Origin: an uncultured virus (IMG/VR IMGVR_UViG_3300031853_000024)
Lineage: Duplodnaviria > Heunggongvirae > Uroviricota > Caudoviricetes > Schitoviridae
Virus record (IMG/VR): IMGVR_UViG_3300031853_000024
DNA length: 64,000 nt
Strand: one strand, 5' to 3'
The position numbers were made by a program, and so were the translations under genes. A model generated the notes under the pieces. It did no database searches and had not been told where the DNA came from. It worked only from the letters and a program-made list of their open reading frames with translations. Shown one piece after another: positions 1-64,000 of the stretch. How positions within the stretch are numbered: position 1 is the first letter of the stretch; the number at the start of each line of letters is the position of its first letter.

Positions 1-227
1 CGTCTAGAGCTATTTAAAAATTTTGTTTTGTGATATTTAGTTTATTCTTTAAACCTAGTAATACAGATTAGAGATCTATATTTATCATGTAGGACCCCAG
101 AGGGCTGTACATGCCTGAGTTAACCCGTCAGGAGGGGATAAAAAAATAAACCATGTTCGTAAGAACAAAGTAATTATACAGAATTTAACTTGAGATTAAA
201 ATAAGAAAAAGAGGGATTGAATTTAGT

Positions 228-728
228 ATGGAATTAGATAAAAGAATTATAAATGGTAAAAGACCTTTAACATGCTTTGATATAGAAGAAGCTGAAAAGT
301 ATATAGGCAAGTTATGCTATATGTGTGATGAATACAATCTATTTTATCAATTAAATTTAATTGAGCCAGCTATTTTAATGGGAGTTGAGGATTGTGAAAC
401 ACCTTTTCATAATGGTCAAGATAAACAAGCTGAATTTTGTTTACCTTGCGAGTGGATAACAAAAGAAAAGAAATTTAGACCTTATACGCTCAAGGAATTT
501 TTTAACAAATTCACAGTCGGACAACCTATTAGATATAGAAGAAAAAGCGATTTATTAGAACGGTATTTAATTCTGGAAGGTTATGTGGATAGTAAAGGTG
601 ATAAAGAAGTTCGTTATCAATATATCCACATAGGAAGTACACCATACACTCTTGATGAACTGTTTAATAAGTACGAGTGGCAGGAGCATTACACAGAGGA
701 TTTTAAACCATTTGGAGTTGAAGAATGA
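228..728 (+). CDS. hypothetical phage protein (C-terminal half paralogous to 56276..56548)
   Basis: 166-aa ORF with GAGGG SD; shares KF/YxPF/Y-TL...VG/IG-Q/DPI...IG/LG-S/TT-Y-L...PFG..EE pattern with 56276..56548. Confidence 0.75.
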   Translation: MELDKRIINGKRPLTCFDIEEAEKYIGKLCYMCDEYNLFYQLNLIEPAILMGVEDCETPFHNGQDKQAEFCLPCEWITKEKKFRPYTLKEFFNKFTVGQPIRYRRKSDLLERYLILEGYVDSKGDKEVRYQYIHIGSTPYTLDELFNKYEWQEHYTEDFKPFGVEE

Positions 729-913
729 ACGATAAAAAATTATTAGAAAATCAAAAATTTAATGCTGATACAATTTCTGTATCATTGTCAAAGAAAGAAT
801 TAGAACTACTTATAGATAAATTGTCTGATATGCCAATTATAAATAAACAAGCTCTTTACATATTTCAAAAACTAACAGAAAAACTTGAAATTCTGGAGAG
901 TAAAAATGACTGA
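725..913 (+). CDS. hypothetical protein
   Basis: 62 aa, ATGA overlap with upstream stop. Confidence 0.65.
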   Translation: MNDKKLLENQKFNADTISVSLSKKELELLIDKLSDMPIINKQALYIFQKLTEKLEILESKND

Positions 914-1100
914 AGAACAATTAACTGATAAAGGATATCTAGAAAATATATATAATAATTTACATAATTTAGTAGAATACTGTAAAAAAGCTAAAAGAAG
1001 TATTGAAGACATGGATAATTTTGAAATTGTTCATGATTTAGAATTTCAGCTAGAATTCGCTTTTAAGATATTAAATAGAAAGCTGAATAAGGAACAATAA
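906..1100 (+). CDS. hypothetical protein
   Basis: ATG at 906 after GGAG SD (track ORF starts at 885); converges on the terminator at 1107-1154. Confidence 0.65.
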   Translation: MTEEQLTDKGYLENIYNNLHNLVEYCKKAKRSIEDMDNFEIVHDLEFQLEFAFKILNRKLNKEQ

Positions 1101-1106
1101 GGCAAG

Positions 1107-1154
1107 AAAAAAGGCTGTTAGCTAGTTCACTATAACTAAGCATATAACAGCCTT
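1107..1154 (-). terminator. intrinsic terminator of the late operon, possibly bidirectional
   Basis: AAGGCTGTTA...TAACAGCCTT 10-bp stem followed by a T run on the minus strand, between convergent genes. Confidence 0.7.
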
Positions 1155-1178
1155 ATTACTTGGTTAACCATAATAATA

Positions 1179-1208
1179 TTACTTCTTTTTCTTTCCACCA
1201 CAACCCAT
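1179..1208 (-). CDS. putative 9-aa peptide MGCGGKKKK
   Basis: AAGGAG SD 6 nt before ATG GGT TGT GGT GGA AAG AAA AAG AAG TAA. Confidence 0.45.
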   Translation of the reverse strand: MGCGGKKKK

Positions 1209-1218
1209 AATAGTCTCC

Positions 1219-1434
1219 TTATTCAAACAACTTAACCTTAACACTTTTACACAATTCTTTAATCTCATTGTCATTCTTTAAATCAGTTTTATATGCTTTT
1301 AAACATACCTTTTCTAAGTTATCAGACTGTTCAATAAGATGGTTTTCATGCTTAATAGCTCCCCATAAAAATATTGATAAGCCAACTATTACAATTAACA
1401 CAACACCGCCAAATTCAAAAGACTCAATATCCAT
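1219..1434 (-). CDS. small single-pass membrane protein
   Basis: GAGGAG SD before ATG at 1434 (MDIESF...); hydrophobic stretch GGVVLIVIVGLSIFLWGAI. Confidence 0.65.
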   Translation of the reverse strand: MDIESFEFGGVVLIVIVGLSIFLWGAIKHENHLIEQSDNLEKVCLKAYKTDLKNDNEIKELCKSVKVKLFE

Positions 1435-1442
1435 AAACTCCT

Positions 1443-1540
1443 CACTTGAGTAAGTGTCTTGCAAGACATTTTAGCTTCACATCCCACGTGGGAACGCATG
1501 AGATTCTAACTCATTTATAGCAAGACACTAAACCCATTTG
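1443..1540 (-). ncRNA. structured intergenic RNA with circularly permuted tRNA-like fold
   Basis: closing stem AGTGTCT/AGACACT; T-arm ATGAG-TTAGAAT-CTCAT; loop-closed acceptor-like stem GCGTTCC/GGGATGT; D-arm-like GCTA-AAATGTC-TTGC. Confidence 0.55.
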
Positions 1541-2002
1541 CTACTCTCTATTTGCTACTTTTAACTGTTCAATCAAACTTTCTAATTCGTTAATCCTTGC
1601 TCTAGCATCATGTCTTTGTGATTTAACTTCTTGGTAGTCACTTTCAGTTATTTCACCCTCAGCAAACTTAATAGCCTTGTAATCAGTATCAGATAGATAT
1701 TTTTTCAGTTCTACGATTTCAGACTGATACTTCTCAATTAAAATCATACTCTCGGTTTTCTTAGGTGCATAGCCTTTCAGATAAATCCAACCATTAAGCT
1801 CACTCACTTCTGTATCAGTAATAGCAACGGTATTATCTTGCCAACCGAGTTGATAAGCCAATGCGGTATCTTCAGTAGAAGAACCCAAATGCTTATCATC
1901 ATAGATTTTCTCGTAGTAGTAAGTATTAGGTACTTGTTCAATTACTGTTTCTTGGGTTTCTTGTTCTTCGATATAGTTTTCAAGTTCTGTAATCTGTTCC
2001 AT
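1541..2002 (-). CDS. putative tail fibre assembly/chaperone protein
   Basis: directly downstream of the fibre gene; WIYLKGYAP and LSDTDYKAIKFAEG...RARINELE pattern typical of fibre-associated proteins. Confidence 0.55.
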   Translation of the reverse strand: MEQITELENYIEEQETQETVIEQVPNTYYYEKIYDDKHLGSSTEDTALAYQLGWQDNTVAITDTEVSELNGWIYLKGYAPKKTESMILIEKYQSEIVELKKYLSDTDYKAIKFAEGEITESDYQEVKSQRHDARARINELESLIEQLKVANRE

Positions 2003-2005
2003 TAT

Positions 2006-4348
2006 TTAATCTCCTTGTACGTTGCCTTGACATGGGTAGAATCTAGCAACAATAGTGCTACAAATACATCTAATATGATAGCTTTGACCTTTAACAACTG
2101 GAATAAATACACAACCGTGATATTTGCTATCCCAAAGTGCATTGATAGGTGATAATACATTTTGCTGATAATATGTGTTACCGCCACCTGTTCTACCAAC
2201 AAAAACATAGTGCATTTGGTCATACACTGTATCAGTAGCTTGAATACCAAGCCAACCATCGCTAGTAGGAGTATAAATGTTTACATTACTTCCATCAAGA
2301 ACCCAATCTGTTGTATCAACATTAACGGAAGTCCCTGGCAAACTCAAAGCACCGGGATTAAGACTGTTTATTTTCTCTGTTTGAACATCTTTCCATTTGT
2401 AACCAGGAATACCTAAGGCACCATTTCTTGTGTATGAGTATATACTATAAGATCCATCTGTACTTGTTCTAAACCAAGTTCTAGCTATTGAACCGATGCA
2501 TGGATTTTGTGTTAATTCACACATTGTTTCCCCAGTAGTAAACATATAACTCAGTATAGCATTTGCATTTTGTGTACTATCACTATTTGTGTGTTTTAAG
2601 ACGAGACAACTGGTCTGTGCTGTAGGTGCTTCACCAGTTGTAAAATTTCCAACATTTCTTACTATTATATCTTTAAAACTCTTAATTCCACTAATAGTCT
2701 CATTACCAGTAGTATGTACAACATCATCACTATATACTTTAGACCATTTGTTTGTGGAAGTGCCGAGGGAGTATACATTATTTGTGTATGGGTAAAAATC
2801 ACCTTTTAATCGTGCATAAGATTTACCTGTATTATCAAGTGACAATCCAAAGAATGTGTAAACAACAGAGCCTGTTGTGCTAGGACTTCCACTGCTATAT
2901 TTATTGCGAACATAAAAGTCTAGGTTATTTGTTCCGTTCGCTATGTAGTTATTTCTGATATATGCAAGGTTATCAGTATTTTTATCTTTGAAACTAAACT
3001 GAGTGAACGTATCACTTGATATTGTCTCGCCTATTGCAACTCTGCCATTTTTTAACTGAATTGTATCTGAATTAGTTTTGCTGAATGTGTTTGTATCAGT
3101 CCACTCGTTGACTTTATCAAGTCCCCAAGCTGTGCCGTTGTAATAATAGGTCTGTGAGTAGACAGATTTCCACTGATTTGTAGATGTACCTAATGAAGAA
3201 TCACTAGTATTATTCCAAAGTGGCTTTAATTCACCATTTTGGTATTGCAATATATCAGTGTTTGTATCACTTTTAGAAACTATTAAAACAGCGTTACTAT
3301 ATGAACTTCTATCCTGACCACTAAGAACTATTGAGCCACCTTTACCCCAAGCTGTACCACCATCTAATTCAATATATGAATTATCTAAGTTACACAGAAC
3401 TTTTTTACCACCTTGAATGACCATATTAGAAGTAAAAGTCTTAACTCCAGCTACTGTCTGCGCTGTGCTCAAATCCACACACTGAATATTTACCGTCTTA
3501 TCTGTACTTGAATTAGCTGTAAATGTATCAACTGTTGTACCGTTTCGCTGAATAGTTAAAGTACCATCGTTCACAGTGCTGATTGTAGGCTTGTTACTAA
3601 GGTCATCATATGAACCAGTAAACGCTACGGTGGATAACTGTCCCTTTAGCCAAGTACAAAAATTGTTAAACACGCGGCTTAGGTTGAGCAGTGATATTGC
3701 CGGCTTTTGGTTAGGCACATGAATACCCGCTCTAACTGTAAGGCCGTCTGTAGCTAAACCTGGCGTATTTGGAAAGTAAAAGCTTGAGCCTCCACGGTTA
3801 AATAGTACAAGTTTTTTTCCAATTGCAAAGGGTGAACCATTATGGTGTAAATCTTGTCTATAAGTTCTGAGCACGCTGTCAACATATAGGTATGCTGTGG
3901 AGACTCCTGTGTCGCTGTCATACTCTGAAATTATAGTGATGTGTACCCACTTGCTGGTTGGTGTGTCAATTGATACCTCTCGGTCACTGCCGCCAATTTC
4001 TAGGTTAATTGTGAGACCGTTGTCTACGTAGGCTTTATAGTCGCCCGAGTAGTTCATACCTGATTCAAGGTTAAGGAAGGAAAACCATCCCCCATCGGTG
4101 TAGCTAGGTTTAACATAAAGATTAAAGTCTATTGTGTACTCGTTATATATAGCCTCCTGGTCGACTGCTACTAGTATCAGAGGTGTTCCGAGCGTACCCG
4201 TTACAAGTGAATATCCGTCTCGCCCGTCTATCTGCTCATATGTGGCATTAGGTGTTCCATCCAATATCCAGTTTCCCGTTAAATCGGTTACTGTCTGGTT
4301 GTCAAATGAAAGGTTTAAAATTACTTCGTTGCTCATGATAAACTCCAT
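2006..4348 (-). CDS. tail fibre / receptor-binding protein with N-terminal LamG/ConA-like domain
   Basis: YTIDF..WVHI..LYVD lectin-like N-terminus; YDDLSNKP, AQTVAGVKTF, NETISGIKSF and LGTSTNxW fibre repeats; real start probably 4336 (ATGA overlap). Confidence 0.8.
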   Translation of the reverse strand: MEFIMSNEVILNLSFDNQTVTDLTGNWILDGTPNATYEQIDGRDGYSLVTGTLGTPLILVAVDQEAIYNEYTIDFNLYVKPSYTDGGWFSFLNLESGMNYSGDYKAYVDNGLTINLEIGGSDREVSIDTPTSKWVHITIISEYDSDTGVSTAYLYVDSVLRTYRQDLHHNGSPFAIGKKLVLFNRGGSSFYFPNTPGLATDGLTVRAGIHVPNQKPAISLLNLSRVFNNFCTWLKGQLSTVAFTGSYDDLSNKPTISTVNDGTLTIQRNGTTVDTFTANSSTDKTVNIQCVDLSTAQTVAGVKTFTSNMVIQGGKKVLCNLDNSYIELDGGTAWGKGGSIVLSGQDRSSYSNAVLIVSKSDTNTDILQYQNGELKPLWNNTSDSSLGTSTNQWKSVYSQTYYYNGTAWGLDKVNEWTDTNTFSKTNSDTIQLKNGRVAIGETISSDTFTQFSFKDKNTDNLAYIRNNYIANGTNNLDFYVRNKYSSGSPSTTGSVVYTFFGLSLDNTGKSYARLKGDFYPYTNNVYSLGTSTNKWSKVYSDDVVHTTGNETISGIKSFKDIIVRNVGNFTTGEAPTAQTSCLVLKHTNSDSTQNANAILSYMFTTGETMCELTQNPCIGSIARTWFRTSTDGSYSIYSYTRNGALGIPGYKWKDVQTEKINSLNPGALSLPGTSVNVDTTDWVLDGSNVNIYTPTSDGWLGIQATDTVYDQMHYVFVGRTGGGNTYYQQNVLSPINALWDSKYHGCVFIPVVKGQSYHIRCICSTIVARFYPCQGNVQGD

Positions 4349-5085
4349 TCTGATGTCAGCGCATCAATCTGCGCATCGGTAGCATAGGTTATATCACCTC
4401 CAAAGGTGATATTGATTTCTTCGTTAGTTGCCTGGTTCGCAGTGAATATTCCAGCAGTGGTGCCATTGACCTTAATTGTCAGAGTACCATCATTGACTGT
4501 AGGGATTGTAGGCTTATTGCTCAAATCATTATATGATCCAGAAGTTGCAACAGTAGCTAATCCACTTGTAATATCTGAAGCATTGTGTGTATGTGCTGTT
4601 GGTGTTCTAGCGTCACTAAGTCTTGAATCATTACCTTCACAAAATGTATTAGCAGTTGTGCCAAACGAACCAGTTGTAATAACACCGTTTGCGGTTGTAA
4701 TTAAAGGTTTATTAGCATTTGAACCTATTTTACCATCATTAGTTATATTGCCGTGAGTATGACTTGTTGGAGTCATAGTTGCAGGTTTATTACTCAAATC
4801 ATCATAACTTCCAGATGTTGCAACGGTAGATAAATCATTCACTAGTACAAACTCACTCGCATTATGGGTCAGGATGTCTCCTGTAGCAACGCCATTAATT
4901 GCCAATGATTTGATATATGCATTGTTCCATTGTGCAGTAGAACTACCTAAATCAACAGTTCCATCTGTACTAGGAATTAAACTACCACTAATCTCATTAC
5001 TGCCAGCTAGCGGAATTTTAGTAGTATCCCTAAAATTGTATGTATTCCCATCTTTAATAATTTTTGATGGATTGTATTCTGCCAT
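4333..5085 (-). CDS. tail fibre-like protein
   Basis: VATSGSYD/NDLSNKP twice, HTH metal-knot motifs (SHTHG, AHTHN), EGNDSRLSDARTP. Confidence 0.75.
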   Translation of the reverse strand: MAEYNPSKIIKDGNTYNFRDTTKIPLAGSNEISGSLIPSTDGTVDLGSSTAQWNNAYIKSLAINGVATGDILTHNASEFVLVNDLSTVATSGSYDDLSNKPATMTPTSHTHGNITNDGKIGSNANKPLITTANGVITTGSFGTTANTFCEGNDSRLSDARTPTAHTHNASDITSGLATVATSGSYNDLSNKPTIPTVNDGTLTIKVNGTTAGIFTANQATNEEINITFGGDITYATDAQIDALTSEWSLS

Positions 5086-5096
5086 ATTAAACCTCT

Positions 5097-5978
5097 TTAA
5101 CTAATGATTACTGAATCATTTTGTTGGTCATAAGTCCACACATTTAAACCACCTCTAACCAAGATGGCATTTAAATCACTGTCATAATCCCATCGTTCTT
5201 GAAGGTCTATAATTTCTGAAACACTATGAGTATGACCTACATTTGATTTACCTAATAACTGAGTTTCTAAGTTATTAGATAAATTTTCTATAGCTTCAGT
5301 TACACATTGGTTAGTTACCCAATTAGTAGATGTACTATCTAACATAGTATCTCCTGATGGTACTCCAACTAAATCTCTATACTGTCCTGTAAAACCAACT
5401 CTACTAATATTAGAACGAGTTGGATATTTAGATAATTCATTAGCTATAGCTTTATTTTCTAGAGGATTTTTTGATGTACTATCAAGAGCTGAATCAATAG
5501 TTATATGCTGTAATACAGGTTTATTCTTTAAATCATTATAATCAATATCTTTGTTATTAACTTGGTTTATTAAATCAGTTAAAGCCTGTAATGTATCAGC
5601 ATAACTATTCCATAATGTTTTATCTTCATTTGTTACATGAATAACATTATTGTTAATATGTTGCTGTAATGAATTAGATAGAGTAGTTAATTGATTAGTT
5701 AAACCAGAAACATTAATACCTGCCTGTTCTAATGCAGCATTAATTGTTTCTATTTGGTTTATACTATTAACTTGTTCTTCTGTTAGATGTATTTCCTGAT
5801 TAGCTACATGATTGATAATATCATATATATCTCTTACTATTTTAAGAGTATCAAACTTCTTAACTAAATCTAGGAGTAAAGGCATATTATCAGCTACATA
5901 TTCTACAACATCATATGAGCTATTTAACTGCCTATTTAATATAGCTGATTTACCTAATGTATTAACCCTTACAGCCAT
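5097..5978 (-). CDS. tail fibre/appendage protein
   Basis: N-terminal YDVVEYVADN anchor-like motif, coiled coil, YNDLKNKP and GHTHSVSEI fibre motifs. Confidence 0.7.
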   Translation of the reverse strand: MAVRVNTLGKSAILNRQLNSSYDVVEYVADNMPLLLDLVKKFDTLKIVRDIYDIINHVANQEIHLTEEQVNSINQIETINAALEQAGINVSGLTNQLTTLSNSLQQHINNNVIHVTNEDKTLWNSYADTLQALTDLINQVNNKDIDYNDLKNKPVLQHITIDSALDSTSKNPLENKAIANELSKYPTRSNISRVGFTGQYRDLVGVPSGDTMLDSTSTNWVTNQCVTEAIENLSNNLETQLLGKSNVGHTHSVSEIIDLQERWDYDSDLNAILVRGGLNVWTYDQQNDSVIIS

Positions 5979-6574
5979 TATTCTTCTCCATTAGTTTCTT
6001 CTTCTGCAGGTTTTAAATCATCTATAAAGTTATGTGTAGTAATAGGAGGACTACCTATCATAGACTCAAAACCAAGACATTTAACTAATTCTGGTTCATA
6101 AGCAATAAAAGACTCTACATGTAATTTACTTAGAGCATATCTAATTTCCATTTCATATATTTTCTTACGAACAAAATATGGGTAAATTATATAAAACTCT
6201 TTACAGTAGTTTTTCATTTTCTTAACTACTCGTTTAGGAAAGAATACACACACATTACCCTGATACTTATTAACAGGTATTTCACTAGTAGAACCTGAAT
6301 CATGATCATTATAGTGAAAATTAATTACTTCACCTTCATACTCATCTATTGCAGCTGAAACCAAAAAAATAAAATTATTACACACTCTTACATCATCTTC
6401 TAATAGTAGTAAATCATCATTACTATATTTAGTAAGAATATCTATAAAGTTATTACAGGTATCACTAGTACCAATATAAATATGAGCATTACCGCCTAAT
6501 GCTTCTTTAATAGCTTCTCTATTATTTACTCTCTCTTCAGGAGCATTATCATAAGACATAATTACTATATTCAT
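5978..6574 (-). CDS. putative GT-A glycosyltransferase
   Basis: N-terminal IVIMSYD..ER strand, LLLLEDDV DxD-type motif, PELV..G..S.IG C-terminal pattern resembling GT25-like enzymes. Confidence 0.55.
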   Translation of the reverse strand: MNIVIMSYDNAPEERVNNREAIKEALGGNAHIYIGTSDTCNNFIDILTKYSNDDLLLLEDDVRVCNNFIFLVSAAIDEYEGEVINFHYNDHDSGSTSEIPVNKYQGNVCVFFPKRVVKKMKNYCKEFYIIYPYFVRKKIYEMEIRYALSKLHVESFIAYEPELVKCLGFESMIGSPPITTHNFIDDLKPAEEETNGEE

Positions 6575-6575
6575 A

Positions 6576-7181
6576 TTAACCTCCTAATACTTGTTTATTT
6601 TCTTTTGGTTTAATTCTATTAAATGTAAATTCTTCCTCTTTATCTGTCAAATTGAGTAAAGATAAGCGATTATATGTAATAGATACAGTTGCATGATTAT
6701 GTATAATTGCTCCAACTGTAGTTTTATTTGCAAAAGGAATAGATAAAGTATCTGGAGGAAACAGCGCTATAGTACCATCAGATAATGAATATATTGCAGT
6801 AGATGAATGTATAGAGATATCCATATCACCATTTATTTTTACAAAAGTATCTATTCCTTCAACAGGAATAGGAAGAGCATATGTAGTATTCTCTACTTTA
6901 AATAAAGGTAAATGCTTACCATTAGACATATCAATATAAGTAATATTATTAATTATTTCTTGTGGTACATCTGTAAAAGTAATATATAAAGGAATAAAAC
7001 TAATAGATTCTGCATCTTCCCATAAGCTACCCTCACCACCATTACCTTCACCATCAGGAATTTTTAGATGCTCCATTATAGTAAAATACATCTGTTTTAG
7101 TTCTTCATAGTGTTCAGCTATGAAAGCAATCCTGTCATAATCAACAGGAGGTAATTTGTTATGAATAATATTTGGTATCAT
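6576..7181 (-). CDS. putative tail appendage protein
   Basis: YDRIAFIAEHY N-terminal motif resembling neighbours; beta-rich body; located in tail block. Confidence 0.5.
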   Translation of the reverse strand: MIPNIIHNKLPPVDYDRIAFIAEHYEELKQMYFTIMEHLKIPDGEGNGGEGSLWEDAESISFIPLYITFTDVPQEIINNITYIDMSNGKHLPLFKVENTTYALPIPVEGIDTFVKINGDMDISIHSSTAIYSLSDGTIALFPPDTLSIPFANKTTVGAIIHNHATVSITYNRLSLLNLTDKEEEFTFNRIKPKENKQVLGG

Positions 7182-8098
7182 TAATTGTACTCCGCTACAA
7201 ATACACTACTTGCAATAGGGTCTACACTAGGACCACCACCACCTATCCACCAACTTGCTGTAGCACCTGCAGGAACAGCAACCATAAAGGAATCTACTAC
7301 TGAAAAGTCATGATGAGATCTAAAAGCTATCTGCTGACCATTAATTGCTATATAAGCATCACATTCATATGTACTTGTAACACAGATAAAGCCTCCTGTA
7401 GGAAAATTACGTTGACCCCAACCAACTCGGTGATCCCATACCCTTACCCAAGGACCTAAGCTAGGTCTAATTGATATGCTCTGCAAAGCTTCTGATATAT
7501 CATGCCGTAATTCGGTTTTAGCTTGATTTATCTTATCTAAAACCCAAGAATATACACCACCTGATTTAACCAGATTATTACTACCTTCTGTAGGTACATC
7601 ATCTATATTTCTTAATATATCTAATAATGCTACAGACTCTCGTATTGTTTGAATATCAGCTCTAGTTTGGTCAAGTAATTCATGAATAGTATCTAAATAA
7701 TGAGTAATAGAATTACCCCAATCAGCTACATATTTCATAGTAGCAATCTGATTAGCAGGACCAGTAGGATTAGGGTGATTAACATATGATGTAGGAATAC
7801 CCTCATCAGATACTCTAAAACCTAAATAATTATCATTAATTCTTAACCTAATACCCTTACCTTCCATAGGTGTTCTATATGCTTCTAATGCAGCTATAAG
7901 AGCATCTCTAGCATCTTTAAAATCAACAGAACCTAATACTCCTGTAGTATTAGGTGTTGGTGCTGAATTAGTTGCTACATCAGAATTAACAACATTTACT
8001 TTCTTTTCTACTTGTTGCTCTTTAGTAAATTTATTTACTTCATCTTTTTTAGCACAACGTAATATTAATTTCTCAATCCAAGATTTAAGTGGAATCAT
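7181..8098 (-). CDS. tail fibre-like protein
   Basis: NQIATMKYV, DDVPTEGSNNLVKSGGVY repeat, C-terminal GFI..VAVPAGAT tip domain. Confidence 0.65.
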   Translation of the reverse strand: MIPLKSWIEKLILRCAKKDEVNKFTKEQQVEKKVNVVNSDVATNSAPTPNTTGVLGSVDFKDARDALIAALEAYRTPMEGKGIRLRINDNYLGFRVSDEGIPTSYVNHPNPTGPANQIATMKYVADWGNSITHYLDTIHELLDQTRADIQTIRESVALLDILRNIDDVPTEGSNNLVKSGGVYSWVLDKINQAKTELRHDISEALQSISIRPSLGPWVRVWDHRVGWGQRNFPTGGFICVTSTYECDAYIAINGQQIAFRSHHDFSVVDSFMVAVPAGATASWWIGGGGPSVDPIASSVFVAEYN

Positions 8099-8107
8099 AT
8101 AATCTCC

Positions 8108-9241
8108 TTATTTTACCCAACAAATAATGTCAAACGCAGAATTTGCACTCTGACCAGGAGAATAACCACCACCACCAGTATATGTAAGATTAATATAATT
8201 ATTATCAGAACTAACAGCAATAGTCCAAGTAGAATCTGCCCCAGTTCCGTTACTAGGATGATTATGATAAATAATAGAATCTACTTGAAAAGGTAATTCA
8301 ATACTTGCTATCTCTTGATTATTAGCAGTTATAGCACCAGCCGGTATATGAATAGCAGCTAAATTACCACTACGCCAAATTCTATACCCTGCATAAGTGC
8401 CTTCTGCTTCTAATGAACCAGGACTATCATTATTATTGCTATTTCCATTAGAAACCAACGAAGATAAATCTACAATTTGAGCATCACCTGAACTAGGAGT
8501 TATTATTAAATTATTACCACTTAATGAAAAAGAATAAGTAGTATTAGCATCTGTAACACCTGCTATAGCAGCATTAACATTACCCGTTAAAGCTTGAATA
8601 ATATTTTGACCATAGGCATATATACCTTTAGATTTAACTAGATCATTTGAGCCATCTACAGGATAATCTAAAGCATTATCTAATCTACCTTGAATAGTTG
8701 TTACATTTGATTCTAATTGAGTAGCTCTATCTTCTAAAGATAATAATCTATCTTTAATAGAAGATAATTGATCGTTAAGAAAATCAACTCTAACTGATGA
8801 TTCATCTACTTCACCATTTGTAGGTGGAATAGTTAATAATGGTTCACCATTACATGTGTCTAACATTAATTTAACTTCTGATACATATTCTTCCTTTGTT
8901 TCATCATCAGTACGAGATACTTTAAATGAAATATATGGAGAACATGTAGTAAAGTTTAATTTAATATTACCTACTGTATCTTTAATATCAGCATTAACAG
9001 AACTAAATAATTCTAATTCTTCTAATCTTACTGGTTTAGTAAATGTTTTCTGACCATCAATTAATTCATCTCTATGCTTATGCATATATTCTTCTAATTT
9101 TTGGTGCAGATATTCTTTTATATCAAATATGAAATCATAAATAGCTTGTAAAGCTTCTATGTTATCACTTATTACAGCAAGCTTATCATAAGCATGATTA
9201 GCTTGTGCATGAACTAAATCACTAGTACTAGGACATCTCAT
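8108..9241 (-). CDS. tail fibre/appendage protein
   Basis: AYDKLAVISDN anchor-like motif, IDGQKTFT, coiled coil, PVDGSNDLVKSKGIY repeat. Confidence 0.65.
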   Translation of the reverse strand: MRCPSTSDLVHAQANHAYDKLAVISDNIEALQAIYDFIFDIKEYLHQKLEEYMHKHRDELIDGQKTFTKPVRLEELELFSSVNADIKDTVGNIKLNFTTCSPYISFKVSRTDDETKEEYVSEVKLMLDTCNGEPLLTIPPTNGEVDESSVRVDFLNDQLSSIKDRLLSLEDRATQLESNVTTIQGRLDNALDYPVDGSNDLVKSKGIYAYGQNIIQALTGNVNAAIAGVTDANTTYSFSLSGNNLIITPSSGDAQIVDLSSLVSNGNSNNNDSPGSLEAEGTYAGYRIWRSGNLAAIHIPAGAITANNQEIASIELPFQVDSIIYHNHPSNGTGADSTWTIAVSSDNNYINLTYTGGGGYSPGQSANSAFDIICWVK

Positions 9242-9921
9242 TATACATAACCTCTTATACCTGGTTTAATATTAGTAGGACTTACGTTATTTCCTAATAC
9301 ATTATCAGTAATAGCATTAGTACATAACTGATTGAATCTTTCATAATATGCCTGACTTAATTGAATATTTTCAGCACCACCAATACTTTGTATAGCTTTA
9401 AAACCAACAAATGAAGTAAGTGCTTCCAATAAACATTCAGGTAAATAAATATCATCGTCTAAACTAAAGTGTTCAGGATTTATATACTTTGGTTTAGCTC
9501 TATATGTAATAAATGTTGTTTCATGCTCATTAGCATTAGGTATCTGTAAGGTATCAAAACCAACCAGATAATATGAATGAGAATTATTCTCATCATTTAA
9601 TGGAATTGCAAATCCATGTTCATCAAATACACCTGTAATAAATAACACATCACCTGTAAATGGTTCTTCAGGTGTATCTAATATATATTTATGAATCTTA
9701 TGACTTGCATAATTAAATCTAGCATATTCAGGTGTTAGTTTATATAAACTAATCTGAGGGTATTGCTGTATAGCTATTTGTTTCTCTAATACAGGAAACC
9801 TTTCATATAATGAAGTTAAACCAAGATTAATAAATGTAATTATTTGATTCTGTTTTTCTTCAGTATATACATTAGCTAATTCCCCATATTTAAGAGTATC
9901 TAAAATTAATTGTAATTTCAT
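9241..9921 (-). CDS. N4 gp67-like head-tail adaptor / virion protein
   Basis: LKYGEL..INLGLTSLYERF N-terminus and LEAL..FVG; follows the terminase as in N4-like phages. Confidence 0.8.
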   Translation of the reverse strand: MKLQLILDTLKYGELANVYTEEKQNQIITFINLGLTSLYERFPVLEKQIAIQQYPQISLYKLTPEYARFNYASHKIHKYILDTPEEPFTGDVLFITGVFDEHGFAIPLNDENNSHSYYLVGFDTLQIPNANEHETTFITYRAKPKYINPEHFSLDDDIYLPECLLEALTSFVGFKAIQSIGGAENIQLSQAYYERFNQLCTNAITDNVLGNNVSPTNIKPGIRGYV

Positions 9922-9929
9922 GTATGCTC

Positions 9930-11519
9930 CTAAACCAAATATGAATCCATATTAGATTCACTAGTCTCATCTTCCATAAAGTATCTAAGCTTATAAACAT
10001 TATTAGCTTCTACTTTAGGAGTAACCTGTGTATTAGGCTTCCAGAGACTCATCTTAGAGAGCATAGATACAGTATCTATACAGTCATCATGTTTGCTCCT
10101 AAAACCTGAAGGTGAACTTAGTAATAATTCTTCCATAAATTCAAGTATTCTAGGATCATCTTCTAACTCTTTAGGAAAATAAAATTTATGTAATTTAAAC
10201 CAAGGTAATACAGATTGAAATCTTACTAGTTTATTTGTATTTGGTTTAATACCTAATCTAGTAGCACCTGGTTCTTTAGCAAAGTTAATATAATTATTTC
10301 TTCTCATGCATTCTCTTTGGATTATATCTATAAATCCACCTTGCTGACCTGTTACTTCAATACCTACCTGTACAGGTTTATATATGGTATTAAAATTAAA
10401 TAGGTCTTCTATGGATTTATCTATAGTCTGTCTTTTGACTGTACCATCAACCCAAAAGAAATCACCATTATTGTTATAAGCCCATACTGAGATAACTGAA
10501 AAGTCTGCTGATTGCTTATCTGATACTGCAAAGTCAGTAGTTATATAGAAATTAAATGAACTCATTCTTTCTAATAAATCCTGTCTTGAGTACCATTGAA
10601 TCTCAGATTTAGTTAATAATCTATCTTCATCACTCATAATACGTAACATCAACTCTTGGTTAAAAGCATTTACTGTACCTGTAGCCTTAGCTATTTCATA
10701 TTGTTCTTTAACATACTCATAACTAAATCTATCTTCCCATGAACCTCTAAATTCTTCTTTAGTACAAGGGAATTTCTCACATACAGGAAATACGTTTACA
10801 TTCCATGCACCTGATTCTACAGCTTTATATAATGGGTCCTTTTTATTAAATGGGGTACCACACCATATAATCTTTCTTCTCTTAGGGTGTAATGCATGGA
10901 ATACTGCTTTATAAATAGTATTTTCTATATCTTGGATTACTGTAGGAGATGCTGCATCTTTATCAGATAATAAGTCATCTAGTATAGCTATTTGAGGTCT
11001 AACACCTTTCTTTTTAGTACCACGAATACCTGTACCTGCACCATACCCATTTACAGCTAATACATGACCATTCTTATTAGTAAATTCCCAATAAGATTCT
11101 GTTATCTTATACTGTGGTAAATATTCTTGTAGGAATGAGGAATTTTTAATTCTATTCTCTAGGTTATCCCTCATAGATTTAACACCATTCTCTATAGAGT
11201 CAGTAACATAGAGCATATAAGTAACATCACCAAATCCAGGTAATTCACCATATACAGCCATATATAAAATACCATACTCACCTAATACAGTAGATTTACC
11301 TGAACCACGATGGCATAAATTAACTGTATTACCTTTTTGAGTAAGAGTATCTAACATATGCAAATGCATAATAGGTGTTTTATTTTCTTCACCACCTCTA
11401 TCAGCATTAACCAACTTAATAAAATTAACGAAATCCAAAGCAAACTCACTAGGAATATAATTAGGGTCAGGCTTATAGCTAACTTCATTAAGATATTCAT
11501 CAACTTCTTTACTCGGCAT
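9930..11519 (-). CDS. terL: terminase large subunit (N4 gp68-like)
   Basis: Walker A HRGSGKST, RPQIAILDD Walker B, GTP coupling motif, nuclease TTDFA and KHDDCID. Confidence 0.95.
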   Translation of the reverse strand: MPSKEVDEYLNEVSYKPDPNYIPSEFALDFVNFIKLVNADRGGEENKTPIMHLHMLDTLTQKGNTVNLCHRGSGKSTVLGEYGILYMAVYGELPGFGDVTYMLYVTDSIENGVKSMRDNLENRIKNSSFLQEYLPQYKITESYWEFTNKNGHVLAVNGYGAGTGIRGTKKKGVRPQIAILDDLLSDKDAASPTVIQDIENTIYKAVFHALHPKRRKIIWCGTPFNKKDPLYKAVESGAWNVNVFPVCEKFPCTKEEFRGSWEDRFSYEYVKEQYEIAKATGTVNAFNQELMLRIMSDEDRLLTKSEIQWYSRQDLLERMSSFNFYITTDFAVSDKQSADFSVISVWAYNNNGDFFWVDGTVKRQTIDKSIEDLFNFNTIYKPVQVGIEVTGQQGGFIDIIQRECMRRNNYINFAKEPGATRLGIKPNTNKLVRFQSVLPWFKLHKFYFPKELEDDPRILEFMEELLLSSPSGFRSKHDDCIDTVSMLSKMSLWKPNTQVTPKVEANNVYKLRYFMEDETSESNMDSYLV

Positions 11520-12189
11520 CAGGTTTAACCTCTATTATTTCAGCATTTAATAAAGCTGTTAAATCAGCACCATTCTGTAATGCTTTTAACTGAGCTTTAG
11601 CTAATTCATTAGTAGTCTTTCTAAGTTCTTCTACTGTATCCGATTCTTTAACGGATACACTTAATTCCATCTGTTTTACTTCTTCTGGTTTTAAACAATC
11701 CATTAAAGCTTTAGCTGATTGACATCTAACCATAGGACTTACTTTAGGGTCTAGCATTAATGAACGCTGCACATTAATAGCTTCCTGAAATACATCTTGG
11801 TTTAGTATTGAGGTAGGTATAGCTAGTGCCTGATAAACCAAAGAAACTAACTTAGATTTATTATATGCTGATACATAAGCATTACGTTCATTCATAGGTA
11901 ATTGAGCATTTTCCCAATCAGTATATCTATCAGGAAATGTTTTCTTATAAGCTAGGATATTGGTATCACCCATAGATTTATAAGTACAGTATCTTACAGC
12001 ACTTATATATGAGGATAATTTGAATTTACCCTGTTGTAATACTGAGGTATATCCAATAAGATTCTGACCCATAATATCTCGAATATTAGGGTCAGATAAA
12101 CATGCATTAAATTGTTGTCTAACAGTATCATCAATACCTGCCTTTAAAGAGGCAGGTAAACATCTTTTAAATTCCTGTTCTGTAATCAT
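11509..12189 (-). CDS. N4 gp69-like conserved protein (candidate terminase small subunit)
   Basis: YISAVRYCTYK, YKKTFPDRY, AYVSAYNKSKLV; overlaps the terL start. Confidence 0.75.
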   Translation of the reverse strand: MITEQEFKRCLPASLKAGIDDTVRQQFNACLSDPNIRDIMGQNLIGYTSVLQQGKFKLSSYISAVRYCTYKSMGDTNILAYKKTFPDRYTDWENAQLPMNERNAYVSAYNKSKLVSLVYQALAIPTSILNQDVFQEAINVQRSLMLDPKVSPMVRCQSAKALMDCLKPEEVKQMELSVSVKESDTVEELRKTTNELAKAQLKALQNGADLTALLNAEIIEVKPDAE

Positions 12190-12247
12190 GGTATCTCCTA
12201 TTTAGTATATAGCCTATATATAGTATTAGAGATACCTAATTCAAGTA

Positions 12248-15200
12248 TTACAGTGAATCCATTAAGGTGTTAGTAATACGTACTGACGTTAAACCATTTA
12301 ATGAATCTACAAATAACTCTCCAGGTAAATTAAATTTATTTAACAGAGTAGTAGTTCCAAATAGACCTTCATATACGTTAGGTAAACCAAGTAATAAACT
12401 ATTAGCTGCAATAAAACCTAATGCTCTATCTGAGTGCTTAGCTAATGAATTAATTATGCTTGATTTAGAACCTAAAGCATATTTAGCAAATGGATAAATA
12501 CCTAATGAATCCAAGTATTGAATACTTCTAGGTAACGGATTGGAGTAATCAATAAATGTTTCCAAAGCTTGTCTACAAGCTTCTTCTTCACTAGCACCAC
12601 GCTGTCTTAAATCCTTATATAAGGAGTATTTAGCTACTGTATCACCTGCACTAGCAAACAGGAATAAAGCCTGATATAAATTACCTTTAGGTGAAAGAGT
12701 TACTTCATGTGCAAAGTCTCTCCATGGTCCTTTAGGTAATACTTTATCAATAGTATCTTTAAGTAACTTATCAGACTCTACTTCATTCTCAGCTAATGAG
12801 TTAGATACAATACCTCTCTTATACAATGGATATAATGGAGATTTCTCTATATTGGTTTTAAGAGTTCTCTCTTTAATAGCATCATTGTTATTGTAAGTAC
12901 CTAATAACTTTTTAGTATCTAATGCACTTAACTGCTTTTCCCATTCATTAATTGCTCTCATAGCCATAAATGCTTCAGCTTGATATTTAGCTACATTCTT
13001 CAAAGATAAACCATGAACACCCAATGTAGTACAGTTAGATATTAAGTTATTCCATGATGTAGTAATACCTTTAATAACAATATTATCTTTAGCTGTTGAA
13101 GCTAACCATTTAAAGAACTCTTCCATATTACCAGAGATACCACTATGGAATATCCATTTAGCATAGTCTAAGAATGACTTAGATATTTCATCTTTGAATA
13201 CATTAAGTTCTTTAGTAGCCTCAATATCATTAGCAGATATTTGTTTATAACCAAATACAGTATTAATAGCTTTCTTCATTACAGGAATACCTTTATCACC
13301 ATATTTTTCTTCACATACCTGTTTAGTATCATATGGTAATTTATCATACATATTTCTGTAATCTTCATTCTCAGAGCTATCTGAAATCCAAATGAAATCA
13401 TCAGGATTTTTATTCTTTTGGCTTTCATATATCTCAATTAAAGCTTCACCTGCTTTTTTGTTATATTCAGGAGATGCACTACGTTCTACTGCAGAACCAT
13501 ACAAATCACCAAATACAGCAGTTATCTTAGTATTTCTACCTATCATCTCATCAGTAACTTTAGGGTTTAATTCATAATTAGCACCTGTTAAATCACCATA
13601 AGCATTAAAGTTAAGTACTAAGTTACCATGTGGAGCATCTTTAATTAATTGAGGATTACTCTTATTAAGAGCATTAACTCTTAAATTAACGTAATCTTTA
13701 AGCTGTTTAAATTCATTGGTTCTCTTGAAATCAATGTCTTTATCAACTCTACCTTCGCCATTAAAGGATAAACCAGATTTAGCTCTACCTAAGAATATAT
13801 CAGTCATAATAGTTACACCTGCAGTAAATGGTGTAGGTGATTTCCATTTAGCTCTAACAATAGCATATTTTTCTTTAGCTATCTTTGAATAGAATGGGTC
13901 TAATTTAGCATCTTCTACTTTTTCATAACCATTCCATTCATATGCTTTTAATTCTGACTGAGGAATAATATCATATCTACCTGTAGTTTTACCTCCATGT
14001 ATTTGTCCTTTAGGGATATGATACCTTTGTTCTGAATTACCATATACCATCTCAGCTTCAGCAGATTTAATACCATTATGTAATGTAGACAGTCTATCAA
14101 TTACTTTTGAATCCAAAGAATTATAAACTGTTGGGTCTTTCTGATTAAGCATATCTACAGCATACAGTGTAACTAATTGGTCTACAGCTCTTACAATAGG
14201 ACCATTAGCATCTGTAGCCTGCTGATAAGATGAACCTGATAACTGAACTATTTCATAAGCATTTCTATAAGCTAATCCAGTAGGATTAAAACCAGTAACT
14301 AAATAATTAGCTAAACCTTTAGCCATATTGATATAAGCATCAGCAAATCTTTGACCTTTAATAGTATTAGTTAATTGTTTAATCTCTTTATCTCTAGCAC
14401 TCTTATCAGTAAGTAATTTAGATACTTCTTCAGGAGATTTAGTTGAATTAAATAAACAACTAATATCTGCTTTAACAAAGTAATCGGATAACTTATTCTC
14501 TACTTCTTTAGGCACATCTTTAAGTATCTCTCTTACTACTTCATTTACACTTGCAGCACTTCTTTCACGCTGTTGGTCTATAAGCATCTTACCTTTATTT
14601 CTAATAGATAAATACTTATATAAATCAGGTGAAGCACCTTCAATGTTACCAAGAATATCTGATGCAAATTCTTTAAAGAAACTATCTCTATCATCAGTAA
14701 ATAATCTAGCTTGGTCTACTAATGTCTGAGTTAAATCCTGTTCACCTCTTTCAGATGCAAATGTTGCACTATCTACATTAAGTAAATATCTTAATCTATC
14801 AGGTAACATATTTCTTGTTTTTTGGTTTTGCTGTCTAGCAGCTTCAAAACCTCTTTGTACATTAATATCCCAACCTTCGGTTGTTCCACTGAATTGATCA
14901 GGTACAGTAACATCAATACCCTGTTTAGCTTCCTGCCAGAATTTAGCTGATGACTTATAAGATGATTGGAATATATCATCTACAGTCTTAACTAAATCTT
15001 TAAACTCTGCAGAACTCTTAGGAGAGTAAGAACCAGAAACAAATGACATAACCTTATTAATAATATCCTTAAAGATATTAGATATTCTTTCAATAAGATT
15101 TTCTTTAATCTTAGTTTTACCTACTCGTTGTTGCATATTACGTACAGCCTGTCTAAGAGAAGGATTAGATACCATATAAGCACCAAATTCTTCTAACCTA

Positions 15201-18200
15201 TCAGGAGTTTTCTCATTGGTAAATGCATCAATGATTTGTCTATTAGCTATAGTATCACCATCAGCAAAATCACTCATTTGATAATTATCTACAAAAGTAT
15301 TAAATACTTTCTGTAATTCCTGTCTTTCTCTAGGTGAAGCATGTCTCCAAACAGTATGAGCATATTCATGTCTGAATGATTCTGTTTGTGATTCACCTCT
15401 ATTAGCTCTACCTAAAGTAATTTGTTCTCTAACAGCTATACCTGTTGTATTATCTCTAAGTAATGCTACTTGAGAATCACCTATAGTATTAGAATTTTCT
15501 TTTACATAGAGAGCAATAGGAGTAGAGGATTTAACCATTAAATCATCTAACCAACCTAAATCATTATCAGCAGTATCTACACCTCTACTTGCATCAGATT
15601 GTTTACAAATATCTAATGCACCTCTAAATGCTACTTCACCATTAAGCATTTCACCTGCCTGTTCATTAACAGTATTAGCATTAGAGTAACCTCTCATATT
15701 ACGTACAGCAGATGTATTAAGACTTTGAGTATATTCTTTATTCTTTACATGTTTAATACGTGTAAACGTAGATAATGCAGCATTAATTGCACTTGATATA
15801 CCATGCATAATACCATTTCTAGCTTCCTTAACATCTTTAGTTAATTCAGATGCAGTATGTTGATTTAAACCATTAAGAACAAAGGTATTATAGTTAAAGT
15901 CTGTATCAGGAAGTATATATTCACCTTCTACTGGTTTAGAATGAACAAAAGTAAATGTATCTACACCATCAAGTGATAACTCACTCTGAATAGCTCTCAT
16001 ACAGCAGGCATTAAAGGTATTAAGATTTGTATCATAGTTATTAATTTCTAAGATATTTTCATTAAGTAAATATCTAGGAATAGGTATTCTCTTACTACCT
16101 GTATCTGCAGAATCACTAGCATTACGCTTAATGAAATTAAATGTATCACTAGCATCTCTTATGGCTGAACGATTTAACCATTGAGCCAAAGAAGAACCAA
16201 TAACTACTTCTTCTGCATATGTTCTATTACCTCTCTGTTTAGTTTGAATAGCATCAAACAATTCTGACTTAGTAACAGATGAATCTACAGTTACTTGGAA
16301 TACAAAGTGTCTAGTAACACCTGTAGAGTCTGTAACTTTAATTACTCTTGGTTTAATGTAATCTTTCCATGTAATATCACCTCTCATGTATTTAGCATAA
16401 TCAGCTCTCATAGAAGATTGAACCTGATATAAAGAGTTCTTTACATCTTCTAAATCCAAGAGTTTAAGATTATTAGCTACAGGAGAGCCGTCAGCACATA
16501 GATTAATAACCAGAGCTCTATTATCATTAGATACATCATTCGTTCTATCATAAGCTAATACAGATTTTAAATCTCCATCTTTAATTGAATAAGTATTAAG
16601 ATTAAGTACATTTGTTGGTTTAAAACCAGCAGAAACAATACTATTTAACTCTTCTTCAGAAGCATTTACATATTCAGATAAATCAATATCCTGTAAACTT
16701 CTATTACGAATACCATGAGTACTAAGAGCTATTTCAGGTAATACTGCATCATCTTGAGTAGATGTTTTCTTTAATTCACCTATTTCATCAGTAAAATTAA
16801 TTACATATTTATCAGCTTTAGTTTTAGCACGTTCAATAGTAGTACTTTCACCATTAAAATTTACTATATTTACTTTAGCATTATTATCAGGAATACGAGA
16901 TATAATTGCATTTTCAGATATAGTTTTATCTGTAATAGCTTCAATTAAAGAATTATTAGATAGAGCTGTAGGAGCTTTATTATAAGTAACTTCTTTTAAG
17001 TTCTCACCTAATAAAATTCTTAATTGGTCATAGATATTAACTTCTTTATCTACTCTAGGAGCATTATCTGTTTTATCTGTAATAGCAGGTACTACAACAA
17101 TAGTAGCTTGAGGTATCTCACCCTTTGAAATAAGATACTGTAAACCATGCATACGAAGTACATCAGTTTTAGACCTAAGAGTAAATACAATCTGAGAACC
17201 AGCCTCTATATTAGAATATCTATTCTTTAATGGAGTAGTTACATTATCAGTAAACCATCTAGCTGTAGCTGTAGTTAAATCCTTATAAGAAGCATTAACT
17301 TCTTTCATCTCATCAGAAGATGCATTATATTTATTAACCTTGGATTCTATATAAGACCAAGTATCATCTAAATTAAGATTATCACTATAGTCTATATAGG
17401 TTGGTTTACTTGTATCTAAGTTCTGTGGAGCAACATTATAAACATTAATTAAACCAAGATTAGAAATAATGTTATTAAATGCTAGTTGCTGCTCATGACT
17501 TACTTTATTATTTAAAGCTATGCCTACGGCATCTTGTGCTATAGATAATATATCCATAGGTGTAATTACTGCTTGAGCAAATACATTCTTATTTGCCATA
17601 ACAGCTTTATATACACACTCACGTACATAATCATCTTTATCATGTAGAGATACATTATTTATTTTTTGAGTAAAGTAATGAACAAGATTAAATATAGAAG
17701 TAACTGCAGCAGCTCTATTAGATGTACTATTTTTTAAAGCATTTTTTACAGCATTAGCATCTATAGTATCTTTACTAGCTGCTTTTACTGCATCTCTTAT
17801 AGATAAATCTTTTAATACATCTTTTTCTCTATAACCACGAATAATTGCAATAGCAGCTTTACGTAATGTTCTTCTATATTCTAATGCTTGTTCTCTATTA
17901 GTAGTCATACTTTTAACAATATTATCAATAGTAGACTTAATATCAGTACCAATAAATTCAGTTTTTAATTTACCATTTTTATCTAATAAATTAAATTTAT
18001 AGCCATCTCTTACTCCTGCTAATAGTGAAACCAAGCTGAACTCACTATCAGTATTATTTAAACCATCAATAAATACCTGTAGTCCATAAGAACTATTATC
18101 AGAAGTTTTAATGAGATTATTGTATTGATCAATCTCAGCCTTTAAATCTTCTTTAGTAGGTGTATAAGCTGAATCTTCATCTAAACTAAACTGATTGATA

Positions 18201-21200
18201 TGAAGTAATCTTGTATCTTTTGTTGGATTAGTTACAGGATTAATAGGATCTTCATAAACTTGTAACATTCTTTCAGCTTCAAATAAACCTTTATATAAAA
18301 CATCTATTTGAGTGCTTGTTTTAGTTTGGTTTAGAGTACGCTTATATTGAGATACTAATTGCTGTTTAATATTATCAGGTAAATCTGATGTAGCTACCCA
18401 ATCCATAGCATTCTGTAAAGATTTATCTCTTTCAACACATATTTCAGCAATCTTAGCTTTATCTTTATAGAATATTCTATTTAAGTCTTTAATAGCTTTA
18501 AACTGTCTTAATTCAGCTATCATAGCATCATGGATAGGTAAACCTTTACCATATCCTTTTCTAATAAGTAATTCCTGGAAGTTAGTCATATTAAAACTAT
18601 CCATAGAATGTGCAGTCATAGGTGATTGACCTGCACCTAAACCTTCTAAATAAGGAGATTTATACTTGTTAGATAAAATTAATTTAGAACCTTTTAATAA
18701 GGTCATAGAACGTAATCTAGTTCTAACATCATTAGTAATAGATGCTTTAAATGTACTTAAATCTGAACCAGAAAGCTTTTCATTTACATTATCTGTAATA
18801 CTAATAATAGGATTAAAGATTTGTAATAATTTCTCTGAAATCCTATCTATTTCTTTAGCTAAATCTAAACTAGATATTTCAGAATTAGGATCAGGGAATA
18901 ATTTATTAATCTCATTTTCTAATACTACATTATAAGCAAAAGCATGTTGATTGGTTGCAAGATTATTCATATTAAGAATCTTTTGACCATCTTCCATAGC
19001 TTTAGATGTAGCTACATAAATAGGGTCTAATACATTCTCTCTCATCTTGGTTTTCATAATATTATTATCTTCAAGCTTGAGAGTAACTCTACGTCTATTC
19101 TCTATATTAGTTAAATCAGTATTAACTTCTTTGCCTTTAATTTTGCCTTGAGCATCTAAGTAACAATCTGTATCATCAAATTTAATAGCTATTGGGTTAT
19201 TACCATTGTACTTTACTAATGCAGAAATAATAGGTATAAGAGCTTTAGTATCTACACTAGGGTCTGCTAATACAGAAGATAATTGGTCATTAATTAATTT
19301 GAAGAAATCCAAACTAACTGATTCCATACCTGCACTATAAGTAATATACATTACAGGATATTTCATAAAGTTACGAGTCATAATTCCTCGCAATGTATCT
19401 ACCAGATTAGTACCTAATGTTTCACCATAAATAAGAGTTAGTAATTCTGTAGATTCATCAGTTTTAAATCCATTTCTAAGCATTTCATTCATAGCTTTTT
19501 GAGCTACATCATACTGAGCAAAAGCACCTGAAATAAGATATGTATCAAGGAAGCCATTATCAAGAATATCTACAAAGTTGGTAAATAATGGAGTAATACC
19601 AACACCTGTAGATAGCATTGATTCTAATGTATCACCACCAGAATATAATGAACCAATCATAGCTCTAATAGCAGGACCATTAGTAGTACCATCTATTTCC
19701 ATTCTAAGAGTGTAATTAGTTATAGTATCATTTACTGCTGGTTCAATAAGATTATTAATTAAATTAACATCATCTTTAATAGCTTTACCATTTACTTTAA
19801 CTTCTCTTAATTTCATTAAAGTATAAACAGTTTCATGGTTAAATTTTAATTCTAAAGGTTCAGCATTTGTTTTATTACCTTCACCATAACTAGGCTTAAT
19901 AGAAGTAACAGTTACATTTAATGCTTCATCTTTTGAAGATGCATTAAACTTATCAATAGCTTCTTTCCAAGTATCAGGTCTATCAGGATCAAATTCTTTG
20001 AGTAAAGTTTTAAAAGCAAGACTATTAGCTAATGATTGCTTAGTTGAATTAATTTGATCAGGAGTCATTTTATCCCAACCAATATTTAAACCAGCAAAAA
20101 TAGGTAATATTAAATCATTTGGTTTAACTTTCCAATTCTTACCATCTTGTGTTCTTTCCTCTCCAATAGTGTATTCAATACTGCTTGTATCTTTATTCAT
20201 TTCAAATAAGTTTCTAAGAATCTTATCTTCACGATAGTTCATAGCAATATTGTTTACAAAGAATCTGTTATTAACAGTATTCTCTTCATCATAATAAACA
20301 GGTACTAATCCTGATTTATGCTTTTCATAGATATTATGAGATAACCAATTAAGAGATTTAATTAATTTCTTAATATTCTCTTTATTACGGGTATGAATAT
20401 CTTTATTAAAAGTACCTGCTCTTGTATCAGGGTCTTTATAATCAATAAGAATACCTAATGTAGGATTTTTCATTATAGCATCTCTAATTGAAGCAGCAGA
20501 TGCATATGTAGATTCATCAATTAATACTTTACCATTATCATCAATTAAACCATTCATCATTAGTTTAGTTCTTTCTACATTAAGTAATGGTGGTCTAATT
20601 ATGTTACTGCAAATTTGCTGTAAACGAAGAGAAGTTACTTCAGTATTATCTTTCTTATATAAAATATTATCATTAAAATAATAAGATTTAGAACCTTCTG
20701 TATATTTAATAATTCCATTATCTGTATCATGTCTAATAGATATTTCTATCTTTTGACCTGATTCAGGGTCATCAAAAGAATCATCTTTAAATAATTCAAT
20801 AGAATTATTATCATTATATTCTTCACTAAGTTTCTTCTGTTTAGCCTCAAATGCATCTTTATCATATGGGTCTTTATATCTATTAGTAAAACCAAGAATA
20901 TTATCTAATACTGACTCTTTAGTGTCTGACTTATTAGTAAAGGTATCAATAGAGTCAATTTTATTTCTTACTGCATCAATTTCTTTATTAAGAGTTACTA
21001 CATTAATTGAGTTAGAAAAATCATTACCTTTTTCTGCAGCAATATAATCACCTGTAGCTCTATTTAATCTACCTACATTGATATAACCAAGTTTATGCAT
21101 TAAGGCAATACAATGCATACCTGTATCTAATACAGCATATTCATATATAGTAGGACTCTTATTCTTATCATAACCAAGAGCAGTAGCACATACTTTACCC

Positions 21201-24200
21201 ATATCTGTAGCTAAAGTATTTAAGTCTACACAGTTATTCTTTTCAAAATATTCTACTATTCTAGGTGCATTAGGATAACGCTTATGTAATTCTTTCTTAA
21301 ATTCTTCACTTAATGCAGTACTAATAGTAGGTAATGTTCTAAGTACAACTGCAGCAATAGTATTAACATACTGTTCAGAATACATATCACCAACAGTTTC
21401 AGTTTGAGATGTAGTGTGTTTCTTAACTGAATCTACTACAAACATATCCTGAGCTTGCATAGCTGCATCACGAATCATATCTACTAATTCATCTACAGCA
21501 GCATTATCTGCATTATCTTGTTTAAGTCTTTCTAATGCATTATCCTGCATTAAAGATGATTTATATCTATCTTTAAATATTCCATTATATTTAGAACCAA
21601 CAGCAAATTGTCTTTGTTCAATAACACTTGAAGAATTGCCTTTAGGTAAATTTAATTCTTGTTGGTTTTCAAGACTAATAGAATTTTTAACACCATTAGC
21701 ATTAATATAATGAGCAAATGCTATAGCTAATATCTGAGCATCTTTTTTTGACTCAATAGTATTAAGAGCAAAAGAAGAATCAATAAATACATTATTTTCA
21801 ATTAAATTCTTCTGATATTTATCCCATATAGCAGATGCTTTAAGATTTGCATTATTATGAATATAAATACCAACATTTGATGCTGATATACCATTAGCAG
21901 ATAATATATCTCTAAATGAATCTAAATCCTCACTGGTTACTTCATCTGGATTAGGGATAGCTACATGTTCATTATATGTAGGAATAGTCATATAGAGCTT
22001 ATCAAAGATTTTATTAGCTTGTTGTAATATTTCAATCTTATCTTTTTTAGCTAATTTCTTTAATTCTCTAAATAAGATTAACTTACCATAATTCTTTCTC
22101 AAAAATACTTGTACCTTTTCAGGAAGATTAGCACTATTAATAGTACCTCTTACACTATTTATATTAAGAGTTCCTGTAGTAATTAAATCTCTTATTGCTT
22201 TTGGTAAAGGTCCTTTTGAACTTAATAATTTATCTAAAGTATAAGTTTCACCACCTACTTTTATACTTGTAGCTTTTAATTCAGCAAGTAAAGAATCATA
22301 TAGATATTCAGCTTTAGCAGTTGCTAAAGCTACAGAAGATGCAGTACTAATACTTGTCTGTTTAGCTAAACTATCTAATAAAGATACTTGTAAAGCAAAT
22401 TTAGCTTTATTACTTAAATGCTTACTTTGATCTAATTTTTTAATAAATTTATTAATATTGTCTTTAATAGTATTTTTATCTAATTCAGGATATGTAATAT
22501 TTACAAAGTCTTTATCAGACATTGTACCTTTCATTTCTAATATACCTAAACTAGCTAATACTTCTCTTCTAGTTAATAAATGTCTTACAATCTTGGCTTG
22601 TATTGATTTATTACCTTGGTTGCCATAAGCATCAAAATCAGCTTTCCAATTTCTACGTTCATTAAGATTATCTTTATCACTAAAGAAATCTTTAACTATA
22701 GGGTCTGTAGCACTATCAGCTAAATCCTGCCAAACTTTACGTTTAGTATTTTCTCTAGTTGTATAAGTTAAATTAAGGAAAGTATTCCAAATTTCATCAG
22801 GAATAATATTAGCTATTTCAGGCATTAACATCTCAGTTCTAGTCATTTCTGAACCAAGATACTTAGATAATACAGCTCTTGATTCAGGTGAAATAACATT
22901 AGAGCTAATATTTAAATCAAACATATCTTCTATTACATCAGAAAAGTCTATAGCAGATGCATCTTCACCTGTAGCTGTAGGAGTAATACCTAATTCCTCA
23001 CATTTATTATTAAATTGTTCAATGTATCTAAGAGATTTCTCATGCATACTTCTAGCTGATTCAGATGATGCAGAATCAACTAATGAACCAAATAAAGTTC
23101 TAATTGTAGTACTTGTTTTATAAGTATCACTCTTAACAATACTAAGAATATTATCAATAGCTAATTTATATGGCTGTAAAGGTACAACACCATTAACAGG
23201 AGCTAAATAAATATCAGAATGAATATAAGAATTTAATTTACGTTGAATAAACTCTAATTGCTCAATATTTTCTTTAGATAAAGGGGATGTATTAAATATA
23301 GCTTTTAAACCATCTTGGTCTAATGAAGATATATCTTCAAATATACCTAAATTATTAAATGCTATGTTTAAATCCTTTTGAAAACTACCATTATAAGGAT
23401 CTAATCTAATACCATTTAAATGTAATCTAGTTAGTTCTTCCTGTTCATGTTTAGAATAGTTTCTAAATTTCTCTAATCTATTCATAAACTTAACAGTACT
23501 TTTAACTTGAGAATAACCTGTCTGTCTATAGGTAGAATCTATAAATACATTCTCTTCTTTCTTTTTGGTTTTAAAGTATTTAGCATATCCACTAGATTTT
23601 TTATTAGCTTTATCAATAGCATCTTGTAATTTAAGAAGGAATATTCTTTTATCTTTAGCAGATAATTTATCATATGCATCTAATGTAATACCATCTACAG
23701 CATTAATATTTTTAGCTACTTCAGCAAATTCCTGTTCTACACCTTTAAGAGTATTTTCAGTATCATTAGCTAAAACACCTTTAGTAGTAGCACTAGGAGT
23801 ACCTGCTAATTGATGTATTAATGATTCTAATTTAGAATATTTTCTACTTGGTTCAGTAATGTAATAATGCTCTTTACCATCTTTATCTTTAACAGTATTA
23901 AGCTTGTAATCAACACCTTCAGTAAGACCTTCTGTAGCTTTATTTACATCTTCTACAGTGTCATATAACTTCCTATTAGTAGATTCAGCTTTAGCATTAT
24001 GCATATTAATATCAGCTTGTTTTGCTTTAGCAAAATCTTCATAAGCTTTTCTAAACTCTTCTTCAGACATAGATTTATTTGTTTTATTATATGCATTAGC
24101 TATAGCACTGTCTGAAGCATATTCATTATTATCTTTGTTCTTATATGCTTCATTGAATATATCGTTAAACAACTTATTAGAGTATGCTTTCTCTTTATCT

Positions 24201-26899
24201 AATTTATTAAGATTATCTTCATTAATCTTGGTTCTTTCATACTCTGCAGTTTTCTTCTTATTAATACCTTCAGTACCAGCTCTATCAATAATATTCTGTA
24301 AGAAATCATTATCAGCTTTCTTGAGAGCAGCTTTATTTTTTTCTTTAAATTCTTTAGCATATTCACTAATAGCATTTAATTTAATATTTTTCTGTTCTTC
24401 ATTGGTTTCTTTATCCCAATCTGAAACCAAAGATTTAAACTTATCATCTTTATCAAAGTTATGCATTAATGCAATATCTTCGTCAATAGTCTCTGCTAAT
24501 GATGTTACTGCTTTAGTTGTTTCTTCATCACCAAAGTCATGTTTATATTCTTTATTTTCTTTAAGAGCTTCAGCTTGTTCTACTTTAACTTTCTGCACTG
24601 TTTCATTAGAATATAACTCTTCAGCAGTTTTTTTAGTCATATTCTTTTCTGCAATGATTTGAGCTTGAGCTTTTTCTTCTGCAGTTTTAGCATTATTAGT
24701 CATAGTAGCAGTATTGCTATCTCGTAGATTACTTAAATAGTCTAAACGATCTTTTAAAACCTTTTGTATACCTAAAGCTTCTGTTTGTTTATCTCGAAGT
24801 TTAGCATTAGCTTTTTGTTTTGCAGGACTTAAATCTTTTGCTGCAGCACCTTCAAGAGGTTTATTATTATCATTTTCAATAAATGAATTTACTTCATCTA
24901 AAGCTTTCTCTAAATCATCAATACGACTAGATAAATATGTATCTGCCGCTTCAGTACCAATAAAATCTTTATTATTTAAGATTTTATCTTCAATAGCCAT
25001 ATCATTTTTAGATAATTTATATTTATGTAATGGCTTCCATTTGTCATATACCCAATTCTTTAAATTAGAACCGCCTCTACCTACTACATTAGCACCTAAA
25101 CCACCTAAATGACCTGCCATACCAACAGGAATACCTTCTAATGCAGATTGTAAAGCTTTATCAACATCATAGCCTGTTTGATTACCTAACTGTGTAGCAA
25201 ACTCAGCAGTTAAGTTATCAAGAGCCATAGATGCACCACCACCTATACTACCTTGTACTAAACCTGCTACAGTTTTAGATACAGCACTATCTAATGCTTT
25301 ACCTACACCTGAAATCATCTTACCTGCTGCTTTCTTTGGATTAGCTAATGTTTCAGCTACTTTACCTAATTTGGTTTTAGCTTCTTCAGCACCTAATTTA
25401 GTAGCATTAAGAGCTACTTTAGAACCATAAGATTCAAGACCTCTACCTGCTCTAGAAACAATAGATGGTAATGTAAATGTACTAAAATTCTTTAAACCAG
25501 CTTTAACCATACTATTAGCAATAGATGCATCACTAACATTATTTAAAGCTTTCTGAATAATAGCTGATGTTTTGCCAAACTCTTCGTTGATTGCACCTTT
25601 AATAGCATTTACAGTACCAGATGGAATACCTCTAAGAGTTACATGACCACCATACATATTAGCTAAGTAGTTTAATCCACCACCTACAAATGCTTGTAAT
25701 TTATTAAATCCTTCTACAGTTCCATACTTTTGGAAATATGCATCAAGAGCAGTATCAATATTAGCTGTAGCTGATATACCTGTTAGAGCTCCTTGTATAA
25801 CTTTACCCCAAGGACCTGTACCTCCTGTAACAAGAGACAATGCCATCCATGGAGCTAATTCTTCTAAAGTATCAATAAATTTGGCTTTACTACCAAATAC
25901 TTTATTAAATTCATGCCCCATAATATCTTTTATATAATCCATATTCTTAAAATTAGAGGTAACACTATTATTACCATATTTAAGATTCATATATTGATTA
26001 AATTCAGCTTCTTCAATATCATTCTGAACATCTTCAATATAACGAGGATTTACATCTCTTTCCCAATCTTTAATAGAATTATATCTAGCTTCTTCTTGTA
26101 AGTAAGCTTCACCATTTCTTTGATATGCAGCAACTTCAGCATCAGTTAAAGCCAAAGAATTAATCTTAGCTTGTACAGCTTCTAAATCTAATTCAGCTTG
26201 TCTACCTTCTTCTGTAAATGGTGTAACTCTTTTAGCTAATTCATTAGCTTGTCTTTTTAATTCGCCAAGAGTTCTTAACTTACCTACTGCAGTTTGAGTA
26301 TCTTTACCAAATGCAGACAACTTTTCCATAGAATCAACTTTAGCTCTAAGTGCTTTATTAGAATCCATGAAATCAGTATGTAAGAAACTATCAATAGGTT
26401 TAAGAATTTCATTCTTAACAACCTGCATGAATTTACTATCAGGATTTTCTCCCTGATTAGAGTAATCTATTTGTGTTCTTGGGTCTACATCACCAAGTAA
26501 TTCATTGTAGGTAGGTGCTTGACCATTAGATAATTCAAGAGAACGTCTTAATACAGAATCAGCTATAGCATTTTTATAGCCTTCATCTTTTTCATATAAC
26601 CTAGATAATAAAGGATTGCTATCAAGGTACTGTAATACTTGTTCTTTGGTTTGAGGTCTAAAACCAATAATATCTTTTAATAACTGTAATTCAGCCTGCT
26701 TATAATTACCATTAACAGGTAAAGGTAAATCTTCCTGTTCAGAATTTCTTCTAGATAATTCATTAATATAAGCTTTATTAAGATCTTGCTGCTGTTGTCT
26801 TAATGCTTTATCTGATTCTATTAATTGTCTATATGATTCATCTAAAGATAAAGATTGTTCAGGAATTGGTTCAAAAGGATTAACAATATTACCAGCCAT
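12248..26899 (-). CDS. virion-encapsidated RNA polymerase (N4 gp50-like)
   Basis: 4883 aa; T7-family motif A EIDGTTNGP (~19673-19699), motif B RNFMKYPVMYITYS, motif C PIHDA; HEYAH zincin-like motif; acidic/Ala-Gly-rich ejection-type N-terminus. Confidence 0.92.
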   Translation of the reverse strand: MAGNIVNPFEPIPEQSLSLDESYRQLIESDKALRQQQQDLNKAYINELSRRNSEQEDLPLPVNGNYKQAELQLLKDIIGFRPQTKEQVLQYLDSNPLLSRLYEKDEGYKNAIADSVLRRSLELSNGQAPTYNELLGDVDPRTQIDYSNQGENPDSKFMQVVKNEILKPIDSFLHTDFMDSNKALRAKVDSMEKLSAFGKDTQTAVGKLRTLGELKRQANELAKRVTPFTEEGRQAELDLEAVQAKINSLALTDAEVAAYQRNGEAYLQEEARYNSIKDWERDVNPRYIEDVQNDIEEAEFNQYMNLKYGNNSVTSNFKNMDYIKDIMGHEFNKVFGSKAKFIDTLEELAPWMALSLVTGGTGPWGKVIQGALTGISATANIDTALDAYFQKYGTVEGFNKLQAFVGGGLNYLANMYGGHVTLRGIPSGTVNAIKGAINEEFGKTSAIIQKALNNVSDASIANSMVKAGLKNFSTFTLPSIVSRAGRGLESYGSKVALNATKLGAEEAKTKLGKVAETLANPKKAAGKMISGVGKALDSAVSKTVAGLVQGSIGGGASMALDNLTAEFATQLGNQTGYDVDKALQSALEGIPVGMAGHLGGLGANVVGRGGSNLKNWVYDKWKPLHKYKLSKNDMAIEDKILNNKDFIGTEAADTYLSSRIDDLEKALDEVNSFIENDNNKPLEGAAAKDLSPAKQKANAKLRDKQTEALGIQKVLKDRLDYLSNLRDSNTATMTNNAKTAEEKAQAQIIAEKNMTKKTAEELYSNETVQKVKVEQAEALKENKEYKHDFGDEETTKAVTSLAETIDEDIALMHNFDKDDKFKSLVSDWDKETNEEQKNIKLNAISEYAKEFKEKNKAALKKADNDFLQNIIDRAGTEGINKKKTAEYERTKINEDNLNKLDKEKAYSNKLFNDIFNEAYKNKDNNEYASDSAIANAYNKTNKSMSEEEFRKAYEDFAKAKQADINMHNAKAESTNRKLYDTVEDVNKATEGLTEGVDYKLNTVKDKDGKEHYYITEPSRKYSKLESLIHQLAGTPSATTKGVLANDTENTLKGVEQEFAEVAKNINAVDGITLDAYDKLSAKDKRIFLLKLQDAIDKANKKSSGYAKYFKTKKKEENVFIDSTYRQTGYSQVKSTVKFMNRLEKFRNYSKHEQEELTRLHLNGIRLDPYNGSFQKDLNIAFNNLGIFEDISSLDQDGLKAIFNTSPLSKENIEQLEFIQRKLNSYIHSDIYLAPVNGVVPLQPYKLAIDNILSIVKSDTYKTSTTIRTLFGSLVDSASSESARSMHEKSLRYIEQFNNKCEELGITPTATGEDASAIDFSDVIEDMFDLNISSNVISPESRAVLSKYLGSEMTRTEMLMPEIANIIPDEIWNTFLNLTYTTRENTKRKVWQDLADSATDPIVKDFFSDKDNLNERRNWKADFDAYGNQGNKSIQAKIVRHLLTRREVLASLGILEMKGTMSDKDFVNITYPELDKNTIKDNINKFIKKLDQSKHLSNKAKFALQVSLLDSLAKQTSISTASSVALATAKAEYLYDSLLAELKATSIKVGGETYTLDKLLSSKGPLPKAIRDLITTGTLNINSVRGTINSANLPEKVQVFLRKNYGKLILFRELKKLAKKDKIEILQQANKIFDKLYMTIPTYNEHVAIPNPDEVTSEDLDSFRDILSANGISASNVGIYIHNNANLKASAIWDKYQKNLIENNVFIDSSFALNTIESKKDAQILAIAFAHYINANGVKNSISLENQQELNLPKGNSSSVIEQRQFAVGSKYNGIFKDRYKSSLMQDNALERLKQDNADNAAVDELVDMIRDAAMQAQDMFVVDSVKKHTTSQTETVGDMYSEQYVNTIAAVVLRTLPTISTALSEEFKKELHKRYPNAPRIVEYFEKNNCVDLNTLATDMGKVCATALGYDKNKSPTIYEYAVLDTGMHCIALMHKLGYINVGRLNRATGDYIAAEKGNDFSNSINVVTLNKEIDAVRNKIDSIDTFTNKSDTKESVLDNILGFTNRYKDPYDKDAFEAKQKKLSEEYNDNNSIELFKDDSFDDPESGQKIEISIRHDTDNGIIKYTEGSKSYYFNDNILYKKDNTEVTSLRLQQICSNIIRPPLLNVERTKLMMNGLIDDNGKVLIDESTYASAASIRDAIMKNPTLGILIDYKDPDTRAGTFNKDIHTRNKENIKKLIKSLNWLSHNIYEKHKSGLVPVYYDEENTVNNRFFVNNIAMNYREDKILRNLFEMNKDTSSIEYTIGEERTQDGKNWKVKPNDLILPIFAGLNIGWDKMTPDQINSTKQSLANSLAFKTLLKEFDPDRPDTWKEAIDKFNASSKDEALNVTVTSIKPSYGEGNKTNAEPLELKFNHETVYTLMKLREVKVNGKAIKDDVNLINNLIEPAVNDTITNYTLRMEIDGTTNGPAIRAMIGSLYSGGDTLESMLSTGVGITPLFTNFVDILDNGFLDTYLISGAFAQYDVAQKAMNEMLRNGFKTDESTELLTLIYGETLGTNLVDTLRGIMTRNFMKYPVMYITYSAGMESVSLDFFKLINDQLSSVLADPSVDTKALIPIISALVKYNGNNPIAIKFDDTDCYLDAQGKIKGKEVNTDLTNIENRRRVTLKLEDNNIMKTKMRENVLDPIYVATSKAMEDGQKILNMNNLATNQHAFAYNVVLENEINKLFPDPNSEISSLDLAKEIDRISEKLLQIFNPIISITDNVNEKLSGSDLSTFKASITNDVRTRLRSMTLLKGSKLILSNKYKSPYLEGLGAGQSPMTAHSMDSFNMTNFQELLIRKGYGKGLPIHDAMIAELRQFKAIKDLNRIFYKDKAKIAEICVERDKSLQNAMDWVATSDLPDNIKQQLVSQYKRTLNQTKTSTQIDVLYKGLFEAERMLQVYEDPINPVTNPTKDTRLLHINQFSLDEDSAYTPTKEDLKAEIDQYNNLIKTSDNSSYGLQVFIDGLNNTDSEFSLVSLLAGVRDGYKFNLLDKNGKLKTEFIGTDIKSTIDNIVKSMTTNREQALEYRRTLRKAAIAIIRGYREKDVLKDLSIRDAVKAASKDTIDANAVKNALKNSTSNRAAAVTSIFNLVHYFTQKINNVSLHDKDDYVRECVYKAVMANKNVFAQAVITPMDILSIAQDAVGIALNNKVSHEQQLAFNNIISNLGLINVYNVAPQNLDTSKPTYIDYSDNLNLDDTWSYIESKVNKYNASSDEMKEVNASYKDLTTATARWFTDNVTTPLKNRYSNIEAGSQIVFTLRSKTDVLRMHGLQYLISKGEIPQATIVVVPAITDKTDNAPRVDKEVNIYDQLRILLGENLKEVTYNKAPTALSNNSLIEAITDKTISENAIISRIPDNNAKVNIVNFNGESTTIERAKTKADKYVINFTDEIGELKKTSTQDDAVLPEIALSTHGIRNRSLQDIDLSEYVNASEEELNSIVSAGFKPTNVLNLNTYSIKDGDLKSVLAYDRTNDVSNDNRALVINLCADGSPVANNLKLLDLEDVKNSLYQVQSSMRADYAKYMRGDITWKDYIKPRVIKVTDSTGVTRHFVFQVTVDSSVTKSELFDAIQTKQRGNRTYAEEVVIGSSLAQWLNRSAIRDASDTFNFIKRNASDSADTGSKRIPIPRYLLNENILEINNYDTNLNTFNACCMRAIQSELSLDGVDTFTFVHSKPVEGEYILPDTDFNYNTFVLNGLNQHTASELTKDVKEARNGIMHGISSAINAALSTFTRIKHVKNKEYTQSLNTSAVRNMRGYSNANTVNEQAGEMLNGEVAFRGALDICKQSDASRGVDTADNDLGWLDDLMVKSSTPIALYVKENSNTIGDSQVALLRDNTTGIAVREQITLGRANRGESQTESFRHEYAHTVWRHASPRERQELQKVFNTFVDNYQMSDFADGDTIANRQIIDAFTNEKTPDRLEEFGAYMVSNPSLRQAVRNMQQRVGKTKIKENLIERISNIFKDIINKVMSFVSGSYSPKSSAEFKDLVKTVDDIFQSSYKSSAKFWQEAKQGIDVTVPDQFSGTTEGWDINVQRGFEAARQQNQKTRNMLPDRLRYLLNVDSATFASERGEQDLTQTLVDQARLFTDDRDSFFKEFASDILGNIEGASPDLYKYLSIRNKGKMLIDQQRERSAASVNEVVREILKDVPKEVENKLSDYFVKADISCLFNSTKSPEEVSKLLTDKSARDKEIKQLTNTIKGQRFADAYINMAKGLANYLVTGFNPTGLAYRNAYEIVQLSGSSYQQATDANGPIVRAVDQLVTLYAVDMLNQKDPTVYNSLDSKVIDRLSTLHNGIKSAEAEMVYGNSEQRYHIPKGQIHGGKTTGRYDIIPQSELKAYEWNGYEKVEDAKLDPFYSKIAKEKYAIVRAKWKSPTPFTAGVTIMTDIFLGRAKSGLSFNGEGRVDKDIDFKRTNEFKQLKDYVNLRVNALNKSNPQLIKDAPHGNLVLNFNAYGDLTGANYELNPKVTDEMIGRNTKITAVFGDLYGSAVERSASPEYNKKAGEALIEIYESQKNKNPDDFIWISDSSENEDYRNMYDKLPYDTKQVCEEKYGDKGIPVMKKAINTVFGYKQISANDIEATKELNVFKDEISKSFLDYAKWIFHSGISGNMEEFFKWLASTAKDNIVIKGITTSWNNLISNCTTLGVHGLSLKNVAKYQAEAFMAMRAINEWEKQLSALDTKKLLGTYNNNDAIKERTLKTNIEKSPLYPLYKRGIVSNSLAENEVESDKLLKDTIDKVLPKGPWRDFAHEVTLSPKGNLYQALFLFASAGDTVAKYSLYKDLRQRGASEEEACRQALETFIDYSNPLPRSIQYLDSLGIYPFAKYALGSKSSIINSLAKHSDRALGFIAANSLLLGLPNVYEGLFGTTTLLNKFNLPGELFVDSLNGLTSVRITNTLMDSL
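17520..17532 (+). promoter_or_regulatory. TAC-loop hairpin element inside vRNAP gene
   Basis: ATGCC-TAC-GGCAT. Confidence 0.55.
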
Positions 26900-26934
26900 A
26901 AAAAATACACCTATTCAAAGTTAAAGTTTGAACA

Positions 26935-26964
26935 AGTGTATTTATGCTTTTTTAAAAATGTCAA
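26935..26964 (-). promoter_or_regulatory. sigma70-like promoter upstream of vRNAP
   Basis: TTGACA-N18-TACACT on the minus strand. Confidence 0.55.
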
Positions 26965-26968
26965 TATT

Positions 26969-28684
26969 CTAATTGCCGCTAAATCTTATATTTGATTGCT
27001 CTAATGTTTTTATAGTAGGAAATATTTTACTTAATGCCATCAATTTCTTTTTAATTTCAAGCTTTGCATAATTTAATTTGGCGTCACCCCTATCAGAAAC
27101 TCCATTTTTATTTGCTTCATATAAAGGATACATAATATCAAAGAGATAATTAGTAAAAGAAGAATTTTCATTGTCTCTCATATATTGATATATATCACTA
27201 AAATCTGAAAAATCTGTATTAGTATTTAACATACGCATTATTCCAGTTTTAACTTCGTCAGAATCAAGCTTTTTATTACCAGCAATTTTAGATGTATATG
27301 TACCTTTAATTACTGCATTAAATTTAGAATCATCAGGCAAATGTGCATTAGCCCACTCTAGAGCTTTATTTCTAGCTGTATTTCTATCCATTTCAGCTTG
27401 AGCTTTCGCAGTCTCATTAGAAGTTTTAAGCATAGAATCTATATTAGATTCATATTTTTTACGTAAAACTTTTCTCATATGTAATGGGAAATTTTCAAAT
27501 AATTTATCTCCATATGCTTTAAGTTTATCTGCTGCAGAAGCTCTTGATATAGCAGTTAATTTAGGGTTATTTATATCTTTTAATTCTTGTCCCATTTGAG
27601 GGTATCTTTTAGTTTTACCATCTTTATCAAGACTGCTAGCTTGATCATAAATTAAATCATTAATAAAATTACTATTATCTAAAACATAATTTAACTTATC
27701 AGCTTTTTGCTGTTCTGTTAAATGATTACCTTGATAATCAACAGCATTATCAATAATAGAATATACTTCAAATAATGATTTACCACTCTCAGTAGCATCA
27801 GCTAATTGAGATGTTAAGCGATCATCATCTATTCTACTTAATTCAGCTTTCTTATTAGGGTCATTATAAGTAGCACCTAAATCAGACATCAATTTAGTAA
27901 AGGTTTCACCATTACGGAATTTAATACCTGCTTGTTCTAATCTAGCCTTAAATTCAGAAGGATTATTTATTAATCTAGCTCTATCCAATGGATTAGGTAT
28001 AGAATTAAGTAATTGTGTAGCTAAACCATAATTCTTAGAGTCTAAATCAACTCTATATTTACTTTGTAATGCTCTAAATGATTCAGCATCTTGAGCACTA
28101 GGAGAACCTAATTCAGGGGCAAAGTTAATATTACCTATAGATGCAGCATCAGCAATTTCTTCAGGAGATAATTCATTAAGAGCCTGAGTTCTAAGTGTTT
28201 GCTGAGCATTACCTTTAGCAGCAGTCAACCAAGCTTGTTGTTGTTCAGTTAGTTTATCTGTATATTGAAATTTATCAAATAAATTACCACTATCAATAAT
28301 CTGCTGTGGGGTTAATTGCTGTAATTCATTAAATACAACATTATTCTTAGCTGTCTTATAATCATTATCTCTTTGGTTTACCATATTCAAAAGATTAGGG
28401 TCAGTTTCATTATACATAAAACCTGTACCATCTTTTTCATTAAGAATATCCAAAGCTGTTTTACCATTATTGTAATAATTTTCTAATTCACCAAGAGACA
28501 TATTAGCTATATCTCTAGTTAATTTTTGAGTATTAAGATTTCTAGCTCCTGTATCAAATTTATTCATTTCACCAAGAGCTGAATTAAATATATTGTTAGC
28601 CAAACCAGATTGATTTAATTGAGCTAACATTAGATTTCTAACATCGGTCTGAGGACCAGGTGTATGAAAGTTATTTAAAGCCAT
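26969..28684 (-). CDS. putative ejection/internal virion protein (gp51 position)
   Basis: 571 aa, helical, N/Q/A-rich, no Cys seen, directly upstream of vRNAP. Confidence 0.6.
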   Translation of the reverse strand: MALNNFHTPGPQTDVRNLMLAQLNQSGLANNIFNSALGEMNKFDTGARNLNTQKLTRDIANMSLGELENYYNNGKTALDILNEKDGTGFMYNETDPNLLNMVNQRDNDYKTAKNNVVFNELQQLTPQQIIDSGNLFDKFQYTDKLTEQQQAWLTAAKGNAQQTLRTQALNELSPEEIADAASIGNINFAPELGSPSAQDAESFRALQSKYRVDLDSKNYGLATQLLNSIPNPLDRARLINNPSEFKARLEQAGIKFRNGETFTKLMSDLGATYNDPNKKAELSRIDDDRLTSQLADATESGKSLFEVYSIIDNAVDYQGNHLTEQQKADKLNYVLDNSNFINDLIYDQASSLDKDGKTKRYPQMGQELKDINNPKLTAISRASAADKLKAYGDKLFENFPLHMRKVLRKKYESNIDSMLKTSNETAKAQAEMDRNTARNKALEWANAHLPDDSKFNAVIKGTYTSKIAGNKKLDSDEVKTGIMRMLNTNTDFSDFSDIYQYMRDNENSSFTNYLFDIMYPLYEANKNGVSDRGDAKLNYAKLEIKKKLMALSKIFPTIKTLEQSNIRFSGN

Positions 28685-28687
28685 TTA

Positions 28688-29506
28688 TTATCTCCAGTTA
28701 TCTCGTAATAACTTACTAAATTTATTCATATACCCTTTAACTGTTGTTGCACCATTTAATCTCATAGCTTCTCTAGTTTTATCACTTACGTTATCATCAC
28801 CTCTTTGAAATGCTCTGTATACTTCAGCAAATCTAGGACCTAAATTTTGATAACCCCAAAGTGTAACAGGATCAACAGGTAAACCAGCATTTTTTATTAA
28901 TTTAGCATTATCAACTGTTAATCGTTTATGTGCTTCAAAATTTTTATAAGGGTCAAAGAAATCTTCATCTGTTACTAAACCATAAGAGTTACCTGTTTTC
29001 TTAATAAATTGATACAAGCCTTTAGCACCCGTATTAGAAATACGATTAGGAATACCTTGTGATTCAATCATAAGTATTGATTGAGCTAAAGGGTCATCTG
29101 CTGAATAAATACCTGTTTTAGGATCTATTCTTAATTTAGATTGTAAATAAGCATCGGGATTAAATTGATAATCATTATAAGCTACGCCTGAGTTCATATA
29201 GTTATTTATTGCCTCCACTTGTAAAGGTCTACCATTTTTCATTGTTGTATTTGGTGTTGAAGATAAGGGTTCAATAGCTGCACTAGCACCATCAATATAA
29301 GGCTGTGCTATCTGTCTTATAACAGGTGCTGCAGCACTTGCAAGAGTTAAACCTGCACTATTAACAGGTAATCTCCAATTAACCATTTTGTCATATGCAT
29401 TCCTATCTTGATACTCTTGAGTACCATCTACTTGATTCCGCCTAAAAGCATTAATAAGTCTATTAAGCTGAAAGTTATCATTATCTGGGTCTGTAGTATA
29501 TGTCAT
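28688..29506 (-). CDS. virion-associated lytic transglycosylase (SLT-like)
   Basis: catalytic ILMIES, SNTGAKGLYQF, YGL..FDPYKN motifs of the SLT fold. Confidence 0.85.
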   Translation of the reverse strand: MTYTTDPDNDNFQLNRLINAFRRNQVDGTQEYQDRNAYDKMVNWRLPVNSAGLTLASAAAPVIRQIAQPYIDGASAAIEPLSSTPNTTMKNGRPLQVEAINNYMNSGVAYNDYQFNPDAYLQSKLRIDPKTGIYSADDPLAQSILMIESQGIPNRISNTGAKGLYQFIKKTGNSYGLVTDEDFFDPYKNFEAHKRLTVDNAKLIKNAGLPVDPVTLWGYQNLGPRFAEVYRAFQRGDDNVSDKTREAMRLNGATTVKGYMNKFSKLLRDNWR

Positions 29507-29518
29507 TAAATCACCTCA

Positions 29519-30307
29519 TTAAAGCCATTCTTCAGGTATAGTAGATTTATAATTAGGATTATCTATTCTATAACCAAATCCTGCTCTTCTTAAATTTTCT
29601 AAATCTTCTGCTTCTTGCAATTCTTTAGCTTCAGCTTCAGCTAATGCACTTTTTCCCTTTTCTGCAGCTATTTTCATTTTTTTGGCAATAGCACTCATAC
29701 CATAATCAGAATCTGCTATAGCTGTATTTAATTCTTCCTCTAATTTGCGTGAACCTGTTCTTACACCTTTATTAAATTCACGCCCATCAATATTACGCCA
29801 AAAATTATTATTTTTTGTATTTTTATCCATGTATTGACCAGCCCAATCAAAATAATTCTGAATAGCAGAATCACTATTATATCCTTTATCCATAGCTTTA
29901 AATATATTATTAGCTTTAACAGGATCTTTTTTAATTAGATTTAATAATCCTGTAACATGAGGATCTTCATATACTCTATCAGTAAGCCAACCTCCTGAAA
30001 CATTCATACTATCTGCTATACCTGCTAAATTACGTAATCTACTAATTACTTCGGGTGTAATTTCAGCATTAGGATTATCTTTAGCCCATGCATATAATAA
30101 TGCATTTAATCTTGCATCACCATCTTTAAATCCCCAATTTGCTGCATCATCATCTATATCTTTTTCTATTTCAAAATCATGACCTGTTTTACCTAAATAA
30201 CCATTAGTTTCATTACCAGTCCACTTATCAGCAGCTTTTGCATATAAATCACCTTCAGGTGCAAAACCTGCCATTTGTAATAAAGCATCATCTAAATGTC
30301 CTGCCAT
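29519..30307 (-). CDS. putative internal virion/ejection protein
   Basis: 262 aa in the ejection cluster; A/D-rich, no Cys seen. Confidence 0.5.
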   Translation of the reverse strand: MAGHLDDALLQMAGFAPEGDLYAKAADKWTGNETNGYLGKTGHDFEIEKDIDDDAANWGFKDGDARLNALLYAWAKDNPNAEITPEVISRLRNLAGIADSMNVSGGWLTDRVYEDPHVTGLLNLIKKDPVKANNIFKAMDKGYNSDSAIQNYFDWAGQYMDKNTKNNNFWRNIDGREFNKGVRTGSRKLEEELNTAIADSDYGMSAIAKKMKIAAEKGKSALAEAEAKELQEAEDLENLRRAGFGYRIDNPNYKSTIPEEWL

Positions 30308-30322
30308 ATTTTATACCCTCAA

Positions 30323-31177
30323 TTAATGTAATAATTCCCAAGCTTTATTAGCCCAATAACTTGATGCACCTGTCATTTTATCTAATGCAGTACCAAGACC
30401 ATATCCTGCTAATCCTGCACCTGTAACAGCTCCACCAATACCTGCACCAACACCTAATCCTGCTAATGCACCTGAACCTGATAAAGCACCCATAGCAGAG
30501 CCTACGGCTCCTGCTGTACCTGCACTAGTTGCTATATCACTAGCTACATTTGATAAGTTGTAAGGTTTGTCACCATTACCATATTGAGCTAAATTAGCAG
30601 CTTCACCTACTAAACCTAAACCACCTAAAGCTTTACGTAAATAAGGATTATTAAATGCATTAATAGCCTTATTTCTAATGCTGTTTTCTTCAGCTAATCT
30701 ATTTGCTTTAGCTTGGTTTAATGCCGATTGAGATTGCTTAACATTCTCATCATTAGCTGCTCTCATAGCTTCTAATGCAGATGCTCTAGCTAATCTTGAT
30801 TTCTCATTATTATTTAGACTGTTAAAATCTATACCTTCAGCTAATGTATATCCAGGTGATACTAAACCAAAAGAATTAACATATGGTTTAACTGTAGCTG
30901 CACTAGTTACAATAGGGTATCTAACTCTAGTAGGAGTAAATAAACCTTCACTATAAGTTACAGGTATTTTAGATTGTAAATAGCCTCTATCTACAAGAGG
31001 TTTTAAATTCTTGTTATATTCGAGGTCTACTTTACCTGCTTGTCTTTGAGCTTTTAAGTTATTTAATCTAGCTTGGTTTTCAGCATTAATATAGTTAGCT
31101 AAATATCTATTTGTAACATTTCTATCTAATGCTAAATCACCAAGGTCACTAATAGAATAATTATTATTATCTGCCAT
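30323..31177 (-). CDS. putative ejection protein with Gly/Ala-rich membrane-inserting C-terminus
   Basis: GAVGSAMGALSGSGALAGLGVGAGIGGAVTGAGLAGYGLG glycine-zipper. Confidence 0.6.
   Translation of the reverse strand: MADNNNYSISDLGDLALDRNVTNRYLANYINAENQARLNNLKAQRQAGKVDLEYNKNLKPLVDRGYLQSKIPVTYSEGLFTPTRVRYPIVTSAATVKPYVNSFGLVSPGYTLAEGIDFNSLNNNEKSRLARASALEAMRAANDENVKQSQSALNQAKANRLAEENSIRNKAINAFNNPYLRKALGGLGLVGEAANLAQYGNGDKPYNLSNVASDIATSAGTAGAVGSAMGALSGSGALAGLGVGAGIGGAVTGAGLAGYGLGTALDKMTGASSYWANKAWELLH
30498..30510 (+). promoter_or_regulatory. TAC-loop hairpin element inside a late gene
   Basis: GAGCC-TAC-GGCTC. Confidence 0.55.
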
Positions 31178-31755
31178 TATAATTGATGTCCTTGCCAGTT
31201 ACGTTTCTGCATAGCAAATGCCTCTTTATTACGAGCTTCTTGATCATAGTAAGCTTGTTTCTTTAAATCATAATCTCTTTGAGCCATCTTTAATGCCTCA
31301 CGATTATTCTTATAGGATTGCCAACCATTCCATATAGAACCAATAGCATTAATAGGAGCTAAAGGATTTTGTTTAATGTAATTTCCAATACCTTCTAGAT
31401 ATTCGTCCCAGAATCCTTTTTCTTCATAATTTTTATTTCCTAATCCCATAGGAATACCATTATTAGCATAATAGTCTCTAACTGAAATAGGTATACCATC
31501 TCTCATAAAAGGGGTATTAGGATTATAATCATCATTAATCTGGGTATTAGGTGTTTGTACATTTGTTGTTACAGGATTACTCATTTGATCTTCTTTATCC
31601 CAAAAAGAAGTATCTACGGGTGTATATCCTCTAGTTCCTATAGGACTAATATAATTATTAGCCTTATAAGGTGCTGTAATAAAAGAAGGTCTACCATCTC
31701 TTATAAATGGGGTATTTGAATTTTCATATAGATTAGAGTCCCATACATTAGCCAT
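31177..31755 (-). CDS. putative ejection protein (N4 gp52-like position)
   Basis: start MANVWD after GGAG; AIGSIWNGWQSYK followed by coiled coil; internal repeat NTPFI/MRDG.P. Confidence 0.6.
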   Translation of the reverse strand: MANVWDSNLYENSNTPFIRDGRPSFITAPYKANNYISPIGTRGYTPVDTSFWDKEDQMSNPVTTNVQTPNTQINDDYNPNTPFMRDGIPISVRDYYANNGIPMGLGNKNYEEKGFWDEYLEGIGNYIKQNPLAPINAIGSIWNGWQSYKNNREALKMAQRDYDLKKQAYYDQEARNKEAFAMQKRNWQGHQL

Positions 31756-31876
31756 TATTATCTCCAAGTTATGTTACTTAGAGACAATAAGCCAAAGCAT
31801 AGTCTATAAGTAACTGTTAATCATAATCTGCTTTGGCTTAACCAATAGATTGTTCAAAAATTAATTTAATAAAATA

Positions 31877-34312
31877 TTAAATGTCAATAATTCTTGGCTT
31901 TTTAATTTGACTAGCTATTTTATAGAAGTTATATTCAGTACCTCTAATAAGAGCATCAGTAATAACGCCTAATGCAATAGCATTATTATTACTTAAAGCT
32001 ATACTAGCTTTATATTCAGATGTTTCAATTAATCTACCAAGTGTTAACATTTGATTATTAAGTTTTTCTAGTCTAGTTCTCTGCTTATTAGACTGAGATT
32101 CCATTTCAGCTTGAAATGCTTTAGTTATATTATCAGGACTAGCTAATTTCTTAGCTACTTCCATATTAGTTAATTGCAAAGAACTTTGTAATGATGCTGC
32201 AGGTTTAGCACTAATAGCTTTTAACATTGAACTAGCAGCAGAAGATAATGCTGCAGCCCAATCTTTAGTTTGTAAAGCATAATAAAACTGAGGGTTAGTA
32301 GAAGTATCTAGTAAAAATCCCATAGTAGGAGATACTGTCATAGTTTGAGTTACTGCTACTGAACCTAATGCACTAGCAAAAGCTTCTAATGTAAATTTAC
32401 CATTAACTAATGTAGTAGCTAATGATGTAATCATACTAGATGTTAAAGTAGATAAAGATGTAGTTACAGTAGTTGTAGTAGTTACTGATGTACTTCCAAC
32501 CTGTACTACTGCACCTGTAGAAGTAGTTGATGTAGCCATTTGTGAAGGTAAATAATAAATACAGTATATATCTAAAATTGTTTCTAATATGGCTTTAGTA
32601 GCACCCTGTATATGGCAAACTCTACATATAATTTTAAAGGCTATTTTAATGGCTAAAACCAAAAGTAATTGAATAAGAGCTTCAATGGATAAGACTGATT
32701 TAATAGCTGGTGCTGTTCCTGCACCACTAGTACCAATAGTTACAATTACAATATAAATTATATAAATTACTATTCTAACAATAGTAAACCATTTAGATTG
32801 ATACCATTTCTTTTTAATCTTCTTATAAGTGTTATGAACACTACGCATAGAAATAGCAATAATATCATTACCAATGATACCACCTATTTTATTATTAAGA
32901 ATAAATGGTAATACAGGTAATAAACATTCATTAGGGTCTGAATTATCATCTTCTCCGCCCTCTTCAGGATCTTTATGTTTTAATCTTTCTATTTCTTTAG
33001 GTGTTAATCCTCTAGTATTAGAAAAGGTAGGTACAGTTCTATTCATACCATGACCATTGTTATATGAAGTAAATTTAAGATTAGTAACTAATATTTCTTC
33101 ATATTTACCCTCATCTAATTGTTTTCTAATGCGTAAACAAGACTCTCTTGTAGTAATATCTATTGTAGATTGTCCTATAGATTTCTTATGTACTACAGTT
33201 TGTTCAAAGCTTTCTGTAGTAAATCTATGGAATGGTGCTATATGACCATCTTTGATTTGATGTGTAATGCTACCCCATGAAATATCATAGTTAAATGCTT
33301 TATGCCTATAATAGATATTATTAGCATTTAATCCACTTGAATCATACATGTATTTAAAAAACTCATACATGTATCTCATAACTCTTTGGTCATTAGCTGT
33401 AATATCTAATGCAAAAGTAAGAGCTATATCTGTTACATTTCCAAGACTATCTCTATACTGTTTATCTTTTTCTGTTGGATTATTTAATTCAGCTTCACCA
33501 TTAAATGAATCTACTAAGTCTTCATAATCCATATTAAAACGCTGGAATATCTTACAGCATAGATTAAAGTAATTAGGATCGTTTCTTTTAATGCTATCTT
33601 TGTCTTTACGCATCAAAAATGATGGATAGTAAGTTACCCTATTACTATCAAACCAAGTACGAAATACATCATTCTGAGAGGCTGTATTCCATATGTAATA
33701 TTCTAGTTTATCTTCTTGGTTTTTATAGCCTACTAATAAGTATGATGCATTTAAATCACCTGTAAACTGAATACCTGTATTTAATTCATGATAATCAGAC
33801 ATTATTTGAGCTGATGGTCCACCACCTACAACTCTATCTTTCTTATAACGTACATAAATATAATCTGTTTCATCTAAATATGTAGATACATAATCATATT
33901 CAATTTCATCTACAGTTAAATGTTCACCATCAAATGCATAATTATCTTCTAATGTACGTAAAGCCAGACATTTAAATAAAGCTTCACATGGTTGCATGAT
34001 ACGAGATGATTCTAATGAACCAATTTCCATATCAGTAGCTTGTTCAAATAAAGCTTTAGTTAAAGGTCTAGTAATTAAACTACCTTCAGGCGTACCTAAT
34101 ATAGATGCAAATCTACCCCCTACCTGACAGTCTTTAGCAATATTATTAAGTTTACCCACTAAACTATTTTGTGCTGTATCCTGAAAGATACGAGGTAAGT
34201 ATGAACCTTTATTAAAAAGATAATTAGAGATACAACCCTTGAGACTATTACTTATATCCCAAGGGTTATTAAGAGCTTGTGTTTGAGTATGATATATCTT
34301 TTTACTACCCAT
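31877..34312 (-). CDS. N4 gp53-like structural protein
   Basis: 811 aa; KKKWYQSKWF followed by TM helices; synteny. Confidence 0.75.
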   Translation of the reverse strand: MGSKKIYHTQTQALNNPWDISNSLKGCISNYLFNKGSYLPRIFQDTAQNSLVGKLNNIAKDCQVGGRFASILGTPEGSLITRPLTKALFEQATDMEIGSLESSRIMQPCEALFKCLALRTLEDNYAFDGEHLTVDEIEYDYVSTYLDETDYIYVRYKKDRVVGGGPSAQIMSDYHELNTGIQFTGDLNASYLLVGYKNQEDKLEYYIWNTASQNDVFRTWFDSNRVTYYPSFLMRKDKDSIKRNDPNYFNLCCKIFQRFNMDYEDLVDSFNGEAELNNPTEKDKQYRDSLGNVTDIALTFALDITANDQRVMRYMYEFFKYMYDSSGLNANNIYYRHKAFNYDISWGSITHQIKDGHIAPFHRFTTESFEQTVVHKKSIGQSTIDITTRESCLRIRKQLDEGKYEEILVTNLKFTSYNNGHGMNRTVPTFSNTRGLTPKEIERLKHKDPEEGGEDDNSDPNECLLPVLPFILNNKIGGIIGNDIIAISMRSVHNTYKKIKKKWYQSKWFTIVRIVIYIIYIVIVTIGTSGAGTAPAIKSVLSIEALIQLLLVLAIKIAFKIICRVCHIQGATKAILETILDIYCIYYLPSQMATSTTSTGAVVQVGSTSVTTTTTVTTSLSTLTSSMITSLATTLVNGKFTLEAFASALGSVAVTQTMTVSPTMGFLLDTSTNPQFYYALQTKDWAAALSSAASSMLKAISAKPAASLQSSLQLTNMEVAKKLASPDNITKAFQAEMESQSNKQRTRLEKLNNQMLTLGRLIETSEYKASIALSNNNAIALGVITDALIRGTEYNFYKIASQIKKPRIIDI

Positions 34313-35085
34313 TAAGATGTTCCATCATCATTAACACTTGCACCAGGAGCCCAGTGATTTCTGTATTGTTCATGCTCACCTGAATATTTAGAGGTATTAA
34401 GTTCAGTAATACCAAAAGCTCTTCTTAAAGCATTTAAATACTCTACAGAGTTACCACCATTAAGACCATAATAACTAGCACCTACACCTTCTGCTGATTC
34501 AATAGTAGCAAATGGAGTAACAGCTAAATCCTTAGCTAATGAAAGATAAGATGCTTTATTAGCATTATCTACAGTAGCTTTAGATGCTTTTATTTCCTGT
34601 CCTAATACACCATGAATATTGCTATTTTCGCCTTCATAACATTCCTCATCATTAGGAATAATATCTTTGGTTTTAGCTAATTCAGTTAAAGCTTGAGCTT
34701 TAATTAATGGTATTTTCTGTTTTTCCTGTTCTAATTGAACTTTAGCTATTTCTAATTGGGCTTCTTCAAGTTTAATTTTAACTTTCTGCAGCTCTAACTC
34801 AAGTTTAAGTTTCTCTTTTTCAAGCTTTAATTTTTCAAGTTCAATCCAAGAATTATCCTGTTGTAATACAAACTGAGTAGACAGTTGTAATACAGTCTGA
34901 ATAATCCCTAGATAGGTAGTAGCATAATTACTTCCTGTAATACGCTGTTTCTTATATTCGTCCTGAATATGTAGCTCTGCTGATGCCATTAAGACATCAA
35001 ATACGCCACTACCTGTTAGAGAACCTTTAGTTAAATCATTAATATCTTTTGGTTTGATATTAGTGTCATCAATAGTAATATCCAT
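34312..35085 (-). CDS. N4 gp54-like virion protein
   Basis: LTKGSLTGSGVFDVLM..H..EY...RITG..YA N-terminus, coiled coil. Confidence 0.8.
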   Translation of the reverse strand: MDITIDDTNIKPKDINDLTKGSLTGSGVFDVLMASAELHIQDEYKKQRITGSNYATTYLGIIQTVLQLSTQFVLQQDNSWIELEKLKLEKEKLKLELELQKVKIKLEEAQLEIAKVQLEQEKQKIPLIKAQALTELAKTKDIIPNDEECYEGENSNIHGVLGQEIKASKATVDNANKASYLSLAKDLAVTPFATIESAEGVGASYYGLNGGNSVEYLNALRRAFGITELNTSKYSGEHEQYRNHWAPGASVNDDGTS

Positions 35086-35609
35086 TAATTAGCCTGATTT
35101 GCTGCATCTCTTAACTGTTTATCTTTACGCATATTATCAAATTCTTCTTTGGTAATAGGACCCAATTCTTCTACGGTATAAGCAGGCTTTAATTCTTTTC
35201 TTACTTCTTCTGATTGTGAATCTCCTAATCCTGAGTTATAACGTACATCAATATTTGATGGTACATATAGATACTGTTGTGATTTAATATGCTTAATCAT
35301 CTGTTCAGATAAAAACCAAGGTTTATTAAATGGTACTGCTACTCTTTCCTGAGATGTAGAGTTCATAAGCATAAAGTACTTAGCCTGCATATGTAATTCA
35401 TTTGGATTAAGAGGAATTACTCTTACTCTGCGTTTAAGTAATTTATTCTTGGTTTCTTCTTTCTTTACAATTATCTGCTGTTCCTTTTCCTTTTCTTTCT
35501 CAGCCTTTTCAATCTTGGCTAATAAAGTATCGTCTGAGGTTTTGGCAGTATATTTAATACCAAGCTCATCTGCTTTGACTCTTAGTTCTTCAGTTGTAAT
35601 TGCTGACAT
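35085..35609 (-). CDS. N4 gp55-like protein
   Basis: ELRVKADELGIKY, RRVRV.PLNP, VPFN..W; follows the capsid gene. Confidence 0.75.
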   Translation of the reverse strand: MSAITTEELRVKADELGIKYTAKTSDDTLLAKIEKAEKEKEKEQQIIVKKEETKNKLLKRRVRVIPLNPNELHMQAKYFMLMNSTSQERVAVPFNKPWFLSEQMIKHIKSQQYLYVPSNIDVRYNSGLGDSQSEEVRKELKPAYTVEELGPITKEEFDNMRKDKQLRDAANQAN

Positions 35610-35620
35610 TTATAATCTCC

Positions 35621-35644
35621 AAAAAAGGGCTACTGTGTAGCCCT
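35621..35644 (-). terminator. intrinsic terminator after major capsid gene
   Basis: AGGGCTAC-AC-AGTAGCCCT stem plus T6 on the minus strand. Confidence 0.8.
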
Positions 35645-35669
35645 AAAAATAATATGACAAAAGGAAAAA

Positions 35670-36896
35670 TTAAATTCTTGCTACGGACTTAATACACATA
35701 AGTCTTTCATTACGCAGAATCATAGTACCATAAGTCCACTGAATAGACCAAATACCTCTACGACCATAAGGGTCATTAAAGTCCATGGTTGCTTCACCTG
35801 GTTTCTTATGCATTACTTCAAAGTTGAAAGACTTACCATTAGTACGGAAACCAATAGTAGTAAATGACTCAGGCCCAATAATCAACATAGGATATACGTT
35901 GTAGTTAGTACCATTATTATCCATAGTAGGTGAGTCAGCTACTGCTGTACCAGCACCTTCAAATCTAAGCATTTCAGGTACTTCTACAATACGGAACTCA
36001 TATACTCTACCAATTTCACCTTTAACAGGCTGTGCACCTGCTGCATACTGTTCTACAGGAACAAATGCAGGTCTGTTATGCATATCAGTCATAGCCATAA
36101 AGGTAGGACGCATTTCAGGACCAACATACAGAGTCCAACCACCTGCTACAGTACGAGTATCTACATTAGTAGAACCTGTAAACATTGAGTAGGATTTAGG
36201 TACTCTATTCTCCTGAAGAATCTTAGCAATCTTAACCAAGTCGTTATAGGTAATTTCTGAAGTTTCACCCATATCTGAGTTTTCATCATTACCTGCACCG
36301 CAATAGTAAGTAAATGCACCAGCACCATTAATCAAATCAATCTGAAGAACATCTTCAGTGATTTCATTAGCACCTCTAAGAGCTTCTCTAGTAAAGTGAG
36401 AGATAAGAGCAGGGTCAGTATCATACTGTTCTGCATCTCTAGTATATTCAAAGAAGAAACCCAAATCAGAAATAGTACCTTCAATTACATCACGGGTAAA
36501 ACCAACACGGTTATATCTACCACCTGTTTCACCGATTACAGGCAACTTACCTACGATAGTAGAAATATCTTTAGATGAACCATAGATATTACCATTAGCA
36601 TAAGTAGCACCTGTAGCATCAATACCCTGATCGTTGATATTTCTATCATCTAACAGTGGTCTCCAAACATATTGTTTAATGTGTTTACCATTGTTAGGAC
36701 CAAGAGTAGTTACAGTTGCCAAAGGCTGAAAGTACTGTTCTTTAACAGCTTCAATCAATGCATCACGTTTAAAGTAATCATTAATAAGCTGTTTTTTAAT
36801 AGTACCTGTATCTGCTACCTGACCATGGTGAGTATCTTCCCATGGACCTCTACCACCATTACCATACTGCATACCTAAAGCTGCGTTATAAGGCAT
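35670..36896 (-). CDS. major capsid protein (N4 gp56-like)
   Basis: KEQYFQPLA, PLLDDRNINDQGIDA, GETGGRYNRVGF, DPYG..G.WSIQW.YG.MILR.ER. Confidence 0.95.
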   Translation of the reverse strand: MPYNAALGMQYGNGGRGPWEDTHHGQVADTGTIKKQLINDYFKRDALIEAVKEQYFQPLATVTTLGPNNGKHIKQYVWRPLLDDRNINDQGIDATGATYANGNIYGSSKDISTIVGKLPVIGETGGRYNRVGFTRDVIEGTISDLGFFFEYTRDAEQYDTDPALISHFTREALRGANEITEDVLQIDLINGAGAFTYYCGAGNDENSDMGETSEITYNDLVKIAKILQENRVPKSYSMFTGSTNVDTRTVAGGWTLYVGPEMRPTFMAMTDMHNRPAFVPVEQYAAGAQPVKGEIGRVYEFRIVEVPEMLRFEGAGTAVADSPTMDNNGTNYNVYPMLIIGPESFTTIGFRTNGKSFNFEVMHKKPGEATMDFNDPYGRRGIWSIQWTYGTMILRNERLMCIKSVARI

Positions 36897-36899
36897 ACG

Positions 36900-38039
36900 T
36901 TATCTCCTCATTAATTCATTAATATCAATCTTTGCAAATTCCTCATCAGAACATGTCAACGGATCATATTGAGTAACAGCTCTACCTGGTGAAGACCTTA
37001 CAGGACTAGCACCCTGTTTCCTCTGCTGTACTGCATTAAACTGCTGCTGCTGATAAGCCTGTTGATTCTGTTGAGGTTGTACCTGTGGTTGCTGCGGAGC
37101 TGACTGATTAGAATTTGCAAAATACTGATTTGCTACAACACTAAAAGCGTCCATATAGTTGAGTCCTCTAATACGTGGGTCACCAACTATCTGCATATGC
37201 TCTAGTTCCTGCTTAATTGGTTCATAATGACCATTCTTAATAAGGTCACTTAAAACCAAGTAATAATTAGGATTTCGTGCAAAGGTATTTCTTGATTCAG
37301 CATCAAAGTCATCTAAAGCATTATCTACTTTAGAGTACATATCAGACTCTTTAAGCTGTTCTACTACTTCTTTAAAACGAAGTTTTTCAGGACTGATACT
37401 ATAGTTGTTAGGGATATAAGGGGTAGTTTCTACTGGTTTTTGATTTCCAAATTCATCTACTTCCTGCTGTGGCATAAGAGAATTAATATCAATACCTTTA
37501 TCCTTAATCAATTTAGCTAAAGCTTTAGGATTACCATTATAAAGGTCTATTGCATAATTCAGATTGTCACCAAGCATACCTTGTTCTTCAAGAGTACGCA
37601 TTTCCACTAGTCTTGGTTTCAATGCCTGCTGCTTACGGGTGTAATCAACACCTTTCTGCATTAGTGATATTGCCTCATCTACATTTCTAACCTGAAATTC
37701 TTTACCATTTGCTTTAAATGGTGAATAGATTTTTTCATAAGTCTGCTTGTAGATTTCAGGGTCTAATTCTTGCTGTTGTTCTTGCTGAGTAGTAGGCGTA
37801 GCATTAACAACATCATTATTATATTCTTGCTGTTCAACCTGTGGTTGATTATCAACAACCTGTTGTTGTTCTTCCTGTGGCTGTTGATATTGATAGTCTT
37901 GCTGATAATTCTGTTCCTGTGGAACCTGCTGTTGCTGTTGTGCCTGAATATTAGCTGTTTTTCTATCAAAATCTGCTAATAGTTCATCATAGTTAATTTT
38001 CTTAAAATCTTCATCGCTAACATAATTATTATCTATCAT
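36900..38039 (-). CDS. N4 gp57-like scaffolding-type protein
   Basis: PFKANGKE..V....EAI.LMQKG.DY..K motif; Q-rich low-complexity arms; precedes capsid gene. Confidence 0.8.
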   Translation of the reverse strand: MIDNNYVSDEDFKKINYDELLADFDRKTANIQAQQQQQVPQEQNYQQDYQYQQPQEEQQQVVDNQPQVEQQEYNNDVVNATPTTQQEQQQELDPEIYKQTYEKIYSPFKANGKEFQVRNVDEAISLMQKGVDYTRKQQALKPRLVEMRTLEEQGMLGDNLNYAIDLYNGNPKALAKLIKDKGIDINSLMPQQEVDEFGNQKPVETTPYIPNNYSISPEKLRFKEVVEQLKESDMYSKVDNALDDFDAESRNTFARNPNYYLVLSDLIKNGHYEPIKQELEHMQIVGDPRIRGLNYMDAFSVVANQYFANSNQSAPQQPQVQPQQNQQAYQQQQFNAVQQRKQGASPVRSSPGRAVTQYDPLTCSDEEFAKIDINELMRR

Positions 38040-38340
38040 TCTGGGACTCCTCTATAGCTTTATAAGTTTCAGGATTATTTAATCCTTCTTTAGCTTGTTC
38101 ACCTTCCATGTGTAATGAACGGAGAAATTCTCTGAAGCAAGAGATTGCCATTAACCTGTCACAACGGTCTTTATACTGACGTTCATTAGCTGCCTGAGAT
38201 AACAACAATACGAGAGCATCAGCATTACCTTGACAATAGCCTTCAATAATTACTTTCTTGAAGTCTTCATTGTTTTCAAGTCTTTCTAATGCTTCTAGAG
38301 TTGCTACTTGTTCTTTAGCTTGTTCGATTGTATAAAACAT
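38029..38340 (-). CDS. N4 gp58-like protein
   Basis: ALERLENNEDFKKVIIEGY; between portal and scaffold. Confidence 0.8.
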   Translation of the reverse strand: MFYTIEQAKEQVATLEALERLENNEDFKKVIIEGYCQGNADALVLLLSQAANERQYKDRCDRLMAISCFREFLRSLHMEGEQAKEGLNNPETYKAIEESQNDR

Positions 38341-40673
38341 TATTTTTTGGTTCCTTTCTTATTTTGAGATTGTTTAGTCTTTTCCTGCTCAATCATATAA
38401 TCCATGAATTTTTCCTGCATAGATTTATCTGCTTGAGCTTTAGCCTGTTGAGCCATAAGTTCCATATCCTGCTTATGCTTAGTACCCTGAATATCATTGA
38501 GATAATCAAGATTAAGTTTCTGAGCCATAGACTGATTGTATTGAGCTTTAGCTTGTTCAGACTGAATCTTACTAAGTAACTCTTGTGGTCTAAGCTGCAT
38601 ATCAAGTTGAGTACCATATATTTCACTTTGAGCTTTAGCATTAGACAACTGAGTATCAGCTTCAGATTTACCTGCTTCTGCATGTAATTTTTCAATCTGA
38701 GCCTGTAATAATTCAATCTGCATTTCCTGCAGTTTTTGCTGCATTGGATCAGGAGGTGGAGGAGTAAATCTTCTTACTCTTTCAGCTAATTCAGGCATTT
38801 TACGTAAATCACAAATCTCAGATAAAATCATCTGAGTCATTTCTTGATTAACAGTATTACCTAATGTCTGTAACATAAATGCTAATGATTCAGCTTTAGC
38901 TTGATTTTCTTCAGCACTAGTAATAGCCAACTCTAAATCAAAATTACCAGCTAAATCATCTCTATGTATTTCTACAAAGTCTTGGTTTGTAATACGAATA
39001 ATTTCACTGTCATTAAGCCAAAGAGCATTCATAGCTATAATCTTTCTAGCTACTTTCTTTATACCATCAGCTAATCTTCTAAGAATACCTAATTCTCTCT
39101 TAGTAGCTGAATCCAATACAGATTTAACACCTTGAGCTGTATTACCTAATGAATCACCTGTAATACCCTGATTATAGGATTTAACACCTGTTAATGACTC
39201 TGCTTCCATTTCCTGCGATTGTAAGAATGGAAGAATAGTCTGAGGTATTTCAGGGAATGTATGTTGGAAGATACCCTGTTGAGGTGTCATAGTAGGATTA
39301 AATTCATAATCCCTGCCTTCTGTAAATGCTTTCTTATTTACAGGGTCTAAGAACTGCATAGCTGTACCTGTTTGAGAGTTAGCACTCTTAGCTAATAAAT
39401 CTATAACACCTCTAGTTACAGCACCTATAATAGCTTGGTTATCAGCGATTAACACACCATCAGGTTCACCATATATTTCATGAATAGCAGGTAAATAAGG
39501 TACTACTACAAATGGTGGTTTATGATCAGGGAATGGATTTTCCTCTAGCCTAATCATAATATCACCAACCCAAGTAGCAACAATAGGAACTTTAACACCA
39601 TTATTGTTAATATCCCAATTACCCCAATATTCATATACAGTTAATTTTCTTCTAGCTGAATCCTTAAAGTTATCACTAAAAGAATCATCAATATCTCTAG
39701 TTGCTGTATCAGGGATTAATTCTACATTCACATATCTACCATCTTGTAATAAATCTGATTTACATGAAGTAAATCTATAAATAAAGTATTCAGCTTTATC
39801 TACATCGCCTTCACAAGATGGATCTATATAAATGTCTTTGTAATAACATAAATCAAGAGTAGGTCTGTTTATTACTTTGGTTTGTCTTTCATAAACAGTG
39901 CCTACTTGAACAGGTTCATAGGCTATTGGAGGGAGAGATTGAATATATTGTTGAGCCTGTTCAAGTAACTGTTGTTGCATCTGTTGCAGTTGTTCTTCAG
40001 CCATACCTGACTGTTTATACTGTTCTAACTGCATCTGAATATTAGCAAATACCTGCTGTTGTCTTTGCTGTTCTTCCTGATTAGCTAATTCAATACACTG
40101 AATCCACTGTTCAGGAATATTACCAATATTGATTGAGTCTTGATAGAGTTTTTTAACTCTCTCAAATCTATTGACCCCTACGGGGTCTTCAGGGTTAATA
40201 GGTTTAGGTTGATACTGTGGTTTAGGAACATCAAGATAATCTTCTTTTTCTTCCCAACCAACTCTGATTATTGAAGTACCTGTATTAACAGCACTACGAA
40301 TATAATCATCAATAAACTTAACCTTGTTAATTTGGGTATTGAACTGATGATTTAGGACTAATTCATTCTGTTTTGCTGCATAGCTATCTTCATATGTTAC
40401 AGGATTAACTTTGAAGATATTGTTTTCAGCTAAGAATGGTTCTGTAAGAGCAGAGTAACGCCACTCAGCCTGCTTACGTATTAACTTGGATTGGACTGTG
40501 CTACGAGTTTTGCCTCTCTTGTGGTCATAAGGTATAGGGTCAGCTTTATACTTAACCAAGTAGTCATCAATTAGAGCTTCCTGTTTGTCATGACTTGATT
40601 TACAATTTACATAGTCATCTTTCAAGTCAGCAACGGTAGGCTCATTAGCCCAATTAGTTAGTTTATAGTCCAT
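38340..40673 (-). CDS. portal protein (N4 gp59-like)
   Basis: LTNWANEPT, KLIRKQAEWRYSALTEPFL, RLEENPFPD.KPPFVVVPYLP, LAGNFDL. Confidence 0.95.
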   Translation of the reverse strand: MDYKLTNWANEPTVADLKDDYVNCKSSHDKQEALIDDYLVKYKADPIPYDHKRGKTRSTVQSKLIRKQAEWRYSALTEPFLAENNIFKVNPVTYEDSYAAKQNELVLNHQFNTQINKVKFIDDYIRSAVNTGTSIIRVGWEEKEDYLDVPKPQYQPKPINPEDPVGVNRFERVKKLYQDSINIGNIPEQWIQCIELANQEEQQRQQQVFANIQMQLEQYKQSGMAEEQLQQMQQQLLEQAQQYIQSLPPIAYEPVQVGTVYERQTKVINRPTLDLCYYKDIYIDPSCEGDVDKAEYFIYRFTSCKSDLLQDGRYVNVELIPDTATRDIDDSFSDNFKDSARRKLTVYEYWGNWDINNNGVKVPIVATWVGDIMIRLEENPFPDHKPPFVVVPYLPAIHEIYGEPDGVLIADNQAIIGAVTRGVIDLLAKSANSQTGTAMQFLDPVNKKAFTEGRDYEFNPTMTPQQGIFQHTFPEIPQTILPFLQSQEMEAESLTGVKSYNQGITGDSLGNTAQGVKSVLDSATKRELGILRRLADGIKKVARKIIAMNALWLNDSEIIRITNQDFVEIHRDDLAGNFDLELAITSAEENQAKAESLAFMLQTLGNTVNQEMTQMILSEICDLRKMPELAERVRRFTPPPPDPMQQKLQEMQIELLQAQIEKLHAEAGKSEADTQLSNAKAQSEIYGTQLDMQLRPQELLSKIQSEQAKAQYNQSMAQKLNLDYLNDIQGTKHKQDMELMAQQAKAQADKSMQEKFMDYMIEQEKTKQSQNKKGTKK
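40173..40187 (+). promoter_or_regulatory. TAC-loop hairpin element inside portal gene
   Basis: GACCCC-TAC-GGGGTC. Confidence 0.6.
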
Positions 40674-40701
40674 AAATCACCTGTTCAATAAATTGATAAA
40701 A

Positions 40702-40731
40702 AAGGTATTTAATTGTTTTTTTAATTGTCAA
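40702..40731 (-). promoter_or_regulatory. sigma70-like late promoter upstream of portal
   Basis: TTGACA-N18-TACCTT on the minus strand. Confidence 0.5.
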
Positions 40732-40741
40732 GGAATTTTTT

Positions 40742-41167
40742 ATGAAAATTAAGCCATTAGTAAATAATTTCATCAAACCGGAGTATAAAAGAGATTTATC
40801 AGGTGGATTAGACATCTATTTCCAAACAGATGTAATACTTAATCCAAACCAAGTAAATAAAATACCTCTAGGATTTGCAGCAGAAGTACCTGAAGGACAT
40901 GTAGCATTATTATTGCCTAGATCTAGTACAGGTATTAAAGGTATTTGTTTAAGAAATACAGTAGGAGTAATTGATGCAGACTATCGAGGAGAATGGTTAG
41001 CTTATATTACATTAGACTCAATATGTGATAAACCTATTACATTTAAAAGAGGTGAGAGAGCATTACAGGCTCTTATAGTACCTTTTTCAAGGGTAGCTAT
41101 TGAGCTTACTGATACTCTGTCTAAAACAGGTAGAGGGGATACAGGATTTGGTGGTACAGGTAAATAA
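40742..41167 (+). CDS. dut: trimeric dUTPase
   Basis: motifs GGLD, PRSS, GVIDADYRGE, RALQ, RGDTGFGGTG. Confidence 0.95.
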   Translation: MKIKPLVNNFIKPEYKRDLSGGLDIYFQTDVILNPNQVNKIPLGFAAEVPEGHVALLLPRSSTGIKGICLRNTVGVIDADYRGEWLAYITLDSICDKPITFKRGERALQALIVPFSRVAIELTDTLSKTGRGDTGFGGTGK

Positions 41168-41368
41168 TTAGATTGATTTAAGCCAATCAATAATATCTAA
41201 TTCTTTTACTCTTGCTACATACTGTGCATTAATATACTCATTAGTTCCATGCTGCCTAACATATGAATGATAGCCATCATTTAGGGTAGCATGGTTTTTA
41301 TATTCATAAAATAAATTACTAGTATCTTCAGGATATTCTTGATATTTTTTTACCTTTTCTCTTGCCAT
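41168..41368 (-). CDS. hypothetical protein
   Basis: 66 aa, AGGA SD, divergent from 41444. Confidence 0.55.
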   Translation of the reverse strand: MAREKVKKYQEYPEDTSNLFYEYKNHATLNDGYHSYVRQHGTNEYINAQYVARVKELDIIDWLKSI

Positions 41369-41443
41369 AGGTTTCCTATTTGATGTATAGCGATTAATTA
41401 ACTAATTATATCATATACATACTTAATTAATAGGAGAACCAAT

Positions 41444-41800
41444 ATGTCTAGATGTCCTTGCTGTAGAAAAGATGAATCTTTAGAACCAACTTGTGATTAT
41501 TATCACCCTGATACTTTAACAACTCACTTACAAGGTAAATTATATGGACCTACAGGTGAGATATTACCTAATGCAGTAATTACTGTAGAAATTACTGATA
41601 GAAATGATTCATATGTTGGATTACGCACTTCCACTAAAACAAATGAATACGGTATTTATAACTTTAAAGTAACAGGTGGCTATAGTAATATTTATGTTGC
41701 TAAAGATGAAGATAGCTCAGAGTATTTATTGGGTAAAGTACATGTAGCACCATCAGATTATGATAAGGTTTATACAATAGAGGGATTATTACATAAATGA
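41444..41800 (+). CDS. hypothetical protein with transthyretin/carboxypeptidase-regulatory-like beta sandwich (resembles tail fibre N-terminal domains)
   Basis: LQGKLYGPTGEILPNAVITV..TKTNEYGIYNF.V..GY pattern; AGGAG SD. Confidence 0.5.
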   Translation: MSRCPCCRKDESLEPTCDYYHPDTLTTHLQGKLYGPTGEILPNAVITVEITDRNDSYVGLRTSTKTNEYGIYNFKVTGGYSNIYVAKDEDSSEYLLGKVHVAPSDYDKVYTIEGLLHK

Positions 41801-42021
41801 GAATACAGGATTATTTTACATATGTTCCTACTGAAGGAGAGGTTATTCTTAAATCTAAAACCTTTAGGGGTTGGAGAGTTAAGATAACTAATGACTTAAA
41901 CATTGAATATACCAAAGATAATAAACCGTTTGATGCATTTGAAGAAACAGATGATGATTACAGGTTATTAATGGCTATGCGTCAATGTACCACTTGGGAA
42001 AAGGTTAATGTTAATAAATAA
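41797..42021 (+). CDS. hypothetical protein
   Basis: 74 aa, ATGA coupling. Confidence 0.6.
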   Translation: MRIQDYFTYVPTEGEVILKSKTFRGWRVKITNDLNIEYTKDNKPFDAFEETDDDYRLLMAMRQCTTWEKVNVNK

Positions 42022-42478
42022 ATCATTATTAATTTCTTTAGGTATAATTTCTTATATAGTTGCAGGTGTATTTGCATATTATAAAGGCTATACAGAAGCA
42101 TCTAATGAATATAAGAATAGACTTGCAGAATTACAAACTAATAATTTACAAGCTATTTTAAACCAAGAAAGAAAATATAAGGATAAAGAAAATGAAATCA
42201 TCAAAGATTATTCGGAGAAGATGGATTTACTTAAACAAGAATACGAAAAGATGCTTATTGTTAGTAATAATCTTCGTGATACTTTTGTTCCTGAGTGCTT
42301 GCAGCACACCAATACAAGCAGTACAAGAGTGCCCCAAGAAACCAAATCTAAATCCAATACTAGATGTTACACAGAAACCGATTTACTCAGAAAAGTTAAA
42401 GAAAGTGTGGCTATCGGAAACGAATGTGACCAATTAGCTATTAGGTATAACTCATTACTGAAGTGGTGTAAACAATGA
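42008..42478 (+). CDS. i-spanin (Rz-like)
   Basis: N-terminal TM, coiled coil, C-terminal ECDQLAIRYNSL; embedded lipoprotein ORF. Confidence 0.8.
   Translation: MLINKSLLISLGIISYIVAGVFAYYKGYTEASNEYKNRLAELQTNNLQAILNQERKYKDKENEIIKDYSEKMDLLKQEYEKMLIVSNNLRDTFVPECLQHTNTSSTRVPQETKSKSNTRCYTETDLLRKVKESVAIGNECDQLAIRYNSLLKWCKQ
42192..42437 (+). CDS. o-spanin (Rz1-like lipoprotein), embedded in +1 frame
   Basis: hydrophobic signal and lipobox FLSAC followed by a Pro-rich mature part; true start uncertain. Confidence 0.75.
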   Translation: MKSSKIIRRRWIYLNKNTKRCLLLVIIFVILLFLSACSTPIQAVQECPKKPNLNPILDVTQKPIYSEKLKKVWLSETNVTN

Positions 42479-42528
42479 GAGAATTACTAATTATTATCCT
42501 ATTCTTTGCTTTATTAATGGTAATTTGA
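42475..42528 (+). CDS. possible 17-aa hydrophobic peptide MRELLIIILFFALLMVI
   Basis: ATGA overlap with the i-spanin stop; fills the gap to the next SD. Confidence 0.35.
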   Translation: MRELLIIILFFALLMVI

Positions 42529-42539
42529 GGAGAAAAAAA

Positions 42540-42785
42540 ATGACTAATAGCATAGATAATATAAATCCTACTCATTATACATATGGTAAATATGAATGCA
42601 TTGATGTTATTCAGGATATTACAAAAGATTTAAAGGGTGAAGAAGCATTTTGTATTGGTAATGCTATTAAATACATTTGGAGGTTTAAACATAAAAACGG
42701 TGTAGAAGATTTAACTAAAGCCAAATGGTATTTAGATAGAATTATCAATAAAGATGTTGAAAATAAATTAAAAGAATTAGCATAG
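42540..42785 (+). CDS. DUF3310 / T7 gp1.7-like nucleotide kinase family protein
   Basis: DNINPTHY..G..ECID...FCIGNAIKYIWR..HKNGVEDL.KA.WYL signature. Confidence 0.85.
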   Translation: MTNSIDNINPTHYTYGKYECIDVIQDITKDLKGEEAFCIGNAIKYIWRFKHKNGVEDLTKAKWYLDRIINKDVENKLKELA

Positions 42786-42808
42786 TTTATTTTTTACAAA
42801 GTGTTATG

Positions 42809-42834
42809 AGGGCTAGGTAATACTAGCCTTTTTT
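42809..42834 (+). terminator. intrinsic terminator
   Basis: GGCTAG-GTAATA-CTAGCC plus T6. Confidence 0.8.
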
Positions 42835-42849
42835 GTCCCCTACGGGGAC
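42835..42849 (+). promoter_or_regulatory. TAC-loop hairpin, candidate vRNAP promoter
   Basis: GTCCCC-TAC-GGGGAC directly after a terminator and before a gene cluster. Confidence 0.7.
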
Positions 42850-42888
42850 TATTGGGTTTTTTTAACTTTTTTTAATAGAGGGAAGAGA

Positions 42889-43137
42889 ATGACTAATTTA
42901 GAATTTAATAAGAAAGCTGATGCTTTGAGAGAATCACCAGAAACAAAAGAAGATTTTGTATGCGATCTAATCACAGAAAATAATCTGTATGATTTCATTT
43001 TATATGAGATGTTCAAAGGAGATTCAGAGAAAATGAATGAGGCTCTCGTAGACTACTATTCTGATGATTATGAAAAATACTGTGAAAGTATTATTTTAAC
43101 TTGGTTTGAGGGAGAAGATGACGATGATTTTGAATAG
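42889..43137 (+). CDS. hypothetical acidic protein
   Basis: 82 aa, strongly D/E-rich, GAGGG SD. Confidence 0.7.
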   Translation: MTNLEFNKKADALRESPETKEDFVCDLITENNLYDFILYEMFKGDSEKMNEALVDYYSDDYEKYCESIILTWFEGEDDDDFE

Positions 43138-43393
43138 ACCTGTAATAGAGACTGTAAATAGTGATATTAAATACTTCAGAAAAAAATTAAATAGTTATAT
43201 ATCTCATAGAATTAAATTAAATAAAGAGGTTAAGGAGTTAAAAGCTAATAAAACAGCAGAAAATATTGATCTAATTTATAAGAGAATGACTGAAATAGAT
43301 AGTTTAACTAAAACTATTGCTAGATGGGAAAGAATACTAAATTATCTAGTTTCTTATGCTGAAAGCATAAAAAATGAAGGTTCTAAAAAATGA
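43118..43393 (+). CDS. hypothetical coiled-coil protein
   Basis: ORF overlapping upstream gene; start at 43118 or 43124. Confidence 0.6.
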   Translation: MTMILNRPVIETVNSDIKYFRKKLNSYISHRIKLNKEVKELKANKTAENIDLIYKRMTEIDSLTKTIARWERILNYLVSYAESIKNEGSKK

Positions 43394-43563
43394 TTATACC
43401 TGATAAAACCATAAATCAGTTAATAAAAATTTTATATAAAAAGCTAGAATCTACAACAGATAGAGATACTATAAGTACTTTAGCAAGTATTATATGGTAT
43501 CTAGAAGATCACCAAAAATTAATGAATAGAATTAATAAATTGGAAGAAAAACTTAATAAGTAA
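43390..43563 (+). CDS. hypothetical protein (57 aa, not in ORF track)
   Basis: MIIPDKTINQ...KLNK*; ATGA coupling; fills the gap. Confidence 0.6.
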   Translation: MIIPDKTINQLIKILYKKLESTTDRDTISTLASIIWYLEDHQKLMNRINKLEEKLNK

Positions 43564-43584
43564 ATTTATATAGGAGTATTAATC

Positions 43585-44013
43585 ATGAATTTAGTTGAAG
43601 CAAATGACATTAATCACAATAATCGTTTAAATTTAATTGGTAAGGGTAATATTGCAAAAGATTATTACAATGAAAATCGCAGACAGTTTGAAGCTTACGG
43701 AAAAAATGAAAATGGTGATTATTTCATAGTTTATGCTATACCTGATTTTACAGGTTGGGCTGATAAACATTTAAGAATTAAATTAGAAATTCTAACAGAA
43801 GATGGATTTAAAGAGTATGAAATTGAATATGATCCTTATGGTGATAAATATGAACATTGGCTTGTAAATAATAGACATACCTTAGATTTCTGCTCTTTGG
43901 CTTACTTTAAACTAGAAGAAAAATTCGAAGATCCATTAACAGAAATATTAAAGGAAACTCTTAAAAAATCTTACGGTTTTAATGATTATGGTGAAAAAAT
44001 ATTTGAGGAGTAA
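43585..44013 (+). CDS. hypothetical protein
   Basis: 142 aa, TAGGAG SD. Confidence 0.75.
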   Translation: MNLVEANDINHNNRLNLIGKGNIAKDYYNENRRQFEAYGKNENGDYFIVYAIPDFTGWADKHLRIKLEILTEDGFKEYEIEYDPYGDKYEHWLVNNRHTLDFCSLAYFKLEEKFEDPLTEILKETLKKSYGFNDYGEKIFEE

Positions 44014-44017
44014 AATA

Positions 44018-44353
44018 ATGGGTTATTACTGTGATGCATATGCTGTTGTAGATAAACCAACAATAAAGAAATTAAAGCCTTTATTAGAAGGTATTACAGA
44101 TAATGTAACAATTGTTGATGATAATAGGTATTACTTAACTTTTACTATGAAAGTATGTGATAGATTCGATGAAATTCAAGATACTATTAAATCAAGTTCC
44201 TATTATGAATTAATAACAATAGGGGAAGAAATTACTGATATAGAATATGAGTCCAGTGGAGAATGTGAATATTATTTAGAACTTACAAGAGAGGCTTATT
44301 ATGTAGCTTCTCCATCATTTGAAATTAAAAATATAGGATTAGAAGAATGTTAA
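44018..44353 (+). CDS. hypothetical phage protein (paralog of 54917..55237)
   Basis: GAGGAG SD; MGYYCD...IGEEITDIE pattern. Confidence 0.7.
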   Translation: MGYYCDAYAVVDKPTIKKLKPLLEGITDNVTIVDDNRYYLTFTMKVCDRFDEIQDTIKSSSYYELITIGEEITDIEYESSGECEYYLELTREAYYVASPSFEIKNIGLEEC

Positions 44354-44613
44354 AATCTATACCACAAGAAAGTTTAATAGTTAAAGGATTTGATATGGAA
44401 TACCCTGTATATGGGAATAATTTATTAACTATAGTATACAGTAATTCTAAGAAAACATTTTCATTACGAATTAAAATATTAGATAAAAATCAGGTACTAG
44501 TATCTGATAATTATCCTAATAACGTAAGAACCCCAATTAACAAAGTAAGAAAGAATCTTAAAGCTTACTTTAAAGCATTTGGGTATAAAACTTTATATAG
44601 TAACCATGCTTGA
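44347..44613 (+). CDS. hypothetical protein
   Basis: 88-aa ORF overlapping upstream stop. Confidence 0.6.
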   Translation: MLKSIPQESLIVKGFDMEYPVYGNNLLTIVYSNSKKTFSLRIKILDKNQVLVSDNYPNNVRTPINKVRKNLKAYFKAFGYKTLYSNHA

Positions 44614-44654
44614 CATAATAAATTCTTTTTAATTTTAATGTGATCTCTATCACA
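44610..44654 (+). promoter_or_regulatory. sigma70-like promoter with overlapping CRP-like box
   Basis: TTGACA-N18-TTTAAT, then TGTGA-TCTCTA-TCACA (44639-44654). Confidence 0.6.
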
Positions 44655-44668
44655 TAGGAGAAATTAAA

Positions 44669-44803
44669 ATGTTTTGGTTTACTATCATTAATTTTGGCTT
44701 ATTGATATTTCTTAATATAGAACCAGATTATAAACTAATTTGGTTTATAGCATTATGGCTATTAACTGTAATTAAAATTAATAAGGATATTAAAAACATA
44801 TGA
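44669..44803 (+). CDS. small membrane protein (44 aa, not in ORF track)
   Basis: AGGAG SD; MFWFTIINFGLLIFL...LIWFIALWLLTVI; ATGA-coupled to the next gene. Confidence 0.6.
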   Translation: MFWFTIINFGLLIFLNIEPDYKLIWFIALWLLTVIKINKDIKNI

Positions 44804-45399
44804 AGATAATTGTTGAAGGTGTATATAATATACTGCCTGCTATAAGCGGAATGAGAAATCCATTAAAAAGTTGGGATAAATCAGACTCTACATTAGATGA
44901 GATAGGTCCTAAAGACCTAGCATTAGCTTGCACATTAATTAGAGGTGGTACTGAACATAGAAAGTTTTTAAGACAAATATTTGTATCGTTATATATTGAT
45001 GCCCCTATGTACTGGTGGGCTGAATTTGATACTTATAAGATAGGTACTACTAGAAACAGTACTTCCTTTATGCACACTGGATTAAAAGAACCATTTAGAT
45101 TAGACCAATTTGAACATGCTAAAGATACATTAGCATGGCACTTATTAATTGATAATTTAAATGAATTAAGGGAGAAATATGGTCAAACAAAAGACCCTGA
45201 TACATTTGATGAATTACGTTCTATGCTACCTAGTGGTGCTATTTATGGTTCTAGTATTACTATGAATTATGAGAATGTATTAAATATTATTCATCAGAGA
45301 GAACATCATAAACTAAGAGAATGGCATAAATTATGTGATGCACTAATAGAACTGCCATATATTAAAGAGTTTTATGATGCTTTAAACCAGAAAAAATAA
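44800..45399 (+). CDS. ThyX-like (flavin-dependent thymidylate synthase-like) phage protein
   Basis: GMRNPLKSW, HRKFLRQI, AP.YWW.EFDTYK, NYENV...QR..HKL.EW; canonical RHRxxS motif not seen. Confidence 0.65.
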   Translation: MKIIVEGVYNILPAISGMRNPLKSWDKSDSTLDEIGPKDLALACTLIRGGTEHRKFLRQIFVSLYIDAPMYWWAEFDTYKIGTTRNSTSFMHTGLKEPFRLDQFEHAKDTLAWHLLIDNLNELREKYGQTKDPDTFDELRSMLPSGAIYGSSITMNYENVLNIIHQREHHKLREWHKLCDALIELPYIKEFYDALNQKK

Positions 45400-45616
45400 A
45401 TATAACAGCTATAGTAATTAATAAACTACCAGATAATTTAAATGAGGCTAGTATATAATCATATATTCTAGCCTCTATTTTATTTAAAGGATTAAATTCT
45501 AAACCAAAGTAAATAGTATTAGTTAATTCATTTGCATAGAGTATATTAATACAACCCCCAATTAAAAAGGAGGTAATAAGTAATATATTAATTAATATTA
45601 ATACTTTCTTCTTCAT
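45362..45616 (-). CDS. small two-TM membrane protein
   Basis: MKKK followed by two hydrophobic helices; own minus-strand promoter upstream. Confidence 0.55.
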   Translation of the reverse strand: MKKKVLILINILLITSFLIGGCINILYANELTNTIYFGLEFNPLNKIEARIYDYILASFKLSGSLLITIAVIFIFSGLKHHKTL

Positions 45617-45688
45617 ATTAATTTATTAAACCGTATTAATTAATAATATATAAATTAAGGTTAGCTTTTTTGTGTGCTAGCACACGCA

Positions 45689-45717
45689 AGTGTAATATCA
45701 AAATTAAAAACTGTCAA
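45689..45717 (-). promoter_or_regulatory. sigma70-like promoter
   Basis: TTGACA-N17-TACACT. Confidence 0.6.
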
Positions 45718-45739
45718 GTAAAAAATCATTTAGAAAAAA

Positions 45740-45800
45740 TTTAATATTTTGTATAGAAGCAAAAAGTCATACCTGAAATTTTTAATATTTTGTATAGAAG
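45740..45800. repeat. 20-bp direct repeat
   Basis: TTTAATATTTTGTATAGAAG at 45740-45759 and 45781-45800. Confidence 0.85.
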
Positions 45801-45856
45801 TAGATTAACAGAGGGTAAAAAAATTAATTAGGGGGAGTCCCCCCCCCCTATGACCC

Positions 45857-45870
45857 TACAATGCGATGGT
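45857..45870 (+). promoter_or_regulatory. conserved early-region motif TACAATGCGATGGT (copy 1)
   Basis: identical copies at 46924 and 49418, variant at 46217. Confidence 0.65.
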
Positions 45871-45893
45871 GTAAACAATATAGGAGACATACC

Positions 45894-46121
45894 ATGTTAG
45901 TTAATAAAGACCTCACTAGAGAATCATTACGTATCTACGTAAGTAATCATCAGATATACGCAAAGATTTTTCATAAATCCCATCATGGGAAATGGGAAAC
46001 GGAAGAATATTTCAAGGATTATGGTTTTGAGATAGATAGAGAGCACACAAAGCTCACTATTAAAGAAATCAAGAGGTTATGGGGATTGCAAAATCCAAAA
46101 TTGAGTATTATTAATTATTAA
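45894..46121 (+). CDS. hypothetical early protein
   Basis: TAGGAG SD before ATG 45894 (MLVNKD). Confidence 0.7.
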   Translation: MLVNKDLTRESLRIYVSNHQIYAKIFHKSHHGKWETEEYFKDYGFEIDREHTKLTIKEIKRLWGLQNPKLSIINY

Positions 46122-46130
46122 TTAATACTC

Positions 46131-46159
46131 ACGTCCTGAGTAAGACGTTAAACTGCTCA
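46131..46159 (+). other. compact H-type pseudoknot candidate
   Basis: ACGTC/GACGT stem; loop TGAGTA pairs with downstream TGCTCA. Confidence 0.5.
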
Positions 46160-46216
46160 CTAATTGTTTTTTTTTTTTTTAATTATCACATTGTATCTAG
46201 TCTAGGCTAGACCCTA

Positions 46217-46230
46217 AACAGTGTGATGGT
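46217..46230 (+). promoter_or_regulatory. early-region motif variant AACAGTGTGATGGT
   Basis: 11/14 match to TACAATGCGATGGT; GACCCTA also precedes copy 1. Confidence 0.5.
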
Positions 46231-46263
46231 TAATCTTAATTCACATTTATAGGAGACAATATT

Positions 46264-46563
46264 ATGATCGACTTAGATTCTTTTATCAAAAATGAAGGCA
46301 TTGGTTATTTACATGACTTTGGTGATTCAATCACTATAAGCAAAAATGACTTAACATCATTAAAGAGGTCAAAAGTAGAAGATAAATATATGGCAACTAT
46401 CCAGCTTAACAGCAAAGAAGAAACCATTGATTATCTGACTGCAAAAGACCTGATGGCTCTTCGAGATGGAAAATTAATAAAGTGCACTTGGACTCGCTCT
46501 AAGAGTGGAAAGCCTTATTGGAACCATAGTAGTGTTTACATTGAAAATGAGGAGGAATTATGA
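46264..46563 (+). CDS. hypothetical early protein
   Basis: 99 aa, TAGGAG SD. Confidence 0.75.
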   Translation: MIDLDSFIKNEGIGYLHDFGDSITISKNDLTSLKRSKVEDKYMATIQLNSKEETIDYLTAKDLMALRDGKLIKCTWTRSKSGKPYWNHSSVYIENEEEL

Positions 46564-46799
46564 GCTTCCTAACTACTCTGTGCGATAGTGCAGAAAATAA
46601 GTTGGTAAGAACTCTGGGGGGCTACCGCAAGGCAGCCCAAATCCATAGCAATATTGCTCTTCTTCATGAGATGCAGTCATCGAATGTACACTTCGATGAT
46701 TTCATCGAAGAGGAGGAATATAGTAATGGAACTATATCACTAGAGAAATTACTTAAACCTAAAGAAACTGTCGAAATAAACATGGCAGGTAAAAAGTAA
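46560..46799 (+). CDS. hypothetical early protein
   Basis: 79 aa, GAGGAGG SD, ATGA coupling. Confidence 0.75.
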   Translation: MSFLTTLCDSAENKLVRTLGGYRKAAQIHSNIALLHEMQSSNVHFDDFIEEEEYSNGTISLEKLLKPKETVEINMAGKK

Positions 46800-46806
46800 A
46801 TATTTA

Positions 46807-46834
46807 GAGGGACAATATTAATTGTCCCTTTTTT
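46807..46834 (+). terminator. intrinsic terminator
   Basis: AGGGACAAT/ATTGTCCCT stem plus T run. Confidence 0.8.
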
Positions 46835-46923
46835 ATTAAATATTTTTTATTCCTAGTTTTAGGCTAGTCCTAGACTAGTCCTTAATAAACTAGTTATAGA
46901 AAGGCTACTAAAGCAATAGTTTA

Positions 46924-46937
46924 TACAATGCGATGGT
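46924..46937 (+). promoter_or_regulatory. conserved early-region motif TACAATGCGATGGT (copy 2)
   Basis: exact repeat upstream of the RNAP II genes. Confidence 0.65.
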
Positions 46938-46999
46938 AGCAATATGTAGACAATATTCTATCACTACAAATAATTGTGTGATTTTTTATTGTTTATGGG

Positions 47000-47014
47000 A
47001 GCACCTACGGTGCT
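47000..47014 (+). promoter_or_regulatory. TAC-loop hairpin, candidate vRNAP promoter
   Basis: AGCACC-TAC-GGTGCT, about 40 nt before the RNAP II subunit 1 start. Confidence 0.7.
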
Positions 47015-47052
47015 TAAAGTGGTTTAATCAATCTATAGAAAGGAGTTTTATC

Positions 47053-47985
47053 ATGATTGATTTGCAAGAAATATGTAAAATCTTTGGTTCTAATTTAAGA
47101 GCAAAAGTAAATAAGAAACTTGACACTAAGCTTACTACATTAAAAAGCAAGGTCAAGAAAAATGGTCAACCATATTCTACTGAATGGGTTGAAGACCTTA
47201 TAAAGCTTAGTGATAATGTTAACTATACACACATAGCTATGAATATTCTTAACTGTTTAAGGGGGACAGATAAGGAACATGGCAAGACCATTCATCAAAT
47301 GGTTGGATATGTTTTACCAAGAGAAATATCACAATACCATACTAACAGGTTTGGTCAGTGGGTATCAATAGTGCTCACTGCCATAATGGATAGTAACTTG
47401 CTTATTGAAGGCGATACACTTGTAACTATTAAACAAGTCCAATGTGCAGACGGTACGATGGTAAAAAAGATTATCAAAACAAGAACCTTTTATCTAAATC
47501 TTAAAGCATTACATAATGCAGATTTAGGTGAAGTTACTGCATTGATTAAAAAACCAAATTCTAAGGCTCATAGAACTAATAGAGTCCTAGGTTCTATTTG
47601 GGTTAAGGACTCAACAAAGCTAAATCATAATAAACAGATTATAGATTTAGTAAATGGAGTGGCTCTTACCTTTAACCAAGAGATATTAGCCAAGCTCAAT
47701 TATGAGTTCCCATTGGACGAACCAAATCCAGATGATTGGGACTCAGCAAAGTTTGCCAATTATGAAGACTGGGTTGCTGATAGAGAAGAGCAGCACAGAG
47801 GATATATTGGCAAGTTACCTGAAGCTATTAGAGAGATGGGTGATGAAGTATTTTATAACACCTATGCTCCAGATAGCAGAGGAAGGTTGTACCCTACGAA
47901 TGACGCAGGTAATTTCGTAGGAATAAAATATATTAGGTCAATAGTGCAATTTGCTGATGATTGCATTGTTGATGTCAATGAATAA
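47053..47985 (+). CDS. RNA polymerase II subunit 1 (N4 gp15-like)
   Basis: DSRGRLY (DxRGRxY) motif near the C-terminus; AAGGAG SD before ATG 47053; precedes subunit 2. Confidence 0.85.
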   Translation: MIDLQEICKIFGSNLRAKVNKKLDTKLTTLKSKVKKNGQPYSTEWVEDLIKLSDNVNYTHIAMNILNCLRGTDKEHGKTIHQMVGYVLPREISQYHTNRFGQWVSIVLTAIMDSNLLIEGDTLVTIKQVQCADGTMVKKIIKTRTFYLNLKALHNADLGEVTALIKKPNSKAHRTNRVLGSIWVKDSTKLNHNKQIIDLVNGVALTFNQEILAKLNYEFPLDEPNPDDWDSAKFANYEDWVADREEQHRGYIGKLPEAIREMGDEVFYNTYAPDSRGRLYPTNDAGNFVGIKYIRSIVQFADDCIVDVNE

Positions 47986-48055
47986 TATCAGCATTTAAAT
48001 GGTAGAGCTGTGTACAATACATGGCTCTTTTTTATTAATAAATATAGGAGTTATC

Positions 48056-49324
48056 ATGGAATATTTTTCAGCTTATAATTACGTTCTTTCTCAGGTAGGT
48101 GCATACTGCTTGGGATTAGACAAAGAGTCATTTCAGACTCGTATTGAAAAAGTCAAAAAATATGGTTTCCAATACTGTTTGGAACAAGCAAATAAAATCA
48201 AGAAAGCAAGTGAAAGAGCACTTGCATACCAATCCTTACAAATGTGGTTTGAGGTGACACATAAAGGCAGAACCGCACTGCCAATATTCTTAGATTGGTG
48301 CTCATCAGGTATCAGTCTTATTAGTGCATTAACCAGATGTGTTATTGGTATGAAATCTTGCGGTGTATTCAATATTGCATCAGCAGGAAACTTTTATAAG
48401 TTAATAGCAGATGAGCTTAATGCAGAACTTAGTACTGATTTTACAAGAAGTACCTGTAAACCATTTACTATCCCTTTCTATTATGGAGGGGATAAGAATG
48501 TGAAGGACGCTCTAGGTGAAAACGCTGAAACATTTCACAAGATTTATAAAAAACTCGTACCAGGAGGATATGAGTTTAGAACCAAAACAATAGAATCTTG
48601 GAATGAGAAAGCATATTATTATACTTGGACTCTGCCTAATGGGTATGAGGTTGAGATACCTGTATTACAAGACCCAGTGCTACAAACAGTAGAAGTTGGG
48701 GAAGAAATAAGCTTAAAATGCTCATTTAAGCTACAGGGACCAAGACCTACATACTTGGAAGGTAGAAATGGTGAACTCTATCGCAATAATCATACTAAGG
48801 GTAATGGTGCAAACATTATCCATAGTGTTGATGGATTTGTGTTAGAGGAAATGCATGGTATGGCTCATATGCCTAAAACCAGAGCATTTGAAATACTCTA
48901 TAAAAGCACTATTACGAGTGAAAGCACTGAATTTGGTGATAGATTTAATGCTTGGGATAACCCTGAACTTGCAAGGATATTCCAGGCTTGGAAAGACACC
49001 AATTATCCAAGTGTAATGTGGTTCTATTTGCTAGCTGACTGTGAAGGTATTCAATTACCACCTGAGTTGTATTCACAATTAGTACAATTAGCTAATAGAT
49101 TGCCTGAAGAAGAATTTAACATTATCTCTATACATGATGAATTTGGTTGCTTGCCAACTCATGTAAATGATATGCGCAAAAATGCTAACACCATTTATGC
49201 AAATATCTATAGAAGTAACATGTTAGATTATTTTAATAAAGTATTTAAAATGGATATAACAGTAAATCCATTTAATCAGGACATATATGACAAATTATTG
49301 GAGGTAGATTACTTACTGTCTTGA
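48056..49324 (+). CDS. RNA polymerase II subunit 2 (N4 gp16-like)
   Basis: GLDK..F..RI, motif A LDWCSSG, motif B RSTCK....FYYG, ANIIHSVDG, motif C IHDEF. Confidence 0.92.
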   Translation: MEYFSAYNYVLSQVGAYCLGLDKESFQTRIEKVKKYGFQYCLEQANKIKKASERALAYQSLQMWFEVTHKGRTALPIFLDWCSSGISLISALTRCVIGMKSCGVFNIASAGNFYKLIADELNAELSTDFTRSTCKPFTIPFYYGGDKNVKDALGENAETFHKIYKKLVPGGYEFRTKTIESWNEKAYYYTWTLPNGYEVEIPVLQDPVLQTVEVGEEISLKCSFKLQGPRPTYLEGRNGELYRNNHTKGNGANIIHSVDGFVLEEMHGMAHMPKTRAFEILYKSTITSESTEFGDRFNAWDNPELARIFQAWKDTNYPSVMWFYLLADCEGIQLPPELYSQLVQLANRLPEEEFNIISIHDEFGCLPTHVNDMRKNANTIYANIYRSNMLDYFNKVFKMDITVNPFNQDIYDKLLEVDYLLS

Positions 49325-49338
49325 TTTGTATCTGTTGG

Positions 49339-49372
49339 GGGCACAGCTCGCAAGCTCGCTGTGCCTATTTTT
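49339..49372 (+). terminator. probable terminator after RNAP II genes
   Basis: GGCACAGC...GCTGTGCC stem followed by TATTTTT. Confidence 0.6.
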
Positions 49373-49397
49373 ATTAATGTTTATTTAGCTAACTGTC

Positions 49398-49431
49398 GCA
49401 CCTATGGTGCTAAAGAGTACAATGCGATGGT
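49398..49431 (+). promoter_or_regulatory. hairpin variant (TAT loop) adjacent to TACAATGCGATGGT copy 3
   Basis: GCACC-TAT-GGTGC (49398-49410) and motif at 49418-49431. Confidence 0.6.
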
Positions 49432-49464
49432 TAGTTATTGTATTATCAATTTTAGGAGTAAATC

Positions 49465-49677
49465 ATGAAACTACATTATGAATCTAACTATTTAGTAGTT
49501 AGAAATAACTATCTATATCTAAATGATTTCTATACCTACAGAAGATGGGTAAAATTTAATATATCTCTCCTATCAAAAGGAGAGAAGAAAAAATTAAGTA
49601 TGGGTGTGGTTAATAAGAGTATACACATCAAATTATGGACTATATGTTTAGCTAATGCTAAGCATGAACATCCGTAA
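49465..49677 (+). CDS. hypothetical protein
   Basis: 70 aa, TAGGAG SD. Confidence 0.7.
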   Translation: MKLHYESNYLVVRNNYLYLNDFYTYRRWVKFNISLLSKGEKKKLSMGVVNKSIHIKLWTICLANAKHEHP

Positions 49678-49681
49678 TTTT

Positions 49682-49761
49682 AGGAGGGCAATATTGCTCT
49701 CCTTTTTTTCTTTTCACATAATATAAGTAATAGCACTATAATAAGTGTTATTACTTATATT
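49682..49761 (+). terminator. tandem terminator-like hairpins
   Basis: AGGAGGGCAAT/ATTGCTCTCCT plus T run, then 18-bp AATATAAGTAATAGCACT/AGTGTTATTACTTATATT plus T run. Confidence 0.7.
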
Positions 49762-49795
49762 TTTTTTTCTTTTATTATTAAATGGAGACATATAA

Positions 49796-50095
49796 ATGAG
49801 TATTGAAAGTACTATTAGAGAATTAGAATCACAATTAAATGAATTAAAAGCATCAATTAAACCAAAGAAATATAAACTAACTAAAAAAATGCAGCGACTT
49901 CTAACAGAGAAAATGAATGAAGAGGTTTATATTGAATTAGCACTTATAAATAACAACACAATAGCTGAAGTAATGAGTAAATTAATTGAATTACTCAACA
50001 CTGAAGAGGGATTAGAAGGAGTTAAGTACGATGATATTTTTATTGATTTTAATGGTACTTATATTCCTGAAAGATATTTAGAGTGTATTTCTTAG
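49796..50095 (+). CDS. hypothetical protein
   Basis: 99 aa, GGAG SD. Confidence 0.7.
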   Translation: MSIESTIRELESQLNELKASIKPKKYKLTKKMQRLLTEKMNEEVYIELALINNNTIAEVMSKLIELLNTEEGLEGVKYDDIFIDFNGTYIPERYLECIS

Positions 50096-50097
50096 TG

Positions 50098-50112
50098 AGC
50101 CCCTACGGGGCT
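50098..50112 (+). promoter_or_regulatory. TAC-loop hairpin, candidate vRNAP promoter
   Basis: AGCCCC-TAC-GGGGCT. Confidence 0.7.
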
Positions 50113-50115
50113 TAA

Positions 50116-50189
50116 TGATTACTTTGAGTAATCCAATTTGTGTTCCATAAATATAAATGTAAAGCTAGTCAGAAATGGCTAGCTTTTTT
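50116..50189 (+). ncRNA. candidate ~75-nt small RNA
   Basis: lies between a hairpin element and terminator AAAGCTAGTC-AGAAAT-GGCTAGCTTT(T); 5' GATTAC/GTAATC stem; no SD-led ORF. Confidence 0.45.
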
Positions 50190-50285
50190 GTTTTAAAGAC
50201 AATTTAAGTATGGGTAATACATTGGTATTACTTAGTATCAAAACGTGCGTAGAAGAGCCTTAAAACGCAAGGAATGAGGTGTTAT

Positions 50286-50456
50286 ATGGAAGAGAATAAA
50301 ACCAAAGAAAATGAAAAAGATTTCATTAATGAAACCAAAGATGAATTGGCTGAATTATTACAGTCAATTAAAGATAAAGAATCAAAAGATGTAAAGATTA
50401 AAAAATCTTTATTAGTTAAGGGAGCATTATTAGCTCTCGGTTTATACATATTTTAG
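50286..50456 (+). CDS. small C-terminally anchored membrane protein
   Basis: GAGGTG SD; charged N-terminus and hydrophobic tail. Confidence 0.65.
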   Translation: MEENKTKENEKDFINETKDELAELLQSIKDKESKDVKIKKSLLVKGALLALGLYIF

Positions 50457-50466
50457 GAATTACAAC

Positions 50467-50682
50467 ATGATGATAAACTCCGTAGTTAAGGGAATCATTT
50501 TTGGTTCCCTTTTTTTATTAATTTGGGGAATTGTTATTTATTTAATTTTACGTGCTTTAGATACACCTGAAGTAGAGTTCAGTTGGTCTACAAAACAGTG
50601 TGTAAGAGTTGTTTACATGGATGGTAAGACAACTAATTGTGATGTCTTACCTGATAGATATGATATTGTATGGGGAAAATAA
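50467..50682 (+). CDS. small membrane protein
   Basis: N-terminal TM, then PEV.FSWSTKQCVRV...C..LP..Y..VW. Confidence 0.7.
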   Translation: MMINSVVKGIIFGSLFLLIWGIVIYLILRALDTPEVEFSWSTKQCVRVVYMDGKTTNCDVLPDRYDIVWGK

Positions 50683-50683
50683 A

Positions 50684-51121
50684 ATGGAATTTAAAGATGA
50701 ATATTGGTTTTTAAACAATATGTGTGAAACACCAATCACATATAAAGATTTAACTTACAGAAATGTAGAAGCAGCTTTTCAAGCTCAGAAATGTCCTGAT
50801 AGAGCTGAAGAATTTGTTAACCTCAAAGGATTTGAGGCTAGAAAACTAGGTAGAAAGATAAAACCTAGAAAAGATTGGAATGATGTAAAAGAATCTATCA
50901 TGTTAGAACTCTTAGAGATTAAATTCTCTAGAAGAAAATATAAAAAGAAATTATTAAGAACAGAAGATGAAGAGATTATCTATGACAATAATTGGAAAGA
51001 CACTTTTTGGGGTAGATATGATGGTGAAGGTGAAAATGTATTAGGCAAACTTATAATGAGCATAAGAGACGAATTACAGAATAGTAAATTAGCTCCTACG
51101 GAGCCTAAGGATATTATTTAA
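50684..51121 (+). CDS. NADAR (YbiA-like) family protein
   Basis: FL.N....PI......Y..VEAAFQAQK, ARKLGR, DW..VK..IM...L..KF, W.DTFWG, GEN.LG.LIM.IR. Confidence 0.9.
   Translation: MEFKDEYWFLNNMCETPITYKDLTYRNVEAAFQAQKCPDRAEEFVNLKGFEARKLGRKIKPRKDWNDVKESIMLELLEIKFSRRKYKKKLLRTEDEEIIYDNNWKDTFWGRYDGEGENVLGKLIMSIRDELQNSKLAPTEPKDII
51092..51104 (+). promoter_or_regulatory. TAC-loop hairpin at the 3' end of the NADAR gene
   Basis: GCTCC-TAC-GGAGC followed by CTAAGG. Confidence 0.65.
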
Positions 51122-51134
51122 AAGGAGTTCAGCT

Positions 51135-51257
51135 ATGTATAGTTTTGAATATGCTTACACAAAGTTAGGTTTAGATTTTTATAAAGTATTTTTAAATGGT
51201 GAATTTATTGGAGAGTTCACTTATGAAGATTGTGTAGAAGATTTTGATATGGAGTAA
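51135..51257 (+). CDS. hypothetical protein (40 aa, not in ORF track)
   Basis: AAGGAG SD; MYSFEYAYTK...DFDME*. Confidence 0.6.
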   Translation: MYSFEYAYTKLGLDFYKVFLNGEFIGEFTYEDCVEDFDME

Positions 51258-51264
51258 ATAAATC

Positions 51265-52287
51265 ATGCTTATTAAGAATTTAGTTAAGAGTGTTGAAGTA
51301 GCAATTAAGAGTGGTGTAGTTCCATTTATTCAGGGTTCACCAGGAATCGGTAAATCAGATATTGTTAAGCAAGTAGCTAATAAATATAAGTTAAAGCTTA
51401 TTGATATCAGATTGAGTCAGTGTGACCCAACTGACTTATGTGGACTACCAAAACTTAATGGTAATAAGGCAGAGTTCCTGCCATTTGATACATTTCCTGT
51501 AGAAGGAGATGAAATACCAAGTGGCTATAAAGGTTGGCTCATCTTTTTAGATGAAATTAATAGTGCAAGTAAAGCTGTACAGGCTGCAGCATATAAATTA
51601 GTACTTGATAAGATGGTAGGCAACCATCATTTACATAAGAATGTACTGATTGCATGTGCAGGTAATAAAGAGACTGATGGTGCTATTACTAATCAGATTA
51701 GTACAGCTTTAAGGTCAAGATTTGTAACATTAAAAGTAGAACCAGACTATGAATCTTGGTTGGATTGGGCTAATGATAATGATATTGATTGGAGAATAAT
51801 TTCATTTATCAATTATCAAAAGATGAATGGCTTATATGATTTTGACCCTGAAAGAACAGATGTAGCTTATGCATGTCCTAGATCATGGGAAATGGTGAGT
51901 AAGTTACTGAAGAACATAGATAACTTAAATGATTATGGTGAATTATTAGAAGGTACTGTAGGTGGTCAAGCTTACATATTCATTAACTTCTGCGAATGTA
52001 TAGGTGAAATGCCAACTATTGAACAGATATTTGGTGGAGTAGCTACAGTTAAGCATAACTTGGATTTAGGTAAGAGATACTTATATACAGGTTTTGTTAT
52101 TAACAATGCTAATTTAATAAATACGCAGGAGAAAGCCAAACATGTAACAGAATACTTAGAGGCATTAGGTAGAGATTTTGCTGTAATATTCTATTCAACA
52201 GCAATTAGAAAGAATCCTAAATTATTAAGTATGTCTGCTATTCAAAAGAAAGTAACGGAGTATGCAATATGGTTGACGAAAGAATAA
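51265..52287 (+). CDS. MoxR-like AAA+ ATPase (N4 gp24-like)
   Basis: GSPGIGKS, IDIRLSQ.DP.DL.G.P, IFLDEIN, AGN, ALRSRF, CPRSW. Confidence 0.92.
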   Translation: MLIKNLVKSVEVAIKSGVVPFIQGSPGIGKSDIVKQVANKYKLKLIDIRLSQCDPTDLCGLPKLNGNKAEFLPFDTFPVEGDEIPSGYKGWLIFLDEINSASKAVQAAAYKLVLDKMVGNHHLHKNVLIACAGNKETDGAITNQISTALRSRFVTLKVEPDYESWLDWANDNDIDWRIISFINYQKMNGLYDFDPERTDVAYACPRSWEMVSKLLKNIDNLNDYGELLEGTVGGQAYIFINFCECIGEMPTIEQIFGGVATVKHNLDLGKRYLYTGFVINNANLINTQEKAKHVTEYLEALGRDFAVIFYSTAIRKNPKLLSMSAIQKKVTEYAIWLTKE

Positions 52288-53399
52288 CAAAAGCTAAGAT
52301 TAAACTTGGTTTAGAGGACAGATTCCTTGGTGCATTAGCCATGATGTTAGAATGGAGAGAAAATAATAATATTGATACCATGGCTACTAATGGTAAGGAA
52401 TTTATCTATAACAAGGATTTCTTAGATAAGTTAGAGTTCAAGGAACTATTAGGTGTTATGGCTCATGAGTGTATGCATGTAGCTTTAGCACATAATATTA
52501 GATGTTATAACGGTAAGTTTGAACCAGAATTGTATAACATAGCAGGTGATTATGCTATCAATCAGACTCTTGTAGAACATAACTTTACCTTACCTGAAAA
52601 TGCATTAATATCTAGAGAATTTTCAGGGCTATGTACTGAAGAGATATATGCTATCTTAGAAAAGAATAATAACAATAATAGTCAAAATAGTAGTAGAGGT
52701 AATAATAAGGGTAAGAATAGCAGAAAATATCCTATGCAAGGAGATATTCTTAAACCTGAATCAGATGCAGATATAGAGAAAGTTAAACGTAATATTATTA
52801 CTGCTAAGTTATCATCTTCTGATAAGGATTTCAGTTGTGCATCTGCTGAGTTCCAAAGGAACTATACTGATATAACTAATCCTAAATTACCATGGAATGT
52901 GATATTACGTAGATATGTTAATGCTACAGTAAATGATGATTATTCATGGAAAAGACCTAATAGAAGATTTCAAGATATATATTTACCTAGCTTATGCGAT
53001 GGTGATGCATTAACTAAACTAAATGTTTATATGGACGTATCAGGTTCAGTTGATGATAAAACCATAGGTAAATTCTTAACTGAAATTAAAGGTTTCTATG
53101 ATAATCTAGCTATTGAAGTATTGACTATTAATACATTCTCTACTAGATTAAACCAAAAGATAGTAATGACTGACTCATGGAAACCAGTAGATAAAAATCT
53201 TGAAAGCTTTGGTGGTACATGTATAGGACCTGTTATTGAAGATATTAACAATAATAAAGCTGTAGTTAATATTGTATTTACTGATGGTTATTTTGATGAA
53301 GATCCTATTCAGCAAAGTAAATATCCTATTATTTGGGTTATCTATGATAATAACAATTTTAAACCTGTAAAAGGAAAAGTAGTTGAAATTCAGGTATAA
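52269..53399 (+). CDS. metallopeptidase-vWA protein (N4 gp25-like)
   Basis: TMATNG, HECMH (HEXXH), NIAGDYAIN, MIDAS DVSGS, GGT, FTDG. Confidence 0.9.
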   Translation: MVDERITKAKIKLGLEDRFLGALAMMLEWRENNNIDTMATNGKEFIYNKDFLDKLEFKELLGVMAHECMHVALAHNIRCYNGKFEPELYNIAGDYAINQTLVEHNFTLPENALISREFSGLCTEEIYAILEKNNNNNSQNSSRGNNKGKNSRKYPMQGDILKPESDADIEKVKRNIITAKLSSSDKDFSCASAEFQRNYTDITNPKLPWNVILRRYVNATVNDDYSWKRPNRRFQDIYLPSLCDGDALTKLNVYMDVSGSVDDKTIGKFLTEIKGFYDNLAIEVLTINTFSTRLNQKIVMTDSWKPVDKNLESFGGTCIGPVIEDINNNKAVVNIVFTDGYFDEDPIQQSKYPIIWVIYDNNNFKPVKGKVVEIQV

Positions 53400-53419
53400 A
53401 TTAGTTTATAGGTGAGCAT

Positions 53420-53899
53420 ATGATATATGAAGATAGATTTACTGAAGAGGAATTAGTTGCTTTAAGAACCCTAAGAACTAAACTTTCTTGGGGTGAATCA
53501 AGTATTAATTATTTTATTGCTTATATGATTCTTTTAAGTAATCTTAATCCTAGATTGTTAAAGTATAAGAATAACCAAAGATATGGTGGTTATTTATCAC
53601 TTAATGCTAGGACTATTAAAAGGGAAATTAAGCATAAAAGATATACTTTAGCTAGATTAATTCATGGTAAATCAAGTGAACAAATATTATGGTATAAATA
53701 TATTTTGACACCCTTAATAGGAACACTAGAGAGTATTACAGATGATATTCTTGGTTTACCAAAGGATAGTCCTAATGATACTTTAGTGTTCAAGACTCAA
53801 ATCTATACTGTACCTAGATTTAAGAACCAGCTTCATATAACTAAACAAGAAGTAATGGATATTATTGAAGGTATAGTAAAAGATGGAAAAATGGGTTGA
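53420..53899 (+). CDS. hypothetical protein
   Basis: 159 aa, AGGTG SD. Confidence 0.7.
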   Translation: MIYEDRFTEEELVALRTLRTKLSWGESSINYFIAYMILLSNLNPRLLKYKNNQRYGGYLSLNARTIKREIKHKRYTLARLIHGKSSEQILWYKYILTPLIGTLESITDDILGLPKDSPNDTLVFKTQIYTVPRFKNQLHITKQEVMDIIEGIVKDGKMG

Positions 53900-54161
53900 T
53901 ACATTTTACTTTACTACGATTGCCTGTATAGGTGGTTGTGTAAGTTATTTATCAGGTTCAAAAGAATTTTCATTAAAAGAGTTTCTAATTAAAGGAATAT
54001 CATCAGGCTTTACAGGCTATCTCATTTATCAATTATGCTTATATGCTGCATTACCTGCATCAATGACTGCATTCTTATGTGGTACATTTGGATATGTAGG
54101 TAGTGAAGTAACTATAAACTTATTGAAAAGAATGATAATCAAGAAAATAAATTCCATATAA
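53883..54161 (+). CDS. putative holin (three-TM, LydA/lambda-S-like pattern)
   Basis: IGGCVSYL...ISSGFTG...FLCGTFGYVG.E with a basic C-terminus. Confidence 0.75.
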   Translation: MEKWVDTFYFTTIACIGGCVSYLSGSKEFSLKEFLIKGISSGFTGYLIYQLCLYAALPASMTAFLCGTFGYVGSEVTINLLKRMIIKKINSI

Positions 54162-54183
54162 TTTTCCTTAAAAAAATGTAATC

Positions 54184-54216
54184 AAAAGCTCTCAGTAATG
54201 GGAGCTTTTATTTTTT
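54184..54216 (+). terminator. intrinsic terminator
   Basis: AAAAGCTCTCA-GTAA-TGGGAGCTTTT plus T run. Confidence 0.8.
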
Positions 54217-54220
54217 AGGG

Positions 54221-54233
54221 GTCCCTACGGGAC
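54221..54233 (+). promoter_or_regulatory. TAC-loop hairpin, candidate vRNAP promoter
   Basis: GTCCC-TAC-GGGAC followed by TTAATGG, directly after a terminator. Confidence 0.7.
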
Positions 54234-54279
54234 TTAATGGTTTTTATTTATTTATTTTAATTTAAATTTGGAGTTAATC

Positions 54280-54927
54280 ATGACAACAATTACATTAATT
54301 AGTGGTGGTGCTTTAGGTGCAGATAGTGTTTGGTCTTATATTGCTGAAAAGCATGGTATTAAGACTATTCATCTTATTGGTTCAGGTCTATCTAGACCTA
54401 CAGGTGGTCTTGATGACAATAGAATTAAAGAACAAAGAAGTGGAATTAACCAAGCAATAACCTATGAGCAAACTGCAGAAGCTATTAAAGGTTTAATAGC
54501 TAATAATTGTTTTGTTAGTGGTAAACCTGCTAAGGAGTACTTTAAAGGTGAATTAACTACAGCTCAAAAGTTACATGCTAGGAATTATTGGCAGGTAATG
54601 AACGGACAACAAGTACTAGCTGTATGTAATATTGTTAATGGCAAACCTACAGGAGGTACTGCTACAGCAGTTAATTTAGCTATTAAGTTGAATAAACCAA
54701 CATATATACTAAATACTCAAGACCAAGAATGGTATGAGTATAATGGTACTAAATTTGTTCCATGTGATACACCAAAATTAAAGATAAAAAATACTTGTAT
54801 TGGTTCTAGAAGTCTAGTTAAATATAAGGTTTGTAAATATGGTAAATGGGTATATGCACCTTATGTAGGTGAAACCATTGAAAATAAACTTAGAGCTAAA
54901 ATGGAAGAAGTATTTAATGGAATATAA
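54280..54927 (+). CDS. SLOG-superfamily (DprA/YpsA-like) nucleotide-binding protein
   Basis: ISGGA.GAD, HARN, GGT..AV..A..L.KP motifs. Confidence 0.75.
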   Translation: MTTITLISGGALGADSVWSYIAEKHGIKTIHLIGSGLSRPTGGLDDNRIKEQRSGINQAITYEQTAEAIKGLIANNCFVSGKPAKEYFKGELTTAQKLHARNYWQVMNGQQVLAVCNIVNGKPTGGTATAVNLAIKLNKPTYILNTQDQEWYEYNGTKFVPCDTPKLKIKNTCIGSRSLVKYKVCKYGKWVYAPYVGETIENKLRAKMEEVFNGI

Positions 54928-55237
54928 AGCTGATATTTATTTGGTTTTACCGGAACAAGACTATATTACTTATCAATGGTTTGGACTAAAACCAAATGTT
55001 CAATTTTTATATGAAAATCAATTAGGTAGAAATACTGTATTACTTAGTTGGAAAGGGATTGATACTTATAGTGATTATGGTGATGATATTCTTGCTGCTA
55101 TTAAGCAATATAGAACCAAACATAATGACTATGAATATATGTTCTTAGGTGAAGATGTAGATAACATCAAACACTACTTAGGAGAAAATACCATAGGGGT
55201 ATTAAAGGTAGAAAGAACAGTAAAGATTTGTGCATGA
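54917..55237 (+). CDS. hypothetical phage protein (paralog of 44018..44353)
   Basis: MEYKAD...YMFLGEDVDNI pattern. Confidence 0.7.
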   Translation: MEYKADIYLVLPEQDYITYQWFGLKPNVQFLYENQLGRNTVLLSWKGIDTYSDYGDDILAAIKQYRTKHNDYEYMFLGEDVDNIKHYLGENTIGVLKVERTVKICA

Positions 55238-55264
55238 AATTAACTCCTATATTACATGCTAACC

Positions 55265-55294
55265 AAAGCCCTAGTAATAGGGCTTTTTATTTTT
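55265..55294 (+). terminator. intrinsic terminator
   Basis: AAAGCCCTA-GTAA-TAGGGCTTT plus T run. Confidence 0.8.
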
Positions 55295-55306
55295 AAGGAT
55301 ATTATT

Positions 55307-55639
55307 ATGAAATTTGTTAAATTTAATTTTAGAGAACTATTTAAACAAGCAGTAATCGAAGAAGTATTCCAAATTAGAAATAGAAAATTATTAAGTCATA
55401 GAATATATGAATTAAATGAAGATACAAGTCAAATTCAGTGGTTTATTATTGAATTGGTATATGAAAGAAAGGGTATTGTATTTCCTGTTATGGTTACATT
55501 CTTTAAATATGCAGGTTGTAATCAAGTAAAAATGAAATTAAAAGAATTTATGTCATATAGTAATAAACCATTACCTAAAACAACAATAGAAAAAATTGAA
55601 ACCATGTTTAAATTACTTGGTTTAGATATTGTAAGATAA
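55307..55639 (+). CDS. hypothetical protein
   Basis: AAGGA SD before ATG 55307 (MKFVKF). Confidence 0.7.
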   Translation: MKFVKFNFRELFKQAVIEEVFQIRNRKLLSHRIYELNEDTSQIQWFIIELVYERKGIVFPVMVTFFKYAGCNQVKMKLKEFMSYSNKPLPKTTIEKIETMFKLLGLDIVR

Positions 55640-55675
55640 AGTTCAGAAATTTATTATAGATTATGGAGTATTAAC

Positions 55676-55972
55676 ATGAAAACCAATTTAAACAAAGATG
55701 CTTATGCCAAACAATTATATGAAGTAGACCAAGACATAATAGCTTTTACCTTTGCTAAAAGTAAATATGAAGAAAAACTACTTAAAGCTAAAATGGAGAA
55801 TGCTAAACCAAGTATAATTCAAGGTTTTAAGAACTATAAAGTACGTAATGAGAGAGCTATTATGTACGCTAAAGAGTATAAGAAACAATTAAATCTACAG
55901 TATCAAAAATACATAGAAGATTGGAAAAAAGAATTGATGGAGAAAACTAATGAAAACAATACAACCAGTTAG
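55676..55972 (+). CDS. hypothetical protein
   Basis: 98 aa, GGAG SD. Confidence 0.7.
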   Translation: MKTNLNKDAYAKQLYEVDQDIIAFTFAKSKYEEKLLKAKMENAKPSIIQGFKNYKVRNERAIMYAKEYKKQLNLQYQKYIEDWKKELMEKTNENNTTS

Positions 55973-56279
55973 TATTATGGAATCCGAATGGTTCAGATAT
56001 TATCAATTATATAATTCATTATTAAAATGGGCTGAACAAGGATTAACAGTAAAAAATTTTAAAGATGATATGACACAATTTTTTAAAGATATAGAACCAA
56101 TGAAAAAAGAATGTAAATATGATTATCTTGAACAACGTATTCTTTATGCTACATTTTTAGAAATGTGTGATAAATCATTAGTACCTGATGATACTCAACT
56201 AACTAAATTAGTTAACTATATCAAAATATTAGTAGATAATACTTTAGATGAAATCGTAGTATGGAGTGAAGAAGAATGA
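55950..56279 (+). CDS. hypothetical protein
   Basis: 109 aa, GGAG SD, overlapping chain. Confidence 0.7.
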   Translation: MKTIQPVSIMESEWFRYYQLYNSLLKWAEQGLTVKNFKDDMTQFFKDIEPMKKECKYDYLEQRILYATFLEMCDKSLVPDDTQLTKLVNYIKILVDNTLDEIVVWSEEE

Positions 56280-56548
56280 AAAATAAATATGTACCATTTG
56301 AAACATTAAATGATTTGAGGGATTATAAAATACATATAGGAGATCCTATTGTATTCTTTAATAAAAAATATCCTGAAATACGTTATTCTACTATAGTAAC
56401 TGAAATTCAATTTGATAATGATAATTTTACTGTTATAAACATTACATTAGGTACTACTGCTTATAGTTTAGAAACTTTATGTGATAATTATATTTGGCAT
56501 TGTCGTAATAATGAATGGGTTCCATTTGGTAAGAAGGTAGAAGAATGA
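56276..56548 (+). CDS. hypothetical protein (paralog of the 228..728 C-terminal domain)
   Basis: ATGA coupling; see 228..728. Confidence 0.7.
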   Translation: MKNKYVPFETLNDLRDYKIHIGDPIVFFNKKYPEIRYSTIVTEIQFDNDNFTVINITLGTTAYSLETLCDNYIWHCRNNEWVPFGKKVEE

Positions 56549-56772
56549 GCGACTTACAAAAGATGAAAGATGATAAGTTAAACTTATTCATTGAACACAT
56601 TGAAAAGGAACTAGAGAATCTTGAATTTAAATTACAGGTAAGTTCTATATCAGGTTTTTCTCTTGAAACTGAAAGTTGGGATAAATACCATTATTACTTA
56701 ACTGTATTACTTCAAGTAGCTAAAGAAGAAAAGAAAAAGAGAACCAAAAGGGTAAAACATGAAAGTAAATGA
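56545..56772 (+). CDS. hypothetical protein
   Basis: 75 aa, ATGA coupling. Confidence 0.65.
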   Translation: MSDLQKMKDDKLNLFIEHIEKELENLEFKLQVSSISGFSLETESWDKYHYYLTVLLQVAKEEKKKRTKRVKHESK

Positions 56773-56974
56773 ATTAATTGCTAGGTTACAGCAACTAGTT
56801 AATACTGAACCAGATTTAAGCGAAGTAGATATTAAATTAGAGACTGAACCAACATATAAGAACTCAATAGAGTCAGATATAGATAATGTATGGATACATG
56901 AATGGTATGACTCTAAAACCAAGAAAAAATATAAGACTGTAATACTAGTGGAGAAACGAGATGATAATTCCTGA
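56759..56974 (+). CDS. hypothetical protein
   Basis: MKVNELIARLQ start common in phage small ORFs. Confidence 0.65.
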   Translation: MKVNELIARLQQLVNTEPDLSEVDIKLETEPTYKNSIESDIDNVWIHEWYDSKTKKKYKTVILVEKRDDNS

Positions 56975-57209
56975 ATATATTATTGTAATGACTTGGATTT
57001 TAGTAGCTATAGTTATCTTATCAATAATTGCAGCCATTCTCTTTAGATTATATATACTGTTCTTATTTAATGAAAAAGAAGAATTAAGAAATAAAGCATA
57101 TGATATTCAAAATCAGATTTACTTTGCTAAAAATGAGTTAAATGACCTTAAAAAAGAAATAGAAACTCTTAGAAAAGAAAAGAATTTATGGGAAAATAAA
57201 AATGCATAA
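56961..57209 (+). CDS. membrane-anchored coiled-coil protein
   Basis: N-terminal TM followed by heptads. Confidence 0.65.
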   Translation: MIIPEYIIVMTWILVAIVILSIIAAILFRLYILFLFNEKEELRNKAYDIQNQIYFAKNELNDLKKEIETLRKEKNLWENKNA

Positions 57210-57423
57210 AATTCAAAGATTAGGCTTTACTAAAATAGGTGATGGTAGAGGTACTGCTTTACTAGAACCTATCCATACAACAAATCCAAAAGGTAATGAT
57301 ATAGTGTATTTACCTGTATTTAAAAATAAAAAAGTAGATTTTATAAAAATAAACTCAAAGCAAGATTTATTTGTTTGGTTTAGACTAGCATTTCCTAATG
57401 CTGTAATGCCTAAAGAAGAATAG
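57202..57423 (+). CDS. hypothetical protein
   Basis: 73 aa, overlapping chain. Confidence 0.6.
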   Translation: MHKIQRLGFTKIGDGRGTALLEPIHTTNPKGNDIVYLPVFKNKKVDFIKINSKQDLFVWFRLAFPNAVMPKEE

Positions 57424-57478
57424 TATTATTTATTTTTGGTTTAATTTATAAAGTATTAAACACCCCTATATATTGTTT

Positions 57479-57517
57479 CACTCGATAGTTATAACTGACT
57501 ACCGAGTGTTTTTTTTT
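57479..57517 (+). terminator. intrinsic terminator
   Basis: CACTCG...CGAGTG plus T9. Confidence 0.7.
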
Positions 57518-57530
57518 GCCCCTACGGGGC
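57518..57530 (+). promoter_or_regulatory. TAC-loop hairpin, candidate promoter of the replication operon
   Basis: GCCCC-TAC-GGGGC directly after a terminator, 30 nt before the helicase ATG. Confidence 0.7.
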
Positions 57531-57559
57531 GTAAGAGAATTTTTTATAGGAGCTAATTT

Positions 57560-58726
57560 ATGTTAACCAAGTCACAACAAATTGCTATTGATGAAATTAA
57601 AGAATTTATTAAGAATGATATGACTGTACATTGTTTATCAGGTTCACCAGGTACAGGTAAATCATATTTGATTGAGACAGAAATCCCCAAGTTATTAAGA
57701 AATACCCCATATTTTTTAGTAACAACAGCTACAACTAATAAGGCTGCAGCAGTTATTCATGGAGTAACTTTATGCAAAGCTTTTGGTATTAGCCTGAAAG
57801 CTGATATGGACACAGGAGTACAGGATTATAATCTCAGCAGATTAAAGACTATGCTTAATCAATTCATCATCATAGATGAGGCATCTATGTTAGATGGTAA
57901 ATTATGGCAAATAGTTCAAGAATCCAGTGTTAACTGCAAGTTTTTATTAGTAGGTGATAAATACCAGTTACCACCTGTCAAAAGCACATTTAATCCTTTT
58001 AGTGAATATCCTATTAGTGAATTAACAGAAGTAGTAAGACAGAAAGACCCTGATTTTTTAAATGAAATTAAACAGGCAAAGCAGGGTGTAATAGACTCTG
58101 AAGTATATAAACCAAAAGAGAATAAGTGCATTCACTATCTTAAAACAAATAAGGAAGTGAGAGATTTATTAGCTAGTTTTACTAATGAAGACAAAGCATT
58201 AGCTTATACTAATGATAAATCAGTTGATTTAGCTTATACCATTCGTAAATTACAGAACAAAAGTACTGATTTCTGTATTGGTGATCCTGTAGCACCAAAG
58301 AATTATTGTGAAGATAGTCAAGGTTGTTCAGTACAGACAGGAGAGGATTTAATAGTATCTGCAATAGGTAAGAAACAGAATATCAAAATTGATACATATG
58401 ATATTGAAGTAAGACCATTCAATTTTATTGGTACTAGTGGAACATTCTTGGTTCCAACTAATTATAAATATGCTCTCATTGTAGCTAAAGAAATGGCTAA
58501 GAAAAAGAAATGGAGAGAATATTACAGAATTAAAGAAGGTTTATTAGATTTAAGATTTAATGAGGCTAGTACTATTCATTGTTCGCAAGGTAGTACATAT
58601 AACAGAGTATTCATTCATATGACCGATTTGCTTACCTGTAAAGCATACAGCACTAAAGCTAGACTGCTATATGTAGCTTTATCCAGAGCCAAGAATGATG
58701 TGTATATTTATGAGGGAGACAGATAA
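57560..58726 (+). CDS. SF1B Dda/RecD-like DNA helicase (N4 gp37-like)
   Basis: GSPGTGKS, ATTNKAA, IIDEASM, VGD.YQLPPV, VVRQ, TIH.SQGST, YVALSRA. Confidence 0.93.
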   Translation: MLTKSQQIAIDEIKEFIKNDMTVHCLSGSPGTGKSYLIETEIPKLLRNTPYFLVTTATTNKAAAVIHGVTLCKAFGISLKADMDTGVQDYNLSRLKTMLNQFIIIDEASMLDGKLWQIVQESSVNCKFLLVGDKYQLPPVKSTFNPFSEYPISELTEVVRQKDPDFLNEIKQAKQGVIDSEVYKPKENKCIHYLKTNKEVRDLLASFTNEDKALAYTNDKSVDLAYTIRKLQNKSTDFCIGDPVAPKNYCEDSQGCSVQTGEDLIVSAIGKKQNIKIDTYDIEVRPFNFIGTSGTFLVPTNYKYALIVAKEMAKKKKWREYYRIKEGLLDLRFNEASTIHCSQGSTYNRVFIHMTDLLTCKAYSTKARLLYVALSRAKNDVYIYEGDR

Positions 58727-59130
58727 TGAAAGAGTACCAATTATGGTTTTTTAATATGCTGCAAAACAAGCAGCAGGATATTATCCACACTATGTATAAA
58801 GATTTTGATGAAAGATTATATACATGGCAGGCTTATCATAATAATATATTTGATATGCCTGAAATACTTAAACATATACAACAAGTATTAGAAGAGTGGA
58901 AGAATAAATTTCTAACTAAATCATCGGTATTCTTTACTGATGAAACGCCAGAGGCAGCATTAAATAAACATTTAGAATATTTAGATATATTTCTTGAAGG
59001 AATAAAAAATCAAAAAGAAGTTGAATTATCAGAAGATTTAAAAGAAGTATTTAACGAAGCTCTAGGAATAAAACTAGAGCTTTCTTTTTGTTTACCTTCA
59101 AGAGAGGATATATTAAATGGTAGTGTGTAA
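58726..59130 (+). CDS. hypothetical protein (gp38 position)
   Basis: 134 aa between helicase and DNA polymerase. Confidence 0.65.
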   Translation: MKEYQLWFFNMLQNKQQDIIHTMYKDFDERLYTWQAYHNNIFDMPEILKHIQQVLEEWKNKFLTKSSVFFTDETPEAALNKHLEYLDIFLEGIKNQKEVELSEDLKEVFNEALGIKLELSFCLPSREDILNGSV

Positions 59131-61666
59131 CGGACAACCAATAAAACTAATCTTAATTAAACCAAATTGTTTAATTGAAGATAAGTTGGTTAAGTACTAT
59201 GGTGGTGATTTTACAGCTATAGGAACACCTAGTAATGGACCCGATAGAAAAACATTTAAAGCTGATTTAAAGATAATGATACCTGCTACTACTAAGTGCA
59301 TTATATGTGCTGATGTAGATATGTTTAAATCATTAACTAAGATGAAAAAAACAGGTAACTTAGATGGTGTACCTGTTGATACTGAATTAGGTATTCCTGC
59401 ATTCATAATGCCTAATTACAACAGTATATTCTATAATCCTGAAGAGGCTCAAAGCAGAATGGATTATATCAATGAGCATATTAATGATTATCTTAATGGT
59501 TCATATAAAGTAATAGGAGATAACATTATTCATTCTTCTGAATATCCTACCAATATTATGGAAGTGAATATGTTTCTTAAAAAGCTGTATCAATATGATA
59601 AGATAACAGTGGATATTGAAACAGCTAGTAACCATTTTATAGAACTACCACCTAAAGAAGAAGAACAGTTTGGTAGTGGATTACACCATTTCTCTAATAG
59701 GTTATATTCTATTGGTTTTGCTTGGGATAAACATAATGGTGGAGCATTTATATATGATGATTCTTATAGAGATTTATTAAAACAATTCTTTATAAGTTAT
59801 TCAGGTAGATTAATATTCCATAATGCATCATTTGATATAACACAGCTTATATATCATTTATTTATGAATGATTTAGAAGATTATCCTAATATGCTAGAAG
59901 GATTGCATTGTATGTGTGATAAAACAGATGATACATACTTAATGTCCTATCTAGCACTTAATTCATGTTCATCACCTTCATTAAGTCTTAAATCATTAGC
60001 TTATGAGTATTCAGGTAATTATGCAGAAGATGTATCTGATGTAACTAAAGTACCTGTTCATAATCTTTTGGTTTATAACTTAAAAGATGTTTTATCTACT
60101 TGGTTTGTATATGAGAAATACTACCCTAAAATGATAGAAGATGAACAGGAAACTATTTATAAGGATTTATTTCTACCTAGTCTTAAAACATTAATACAAA
60201 CTCAATTAGTTGGTTTTAGAATTAATGTTAATGCATTAGATAAATTAACTGCTGATTTAAATAAACAGTATGATGATTTAATTAATAAGTTAATGCAATA
60301 TCCTGAAATTAAACAGGTAGAACATATCTTAAACCAAAGAGAATTAATTAAATGGAACAGTGATAGCAAACATAAGAAAGTAAAAACTATTAAAGATTTT
60401 AATAAAACCTTTAATCCAGGTAGTACTAATCATGTAGCTATATTGTTATATGATATTCTTAAAATACCTGTTATTGAATTAACTGAAGGCGGTCAACCTT
60501 CATGTTCATCTAAGACTTTAAAGAAATTGATAAATAGAATTACTGACCAAAGATTATTAGATATTCTTCAATTATTTATTGATATATCTGCTGTTGACCA
60601 AATATTAGTTCTATTTATTCCTGCATTTCAAAGAACACCTACTATGAGTGATGGTACTAAAGGTTTATTTGGTTCATTCAATTTAGGTGGAACTAAAACA
60701 GGTAGATTATCTAGTTCTAAGCCAAATCTACAAAACTTACCTTCTACAGGTTCACCATATGCTAAACCTGTTAAAGATATATTTGTAGCACCTAAAGGAT
60801 TTATATTTGTAGGTGCAGACCAAAGGAGTTTGGAAGATAGAATCAGTGCATTAACTACTAGAGATCCAAATAAGATAAAGGTATATACAGAAGGATATGA
60901 CGGACATTGTTTACGGTCTTATTCATATTTCCAAGAAAAAATGCCTGATATTACTGAAGAAATAAATAAAGGTGAGAAATCAGAAGTAGAAATTATTAAT
61001 TCTATTAAATCAAGATACCCTGAATTAAGACAGAAGTCTAAGAGTATTACTTTCTGCTTAACTTATAGTGGTACTAAATATGCTCTTATGCAGGAATGTG
61101 GATTATCAGAAGAAGATGCAATCCAAGCTGAATCAAGATACCATGAACTGTATAAAGTATCAGACCAATGGGTTAAAGACCATGTAAATAAAGCTTGTAA
61201 AGAGGGTTATGTTACATGTGCTTTTGGTTTAAAATTAAGAACACCTTTAATTAAGAAAGCTATTATGGGAGATAAACATACATTGAAAGAGGCTAGAGCA
61301 GAGGCTAGAACAGCAGGTAATGCTTTAGGTCAATCATGGTGTTTACTTAATAATAGAAGTGCTAATGAAGTAATGCAAATAGTATGGAATAGTCCATATA
61401 AGTATGATGTATTACCTGTAGCAGAAATTCATGATGCTCTATATTTCTTTGTTAAAGATAATTTAGAGATATTATCTTGGTTTAATAAAATATTAATTAA
61501 AGCTATGGAATGGCAGGAAGATCCTATTATTGCTCATGATAAAGTTAAATTAGGTGGAGATTTGGAAGTATTCTATCCTACATGGGCTCATGGTATTGAT
61601 ATACCTAATGGAGCTTCTAAAGATGAAATTGTAGAGGTATTACTAAATGAGAAGAATAACAAATGA
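59117..61666 (+). CDS. family A DNA polymerase with 3'-5' exonuclease (N4 gp39-like)
   Basis: Exo VDIET, FHNASFD, YNLKD; TGRLSSSKPNLQN, motif A GADQRSLEDR, motif B RQKSK..TF.LTY, motif C IHDA. Confidence 0.95.
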   Translation: MVVCNGQPIKLILIKPNCLIEDKLVKYYGGDFTAIGTPSNGPDRKTFKADLKIMIPATTKCIICADVDMFKSLTKMKKTGNLDGVPVDTELGIPAFIMPNYNSIFYNPEEAQSRMDYINEHINDYLNGSYKVIGDNIIHSSEYPTNIMEVNMFLKKLYQYDKITVDIETASNHFIELPPKEEEQFGSGLHHFSNRLYSIGFAWDKHNGGAFIYDDSYRDLLKQFFISYSGRLIFHNASFDITQLIYHLFMNDLEDYPNMLEGLHCMCDKTDDTYLMSYLALNSCSSPSLSLKSLAYEYSGNYAEDVSDVTKVPVHNLLVYNLKDVLSTWFVYEKYYPKMIEDEQETIYKDLFLPSLKTLIQTQLVGFRINVNALDKLTADLNKQYDDLINKLMQYPEIKQVEHILNQRELIKWNSDSKHKKVKTIKDFNKTFNPGSTNHVAILLYDILKIPVIELTEGGQPSCSSKTLKKLINRITDQRLLDILQLFIDISAVDQILVLFIPAFQRTPTMSDGTKGLFGSFNLGGTKTGRLSSSKPNLQNLPSTGSPYAKPVKDIFVAPKGFIFVGADQRSLEDRISALTTRDPNKIKVYTEGYDGHCLRSYSYFQEKMPDITEEINKGEKSEVEIINSIKSRYPELRQKSKSITFCLTYSGTKYALMQECGLSEEDAIQAESRYHELYKVSDQWVKDHVNKACKEGYVTCAFGLKLRTPLIKKAIMGDKHTLKEARAEARTAGNALGQSWCLLNNRSANEVMQIVWNSPYKYDVLPVAEIHDALYFFVKDNLEILSWFNKILIKAMEWQEDPIIAHDKVKLGGDLEVFYPTWAHGIDIPNGASKDEIVEVLLNEKNNK

Positions 61667-62624
61667 TTTAGGTATAGATAATATTATTGCTACTTGGCTT
61701 GCTAGTAATTCTTACAGCGGTAAGAAACAGGGTAAATGCATATCTGCTACTACACTGTTAAGAAGTACGCAGCAACAGGTATTAGGTTATCGTTGTATGA
61801 ATAGTGATGATTATGTAGAACAGGTAGATATAAGTACATTACTTAAATCTCAAATAGGTACTGCTCTACATAAATCTATTCAAGATACATGGGAATCTAA
61901 AGGATTAAGAGAAAATGGATTACTTAATCTAGGTGTTTCACCTGAAAAGATAGCTAAGATTTGTGTTAATCCTGAGAATCCAAGTCCTGATAAATATAAT
62001 CTATTCTTTGAAAAAAGAGTAGAGAAAGAATTTAAAGGTTGGACTATTACAGGTCAATTTGATTTGGTTTGTAATGGTAATTTACATGATTTTAAATCTA
62101 CTAGTACTTATACTTATGTAAATAAAACCAAAGAGAAAGATTATATCTTACAGGGTAGTATTTATAGATGGTTAAATCCTGAATTAATTACAGGTGAGTT
62201 TATTACCATTCATTATATATTTACTGATTGGAATAAAAACTATACACTAAGTAATCCTGACTACCCTAAGTGTCCTTTTGTAAGTGTTAAATTACCTTTA
62301 ATGAGTATTACTGAAATTGAGACATTTATGAGTAATAAGATTATGGGTATTGAGGCTTATCTTGAAGAAGAGAATCTACCTGAATGTGATGCTAAAACAT
62401 TAATGATAGATGAGGTATGGCAATACTTTAGTTCTAATACTGCCCTACGGGCAAGCAAGAACTTTGATAGTCTTATTGAGGCTAATGCTTATTTACTATC
62501 TAAAGGTGGTAAAGGAGTAGTTAAAAAGAAAGCTTCTGAACCTAAGGGCTGCAGCTATTGTAACTGTAGAAATGTATGTAAGCAGTATAAACGATTTGTT
62601 AGTGAAGGTTTAATTAAGGAGTAA
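61647..62624 (+). CDS. PD-(D/E)XK exonuclease, Cas4-like (N4 gp42-like)
   Basis: ISATTLL, IGTALH, EKR, GQFD, HDFKSTS, QGSIYRWL, C-terminal C.YC...VC.Q. Confidence 0.88.
   Translation: MRRITNDLGIDNIIATWLASNSYSGKKQGKCISATTLLRSTQQQVLGYRCMNSDDYVEQVDISTLLKSQIGTALHKSIQDTWESKGLRENGLLNLGVSPEKIAKICVNPENPSPDKYNLFFEKRVEKEFKGWTITGQFDLVCNGNLHDFKSTSTYTYVNKTKEKDYILQGSIYRWLNPELITGEFITIHYIFTDWNKNYTLSNPDYPKCPFVSVKLPLMSITEIETFMSNKIMGIEAYLEEENLPECDAKTLMIDEVWQYFSSNTALRASKNFDSLIEANAYLLSKGGKGVVKKKASEPKGCSYCNCRNVCKQYKRFVSEGLIKE
62441..62453 (+). promoter_or_regulatory. TAC-loop hairpin inside the exonuclease gene, upstream of primase
   Basis: TGCCC-TAC-GGGCA. Confidence 0.6.
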
Positions 62625-62625
62625 T

Positions 62626-64000
62626 ATGAACATAGAAGAAGAAATTAAGAATGCTCAATATGACCCTACTATGGAAAAGATACTAGGTATTATTGAGCGT
62701 AAAACCAATAACAATTCACATAATTATTTTAGAGTTGTTATTTCATTCTACTTGGCTCAAGTAGCATCATCAATGCGATGTAAAATTAAAGGCAAAGTAA
62801 ATAACAATGTACCTGTTAATATGTATGCTTGTGGTTTAATGCAATCAGGAGCAGGTAAAGGTCATAGTCAAGATATACTTGAATCACAGGTAGTAAATAA
62901 ATTTAGAAATACATTTATGAACTCTACTATGCCACATGTTGCTAAAACCTCTATTGAAAAATTAGCTACTCAAAAAAGTATTGTAACAGGTATGCCTGTA
63001 GATGAATGTTTAAAAGCATTAACTGCAGAATATGTAGATTATGGTAATTTTCCATATGCATTTGATAGTGCTACAGGACCAGCATTTAAACAGGTTAGAG
63101 CTAAAGCACAGTTAGCTAAAATAGGTGCATTATCATTTATATGTGATGAAATAGGTTCTAATATATTAGCTAATCCTGAGTTATTAGCTATTGGTTTGGA
63201 AGTATTTGATTTAGGTAAAACCAAGAATAAATTAACTAAGGATAGTGCTAATAGTAAGAGAACAGAATCAAGAGAAGACCCTGTACCTACTAATATGCTT
63301 TGGTTTGGTACACCTGCTAAATTACTTAATTCAGGTAAAGAAGAAGATGAGTTCTATTCTCAATTACAGGCAGGATATGCACGTAGATTATTCTATGGTG
63401 AGGGTACTAAACAAAATAAGAAATTCAAATCAGGTAAAGAATTTAGAGAAGATTTACTTAAAGGTAATTCAGATAAAACATTACAGGATTTATCTGATAA
63501 TTTAGGTATATTATCTAATCTTCAATACTATGATAAAACATTATTGTTAGGTGATGCAGAAGAAGAATTGCTATATGATTATCAGCTTTATTGTGAACAA
63601 AGAGCTGAATCATTATCTGATGAGGCTACTGAGGCATTAAGTAAAGCTGAATTAAGTACACGTCATTGGAAAGCTCTTAAATTAGCAGGTGCATATGCAT
63701 TCTGTGAAAAGAGTAATACAGTAGAGCGTAGACACTTATTAGCTGCATTTAAGCTAGCTGAAGATAGTGGTCAATCCTTTAGAAAGATAATGTATAGAGA
63801 TCCTGACTTTGTTAAGCTTGCTAAGTATATTAGTAAAGCAGGTAAACCATTAACTTATGCTGCATTAGCAGAGGTATTACCATTCTTTAAGGATAAACAG
63901 AAACAAGCTACAGAATATCTTATTACTTTGGCTTCTGCATGGGGATATGATAATGGTATTGCTATTAAATCATTTGAAATAAATAAAATACCATTCCTTG
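62626..64000 (+). CDS. N4 gp43-like primase-associated protein (DUF3987-type P-loop), truncated by the window end
   Basis: AAGGAG SD, ATG 62626; PVNMYA..SGAGKG, FDSATGPA.KQ, DEIGSN, WFGTP.KLL, GYARR, RHWKALKLAGAYAF; runs off the window. Confidence 0.85.
   Translation, partial: MNIEEEIKNAQYDPTMEKILGIIERKTNNNSHNYFRVVISFYLAQVASSMRCKIKGKVNNNVPVNMYACGLMQSGAGKGHSQDILESQVVNKFRNTFMNSTMPHVAKTSIEKLATQKSIVTGMPVDECLKALTAEYVDYGNFPYAFDSATGPAFKQVRAKAQLAKIGALSFICDEIGSNILANPELLAIGLEVFDLGKTKNKLTKDSANSKRTESREDPVPTNMLWFGTPAKLLNSGKEEDEFYSQLQAGYARRLFYGEGTKQNKKFKSGKEFREDLLKGNSDKTLQDLSDNLGILSNLQYYDKTLLLGDAEEELLYDYQLYCEQRAESLSDEATEALSKAELSTRHWKALKLAGAYAFCEKSNTVERRHLLAAFKLAEDSGQSFRKIMYRDPDFVKLAKYISKAGKPLTYAALAEVLPFFKDKQKQATEYLITLASAWGYDNGIAIKSFEINKIPFL

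Follow-up and report, generated by a model that had tools for sequence, protein, structure and literature searches.

Phage N4 is the standard example of transcription by a relay of three polymerases, with hairpin promoters that act only early and lie at the left end. The DNA analyzed here, a stretch of 64,000 nucleotides (the window), raises the question of what a family of CC-TAC-GG mini-hairpins does when it is spread through the genome of an N4-like phage, and of which polymerase would read it.

The phage and its polymerase genes

Judged from its sequence, the source phage is a divergent, uncultured N4-like member of the Schitoviridae from the cattle gut (rumen clade). The window (GC content, 30%; noncoding share, approximately 7%) encodes N4-type capsid, portal, and terminase genes, and its capsid protein shares less than 60% identity with every one of 481 matching phage records. 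A megablast search of 12 kb of the window against phage records returned no match, no related loci were recovered by single-protein search, for which an alignment-based search was required, and neither Rfam nor tRNA scanning gave a match in the window.

Two encoded RNA polymerases are candidate readers of the hairpins by analogy with N4 (Table 1). One is the giant virion RNA polymerase (vRNAP), which carries T7-like motifs A, B, and C near residues 2396, 2513, and 2787; neither the whole giant protein nor its polymerase region matched any PDB sequence at E ≤ 10. The second candidate is RNAPII, which is conserved across the clade.

Table 1. Hairpins and polymerase genes in the window, with counterparts of the hairpins in related phages
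Feature	Position	Strand	Context	Counterparts
vRNAP gene, 4,883 aa	12248..26899	-	phrog_2206, E 1.6e-126
Hairpin ATGCC-TAC-GGCAT	17520..17532	+	Antisense in vRNAP gene (- strand codons D-A-V-G-I); G at +12 = 17538	G001 50707, syntenic, one compensatory pair
Hairpin GAGCC-TAC-GGCTC	30498..30510	+	Antisense in late gene 30323-31177; G at +12 = 30516
Hairpin GACCCC-TAC-GGGGTC	40173..40187	+	Antisense in 5' part of portal gene; 562 nt before first + strand gene (dUTPase, 40742); G at +12 to +14	G001 82, GATGCC/GGCATC, two compensatory pairs
Hairpin GTCCCC-TAC-GGGGAC	42835..42849	+	Intergenic, right after terminator; loop center 47 nt before ATG 42889 (small ORFan block)
Hairpin AGCACC-TAC-GGTGCT	47000..47014	+	Loop center 46 nt before RNAPII small-subunit start (47053)	Kept in L087, L088, L090, and G001 (6053)
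RNAPII small (47053-47985) and large (47999-49324) subunit genes	47053..49324	+	phrog_2166, E 4.4e-05; phrog_2051, E 1.2e-63; PF00940
Variant GCACC-TAT-GGTGC	49398..49410	+	Intergenic; loop center 49404; 61 nt before ATG 49465	TAC in close relatives L087 and L089
Hairpin AGCCCC-TAC-GGGGCT	50098..50112	+	Intergenic; G at +12 = 50117
Hairpin GCTCC-TAC-GGAGC	51092..51104	+	Final codons of gene 50609-51121; loop center 37 nt before ATG 51135, followed by ATPase gene at 51265	L087 7107 and G001 10604, syntenic
Hairpin GTCCC-TAC-GGGAC	54221..54233	+	Intergenic, right after terminator 54184-54209; upstream of DprA-like gene
Hairpin GCCCC-TAC-GGGGC	57518..57530	+	Intergenic, right after terminator; loop center 36 nt before ATG 57560 (Dda-like helicase); G at +11 and +13
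Hairpin TGCCC-TAC-GGGCA	62441..62453	+	Inside exonuclease gene (peptide T-A-L-R-A); 179 nt before primase start 62626	G001 22976, same peptide, four synonymous differences = two compensatory pairs

A one-way family of hairpins

The heptamer CCTACGG occurs 10 times on the plus strand of the whole window and 0 times on the minus strand, against a mean of 0.44 (maximum, 3) in 100 dinucleotide shuffles. All 10 copies are perfect triloop hairpins, with a stem of 6 bp in 4 of them and 5 bp in the other 6. The preliminary description had listed these ten coordinates and stems, all of which were recovered as given, had seen no copy facing the other way, and had proposed a two-strand search with shuffled controls; the search upheld it on each count. 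Among the 154 perfect triloop hairpins with stems of at least 5 bp in the window, C-TAC-G is the commonest class (10), followed by a class of 6. With stems of at least 4 bp, C-TAC-G hairpins number 10 forward and 0 reverse, compared with means of 0.165 forward (maximum, 1) and 0.24 reverse (maximum, 2) in 200 shuffles. CTACG 5-mers provide sites chosen without selecting on structure: on the plus strand (n = 29), 10 have a stem of at least 5 bp and none has a stem of 3 to 4 bp, while on the minus strand (n = 13) none has a stem of even 3 bp. No extra C-closed TAC members were found on either strand when one mismatch was allowed in the six flanking pairs, and no second hairpin class was found in the window. 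The TAT-loop variant that had also been remarked upon is present.

With the TAT variant included, 6 of the 11 copies are intergenic, falling in the noncoding 7% or so of the window. The coding-embedded copies number 5, versus a mean of 0.41 (maximum, 3) in 300 codon shuffles. In agreement with the preliminary description, three copies (centered at 42842, 54227, and 57524) begin 1 to 6 nt past a terminator-like hairpin with a U run, and NTAA comes right after the 5-bp stem at every intergenic copy except 42842 (5 of 6). The loop center lies 36 to 61 nt before a start codon in the six nearest copies, namely, 5 of the 6 intergenic ones and the coding-sequence-embedded copy at 51098. Relative to RNAPII, 3 of the 11 copies are upstream in the plus-strand block, 6 are downstream, and 2 are deep in late genes. 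Judged by position relative to RNAPII, the left-end, early-only location known from N4 is not seen within the window.

Stem pairing in related phages

In G001, a relative whose RNAPII is 52% identical, 18 forward and 2 reverse copies were found against approximately 0.2 expected. Ten syntenic groups allowed 75 stem-pair comparisons, in which 55 pairs were unchanged, 18 had changed in a compensatory manner, 0 had changed on one side with pairing kept, and 2 were broken; some of the compensatory changes are synonymous within genes. The site at 49404 is a point variant, given its TAC loop in close relatives. Together, these data demonstrate that the family is strand polarized, is under selection for pairing, and is placed ahead of genes.

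Two search motifs were set aside. The 14-mer GCACCTACGGTGCT matched at least 124 stretches in viral contigs, which were taken as chance matches, and the second motif of the clade was present in 0 of the 77 GCACCTACGGTGCT-matching loci screened (L101 to L177). The 7-mer SCTACGS was nondiscriminating in GC-rich relatives.

Promoter-like anatomy of the hairpins

On the minus strand, which would serve as template, the loop reads C-GTA-G in 10 of 11 copies and C-ATA-G in the 49404 variant; the closing C:G pair with 5'G and 3'A in the loop is accordingly kept in 10 copies, the variant having 5'A. Template-strand 25-mers fold into the triloop hairpin as the minimum-energy form in 11 of 11 cases (−3.5 to −7.0 kcal/mol) by nearest-neighbor folding, a model that leaves out the extra stability of GNA triloops. 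An A/T spacer follows the hairpin, with A enriched at +9, +10, and +11 (23, 22, and 19 of 39 sites, respectively), and a G stands at +12 from the loop center in 9 of 10 copies. In the available text of a review of N4 (PMC4496689), the 5'G/3'A loop with its closing C:G is described as required for extrusion and stability and as containing a sheared G:A pair.

From this anatomy, together with the family membership of the phage, the placement of the copies, the stem pairing, and the precedent in LUZ7, the CC-TAC-GG elements are probably single-stranded-DNA hairpin promoters of the N4 type, read by a phage-encoded polymerase. The template strand would form a C-GTA-G mini-hairpin with a stem of 5 to 6 bp, a phage-encoded T7-like RNA polymerase would bind it, and rightward RNA synthesis would begin at the G approximately 12 nt downstream of the loop center. 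The mechanism itself is already known; the unusual part is the genome-wide spread.

Two positions depart from N4. The loop center (−11) is T in 11 of 11 copies rather than the purine that N4 vRNAP contacts through W129 and R119, and all 10 window copies have C rather than G at position −8. At −8, the 18 forward copies of G001 have G (10), C (7), or A (1), and the C-TAC-G copies of phage LUZ7 have both G and C. The preliminary description had taken the central T as a sign of altered vRNAP specificity. This part of its interpretation was not supported, as the same loop is found at the early promoters of the LUZ7 Drc gene and in eight early hairpins of the schitovirus G002, whereas the N4 promoter anatomy, the encoded vRNAP, and the spread to middle and replication genes all stood. 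Since T occurs at −11 in those hairpins as well, the purine appears from these sequences to be a trait of N4 itself rather than of the family. The N4 contact residues were compared through a five-sequence MAFFT alignment that is gapped and of low identity in that region: W129 aligned with Y (LUZ7), W (G002), I (window), and M (G001), D901 with G, G, T, and T, and R904 with R, K, R, and S, in the same order. Because of the quality of this alignment, and because G002 has W together with a T-centered loop, these residues yield no conclusion. Two metatranscriptome runs and two further runs compared with the window consist of assembled contigs, which show neither starts, strand, nor level. Contig ends near 40204 occur in a DNA run as well, and these runs lend no support in either direction.

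Candidate polymerases and alternative explanations

Transcription from the hairpins and the identity of the enzyme performing it are what we infer, the latter by analogy. The copies centered at 40180, 42842, and 47007, which lie ahead of the RNAPII operon or at its head, most likely have injected vRNAP as their reader, like N4 P1 to P3. For the copies at middle and replication genes, we slightly favor RNAPII acting on the same hairpin, alone or with vRNAP, over vRNAP alone. From the late-gene copies, antisense RNA synthesis would proceed rightward across the late block, a pattern observed in LUZ7 and LIT1. Several points count against a promoter function: the T at −11 and C at −8 differ from bases contacted by N4 vRNAP; no sense gene lies near three of the copies; the hairpin at 50098, centered at 50105, is followed by a structured stretch of approximately 75 nt ending in a strong terminator (50161 to 50186), which comes within about 60 nt; and the N4 review, in the portion available, restricts hairpin promoters to the left end and judges about four injected vRNAPs too few for many promoters (PMC4496689). 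The small number of injected vRNAPs also weighs against the doubtful alternative that vRNAP alone, injected and later newly made, reads every copy (early, middle, replication, and late antisense) while RNAPII uses other promoters. Such a scheme would account for a single invariant hairpin class everywhere in the window and for the same motif heading the RNAPII operon, which RNAPII cannot itself switch on; N4 RNAPII promoters are short and AT rich and would go unseen in 30% GC DNA. However, vRNAP activity is reportedly dampened once early transcription ends, RNAPII must have targets given its conservation in the clade, and the middle hairpin promoters of LUZ7 are ascribed to RNAPII in the available text of PMC9163698.

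Explanations other than transcription initiation fare worse. Replication signals, i.e., one-strand priming sites or origins, perhaps with a phage RNA polymerase supplying the primer and with polarity reflecting fork direction, would explain why orientation is uniform whatever the gene direction, including at the three late-gene copies (with G001 counterparts for 17520 and 40173). Yet the tight placement before start codons and just past terminators and the N4-like spacing to the G at +12 speak for promoters, and no paper linking N4 hairpins to origins was found in the literature searched; we regard this explanation as quite improbable. We assign a similarly low probability to a plus-strand C-UAC-G stem-loop in RNA that signals processing, stability, or termination. 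Compensatory changes alone fit RNA or DNA and either strand, and T-rich runs follow two copies, but RNA helices usually tolerate one-sided changes that keep pairing, such as those giving G-U, and these account for 0 of the 20 changed stem pairs. Moreover, the conserved loop is of the stable GNA type on the minus strand only, and most copies lack a U run and are positioned after terminators instead of replacing them. Finally, a family arising by chance or as a coding by-product was refuted by the shuffles, the codon shuffles, and the strand test, and we give it practically no credence. Ala-Val-Gly is indeed encoded on the minus strand at the three late-gene copies, but 10 copies were observed where 0.17 to 0.44 were expected, codon shuffles do not reach the number of coding copies, the minus strand has none even though most genes lie there, and synonymous compensatory changes exist.

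Implications

As a tentative model with somewhat less than an even chance of being right, we propose that in the rumen clade the entire pre-late program is driven from one hairpin class, used either by both injected vRNAP and RNAPII or by vRNAP all the way through, with the late-gene copies serving as restart points. If so, one signal would stand in place of the two-promoter relay of N4, and the rightward transcription restarted there would draw the remaining genome into the cell, shut off late genes through antisense RNA, or do both. A natural clade with the same hairpin before replication genes and with antisense copies in the portal and vRNAP genes, conserved by stem changes that are compensatory and in part synonymous, challenges the left-end, early restriction. 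The late-gene copies are a candidate explanation, at the sequence level, for the as yet unexplained antisense transcription on the Watson strand that crosses the late genes of LUZ7 and LIT1, and the natural variants (T at −11; C or G at −8) form a defined set for probing vRNAP and RNAPII specificity. In annotation, a terminator label should be avoided for these hairpins.

Comparison with other Schitoviridae, N4, and LUZ7

In 58 IMG/VR Schitoviridae loci around RNAPII, forward C-TNC-G hairpins are the rule, with a lineage-specific loop center (TTC, TCC, TGC, or TAC). They number 106 upstream versus 13 downstream of RNAPII, against reverse-strand backgrounds of 13 and 15, and the extension of the window hairpins to middle and replication genes, as the preliminary description had it, and to the interior of late genes is real and unusual for the family. 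G002, a whole schitovirus record, has its 8 C-TAC-G hairpins all at 2.0 to 5.2 kb, in the early region; hairpins in these other Schitoviridae are confined to the early region, whereas those of the window are genome-wide. No promoter detail was found in the available part of Fouts 2013.

N4 has exactly three forward GC-T[T/C]C-GC hairpins (at 96, 565, and 4554), each followed by TT(T/A)TGG and having its G at +11. The distance from the third to gp15 is 49 nt, and the positional counterpart of this third hairpin in the window is the one at 47000; the corresponding distances to the RNAPII small-subunit gene are 46 nt in the window and 48 nt in G001. The window hairpins resemble N4 P1 to P3, the promoters of vRNAP gp50 (PMC4496689, as available), in their template-strand hairpin with a 5- to 7-bp stem and a C:G-closed 3-nt loop with 5'G and 3'A, and in an A/T spacer followed by G approximately 11 to 12 nt from the loop center, which is the start in N4 and the predicted start here. 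They differ in the base at the loop center and at −8 and in number and location, with three copies in N4 versus 10 to 11 per 64 kb here, some of them heading middle and replication genes and others lying antisense within late genes.

GNA-triloop DNA mini-hairpins of the d(GCGNAGC) type are a stable structural class rather than a functional family, and the template-strand C-GTA-G belongs to this motif.

LUZ7 carries C-TAC-G hairpins at 3669 and 3701, 32 nt apart and directly upstream of the Drc gene. The available text of its ONT-cappable-seq study (PMC9163698) reports tandem early starts 33 nt apart, with G 13 to 14 nt from the hairpin center, and more than three early hairpin promoters in all; by spacing and gene position, the two hairpins fit the published tandem promoters. 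The same text describes the mapped middle promoters as GC-rich hairpins too, with a stem of at least 6 bp and a 3- to 4-nt loop approximately 15 nt upstream of a G start used in mid-infection, and places early and middle transcription on the Watson strand, running through late genes. By comparison, only the four TAC copies with 6-bp stems reach that stem length, and G lies at +12 to +14. In LUZ7, the left end has TAC and TTC loops, and further right there are four forward C-TCC-G hairpins with stems of at least 6 bp, one of them at 66585, antisense in gp85; these four may be the published middle promoters. LUZ7 would then apparently use different loops for its two promoter classes, whereas the window has one class throughout.

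Hairpin family and its placement

The ten CCTACGG sites of the preliminary description, with paired flanks and none reversed, were recovered as 10 on the + strand and 0 on the - strand, against 0.44 expected. Each of the ten forms a perfect hairpin with a triloop and a 5-6 bp stem, located where it had been reported, and the TAT-loop variant was found as well. C-TAC-G hairpins with stems of at least 4 bp numbered 10 forward and 0 reverse; shuffles gave ~0.2 per strand. Among CTACG 5-mers, which were not selected for structure, stems of at least 5 bp occurred in 10 of 29 on the + strand and stems of 3-4 bp in none, and no - strand 5-mer (0/13) had a stem of at least 3 bp. The proposed codon-shuffled control also favoured the family, with five copies inside genes versus a mean of 0.41 and a maximum of 3 in 300 trials. 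Allowing one stem mismatch revealed no further member in the window, and a search there for a second hairpin class found none. Three other + strand CC-NNN-GG triloop hairpins inside late genes may be chance occurrences.

On the template (-) strand the TAC copies read C-GTA-G, and all 11 copies are computed to fold there at -3.5 to -7.0 kcal/mol. The hairpins are followed 3' by an A/T spacer and then a G. Counting from the loop centre, this G is at +12 in 9 of 10 copies; the exception, 57524 (copies are named by loop centre), has G at +11 and +13. Non-coding DNA makes up ~7% of the window yet contains 6 of the 11 copies. One of the six copies nearest to start codons is inside a gene. Three copies had been said to follow terminators directly, and three do begin 1-6 nt past a terminator-like hairpin and U run. 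A ~75-nt stretch 3' of 50105, a candidate small RNA or leader, forms three stem-loops (-23.1 kcal/mol, z -4.7) and ends with an intrinsic terminator; the close-relative locus L087 keeps its first hairpin and terminator.

Features of the window and of the N4 (L093) and LUZ7 (L096) records
Feature	Position	Remark
Window: leftward genes	40673 -> 1	include terminase, 4883-aa ORF, major capsid protein, portal
Window: rightward genes	40742 -> 64000	
Window: vRNAP gene	12248-26899 (-)	
Window: six hairpins nearest to starts	42842, 47007, 49404, 51098, 54227, 57524	loop centre 36-61 nt 5' of start codon
Window: TAT-loop variant	49398-49410	
Window: other CC-NNN-GG hairpins	14877, 37841, 37919 (+)	TTC, TGT, TGT
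Window: TACAATGCGATGG, exact copies	45857-45869, 46924-46936, 49418-49430 (+)	early-region intergenic
Window: structured stretch	50117-50196 (+)	
Window: small-ORFan block	42539-44687	~1.8-2.1 kb
Window: AT-rich intergenic region	45400-45860	461 nt; direct repeat aatattttgtatagaag x2
Window: G/C-run hairpin	45829-45850	scores as - strand terminator
N4: forward GC-T[T/C]C-GC hairpins	96, 565, 4554	exactly three
N4: AGTTAC-TAC-GTAACT hairpin	40154	lone; antisense in N4's own vRNAP gene
LUZ7: C-TAC-G hairpins	797, 3669, 3701	
LUZ7: forward C-TCC-G hairpins, stem at least 6 bp	8245, 9529, 35259, 66585	exactly four; 66585 (6 bp) antisense in late gene gp85

Conservation in relatives

G001, an IMG/VR schitovirus contig of 66,875 nt whose second phage RNA polymerase (RNAPII) is 52% identical to that of the window, carries C-TAC-G hairpins in 18 forward and 2 reverse copies, versus ~0.2 expected, and four of its hairpins are antisense in late genes. 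Four sites are kept in the 92% identical loci L087-L090, and comparison with these loci shows that the site of the 49404 TAT copy was originally TAC. Of 75 stem-pair comparisons over ten syntenic groups, 55 showed no change and 18 a compensatory one; none was one-sided and 2 were broken. At the exonuclease-gene copy, the window and G001 both encode T-A-L-R-A, and the four synonymous changes between them make up two compensatory pairs; pairing is also retained, through coding changes, at the copies within the portal and vRNAP genes. We conclude that the family is real, conserved and strand-polarised, and that its members are predicted N4-type hairpin promoters.

TACAATGCGATGG is a second putative regulatory motif, whether promoter, operator or 5'-UTR element. 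It is conserved in G001 and L087-L090, and one window copy begins 14 nt past the centre of the 49404 hairpin. G001 has a ctagtctaggctagac palindrome flanked by an inverted TACAATGCGATGG pair.

Phage genome and virion RNA polymerase

PHROG matches gave an N4-type gene set, made up of terminase, capsid, portal, the RNAPII large subunit (phrog_2051, E 1.2e-63), and an ATPase, HNH-like protein, Dda-like helicase, DNA polymerase, exonuclease and primase. The capsid protein is <60% identical to each of 481 matching records, from N4-like phages of Vibrio, Pseudomonas, Escherichia and others, and no DNA-level match to the window was found among phage records. GC content is ~30%, and runs labelled bovine gut metagenome contain the stretch or its close relatives. 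The small ORFans just 3' of the 42842 hairpin are absent from contigs of other runs and look like a strain-variable accessory block. The AT-rich intergenic region, closed by the G/C-run hairpin, may be close to one of the physical ends of the genome.

The giant ORF matches phrog_2206 (E 1.6e-126), carries T7-like motifs and is the virion RNA polymerase (vRNAP). It has 4883 aa, versus 3500 in N4, 3403 in LUZ7, 4917 in G001 and 4459 in the schitovirus record G002. T7-like motif A is at position 2402 versus 1555 in N4, ~850 residues farther from the N terminus; much of the extra length therefore lies upstream of the polymerase domain.

Distribution and the reading polymerase

In 58 Schitoviridae loci, 106 forward C-TNC-G hairpins with stems of at least 5 bp lay upstream of RNAPII, and 13 (two of them from G001) lay downstream, versus a reverse-strand background of 13 and 15 in similar amounts of DNA. 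Within 10 kb of RNAPII the window has 3 copies upstream and 4 downstream; 62447 lies >10 kb downstream, and two copies are deep in late genes. The location of the copies is what is unusual, and the genome-wide spread of a single hairpin class is new.

The injected vRNAP is one candidate reader, given the N4-type hairpin anatomy and the presence of the motif at the RNAPII operon itself. For the middle-region copies RNAPII is also a candidate: LUZ7 middle promoters are described as GC-rich hairpins and attributed to RNAPII (PMC9163698), exactly four forward C-TCC-G hairpins with stems of at least 6 bp are present in the LUZ7 record, and the N4 review considers ~four vRNAP molecules too few for many promoters (PMC4496689). 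Activity of vRNAP is, moreover, reportedly dampened once early transcription is over. We lean slightly towards a hairpin promoter common to both enzymes.

The late-gene copies fit the Watson-strand transcription through late genes described in LUZ7 and LIT1 (PMC9163698). Since N4 genome entry is reported to be transcription-dependent (PMC4496689), it is attractive to view these copies as candidate co-oriented restart points for genome internalisation. The N4 40154 and LUZ7 66585 hairpins may be their counterparts.

Comparison with LUZ7 and N4

The central T had been taken as altered specificity, a proposal undercut by T-centred C-TAC-G hairpins in LUZ7 and in G002 (46% GC; eight, every one within 2.0-5.2 kb). 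Over the 58 loci the loop is lineage-dependent: TTC, TCC, TGC or TAC. The LUZ7 3669 and 3701 hairpins, 32 nt apart just 5' of gp14 (Drc), have G at +12/+13 and +13/+14. Spacing and position suggest that they match the tandem Drc promoters, published as 33 nt apart by an ONT-cappable-seq study that reports nine early transcription start sites, most with hairpins, and initiation at a G 13-14 nt away from the centre of the hairpin (PMC9163698). The mechanism is already known, as is the T-centred variant from LUZ7 sequence.

After each of the three forward GC-T[T/C]C-GC hairpins of N4 comes TT(T/A)TGG, and G is at +11. From the third to gp15 (RNAPII small subunit) the distance is 49 nt; 47007 lies 46 nt before the window homologue, and the G001 distance is 48 nt. 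According to the N4 review, hairpin extrusion needs a closing G:C pair and loop 5'G and 3'A, and vRNAP recognises -11A/G, -10G, -8G and +1C (PMC4496689). The window hairpins share with N4 the closing pair, loop 5'G/3'A, -10G and likely +1C, but in them -11 is T and -8 is C.

Follow-up and report, generated by a model that had tools for sequence, protein, structure and literature searches.

Hairpins set in late-gene codons suggest deliberate backward transcription across the structural genes of an N4-like cattle-gut phage

The virion RNA polymerase (vRNAP) of phage N4 requires a purine at the centre of the promoter hairpin loop, and the N4 promoters are described as containing a sheared G:A pair (PMC4496689). 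According to the same account, which cites the primary data as unpublished, genome injection is driven by early and then middle transcription, and the left, promoter-bearing end enters first (PMC4496689). Phage LUZ7 has nine early and four middle promoters, mostly of the hairpin type, and early and middle transcription in both LUZ7 and LIT1 is almost all rightward, running antisense over the late cassettes at the RNA level (PMC9163698). The published account proposes that this antisense coverage silences late genes, and for LUZ7 it has the coverage arise from middle transcripts that extend over the late cassettes and invokes no promoters inside late genes (PMC9163698). Drc is LUZ7 gp14 (PMC7145618), and tandem TAC-loop hairpins 32 nt apart (33 nt in the published description) lie ahead of the gene that is annotated as ORF14/toxin in the LUZ7 record. 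In our hairpin census, a further LUZ7 hairpin at 66578-66592 points rightward within a terminase-like gene, and hairpins of the architecture considered here were located in N4 at 90, 557, and 4546. Phage T7 carries promoters along its genome, and this co-oriented chain for a single-subunit RNA polymerase would let successive polymerases pull the DNA in. As a purely physical motif, the G-N-A triloop closed by C.G, known from d(GCGNAGC), forms unusually stable DNA mini-hairpins (PMC13037366).

In the window, i.e., the whole stretch of 64 kb that was analyzed, the invariant heptamer CCTACGG occurs at 10 sites, a number to be read as at least 10, whereas 100 dinucleotide shuffles gave 0.44 on average and never more than 3, both strands counted. 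All 10 sites lie on the plus strand, so that hairpin orientation tracks the genome strand and not the strand of the host gene, and each site has a perfect stem of 5-6 bp. The minus strand at these sites reads C-GTA-G, which is the G-N-A triloop type of the N4 vRNAP promoters. The window has 9 perfect hairpins whose loop is 3 nt long and whose three inner pairs are G/C, and 8 of them have the TAC loop on the plus strand. The outer three stem pairs, which played no part in picking the sites, are complementary in every one of the 30 cells, with 12 double changes, and none of 500 shuffles equaled the covariation observed over all five stem pairs. At six sites a [C/T/G]TA[A/T] tail follows at a constant distance past the stem; five of these six are intergenic, and five have a start codon 39-50 nt downstream. 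At the four tail-less sites, the downstream initiation region scores like background (13th to 46th percentile in the window). Such sites may be promoters of low strength or serve for binding only, and the absent tail need not prevent polymerase binding. The features of the window are as follows.

12248..26899, minus strand: giant virion RNA polymerase gene (4883 aa, phrog_2206), host of hairpin 1
14871..14883, plus strand: candidate for a further late-gene site, CAACC-TTC-GGTTG, within the vRNAP gene, with a differing loop centre (template C-GAA-G)
17520..17532, plus strand: hairpin 1, ATGCC-TAC-GGCAT, tail-less, in the vRNAP gene (D-A-V-G-I, aa 3123-3127)
30323..31177, minus strand: late ORF of no assigned family, host of hairpin 2, between the gp53-like and gp51-position genes
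30498..30510, plus strand: hairpin 2, GAGCC-TAC-GGCTC, tail-less, in ORF 30323-31177 (G-A-V-G-S), stem extendable to eight pairs with one bulge
38340..40673, minus strand: portal gene (phrog_1216), host of hairpin 3, first gene of the late block
40173..40187, plus strand: hairpin 3, GACCCC-TAC-GGGGTC, tail-less, in the portal gene (D-P-V-G-V, aa 164-168)
40742..42785, plus strand: dUTPase gene (40742-41167) with small ORFs, in the interval from the portal gene to the first tailed hairpin
42835..42853, plus strand: tailed site (CTAT), intergenic, ATG at 42889, 50 nt on
47000..47018, plus strand: tailed site (TTAA), intergenic, 50 nt to the likely true start of RNAPII subunit 1 at 47054, with ribosome-binding site AAAGGAG
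47054..49324, plus strand: RNAPII genes; subunit 2 (47999-49324) matches phrog_2051 and PF00940, subunit 1 assigned by position only
50098..50116, plus strand: tailed site (TTAA), intergenic, with a terminator-like stem after it (about 50163-50192)
51092..51108, plus strand: tailed site (CTAA), in the final codons of ORF 50609-51121, ATG at 51135, 40 nt on
54221..54237, plus strand: tailed site (TTAA), intergenic, start at 54268, 44 nt on
57518..57534, plus strand: tailed site (GTAA), intergenic, helicase gene start at 57560, 39 nt on
62441..62453, plus strand: fourth tail-less site, TGCCC-TAC-GGGCA, sense within a plus-strand exonuclease gene, primase gene 182 nt on

The family shares with N4 P1-P3 a stem of 5-7 bp, a 3-nt loop, and a GC-rich, loop-centred heptamer that is conserved among each phage's promoters, together with a template loop G-N-A closed by C.G and a uniformly rightward orientation. 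Like N4 P3, one copy stands directly before the RNAPII genes; in the window this copy (47000..47018) lies behind a terminator-like stem at 46809-46833. However, N4 has a purine at the loop centre and G at -8 where the window sites have T and C, and the window holds its sites, at least 10, over 64 kb, four of them within coding sequence and three antisense in late genes. The T at the loop centre, where N4 vRNAP needs a purine, is a point against a promoter reading. The motifs A, B, and C of the T7 type in the window vRNAP align to the N4 polymerase domain at about aa 2396-2790. With LUZ7 the window shares promoter-type hairpins beyond the early region, the TAC loop found there before ORF14, and a divergent portal/dUTPase gene pair, whereas the published source of LUZ7 antisense RNA is extended middle transcripts and the window has hairpins inside the late genes themselves. 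The T7 likeness consists of a co-oriented promoter chain along the genome with potential DNA entry by transcription. Unlike T7, where genes run with the promoters and promoters are duplex sequence, the last 40 kb are here coded on the opposite strand, and the signals must therefore hide as hairpins in antisense codons. The template-strand core C-G-T-A-G is the same triloop type as in d(GCGNAGC), which is itself no biological system; nearest-neighbour energies omit the triloop bonus, hence both strands score alike.

The preliminary description had located three hairpins inside minus-strand genes, and sequences and ORFs agree with this. It labeled the hosts as vRNAP, ejection protein, and portal genes. 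The first and last labels are borne out by their PHROG assignments, but ORF 30323-31177 has no PHROG match and no Pfam match above the cut-off, and its identity as an ejection protein is suggestive by position only. The codons are those described, i.e., GAT-GCC-GTA-GGC-ATA, GGA-GCC-GTA-GGC-TCT, and GAC-CCC-GTA-GGG-GTC, in a common reading frame at [A/P]-V-G. Within the 24 late ORFs they are indeed rare: GCC makes up 2.7% of Ala codons, GGC 7.1% and GGG 2.2% of Gly, CCC 1.6% of Pro, and GTC 2.2% of Val. The late proteins contain just nine [APST]VG tripeptides in 12,939 residues, and the codons of three of the nine spell the heptamer. When the late-gene codons were shuffled synonymously, 0.107 heptamers arose on average, and none of 2000 trials reached three. 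Likewise, three C-GTA-G stems of at least 5 bp were counted on the late coding strand against 0.181 expected (1 of 1000 shuffles), and none on the opposite strand. As proposed earlier, the late-gene copies are kept by DNA-level selection on rare synonymous codons.

The letters after the stem at late sites 1, 2, and 3 are CTTG, CTGC, and CTTC, so the tail of the six other sites is missing here, which had been correctly noted. Downstream of sites 1 and 2 no plus-strand ORF of more than 54 aa was found within about 1.1 kb, also in line with the earlier description. The gaps between the three hairpins are 12,978 and 9,676 nt, where a spacing of roughly 10-13 kb had been proposed; with three points these values are descriptive only, and no regular spacing recurs in a sister genome (G001). 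The suggestion that the hairpins act as something other than gene promoters fails for site 3. Plus-strand genes follow it from 40742, with the dUTPase gene 565 nt downstream, and no other family member lies ahead of this block. The block at 40742..42785 is likely the cargo of hairpin 3, which probably serves these dUTPase genes in addition to any antisense role.

The same suggestion also conflicts with G001, a genome of 76,268 nt with the same layout, in which the portal is 60% and the vRNAP 31% identical. Its hairpin loop is C-GAA-G; the pattern SSCGNAGSS occurs 13 times forward and once in reverse, and GAA loops outnumber TTC loops by 14 to 2. On its late coding strand, three C-GAA-G stems of at least 5 bp were counted where 0.062 were expected, a number that none of 1000 shuffles reached; the opposite strand has none. 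Four of its five late sites rank in the top 0.08-4% for a downstream initiation-region signature that was trained on non-late sites only. Since this signature matches the ordinary sites of that genome, it argues that the late-gene hairpins of G001 are promoters. In the vRNAP alignment, the sites of the window and of G001 are separated by about 100 columns, within a region of poor alignment. In both genomes the late-block hairpins start only past a hairpin-free stretch of about 16-18 kb.

At ≤73% portal identity, the homologous codons of relatives carry no such hairpin, and the late-gene hairpins of these lineages have a differing loop and lie elsewhere; the lack of hairpins at homologous codons is a further point against the promoter reading. 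In L002 (78% portal amino acid identity), however, the codons of hairpin 3 read GATGCT-GTA-GGCATC, a stem with two compensatory pair changes and a T.G closing pair that turns DPVGV into DAVGI. Hairpin 3 is kept in L001 (95.7% nucleotide identity), and L065 (92% nucleotide identity to G001) keeps three of three comparable late hairpins unchanged inside, although conservation at 92-96% identity carries little statistical weight. Generic C-GNA-G hairpins show no late-gene enrichment in N4 or in genomes G002-G005, so the excess is either limited to this clade or those phages use a motif not found here.

At a probability of roughly 0.55, we favour the reading that the late-gene hairpins are coding-embedded copies of an N4-type hairpin promoter core that direct transcription rightward, in antisense to the late genes, with service to the dUTPase genes at site 3. 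The minus strand with its C-GTA-G triloop would be the template strand. Negative supercoiling would extrude the hairpin, and a hairpin-dependent phage polymerase would bind it. Since this heptamer also stands ahead of the RNAPII genes, the polymerase is presumably the virion RNAP that is injected, with RNAPII as a possible second user. The transcript would begin about a dozen bases downstream. Site 3 would also feed the dUTPase block, and sites 1 and 2, with no gene to serve, would renew rightward transcription over the ~23 kb from the vRNAP gene to the portal gene. Candidate pay-offs are DNA pulling, damping of premature late-gene expression, both, or priming.

Genome entry as the main purpose is a possible, if tentative, alternative. 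The genome would enter left end first, pulled by rightward transcription, and the late hairpins would load fresh polymerases on each arriving segment, so that the last ~23 kb without rightward genes are reeled in. It gains from the single direction of all family members whatever the gene orientation (in the window, and at 13:1 and 14:2 in G001), from the placement of late-block hairpins beyond the hairpin-free stretch in both genomes, and from the transcription-driven, left-end-first injection described for N4 (PMC4496689). However, site 3 is only about 0.5 kb from the end of the late block and would add little pulling, N4 itself copes without such sites, and only an analogy with N4 suggests the ends and entry direction of the window phage. 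In G003 and G005, the 99-nt "terminal repeats" resemble assembly overlaps. Somewhat more doubtful is antisense damping as the main purpose, in which hairpin transcripts pair or collide with late transcripts and delay the structural genes. The site-3 transcript would span the first 490 nt and the start region of the portal gene, and silencing was proposed for the antisense-covered late cassettes of LUZ7 and LIT1 (PMC9163698). On the other hand, the distal ~16 kb of the late block, where the tail genes, the terminase, and the vRNAP C-terminus are encoded, contain no exact family member and at most the one loop variant at 14871-14883, which has the orientation of the family and does not exceed chance.

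The tail-less hairpins might instead bind polymerase or a hairpin- or ssDNA-binding protein without starting RNA, as strand-specific marks for replication priming, packaging, or nicking, or as roadblocks to leftward late transcription. We consider this unlikely, even though the downstream signature of the six tailed sites is missing from the four tail-less ones, the single-strand orientation suits any directional DNA process, and vRNAP has a role in N4 DNA replication according to older literature. The late sites of G001 do have the downstream signature, the tail-less sites have exactly the heptamer found at clear promoter positions, and the coding frame itself blocks the tail, as a plus-strand TAA needs Leu TTA where Q, A, and E stand. 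A function as RNA stem-loops in late mRNA, affecting stability, processing, or translation, appears very improbable. The hairpins are transcribed within late mRNAs, and few 21-nt folds of the late block are more stable (sites 2 and 3 are in the best 40 of 39,112 windows). But orientation follows the genome and not the gene, the sense copy at 62441 and the tailed copies yield CCUACGG RNA where late mRNAs yield CCGUAGG, G001 changes the loop in late genes and promoters together, and no Rfam family matches. The least credible explanation is chance, or a by-product of amino acid sequence and mutation bias. Among Val codons GTA is the most frequent (55.8%), and [AP]VG is an ordinary tripeptide, yet the synonymous shuffles never reached three sites, the stem-extending flanking codons are rare too, G001 shows the same excess with another loop, and the portal stem of L002 has changed by compensation.

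The 64-kb window belongs to an N4-like podophage with a G+C content of about 31%, and near-identical sequence is present in public runs labelled bovine gut. Its late genes are read from the minus strand, and plus-strand genes follow from 40742 on (dUTPase, many small ORFs, ATPase, helicase, DNA polymerase, exonuclease, and primase). The features needed for the analysis are as follows.

1541-40673, minus strand: late-gene block
9930-11519, minus strand: large terminase gene
12248-26899, minus strand: virion RNA polymerase (vRNAP) gene, 4883 aa (phrog_2206)
17520-17532: late-gene hairpin in the vRNAP gene (site 1)
30498-30510: late-gene hairpin in the ORF 30323-31177 (site 2)
35670-36896, minus strand: major head protein gene
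38340-40673, minus strand: portal gene (phrog_1216)
40173-40187: late-gene hairpin in the portal gene (site 3)
47999-49324, plus strand: subunit 2 of the second phage polymerase, RNAPII (phrog_2051, PF00940)
42839, 47004, 50102, 51095, 54224, and 57521, plus strand: heptamers of the tailed hairpins, with [C/T/G]-T-A-[A/T] right after the 5-nt 3' arm

The positions of the three late-gene hairpins in the preliminary description proved exact, each with a perfect stem (5, 5, and 6 bp at sites 1, 2, and 3, respectively) and a 3-nt loop that reads TAC on the plus strand. The codons on the minus, coding strand were likewise as described, namely GAT-GCC-GTA-GGC-ATA (site 1), GGA-GCC-GTA-GGC-TCT (site 2), and GAC-CCC-GTA-GGG-GTC (site 3), and all three sites share one reading frame at the tripeptide [A/P]-V-G. 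Across the 24 late ORFs, the codons involved are seldom used (GCC 2.7%, GGC 7.1%, GGG 2.2%, CCC 1.6%, and GTC 2.2%), and sites 2 and 3 are within the 40 most stable of the 39,112 21-nt windows of the late block. The late-gene hairpins are real and selected. When codons were shuffled synonymously within each gene, 0.107 copies of the common heptamer (CCTACGG on the plus strand) were expected on the late coding strand, and none of 2000 shuffles reached three. C-GTA-G hairpins with a stem of at least 5 bp occur three times on this strand versus 0.181 expected (1 of 1000 shuffles) and are absent from the opposite one. The 12,939 late residues contain nine [APST]VG tripeptides, three of which are spelled with the heptamer.

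Across the whole window, CCTACGG was found ten times, in every case on the plus strand; dinucleotide-shuffled sequences had 0.44 copies on average and never more than 3. Eight of the nine perfect 3-nt-loop hairpins with three inner G/C pairs carry the TAC loop. The family was chosen by the heptamer alone, which comprises the inner two stem pairs; the outer three pairs are nonetheless complementary in 30 of 30 cells, including 12 double changes. With all five pairs considered, 50 of 50 cells pair, and the observed covariation was reached by none of 500 shuffles. One-mismatch variants, with exact copies counted in, number 44 versus roughly 31 expected, and no clear additional family emerged from them in the window, apart from CCTTCGG at 14874. 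This heptamer is the core of CAACC-TTC-GGTTG at 14871-14883 in the vRNAP gene, which has the orientation of sites 1-3, with the template loop GAA rather than GTA; this hairpin is a possible additional late-gene site but is within chance expectation.

The six tailed members are intergenic in five cases, with the copy at 51095 lying in the last codons of an ORF, and a start codon follows 39-50 nt downstream of five of the six. At the copy at 47004 (hairpin 47000-47014), a terminator-like stem (46809-46833) lies upstream, and ATG 47054 follows 50 nt downstream with a strong ribosome-binding site. This ATG is likely the true start of the gene before RNAPII subunit 2, and the listed ORF start at 46933 is probably wrong. 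The hairpin precedes the gene in the RNAPII subunit-1 position and holds a place equal to that of P3 before gp15 in N4. Since the RNAPII genes need to be expressed before RNAPII exists, at least this copy would be read by the virion polymerase. A further tailed hairpin (50098-50116) has no gene after it, and a terminator-like stem with a T run lies about 50 nt on (about 50163-50192); the stretch 50098-50192 may give a small RNA of roughly 75 nt.

The lack of this tail at sites 1-3, also part of the preliminary description, was borne out: the [C/T/G]TA[A/T] of the other six is absent, and the score there is background-like. This can be attributed to the coding frame, because a plus-strand TAA would need the leucine codon TTA, and the proteins have Q, A, and E at these places. 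The tail is missing from one more copy (62441-62453), which likewise scores as background; it is sense-oriented within the exonuclease gene of the plus strand, so that being tail-less tracks a location deep in coding sequence and not an antisense orientation. Judging by their sequence, the tail-less sites could be weak promoters or binding-only sites.

Several promoter features of N4 recur in the window. A perfect stem of 5-7 bp with a 3-nt loop is shared by sites 1-3, a GC-rich heptamer centred on the loop and common to all promoters of the phage is matched by CCTACGG, invariant in 10 of 10 sites, and the template loop G-N-A closed by C.G corresponds to C-GTA-G on the minus strand at every family site. 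For N4, the available part of PMC4496689 describes a GC-rich heptamer centred at −11 with a sheared G:A loop pair and places promoters P1-P3 within the genome's leftmost 10%; in our census the N4 hairpins (90, 557, and 4546; template loop GAA or GGA) all fell within that leftmost 10%. Unlike in N4, the loop centre (−11) is not a purine and position −8 is not G, with T and C found instead in 10 of 10 sites. However, the LUZ7 tandem TAC-loop hairpins, 32 nt apart before the gene annotated in the LUZ7 record as ORF14/toxin, also have a T at the loop centre, so the mismatch with N4 may be lineage-specific. The spacing of the tandem is given as 33 nt in the accessible text of PMC9163698, and gp14 of LUZ7 is identified as Drc in that of PMC7145618. 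Two further differences from N4 are that sites 1-3 and 62441 have no conserved sequence at a fixed distance between stem and +1, and that sites 1-3 lie inside late genes in antisense orientation, whereas N4 promoters stand before early genes at the first-entering genome end. The middle promoters of the LUZ7 type, which are used by RNAPII/Drc, are described in the part of PMC9163698 at hand as GC-rich stems, 6 bp or longer, that carry a 3-4-nt loop and lie about 15 bp ahead of a starting G; for comparison, the stems of sites 1-3 measure 5-6 bp. The family is most plausibly the N4-type hairpin promoter in the form that it takes in this phage.

In the late genes of N4 itself, no member of the N4 promoter family was found, and a lone C-GTA-G hairpin in gp50 is within expectation. 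LUZ7 has a hairpin ACAACC-TCC-GGTTGT at 66578-66592 inside its minus-strand terminase-like gene gp85, pointing rightward to the small-ORF cluster of the right end. The same loop occurs in three further hairpins of LUZ7 whose stems reach 6 bp or more (8238, 9521, and 35252), and the hairpin may, by its sequence, belong to the four middle promoters published for this phage.

The virion polymerases of N4 and LUZ7 aligned with the giant protein of the window by BLASTP in its C-terminal part only, and the protein gave no PDB match with phmmer and no Pfam match. In a two-sequence profile comparison, the N4 polymerase domain was aligned weakly with aa 1754-2933 (P 8e-4, probability 25%). Motifs A (..DGxTNGP), B, and C (..HDA..), located by their N4 residue numbers, agree in this alignment. 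In the rumen clade, the vRNAP genes far exceed the 3500 aa of N4, with 4883 aa in the window (12248-26899) and 4858 aa in the sister genome G001 (34016-48592), and the corresponding ORFs of the related genomes G002 (9192-26693) and G003 (38414-55534) span about 17.1-17.5 kb.

Sites 1-3 do not have the make-up of intrinsic terminators, in which a T run comes directly after a GC-rich stem, as no T run follows the stem on either strand. A terminator scan of the hairpin region returned 9 terminator-like matches versus 5.9 expected and flagged, at sites 1-3, only an alternative weak fold on the minus strand (30507-30490). No Rfam match at the gathering score and no tRNA gene were found in the whole window. 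A strong terminator-like stem of the minus strand, AGGGCTAC-ACA-GTAGCCCT followed by TTTTT, lies at 35626-35644, directly after the major head protein gene. The orientation of the family, in turn, is fixed relative to the genome and not to the host genes, with 10 of 10 sites on one strand. Because the strand is fixed, the core is common with clear promoter positions, and the late sites of G001 come with a downstream initiation region, sites 1-3 are most likely loading sites for the hairpin-dependent polymerase of the phage, from which rightward transcription would begin, in antisense to the late genes.

Site 3 would have a job available in transcribing the plus-strand dUTPase gene: this gene begins 565 nt downstream of the hairpin, at a distance of only 68 nt from the portal start, and the stretch between 40183 and 42839 contains no member of the family. 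The divergent portal/dUTPase pair also exists in LUZ7 and G001-G003. For sites 1 and 2, the earlier remark that no plus-strand gene follows held up, with plus-strand ORFs of more than 54 aa absent within about 1.1 kb; a single plus-strand ORF of at least 100 aa, a TTG-started antisense frame at 24135-24662, occurs between these sites and 40742. Early and middle transcription of LUZ7 and LIT1 is reported, in the sections of PMC9163698 available, as almost entirely rightward, genome-wide, and antisense through the late cassettes, and the antisense RNA of LIT1 is proposed there as a silencer of late genes. N4 genome injection is described as driven by vRNAP and then RNAPII transcription in the available part of the review PMC4496689, which cites unpublished data. 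Embedded promoters of the present kind would be cis-elements sustaining rightward transcription across about 23 kb without rightward genes, and DNA entry, antisense damping, or priming are candidate benefits. The genome ends and entry direction of the window phage may be taken as N4-like by analogy only. On a bolder scheme, which we consider possible but rather unlikely, the vRNAP of the rumen clade would work along a genome-wide one-way chain of hairpin promoters, rare-codon late-gene copies included, and reel in the entire chromosome T7-style, with antisense transcripts across the late genes arising incidentally. If true, the promoter hairpins would be a genome-wide directional code, necessarily written into proteins read from the opposite strand.

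Conservation was assessed at different distances. No close cultured phage was found: megablast of 17000-21000 gave no match, and the best portal match among 50,697 phage records had 44.6% identity. For sites 1 and 2, scans of IMG/VR with the vRNAP segment and ORF 30323-31177 gave no relatives, and a genome-contig scan for homologous sites produced a single low-similarity match that was rejected as spurious. Assembled contigs of four runs, aligned to 17001-37000, include relatives 85-99% alike, with 2094 base differences; they speak neither for nor against conservation, strand, or start sites at the hairpins. A same-codon comparison in relatives was possible for site 3 only, and the metagenome scan with the portal gave nothing closer than the related loci L001 and L059. 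L001 (95.7% nucleotide identity over 5.7 kb) has hairpin 3 unchanged, which at such distance is weak evidence. In L002, a locus with 78% portal identity, the stem is kept by paired changes: the codons read GAT-GCT-GTA-GGC-ATC, the peptide DPVGV has become DAVGI, and in two stem pairs both partners are replaced (C-G to T-A and C-G to G-C), with T.G as the closing pair. The hairpin is absent at the same codons in the 11 other loci compared (portal identities 60-76%); L006 begins just after the hairpin codons. For a structure conserved at one and the same site, L002 provides the best evidence.

The strongest support from relatives comes from a parallel case in G001, a complete 76,268-nt contig with the gene layout of the window, 60% portal and 31% vRNAP identity, and its own C-GAA-G hairpins. 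The pattern SSCGNAGSS occurs there 13 times forward versus once in reverse, and GAA loops number 14 versus 2 TTC loops. On the late coding strand, three hairpins with stems of at least 5 bp stand against 0.062 expected (0 of 1000 shuffles), with none on the other strand, and five with stems of at least 3 bp against 1.29 expected (7 of 1000 shuffles). With a position weight matrix for the downstream signature built from non-late sites only, four of these five late sites ranked in the top 0.08-4% of late-block positions, and the fifth, with a 3-bp stem, was background-like. All three comparable late hairpins are kept without internal change in L065, a locus with 92% nucleotide identity to G001, one of them within a 12%-diverged stretch. 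The G001 hairpin at 61216 was ruled out as firing straight into the late block, as a 106-aa rightward ORF follows it.

In partial contigs, lineage-own heptamers were found (GCGGAGC in G008 and GCGTAGC in G006), each present once or twice on the coding strand of the late genes. A generic late-gene excess of C-GNA-G was not seen in G002-G005. As the outgroup genomes G002 and G003 have no identifiable family of GC-rich triloop hairpins, the missing enrichment in these two is uninformative. The exactly 99-nt direct terminal repeats of G003 and G005 were rejected as physical ends, since in G003 an ORF crosses the junction; their appearance is that of overlaps left by circular assembly of the contigs. 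Within the vRNAP gene, the window and G001 have non-homologous hairpin sites. Together with the differing positions in the portal gene, this indicates that positions turn over, while orientation, strand, and lineage loop type are kept. Coding-strand hairpins of the portal gene were observed in four lineages (L004 8311-8327, L010 11223-11233, the L003 11756 region, and window 40173-40187) and in each at a codon position of its own (about aa 39, 164, 411, and 590), with the loop AAA rather than G-N-A in the L004 lineage. A rightward signal thus seems to have been gained repeatedly a short way upstream of the dUTPase gene, which diverges from the portal gene.

Both the recognition of hairpin promoters and the coupling of genome entry to transcription have N4 as their model. 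Rare-codon late-gene signals on the rightward strand provide a sequence-level handle on two open questions, namely how the right half of N4-like genomes, gene-poor for rightward reading, is internalised and where the antisense RNA over the LUZ7/LIT1 late cassettes originates. They further offer a neat case from nature in which a signal of DNA structure is superimposed on protein coding: compensatory changes in the stem affect the amino acids, and the loop type switches in step at promoters and late sites between lineages. For annotators, it follows that Schitoviridae-like hairpin promoters need not be intergenic. The virion-polymerase promoters of N4 are taken to lie only in the left 10% of its genome. 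In the accessible portions of the literature covering hairpin promoters of N4-like phages, antisense transcription, and genome injection, which included the N4 review, the LUZ7 paper, and an N4 structure paper of 2026, we found no description of hairpin promoters written into late-gene codons; within those portions, this kind of signal and rightward antisense transcription are already known, and the placement in late-gene codons would be new.

Three minor observations concern the surrounding layout. The module of a gp69-like gene, the large terminase, and a virion structural protein gene (window 9241-12189) lies downstream of the vRNAP gene in the clade; in LUZ7 (65485-68629) and N4 it is found beyond the portal, on its far side. 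The clade's placement makes the portal the first gene of the late block, adjoining the dUTPase gene. The hairpin GGGGG-AGT-CCCCC, followed by CCCCC, in an intergenic gap at 45831-45843 is the sole strong GC triloop hairpin of the window with a loop other than TAC. Finally, a holin-like gene (phrog_785; 53883-54161, plus strand) is located among the replication genes, with a tailed hairpin just after it.
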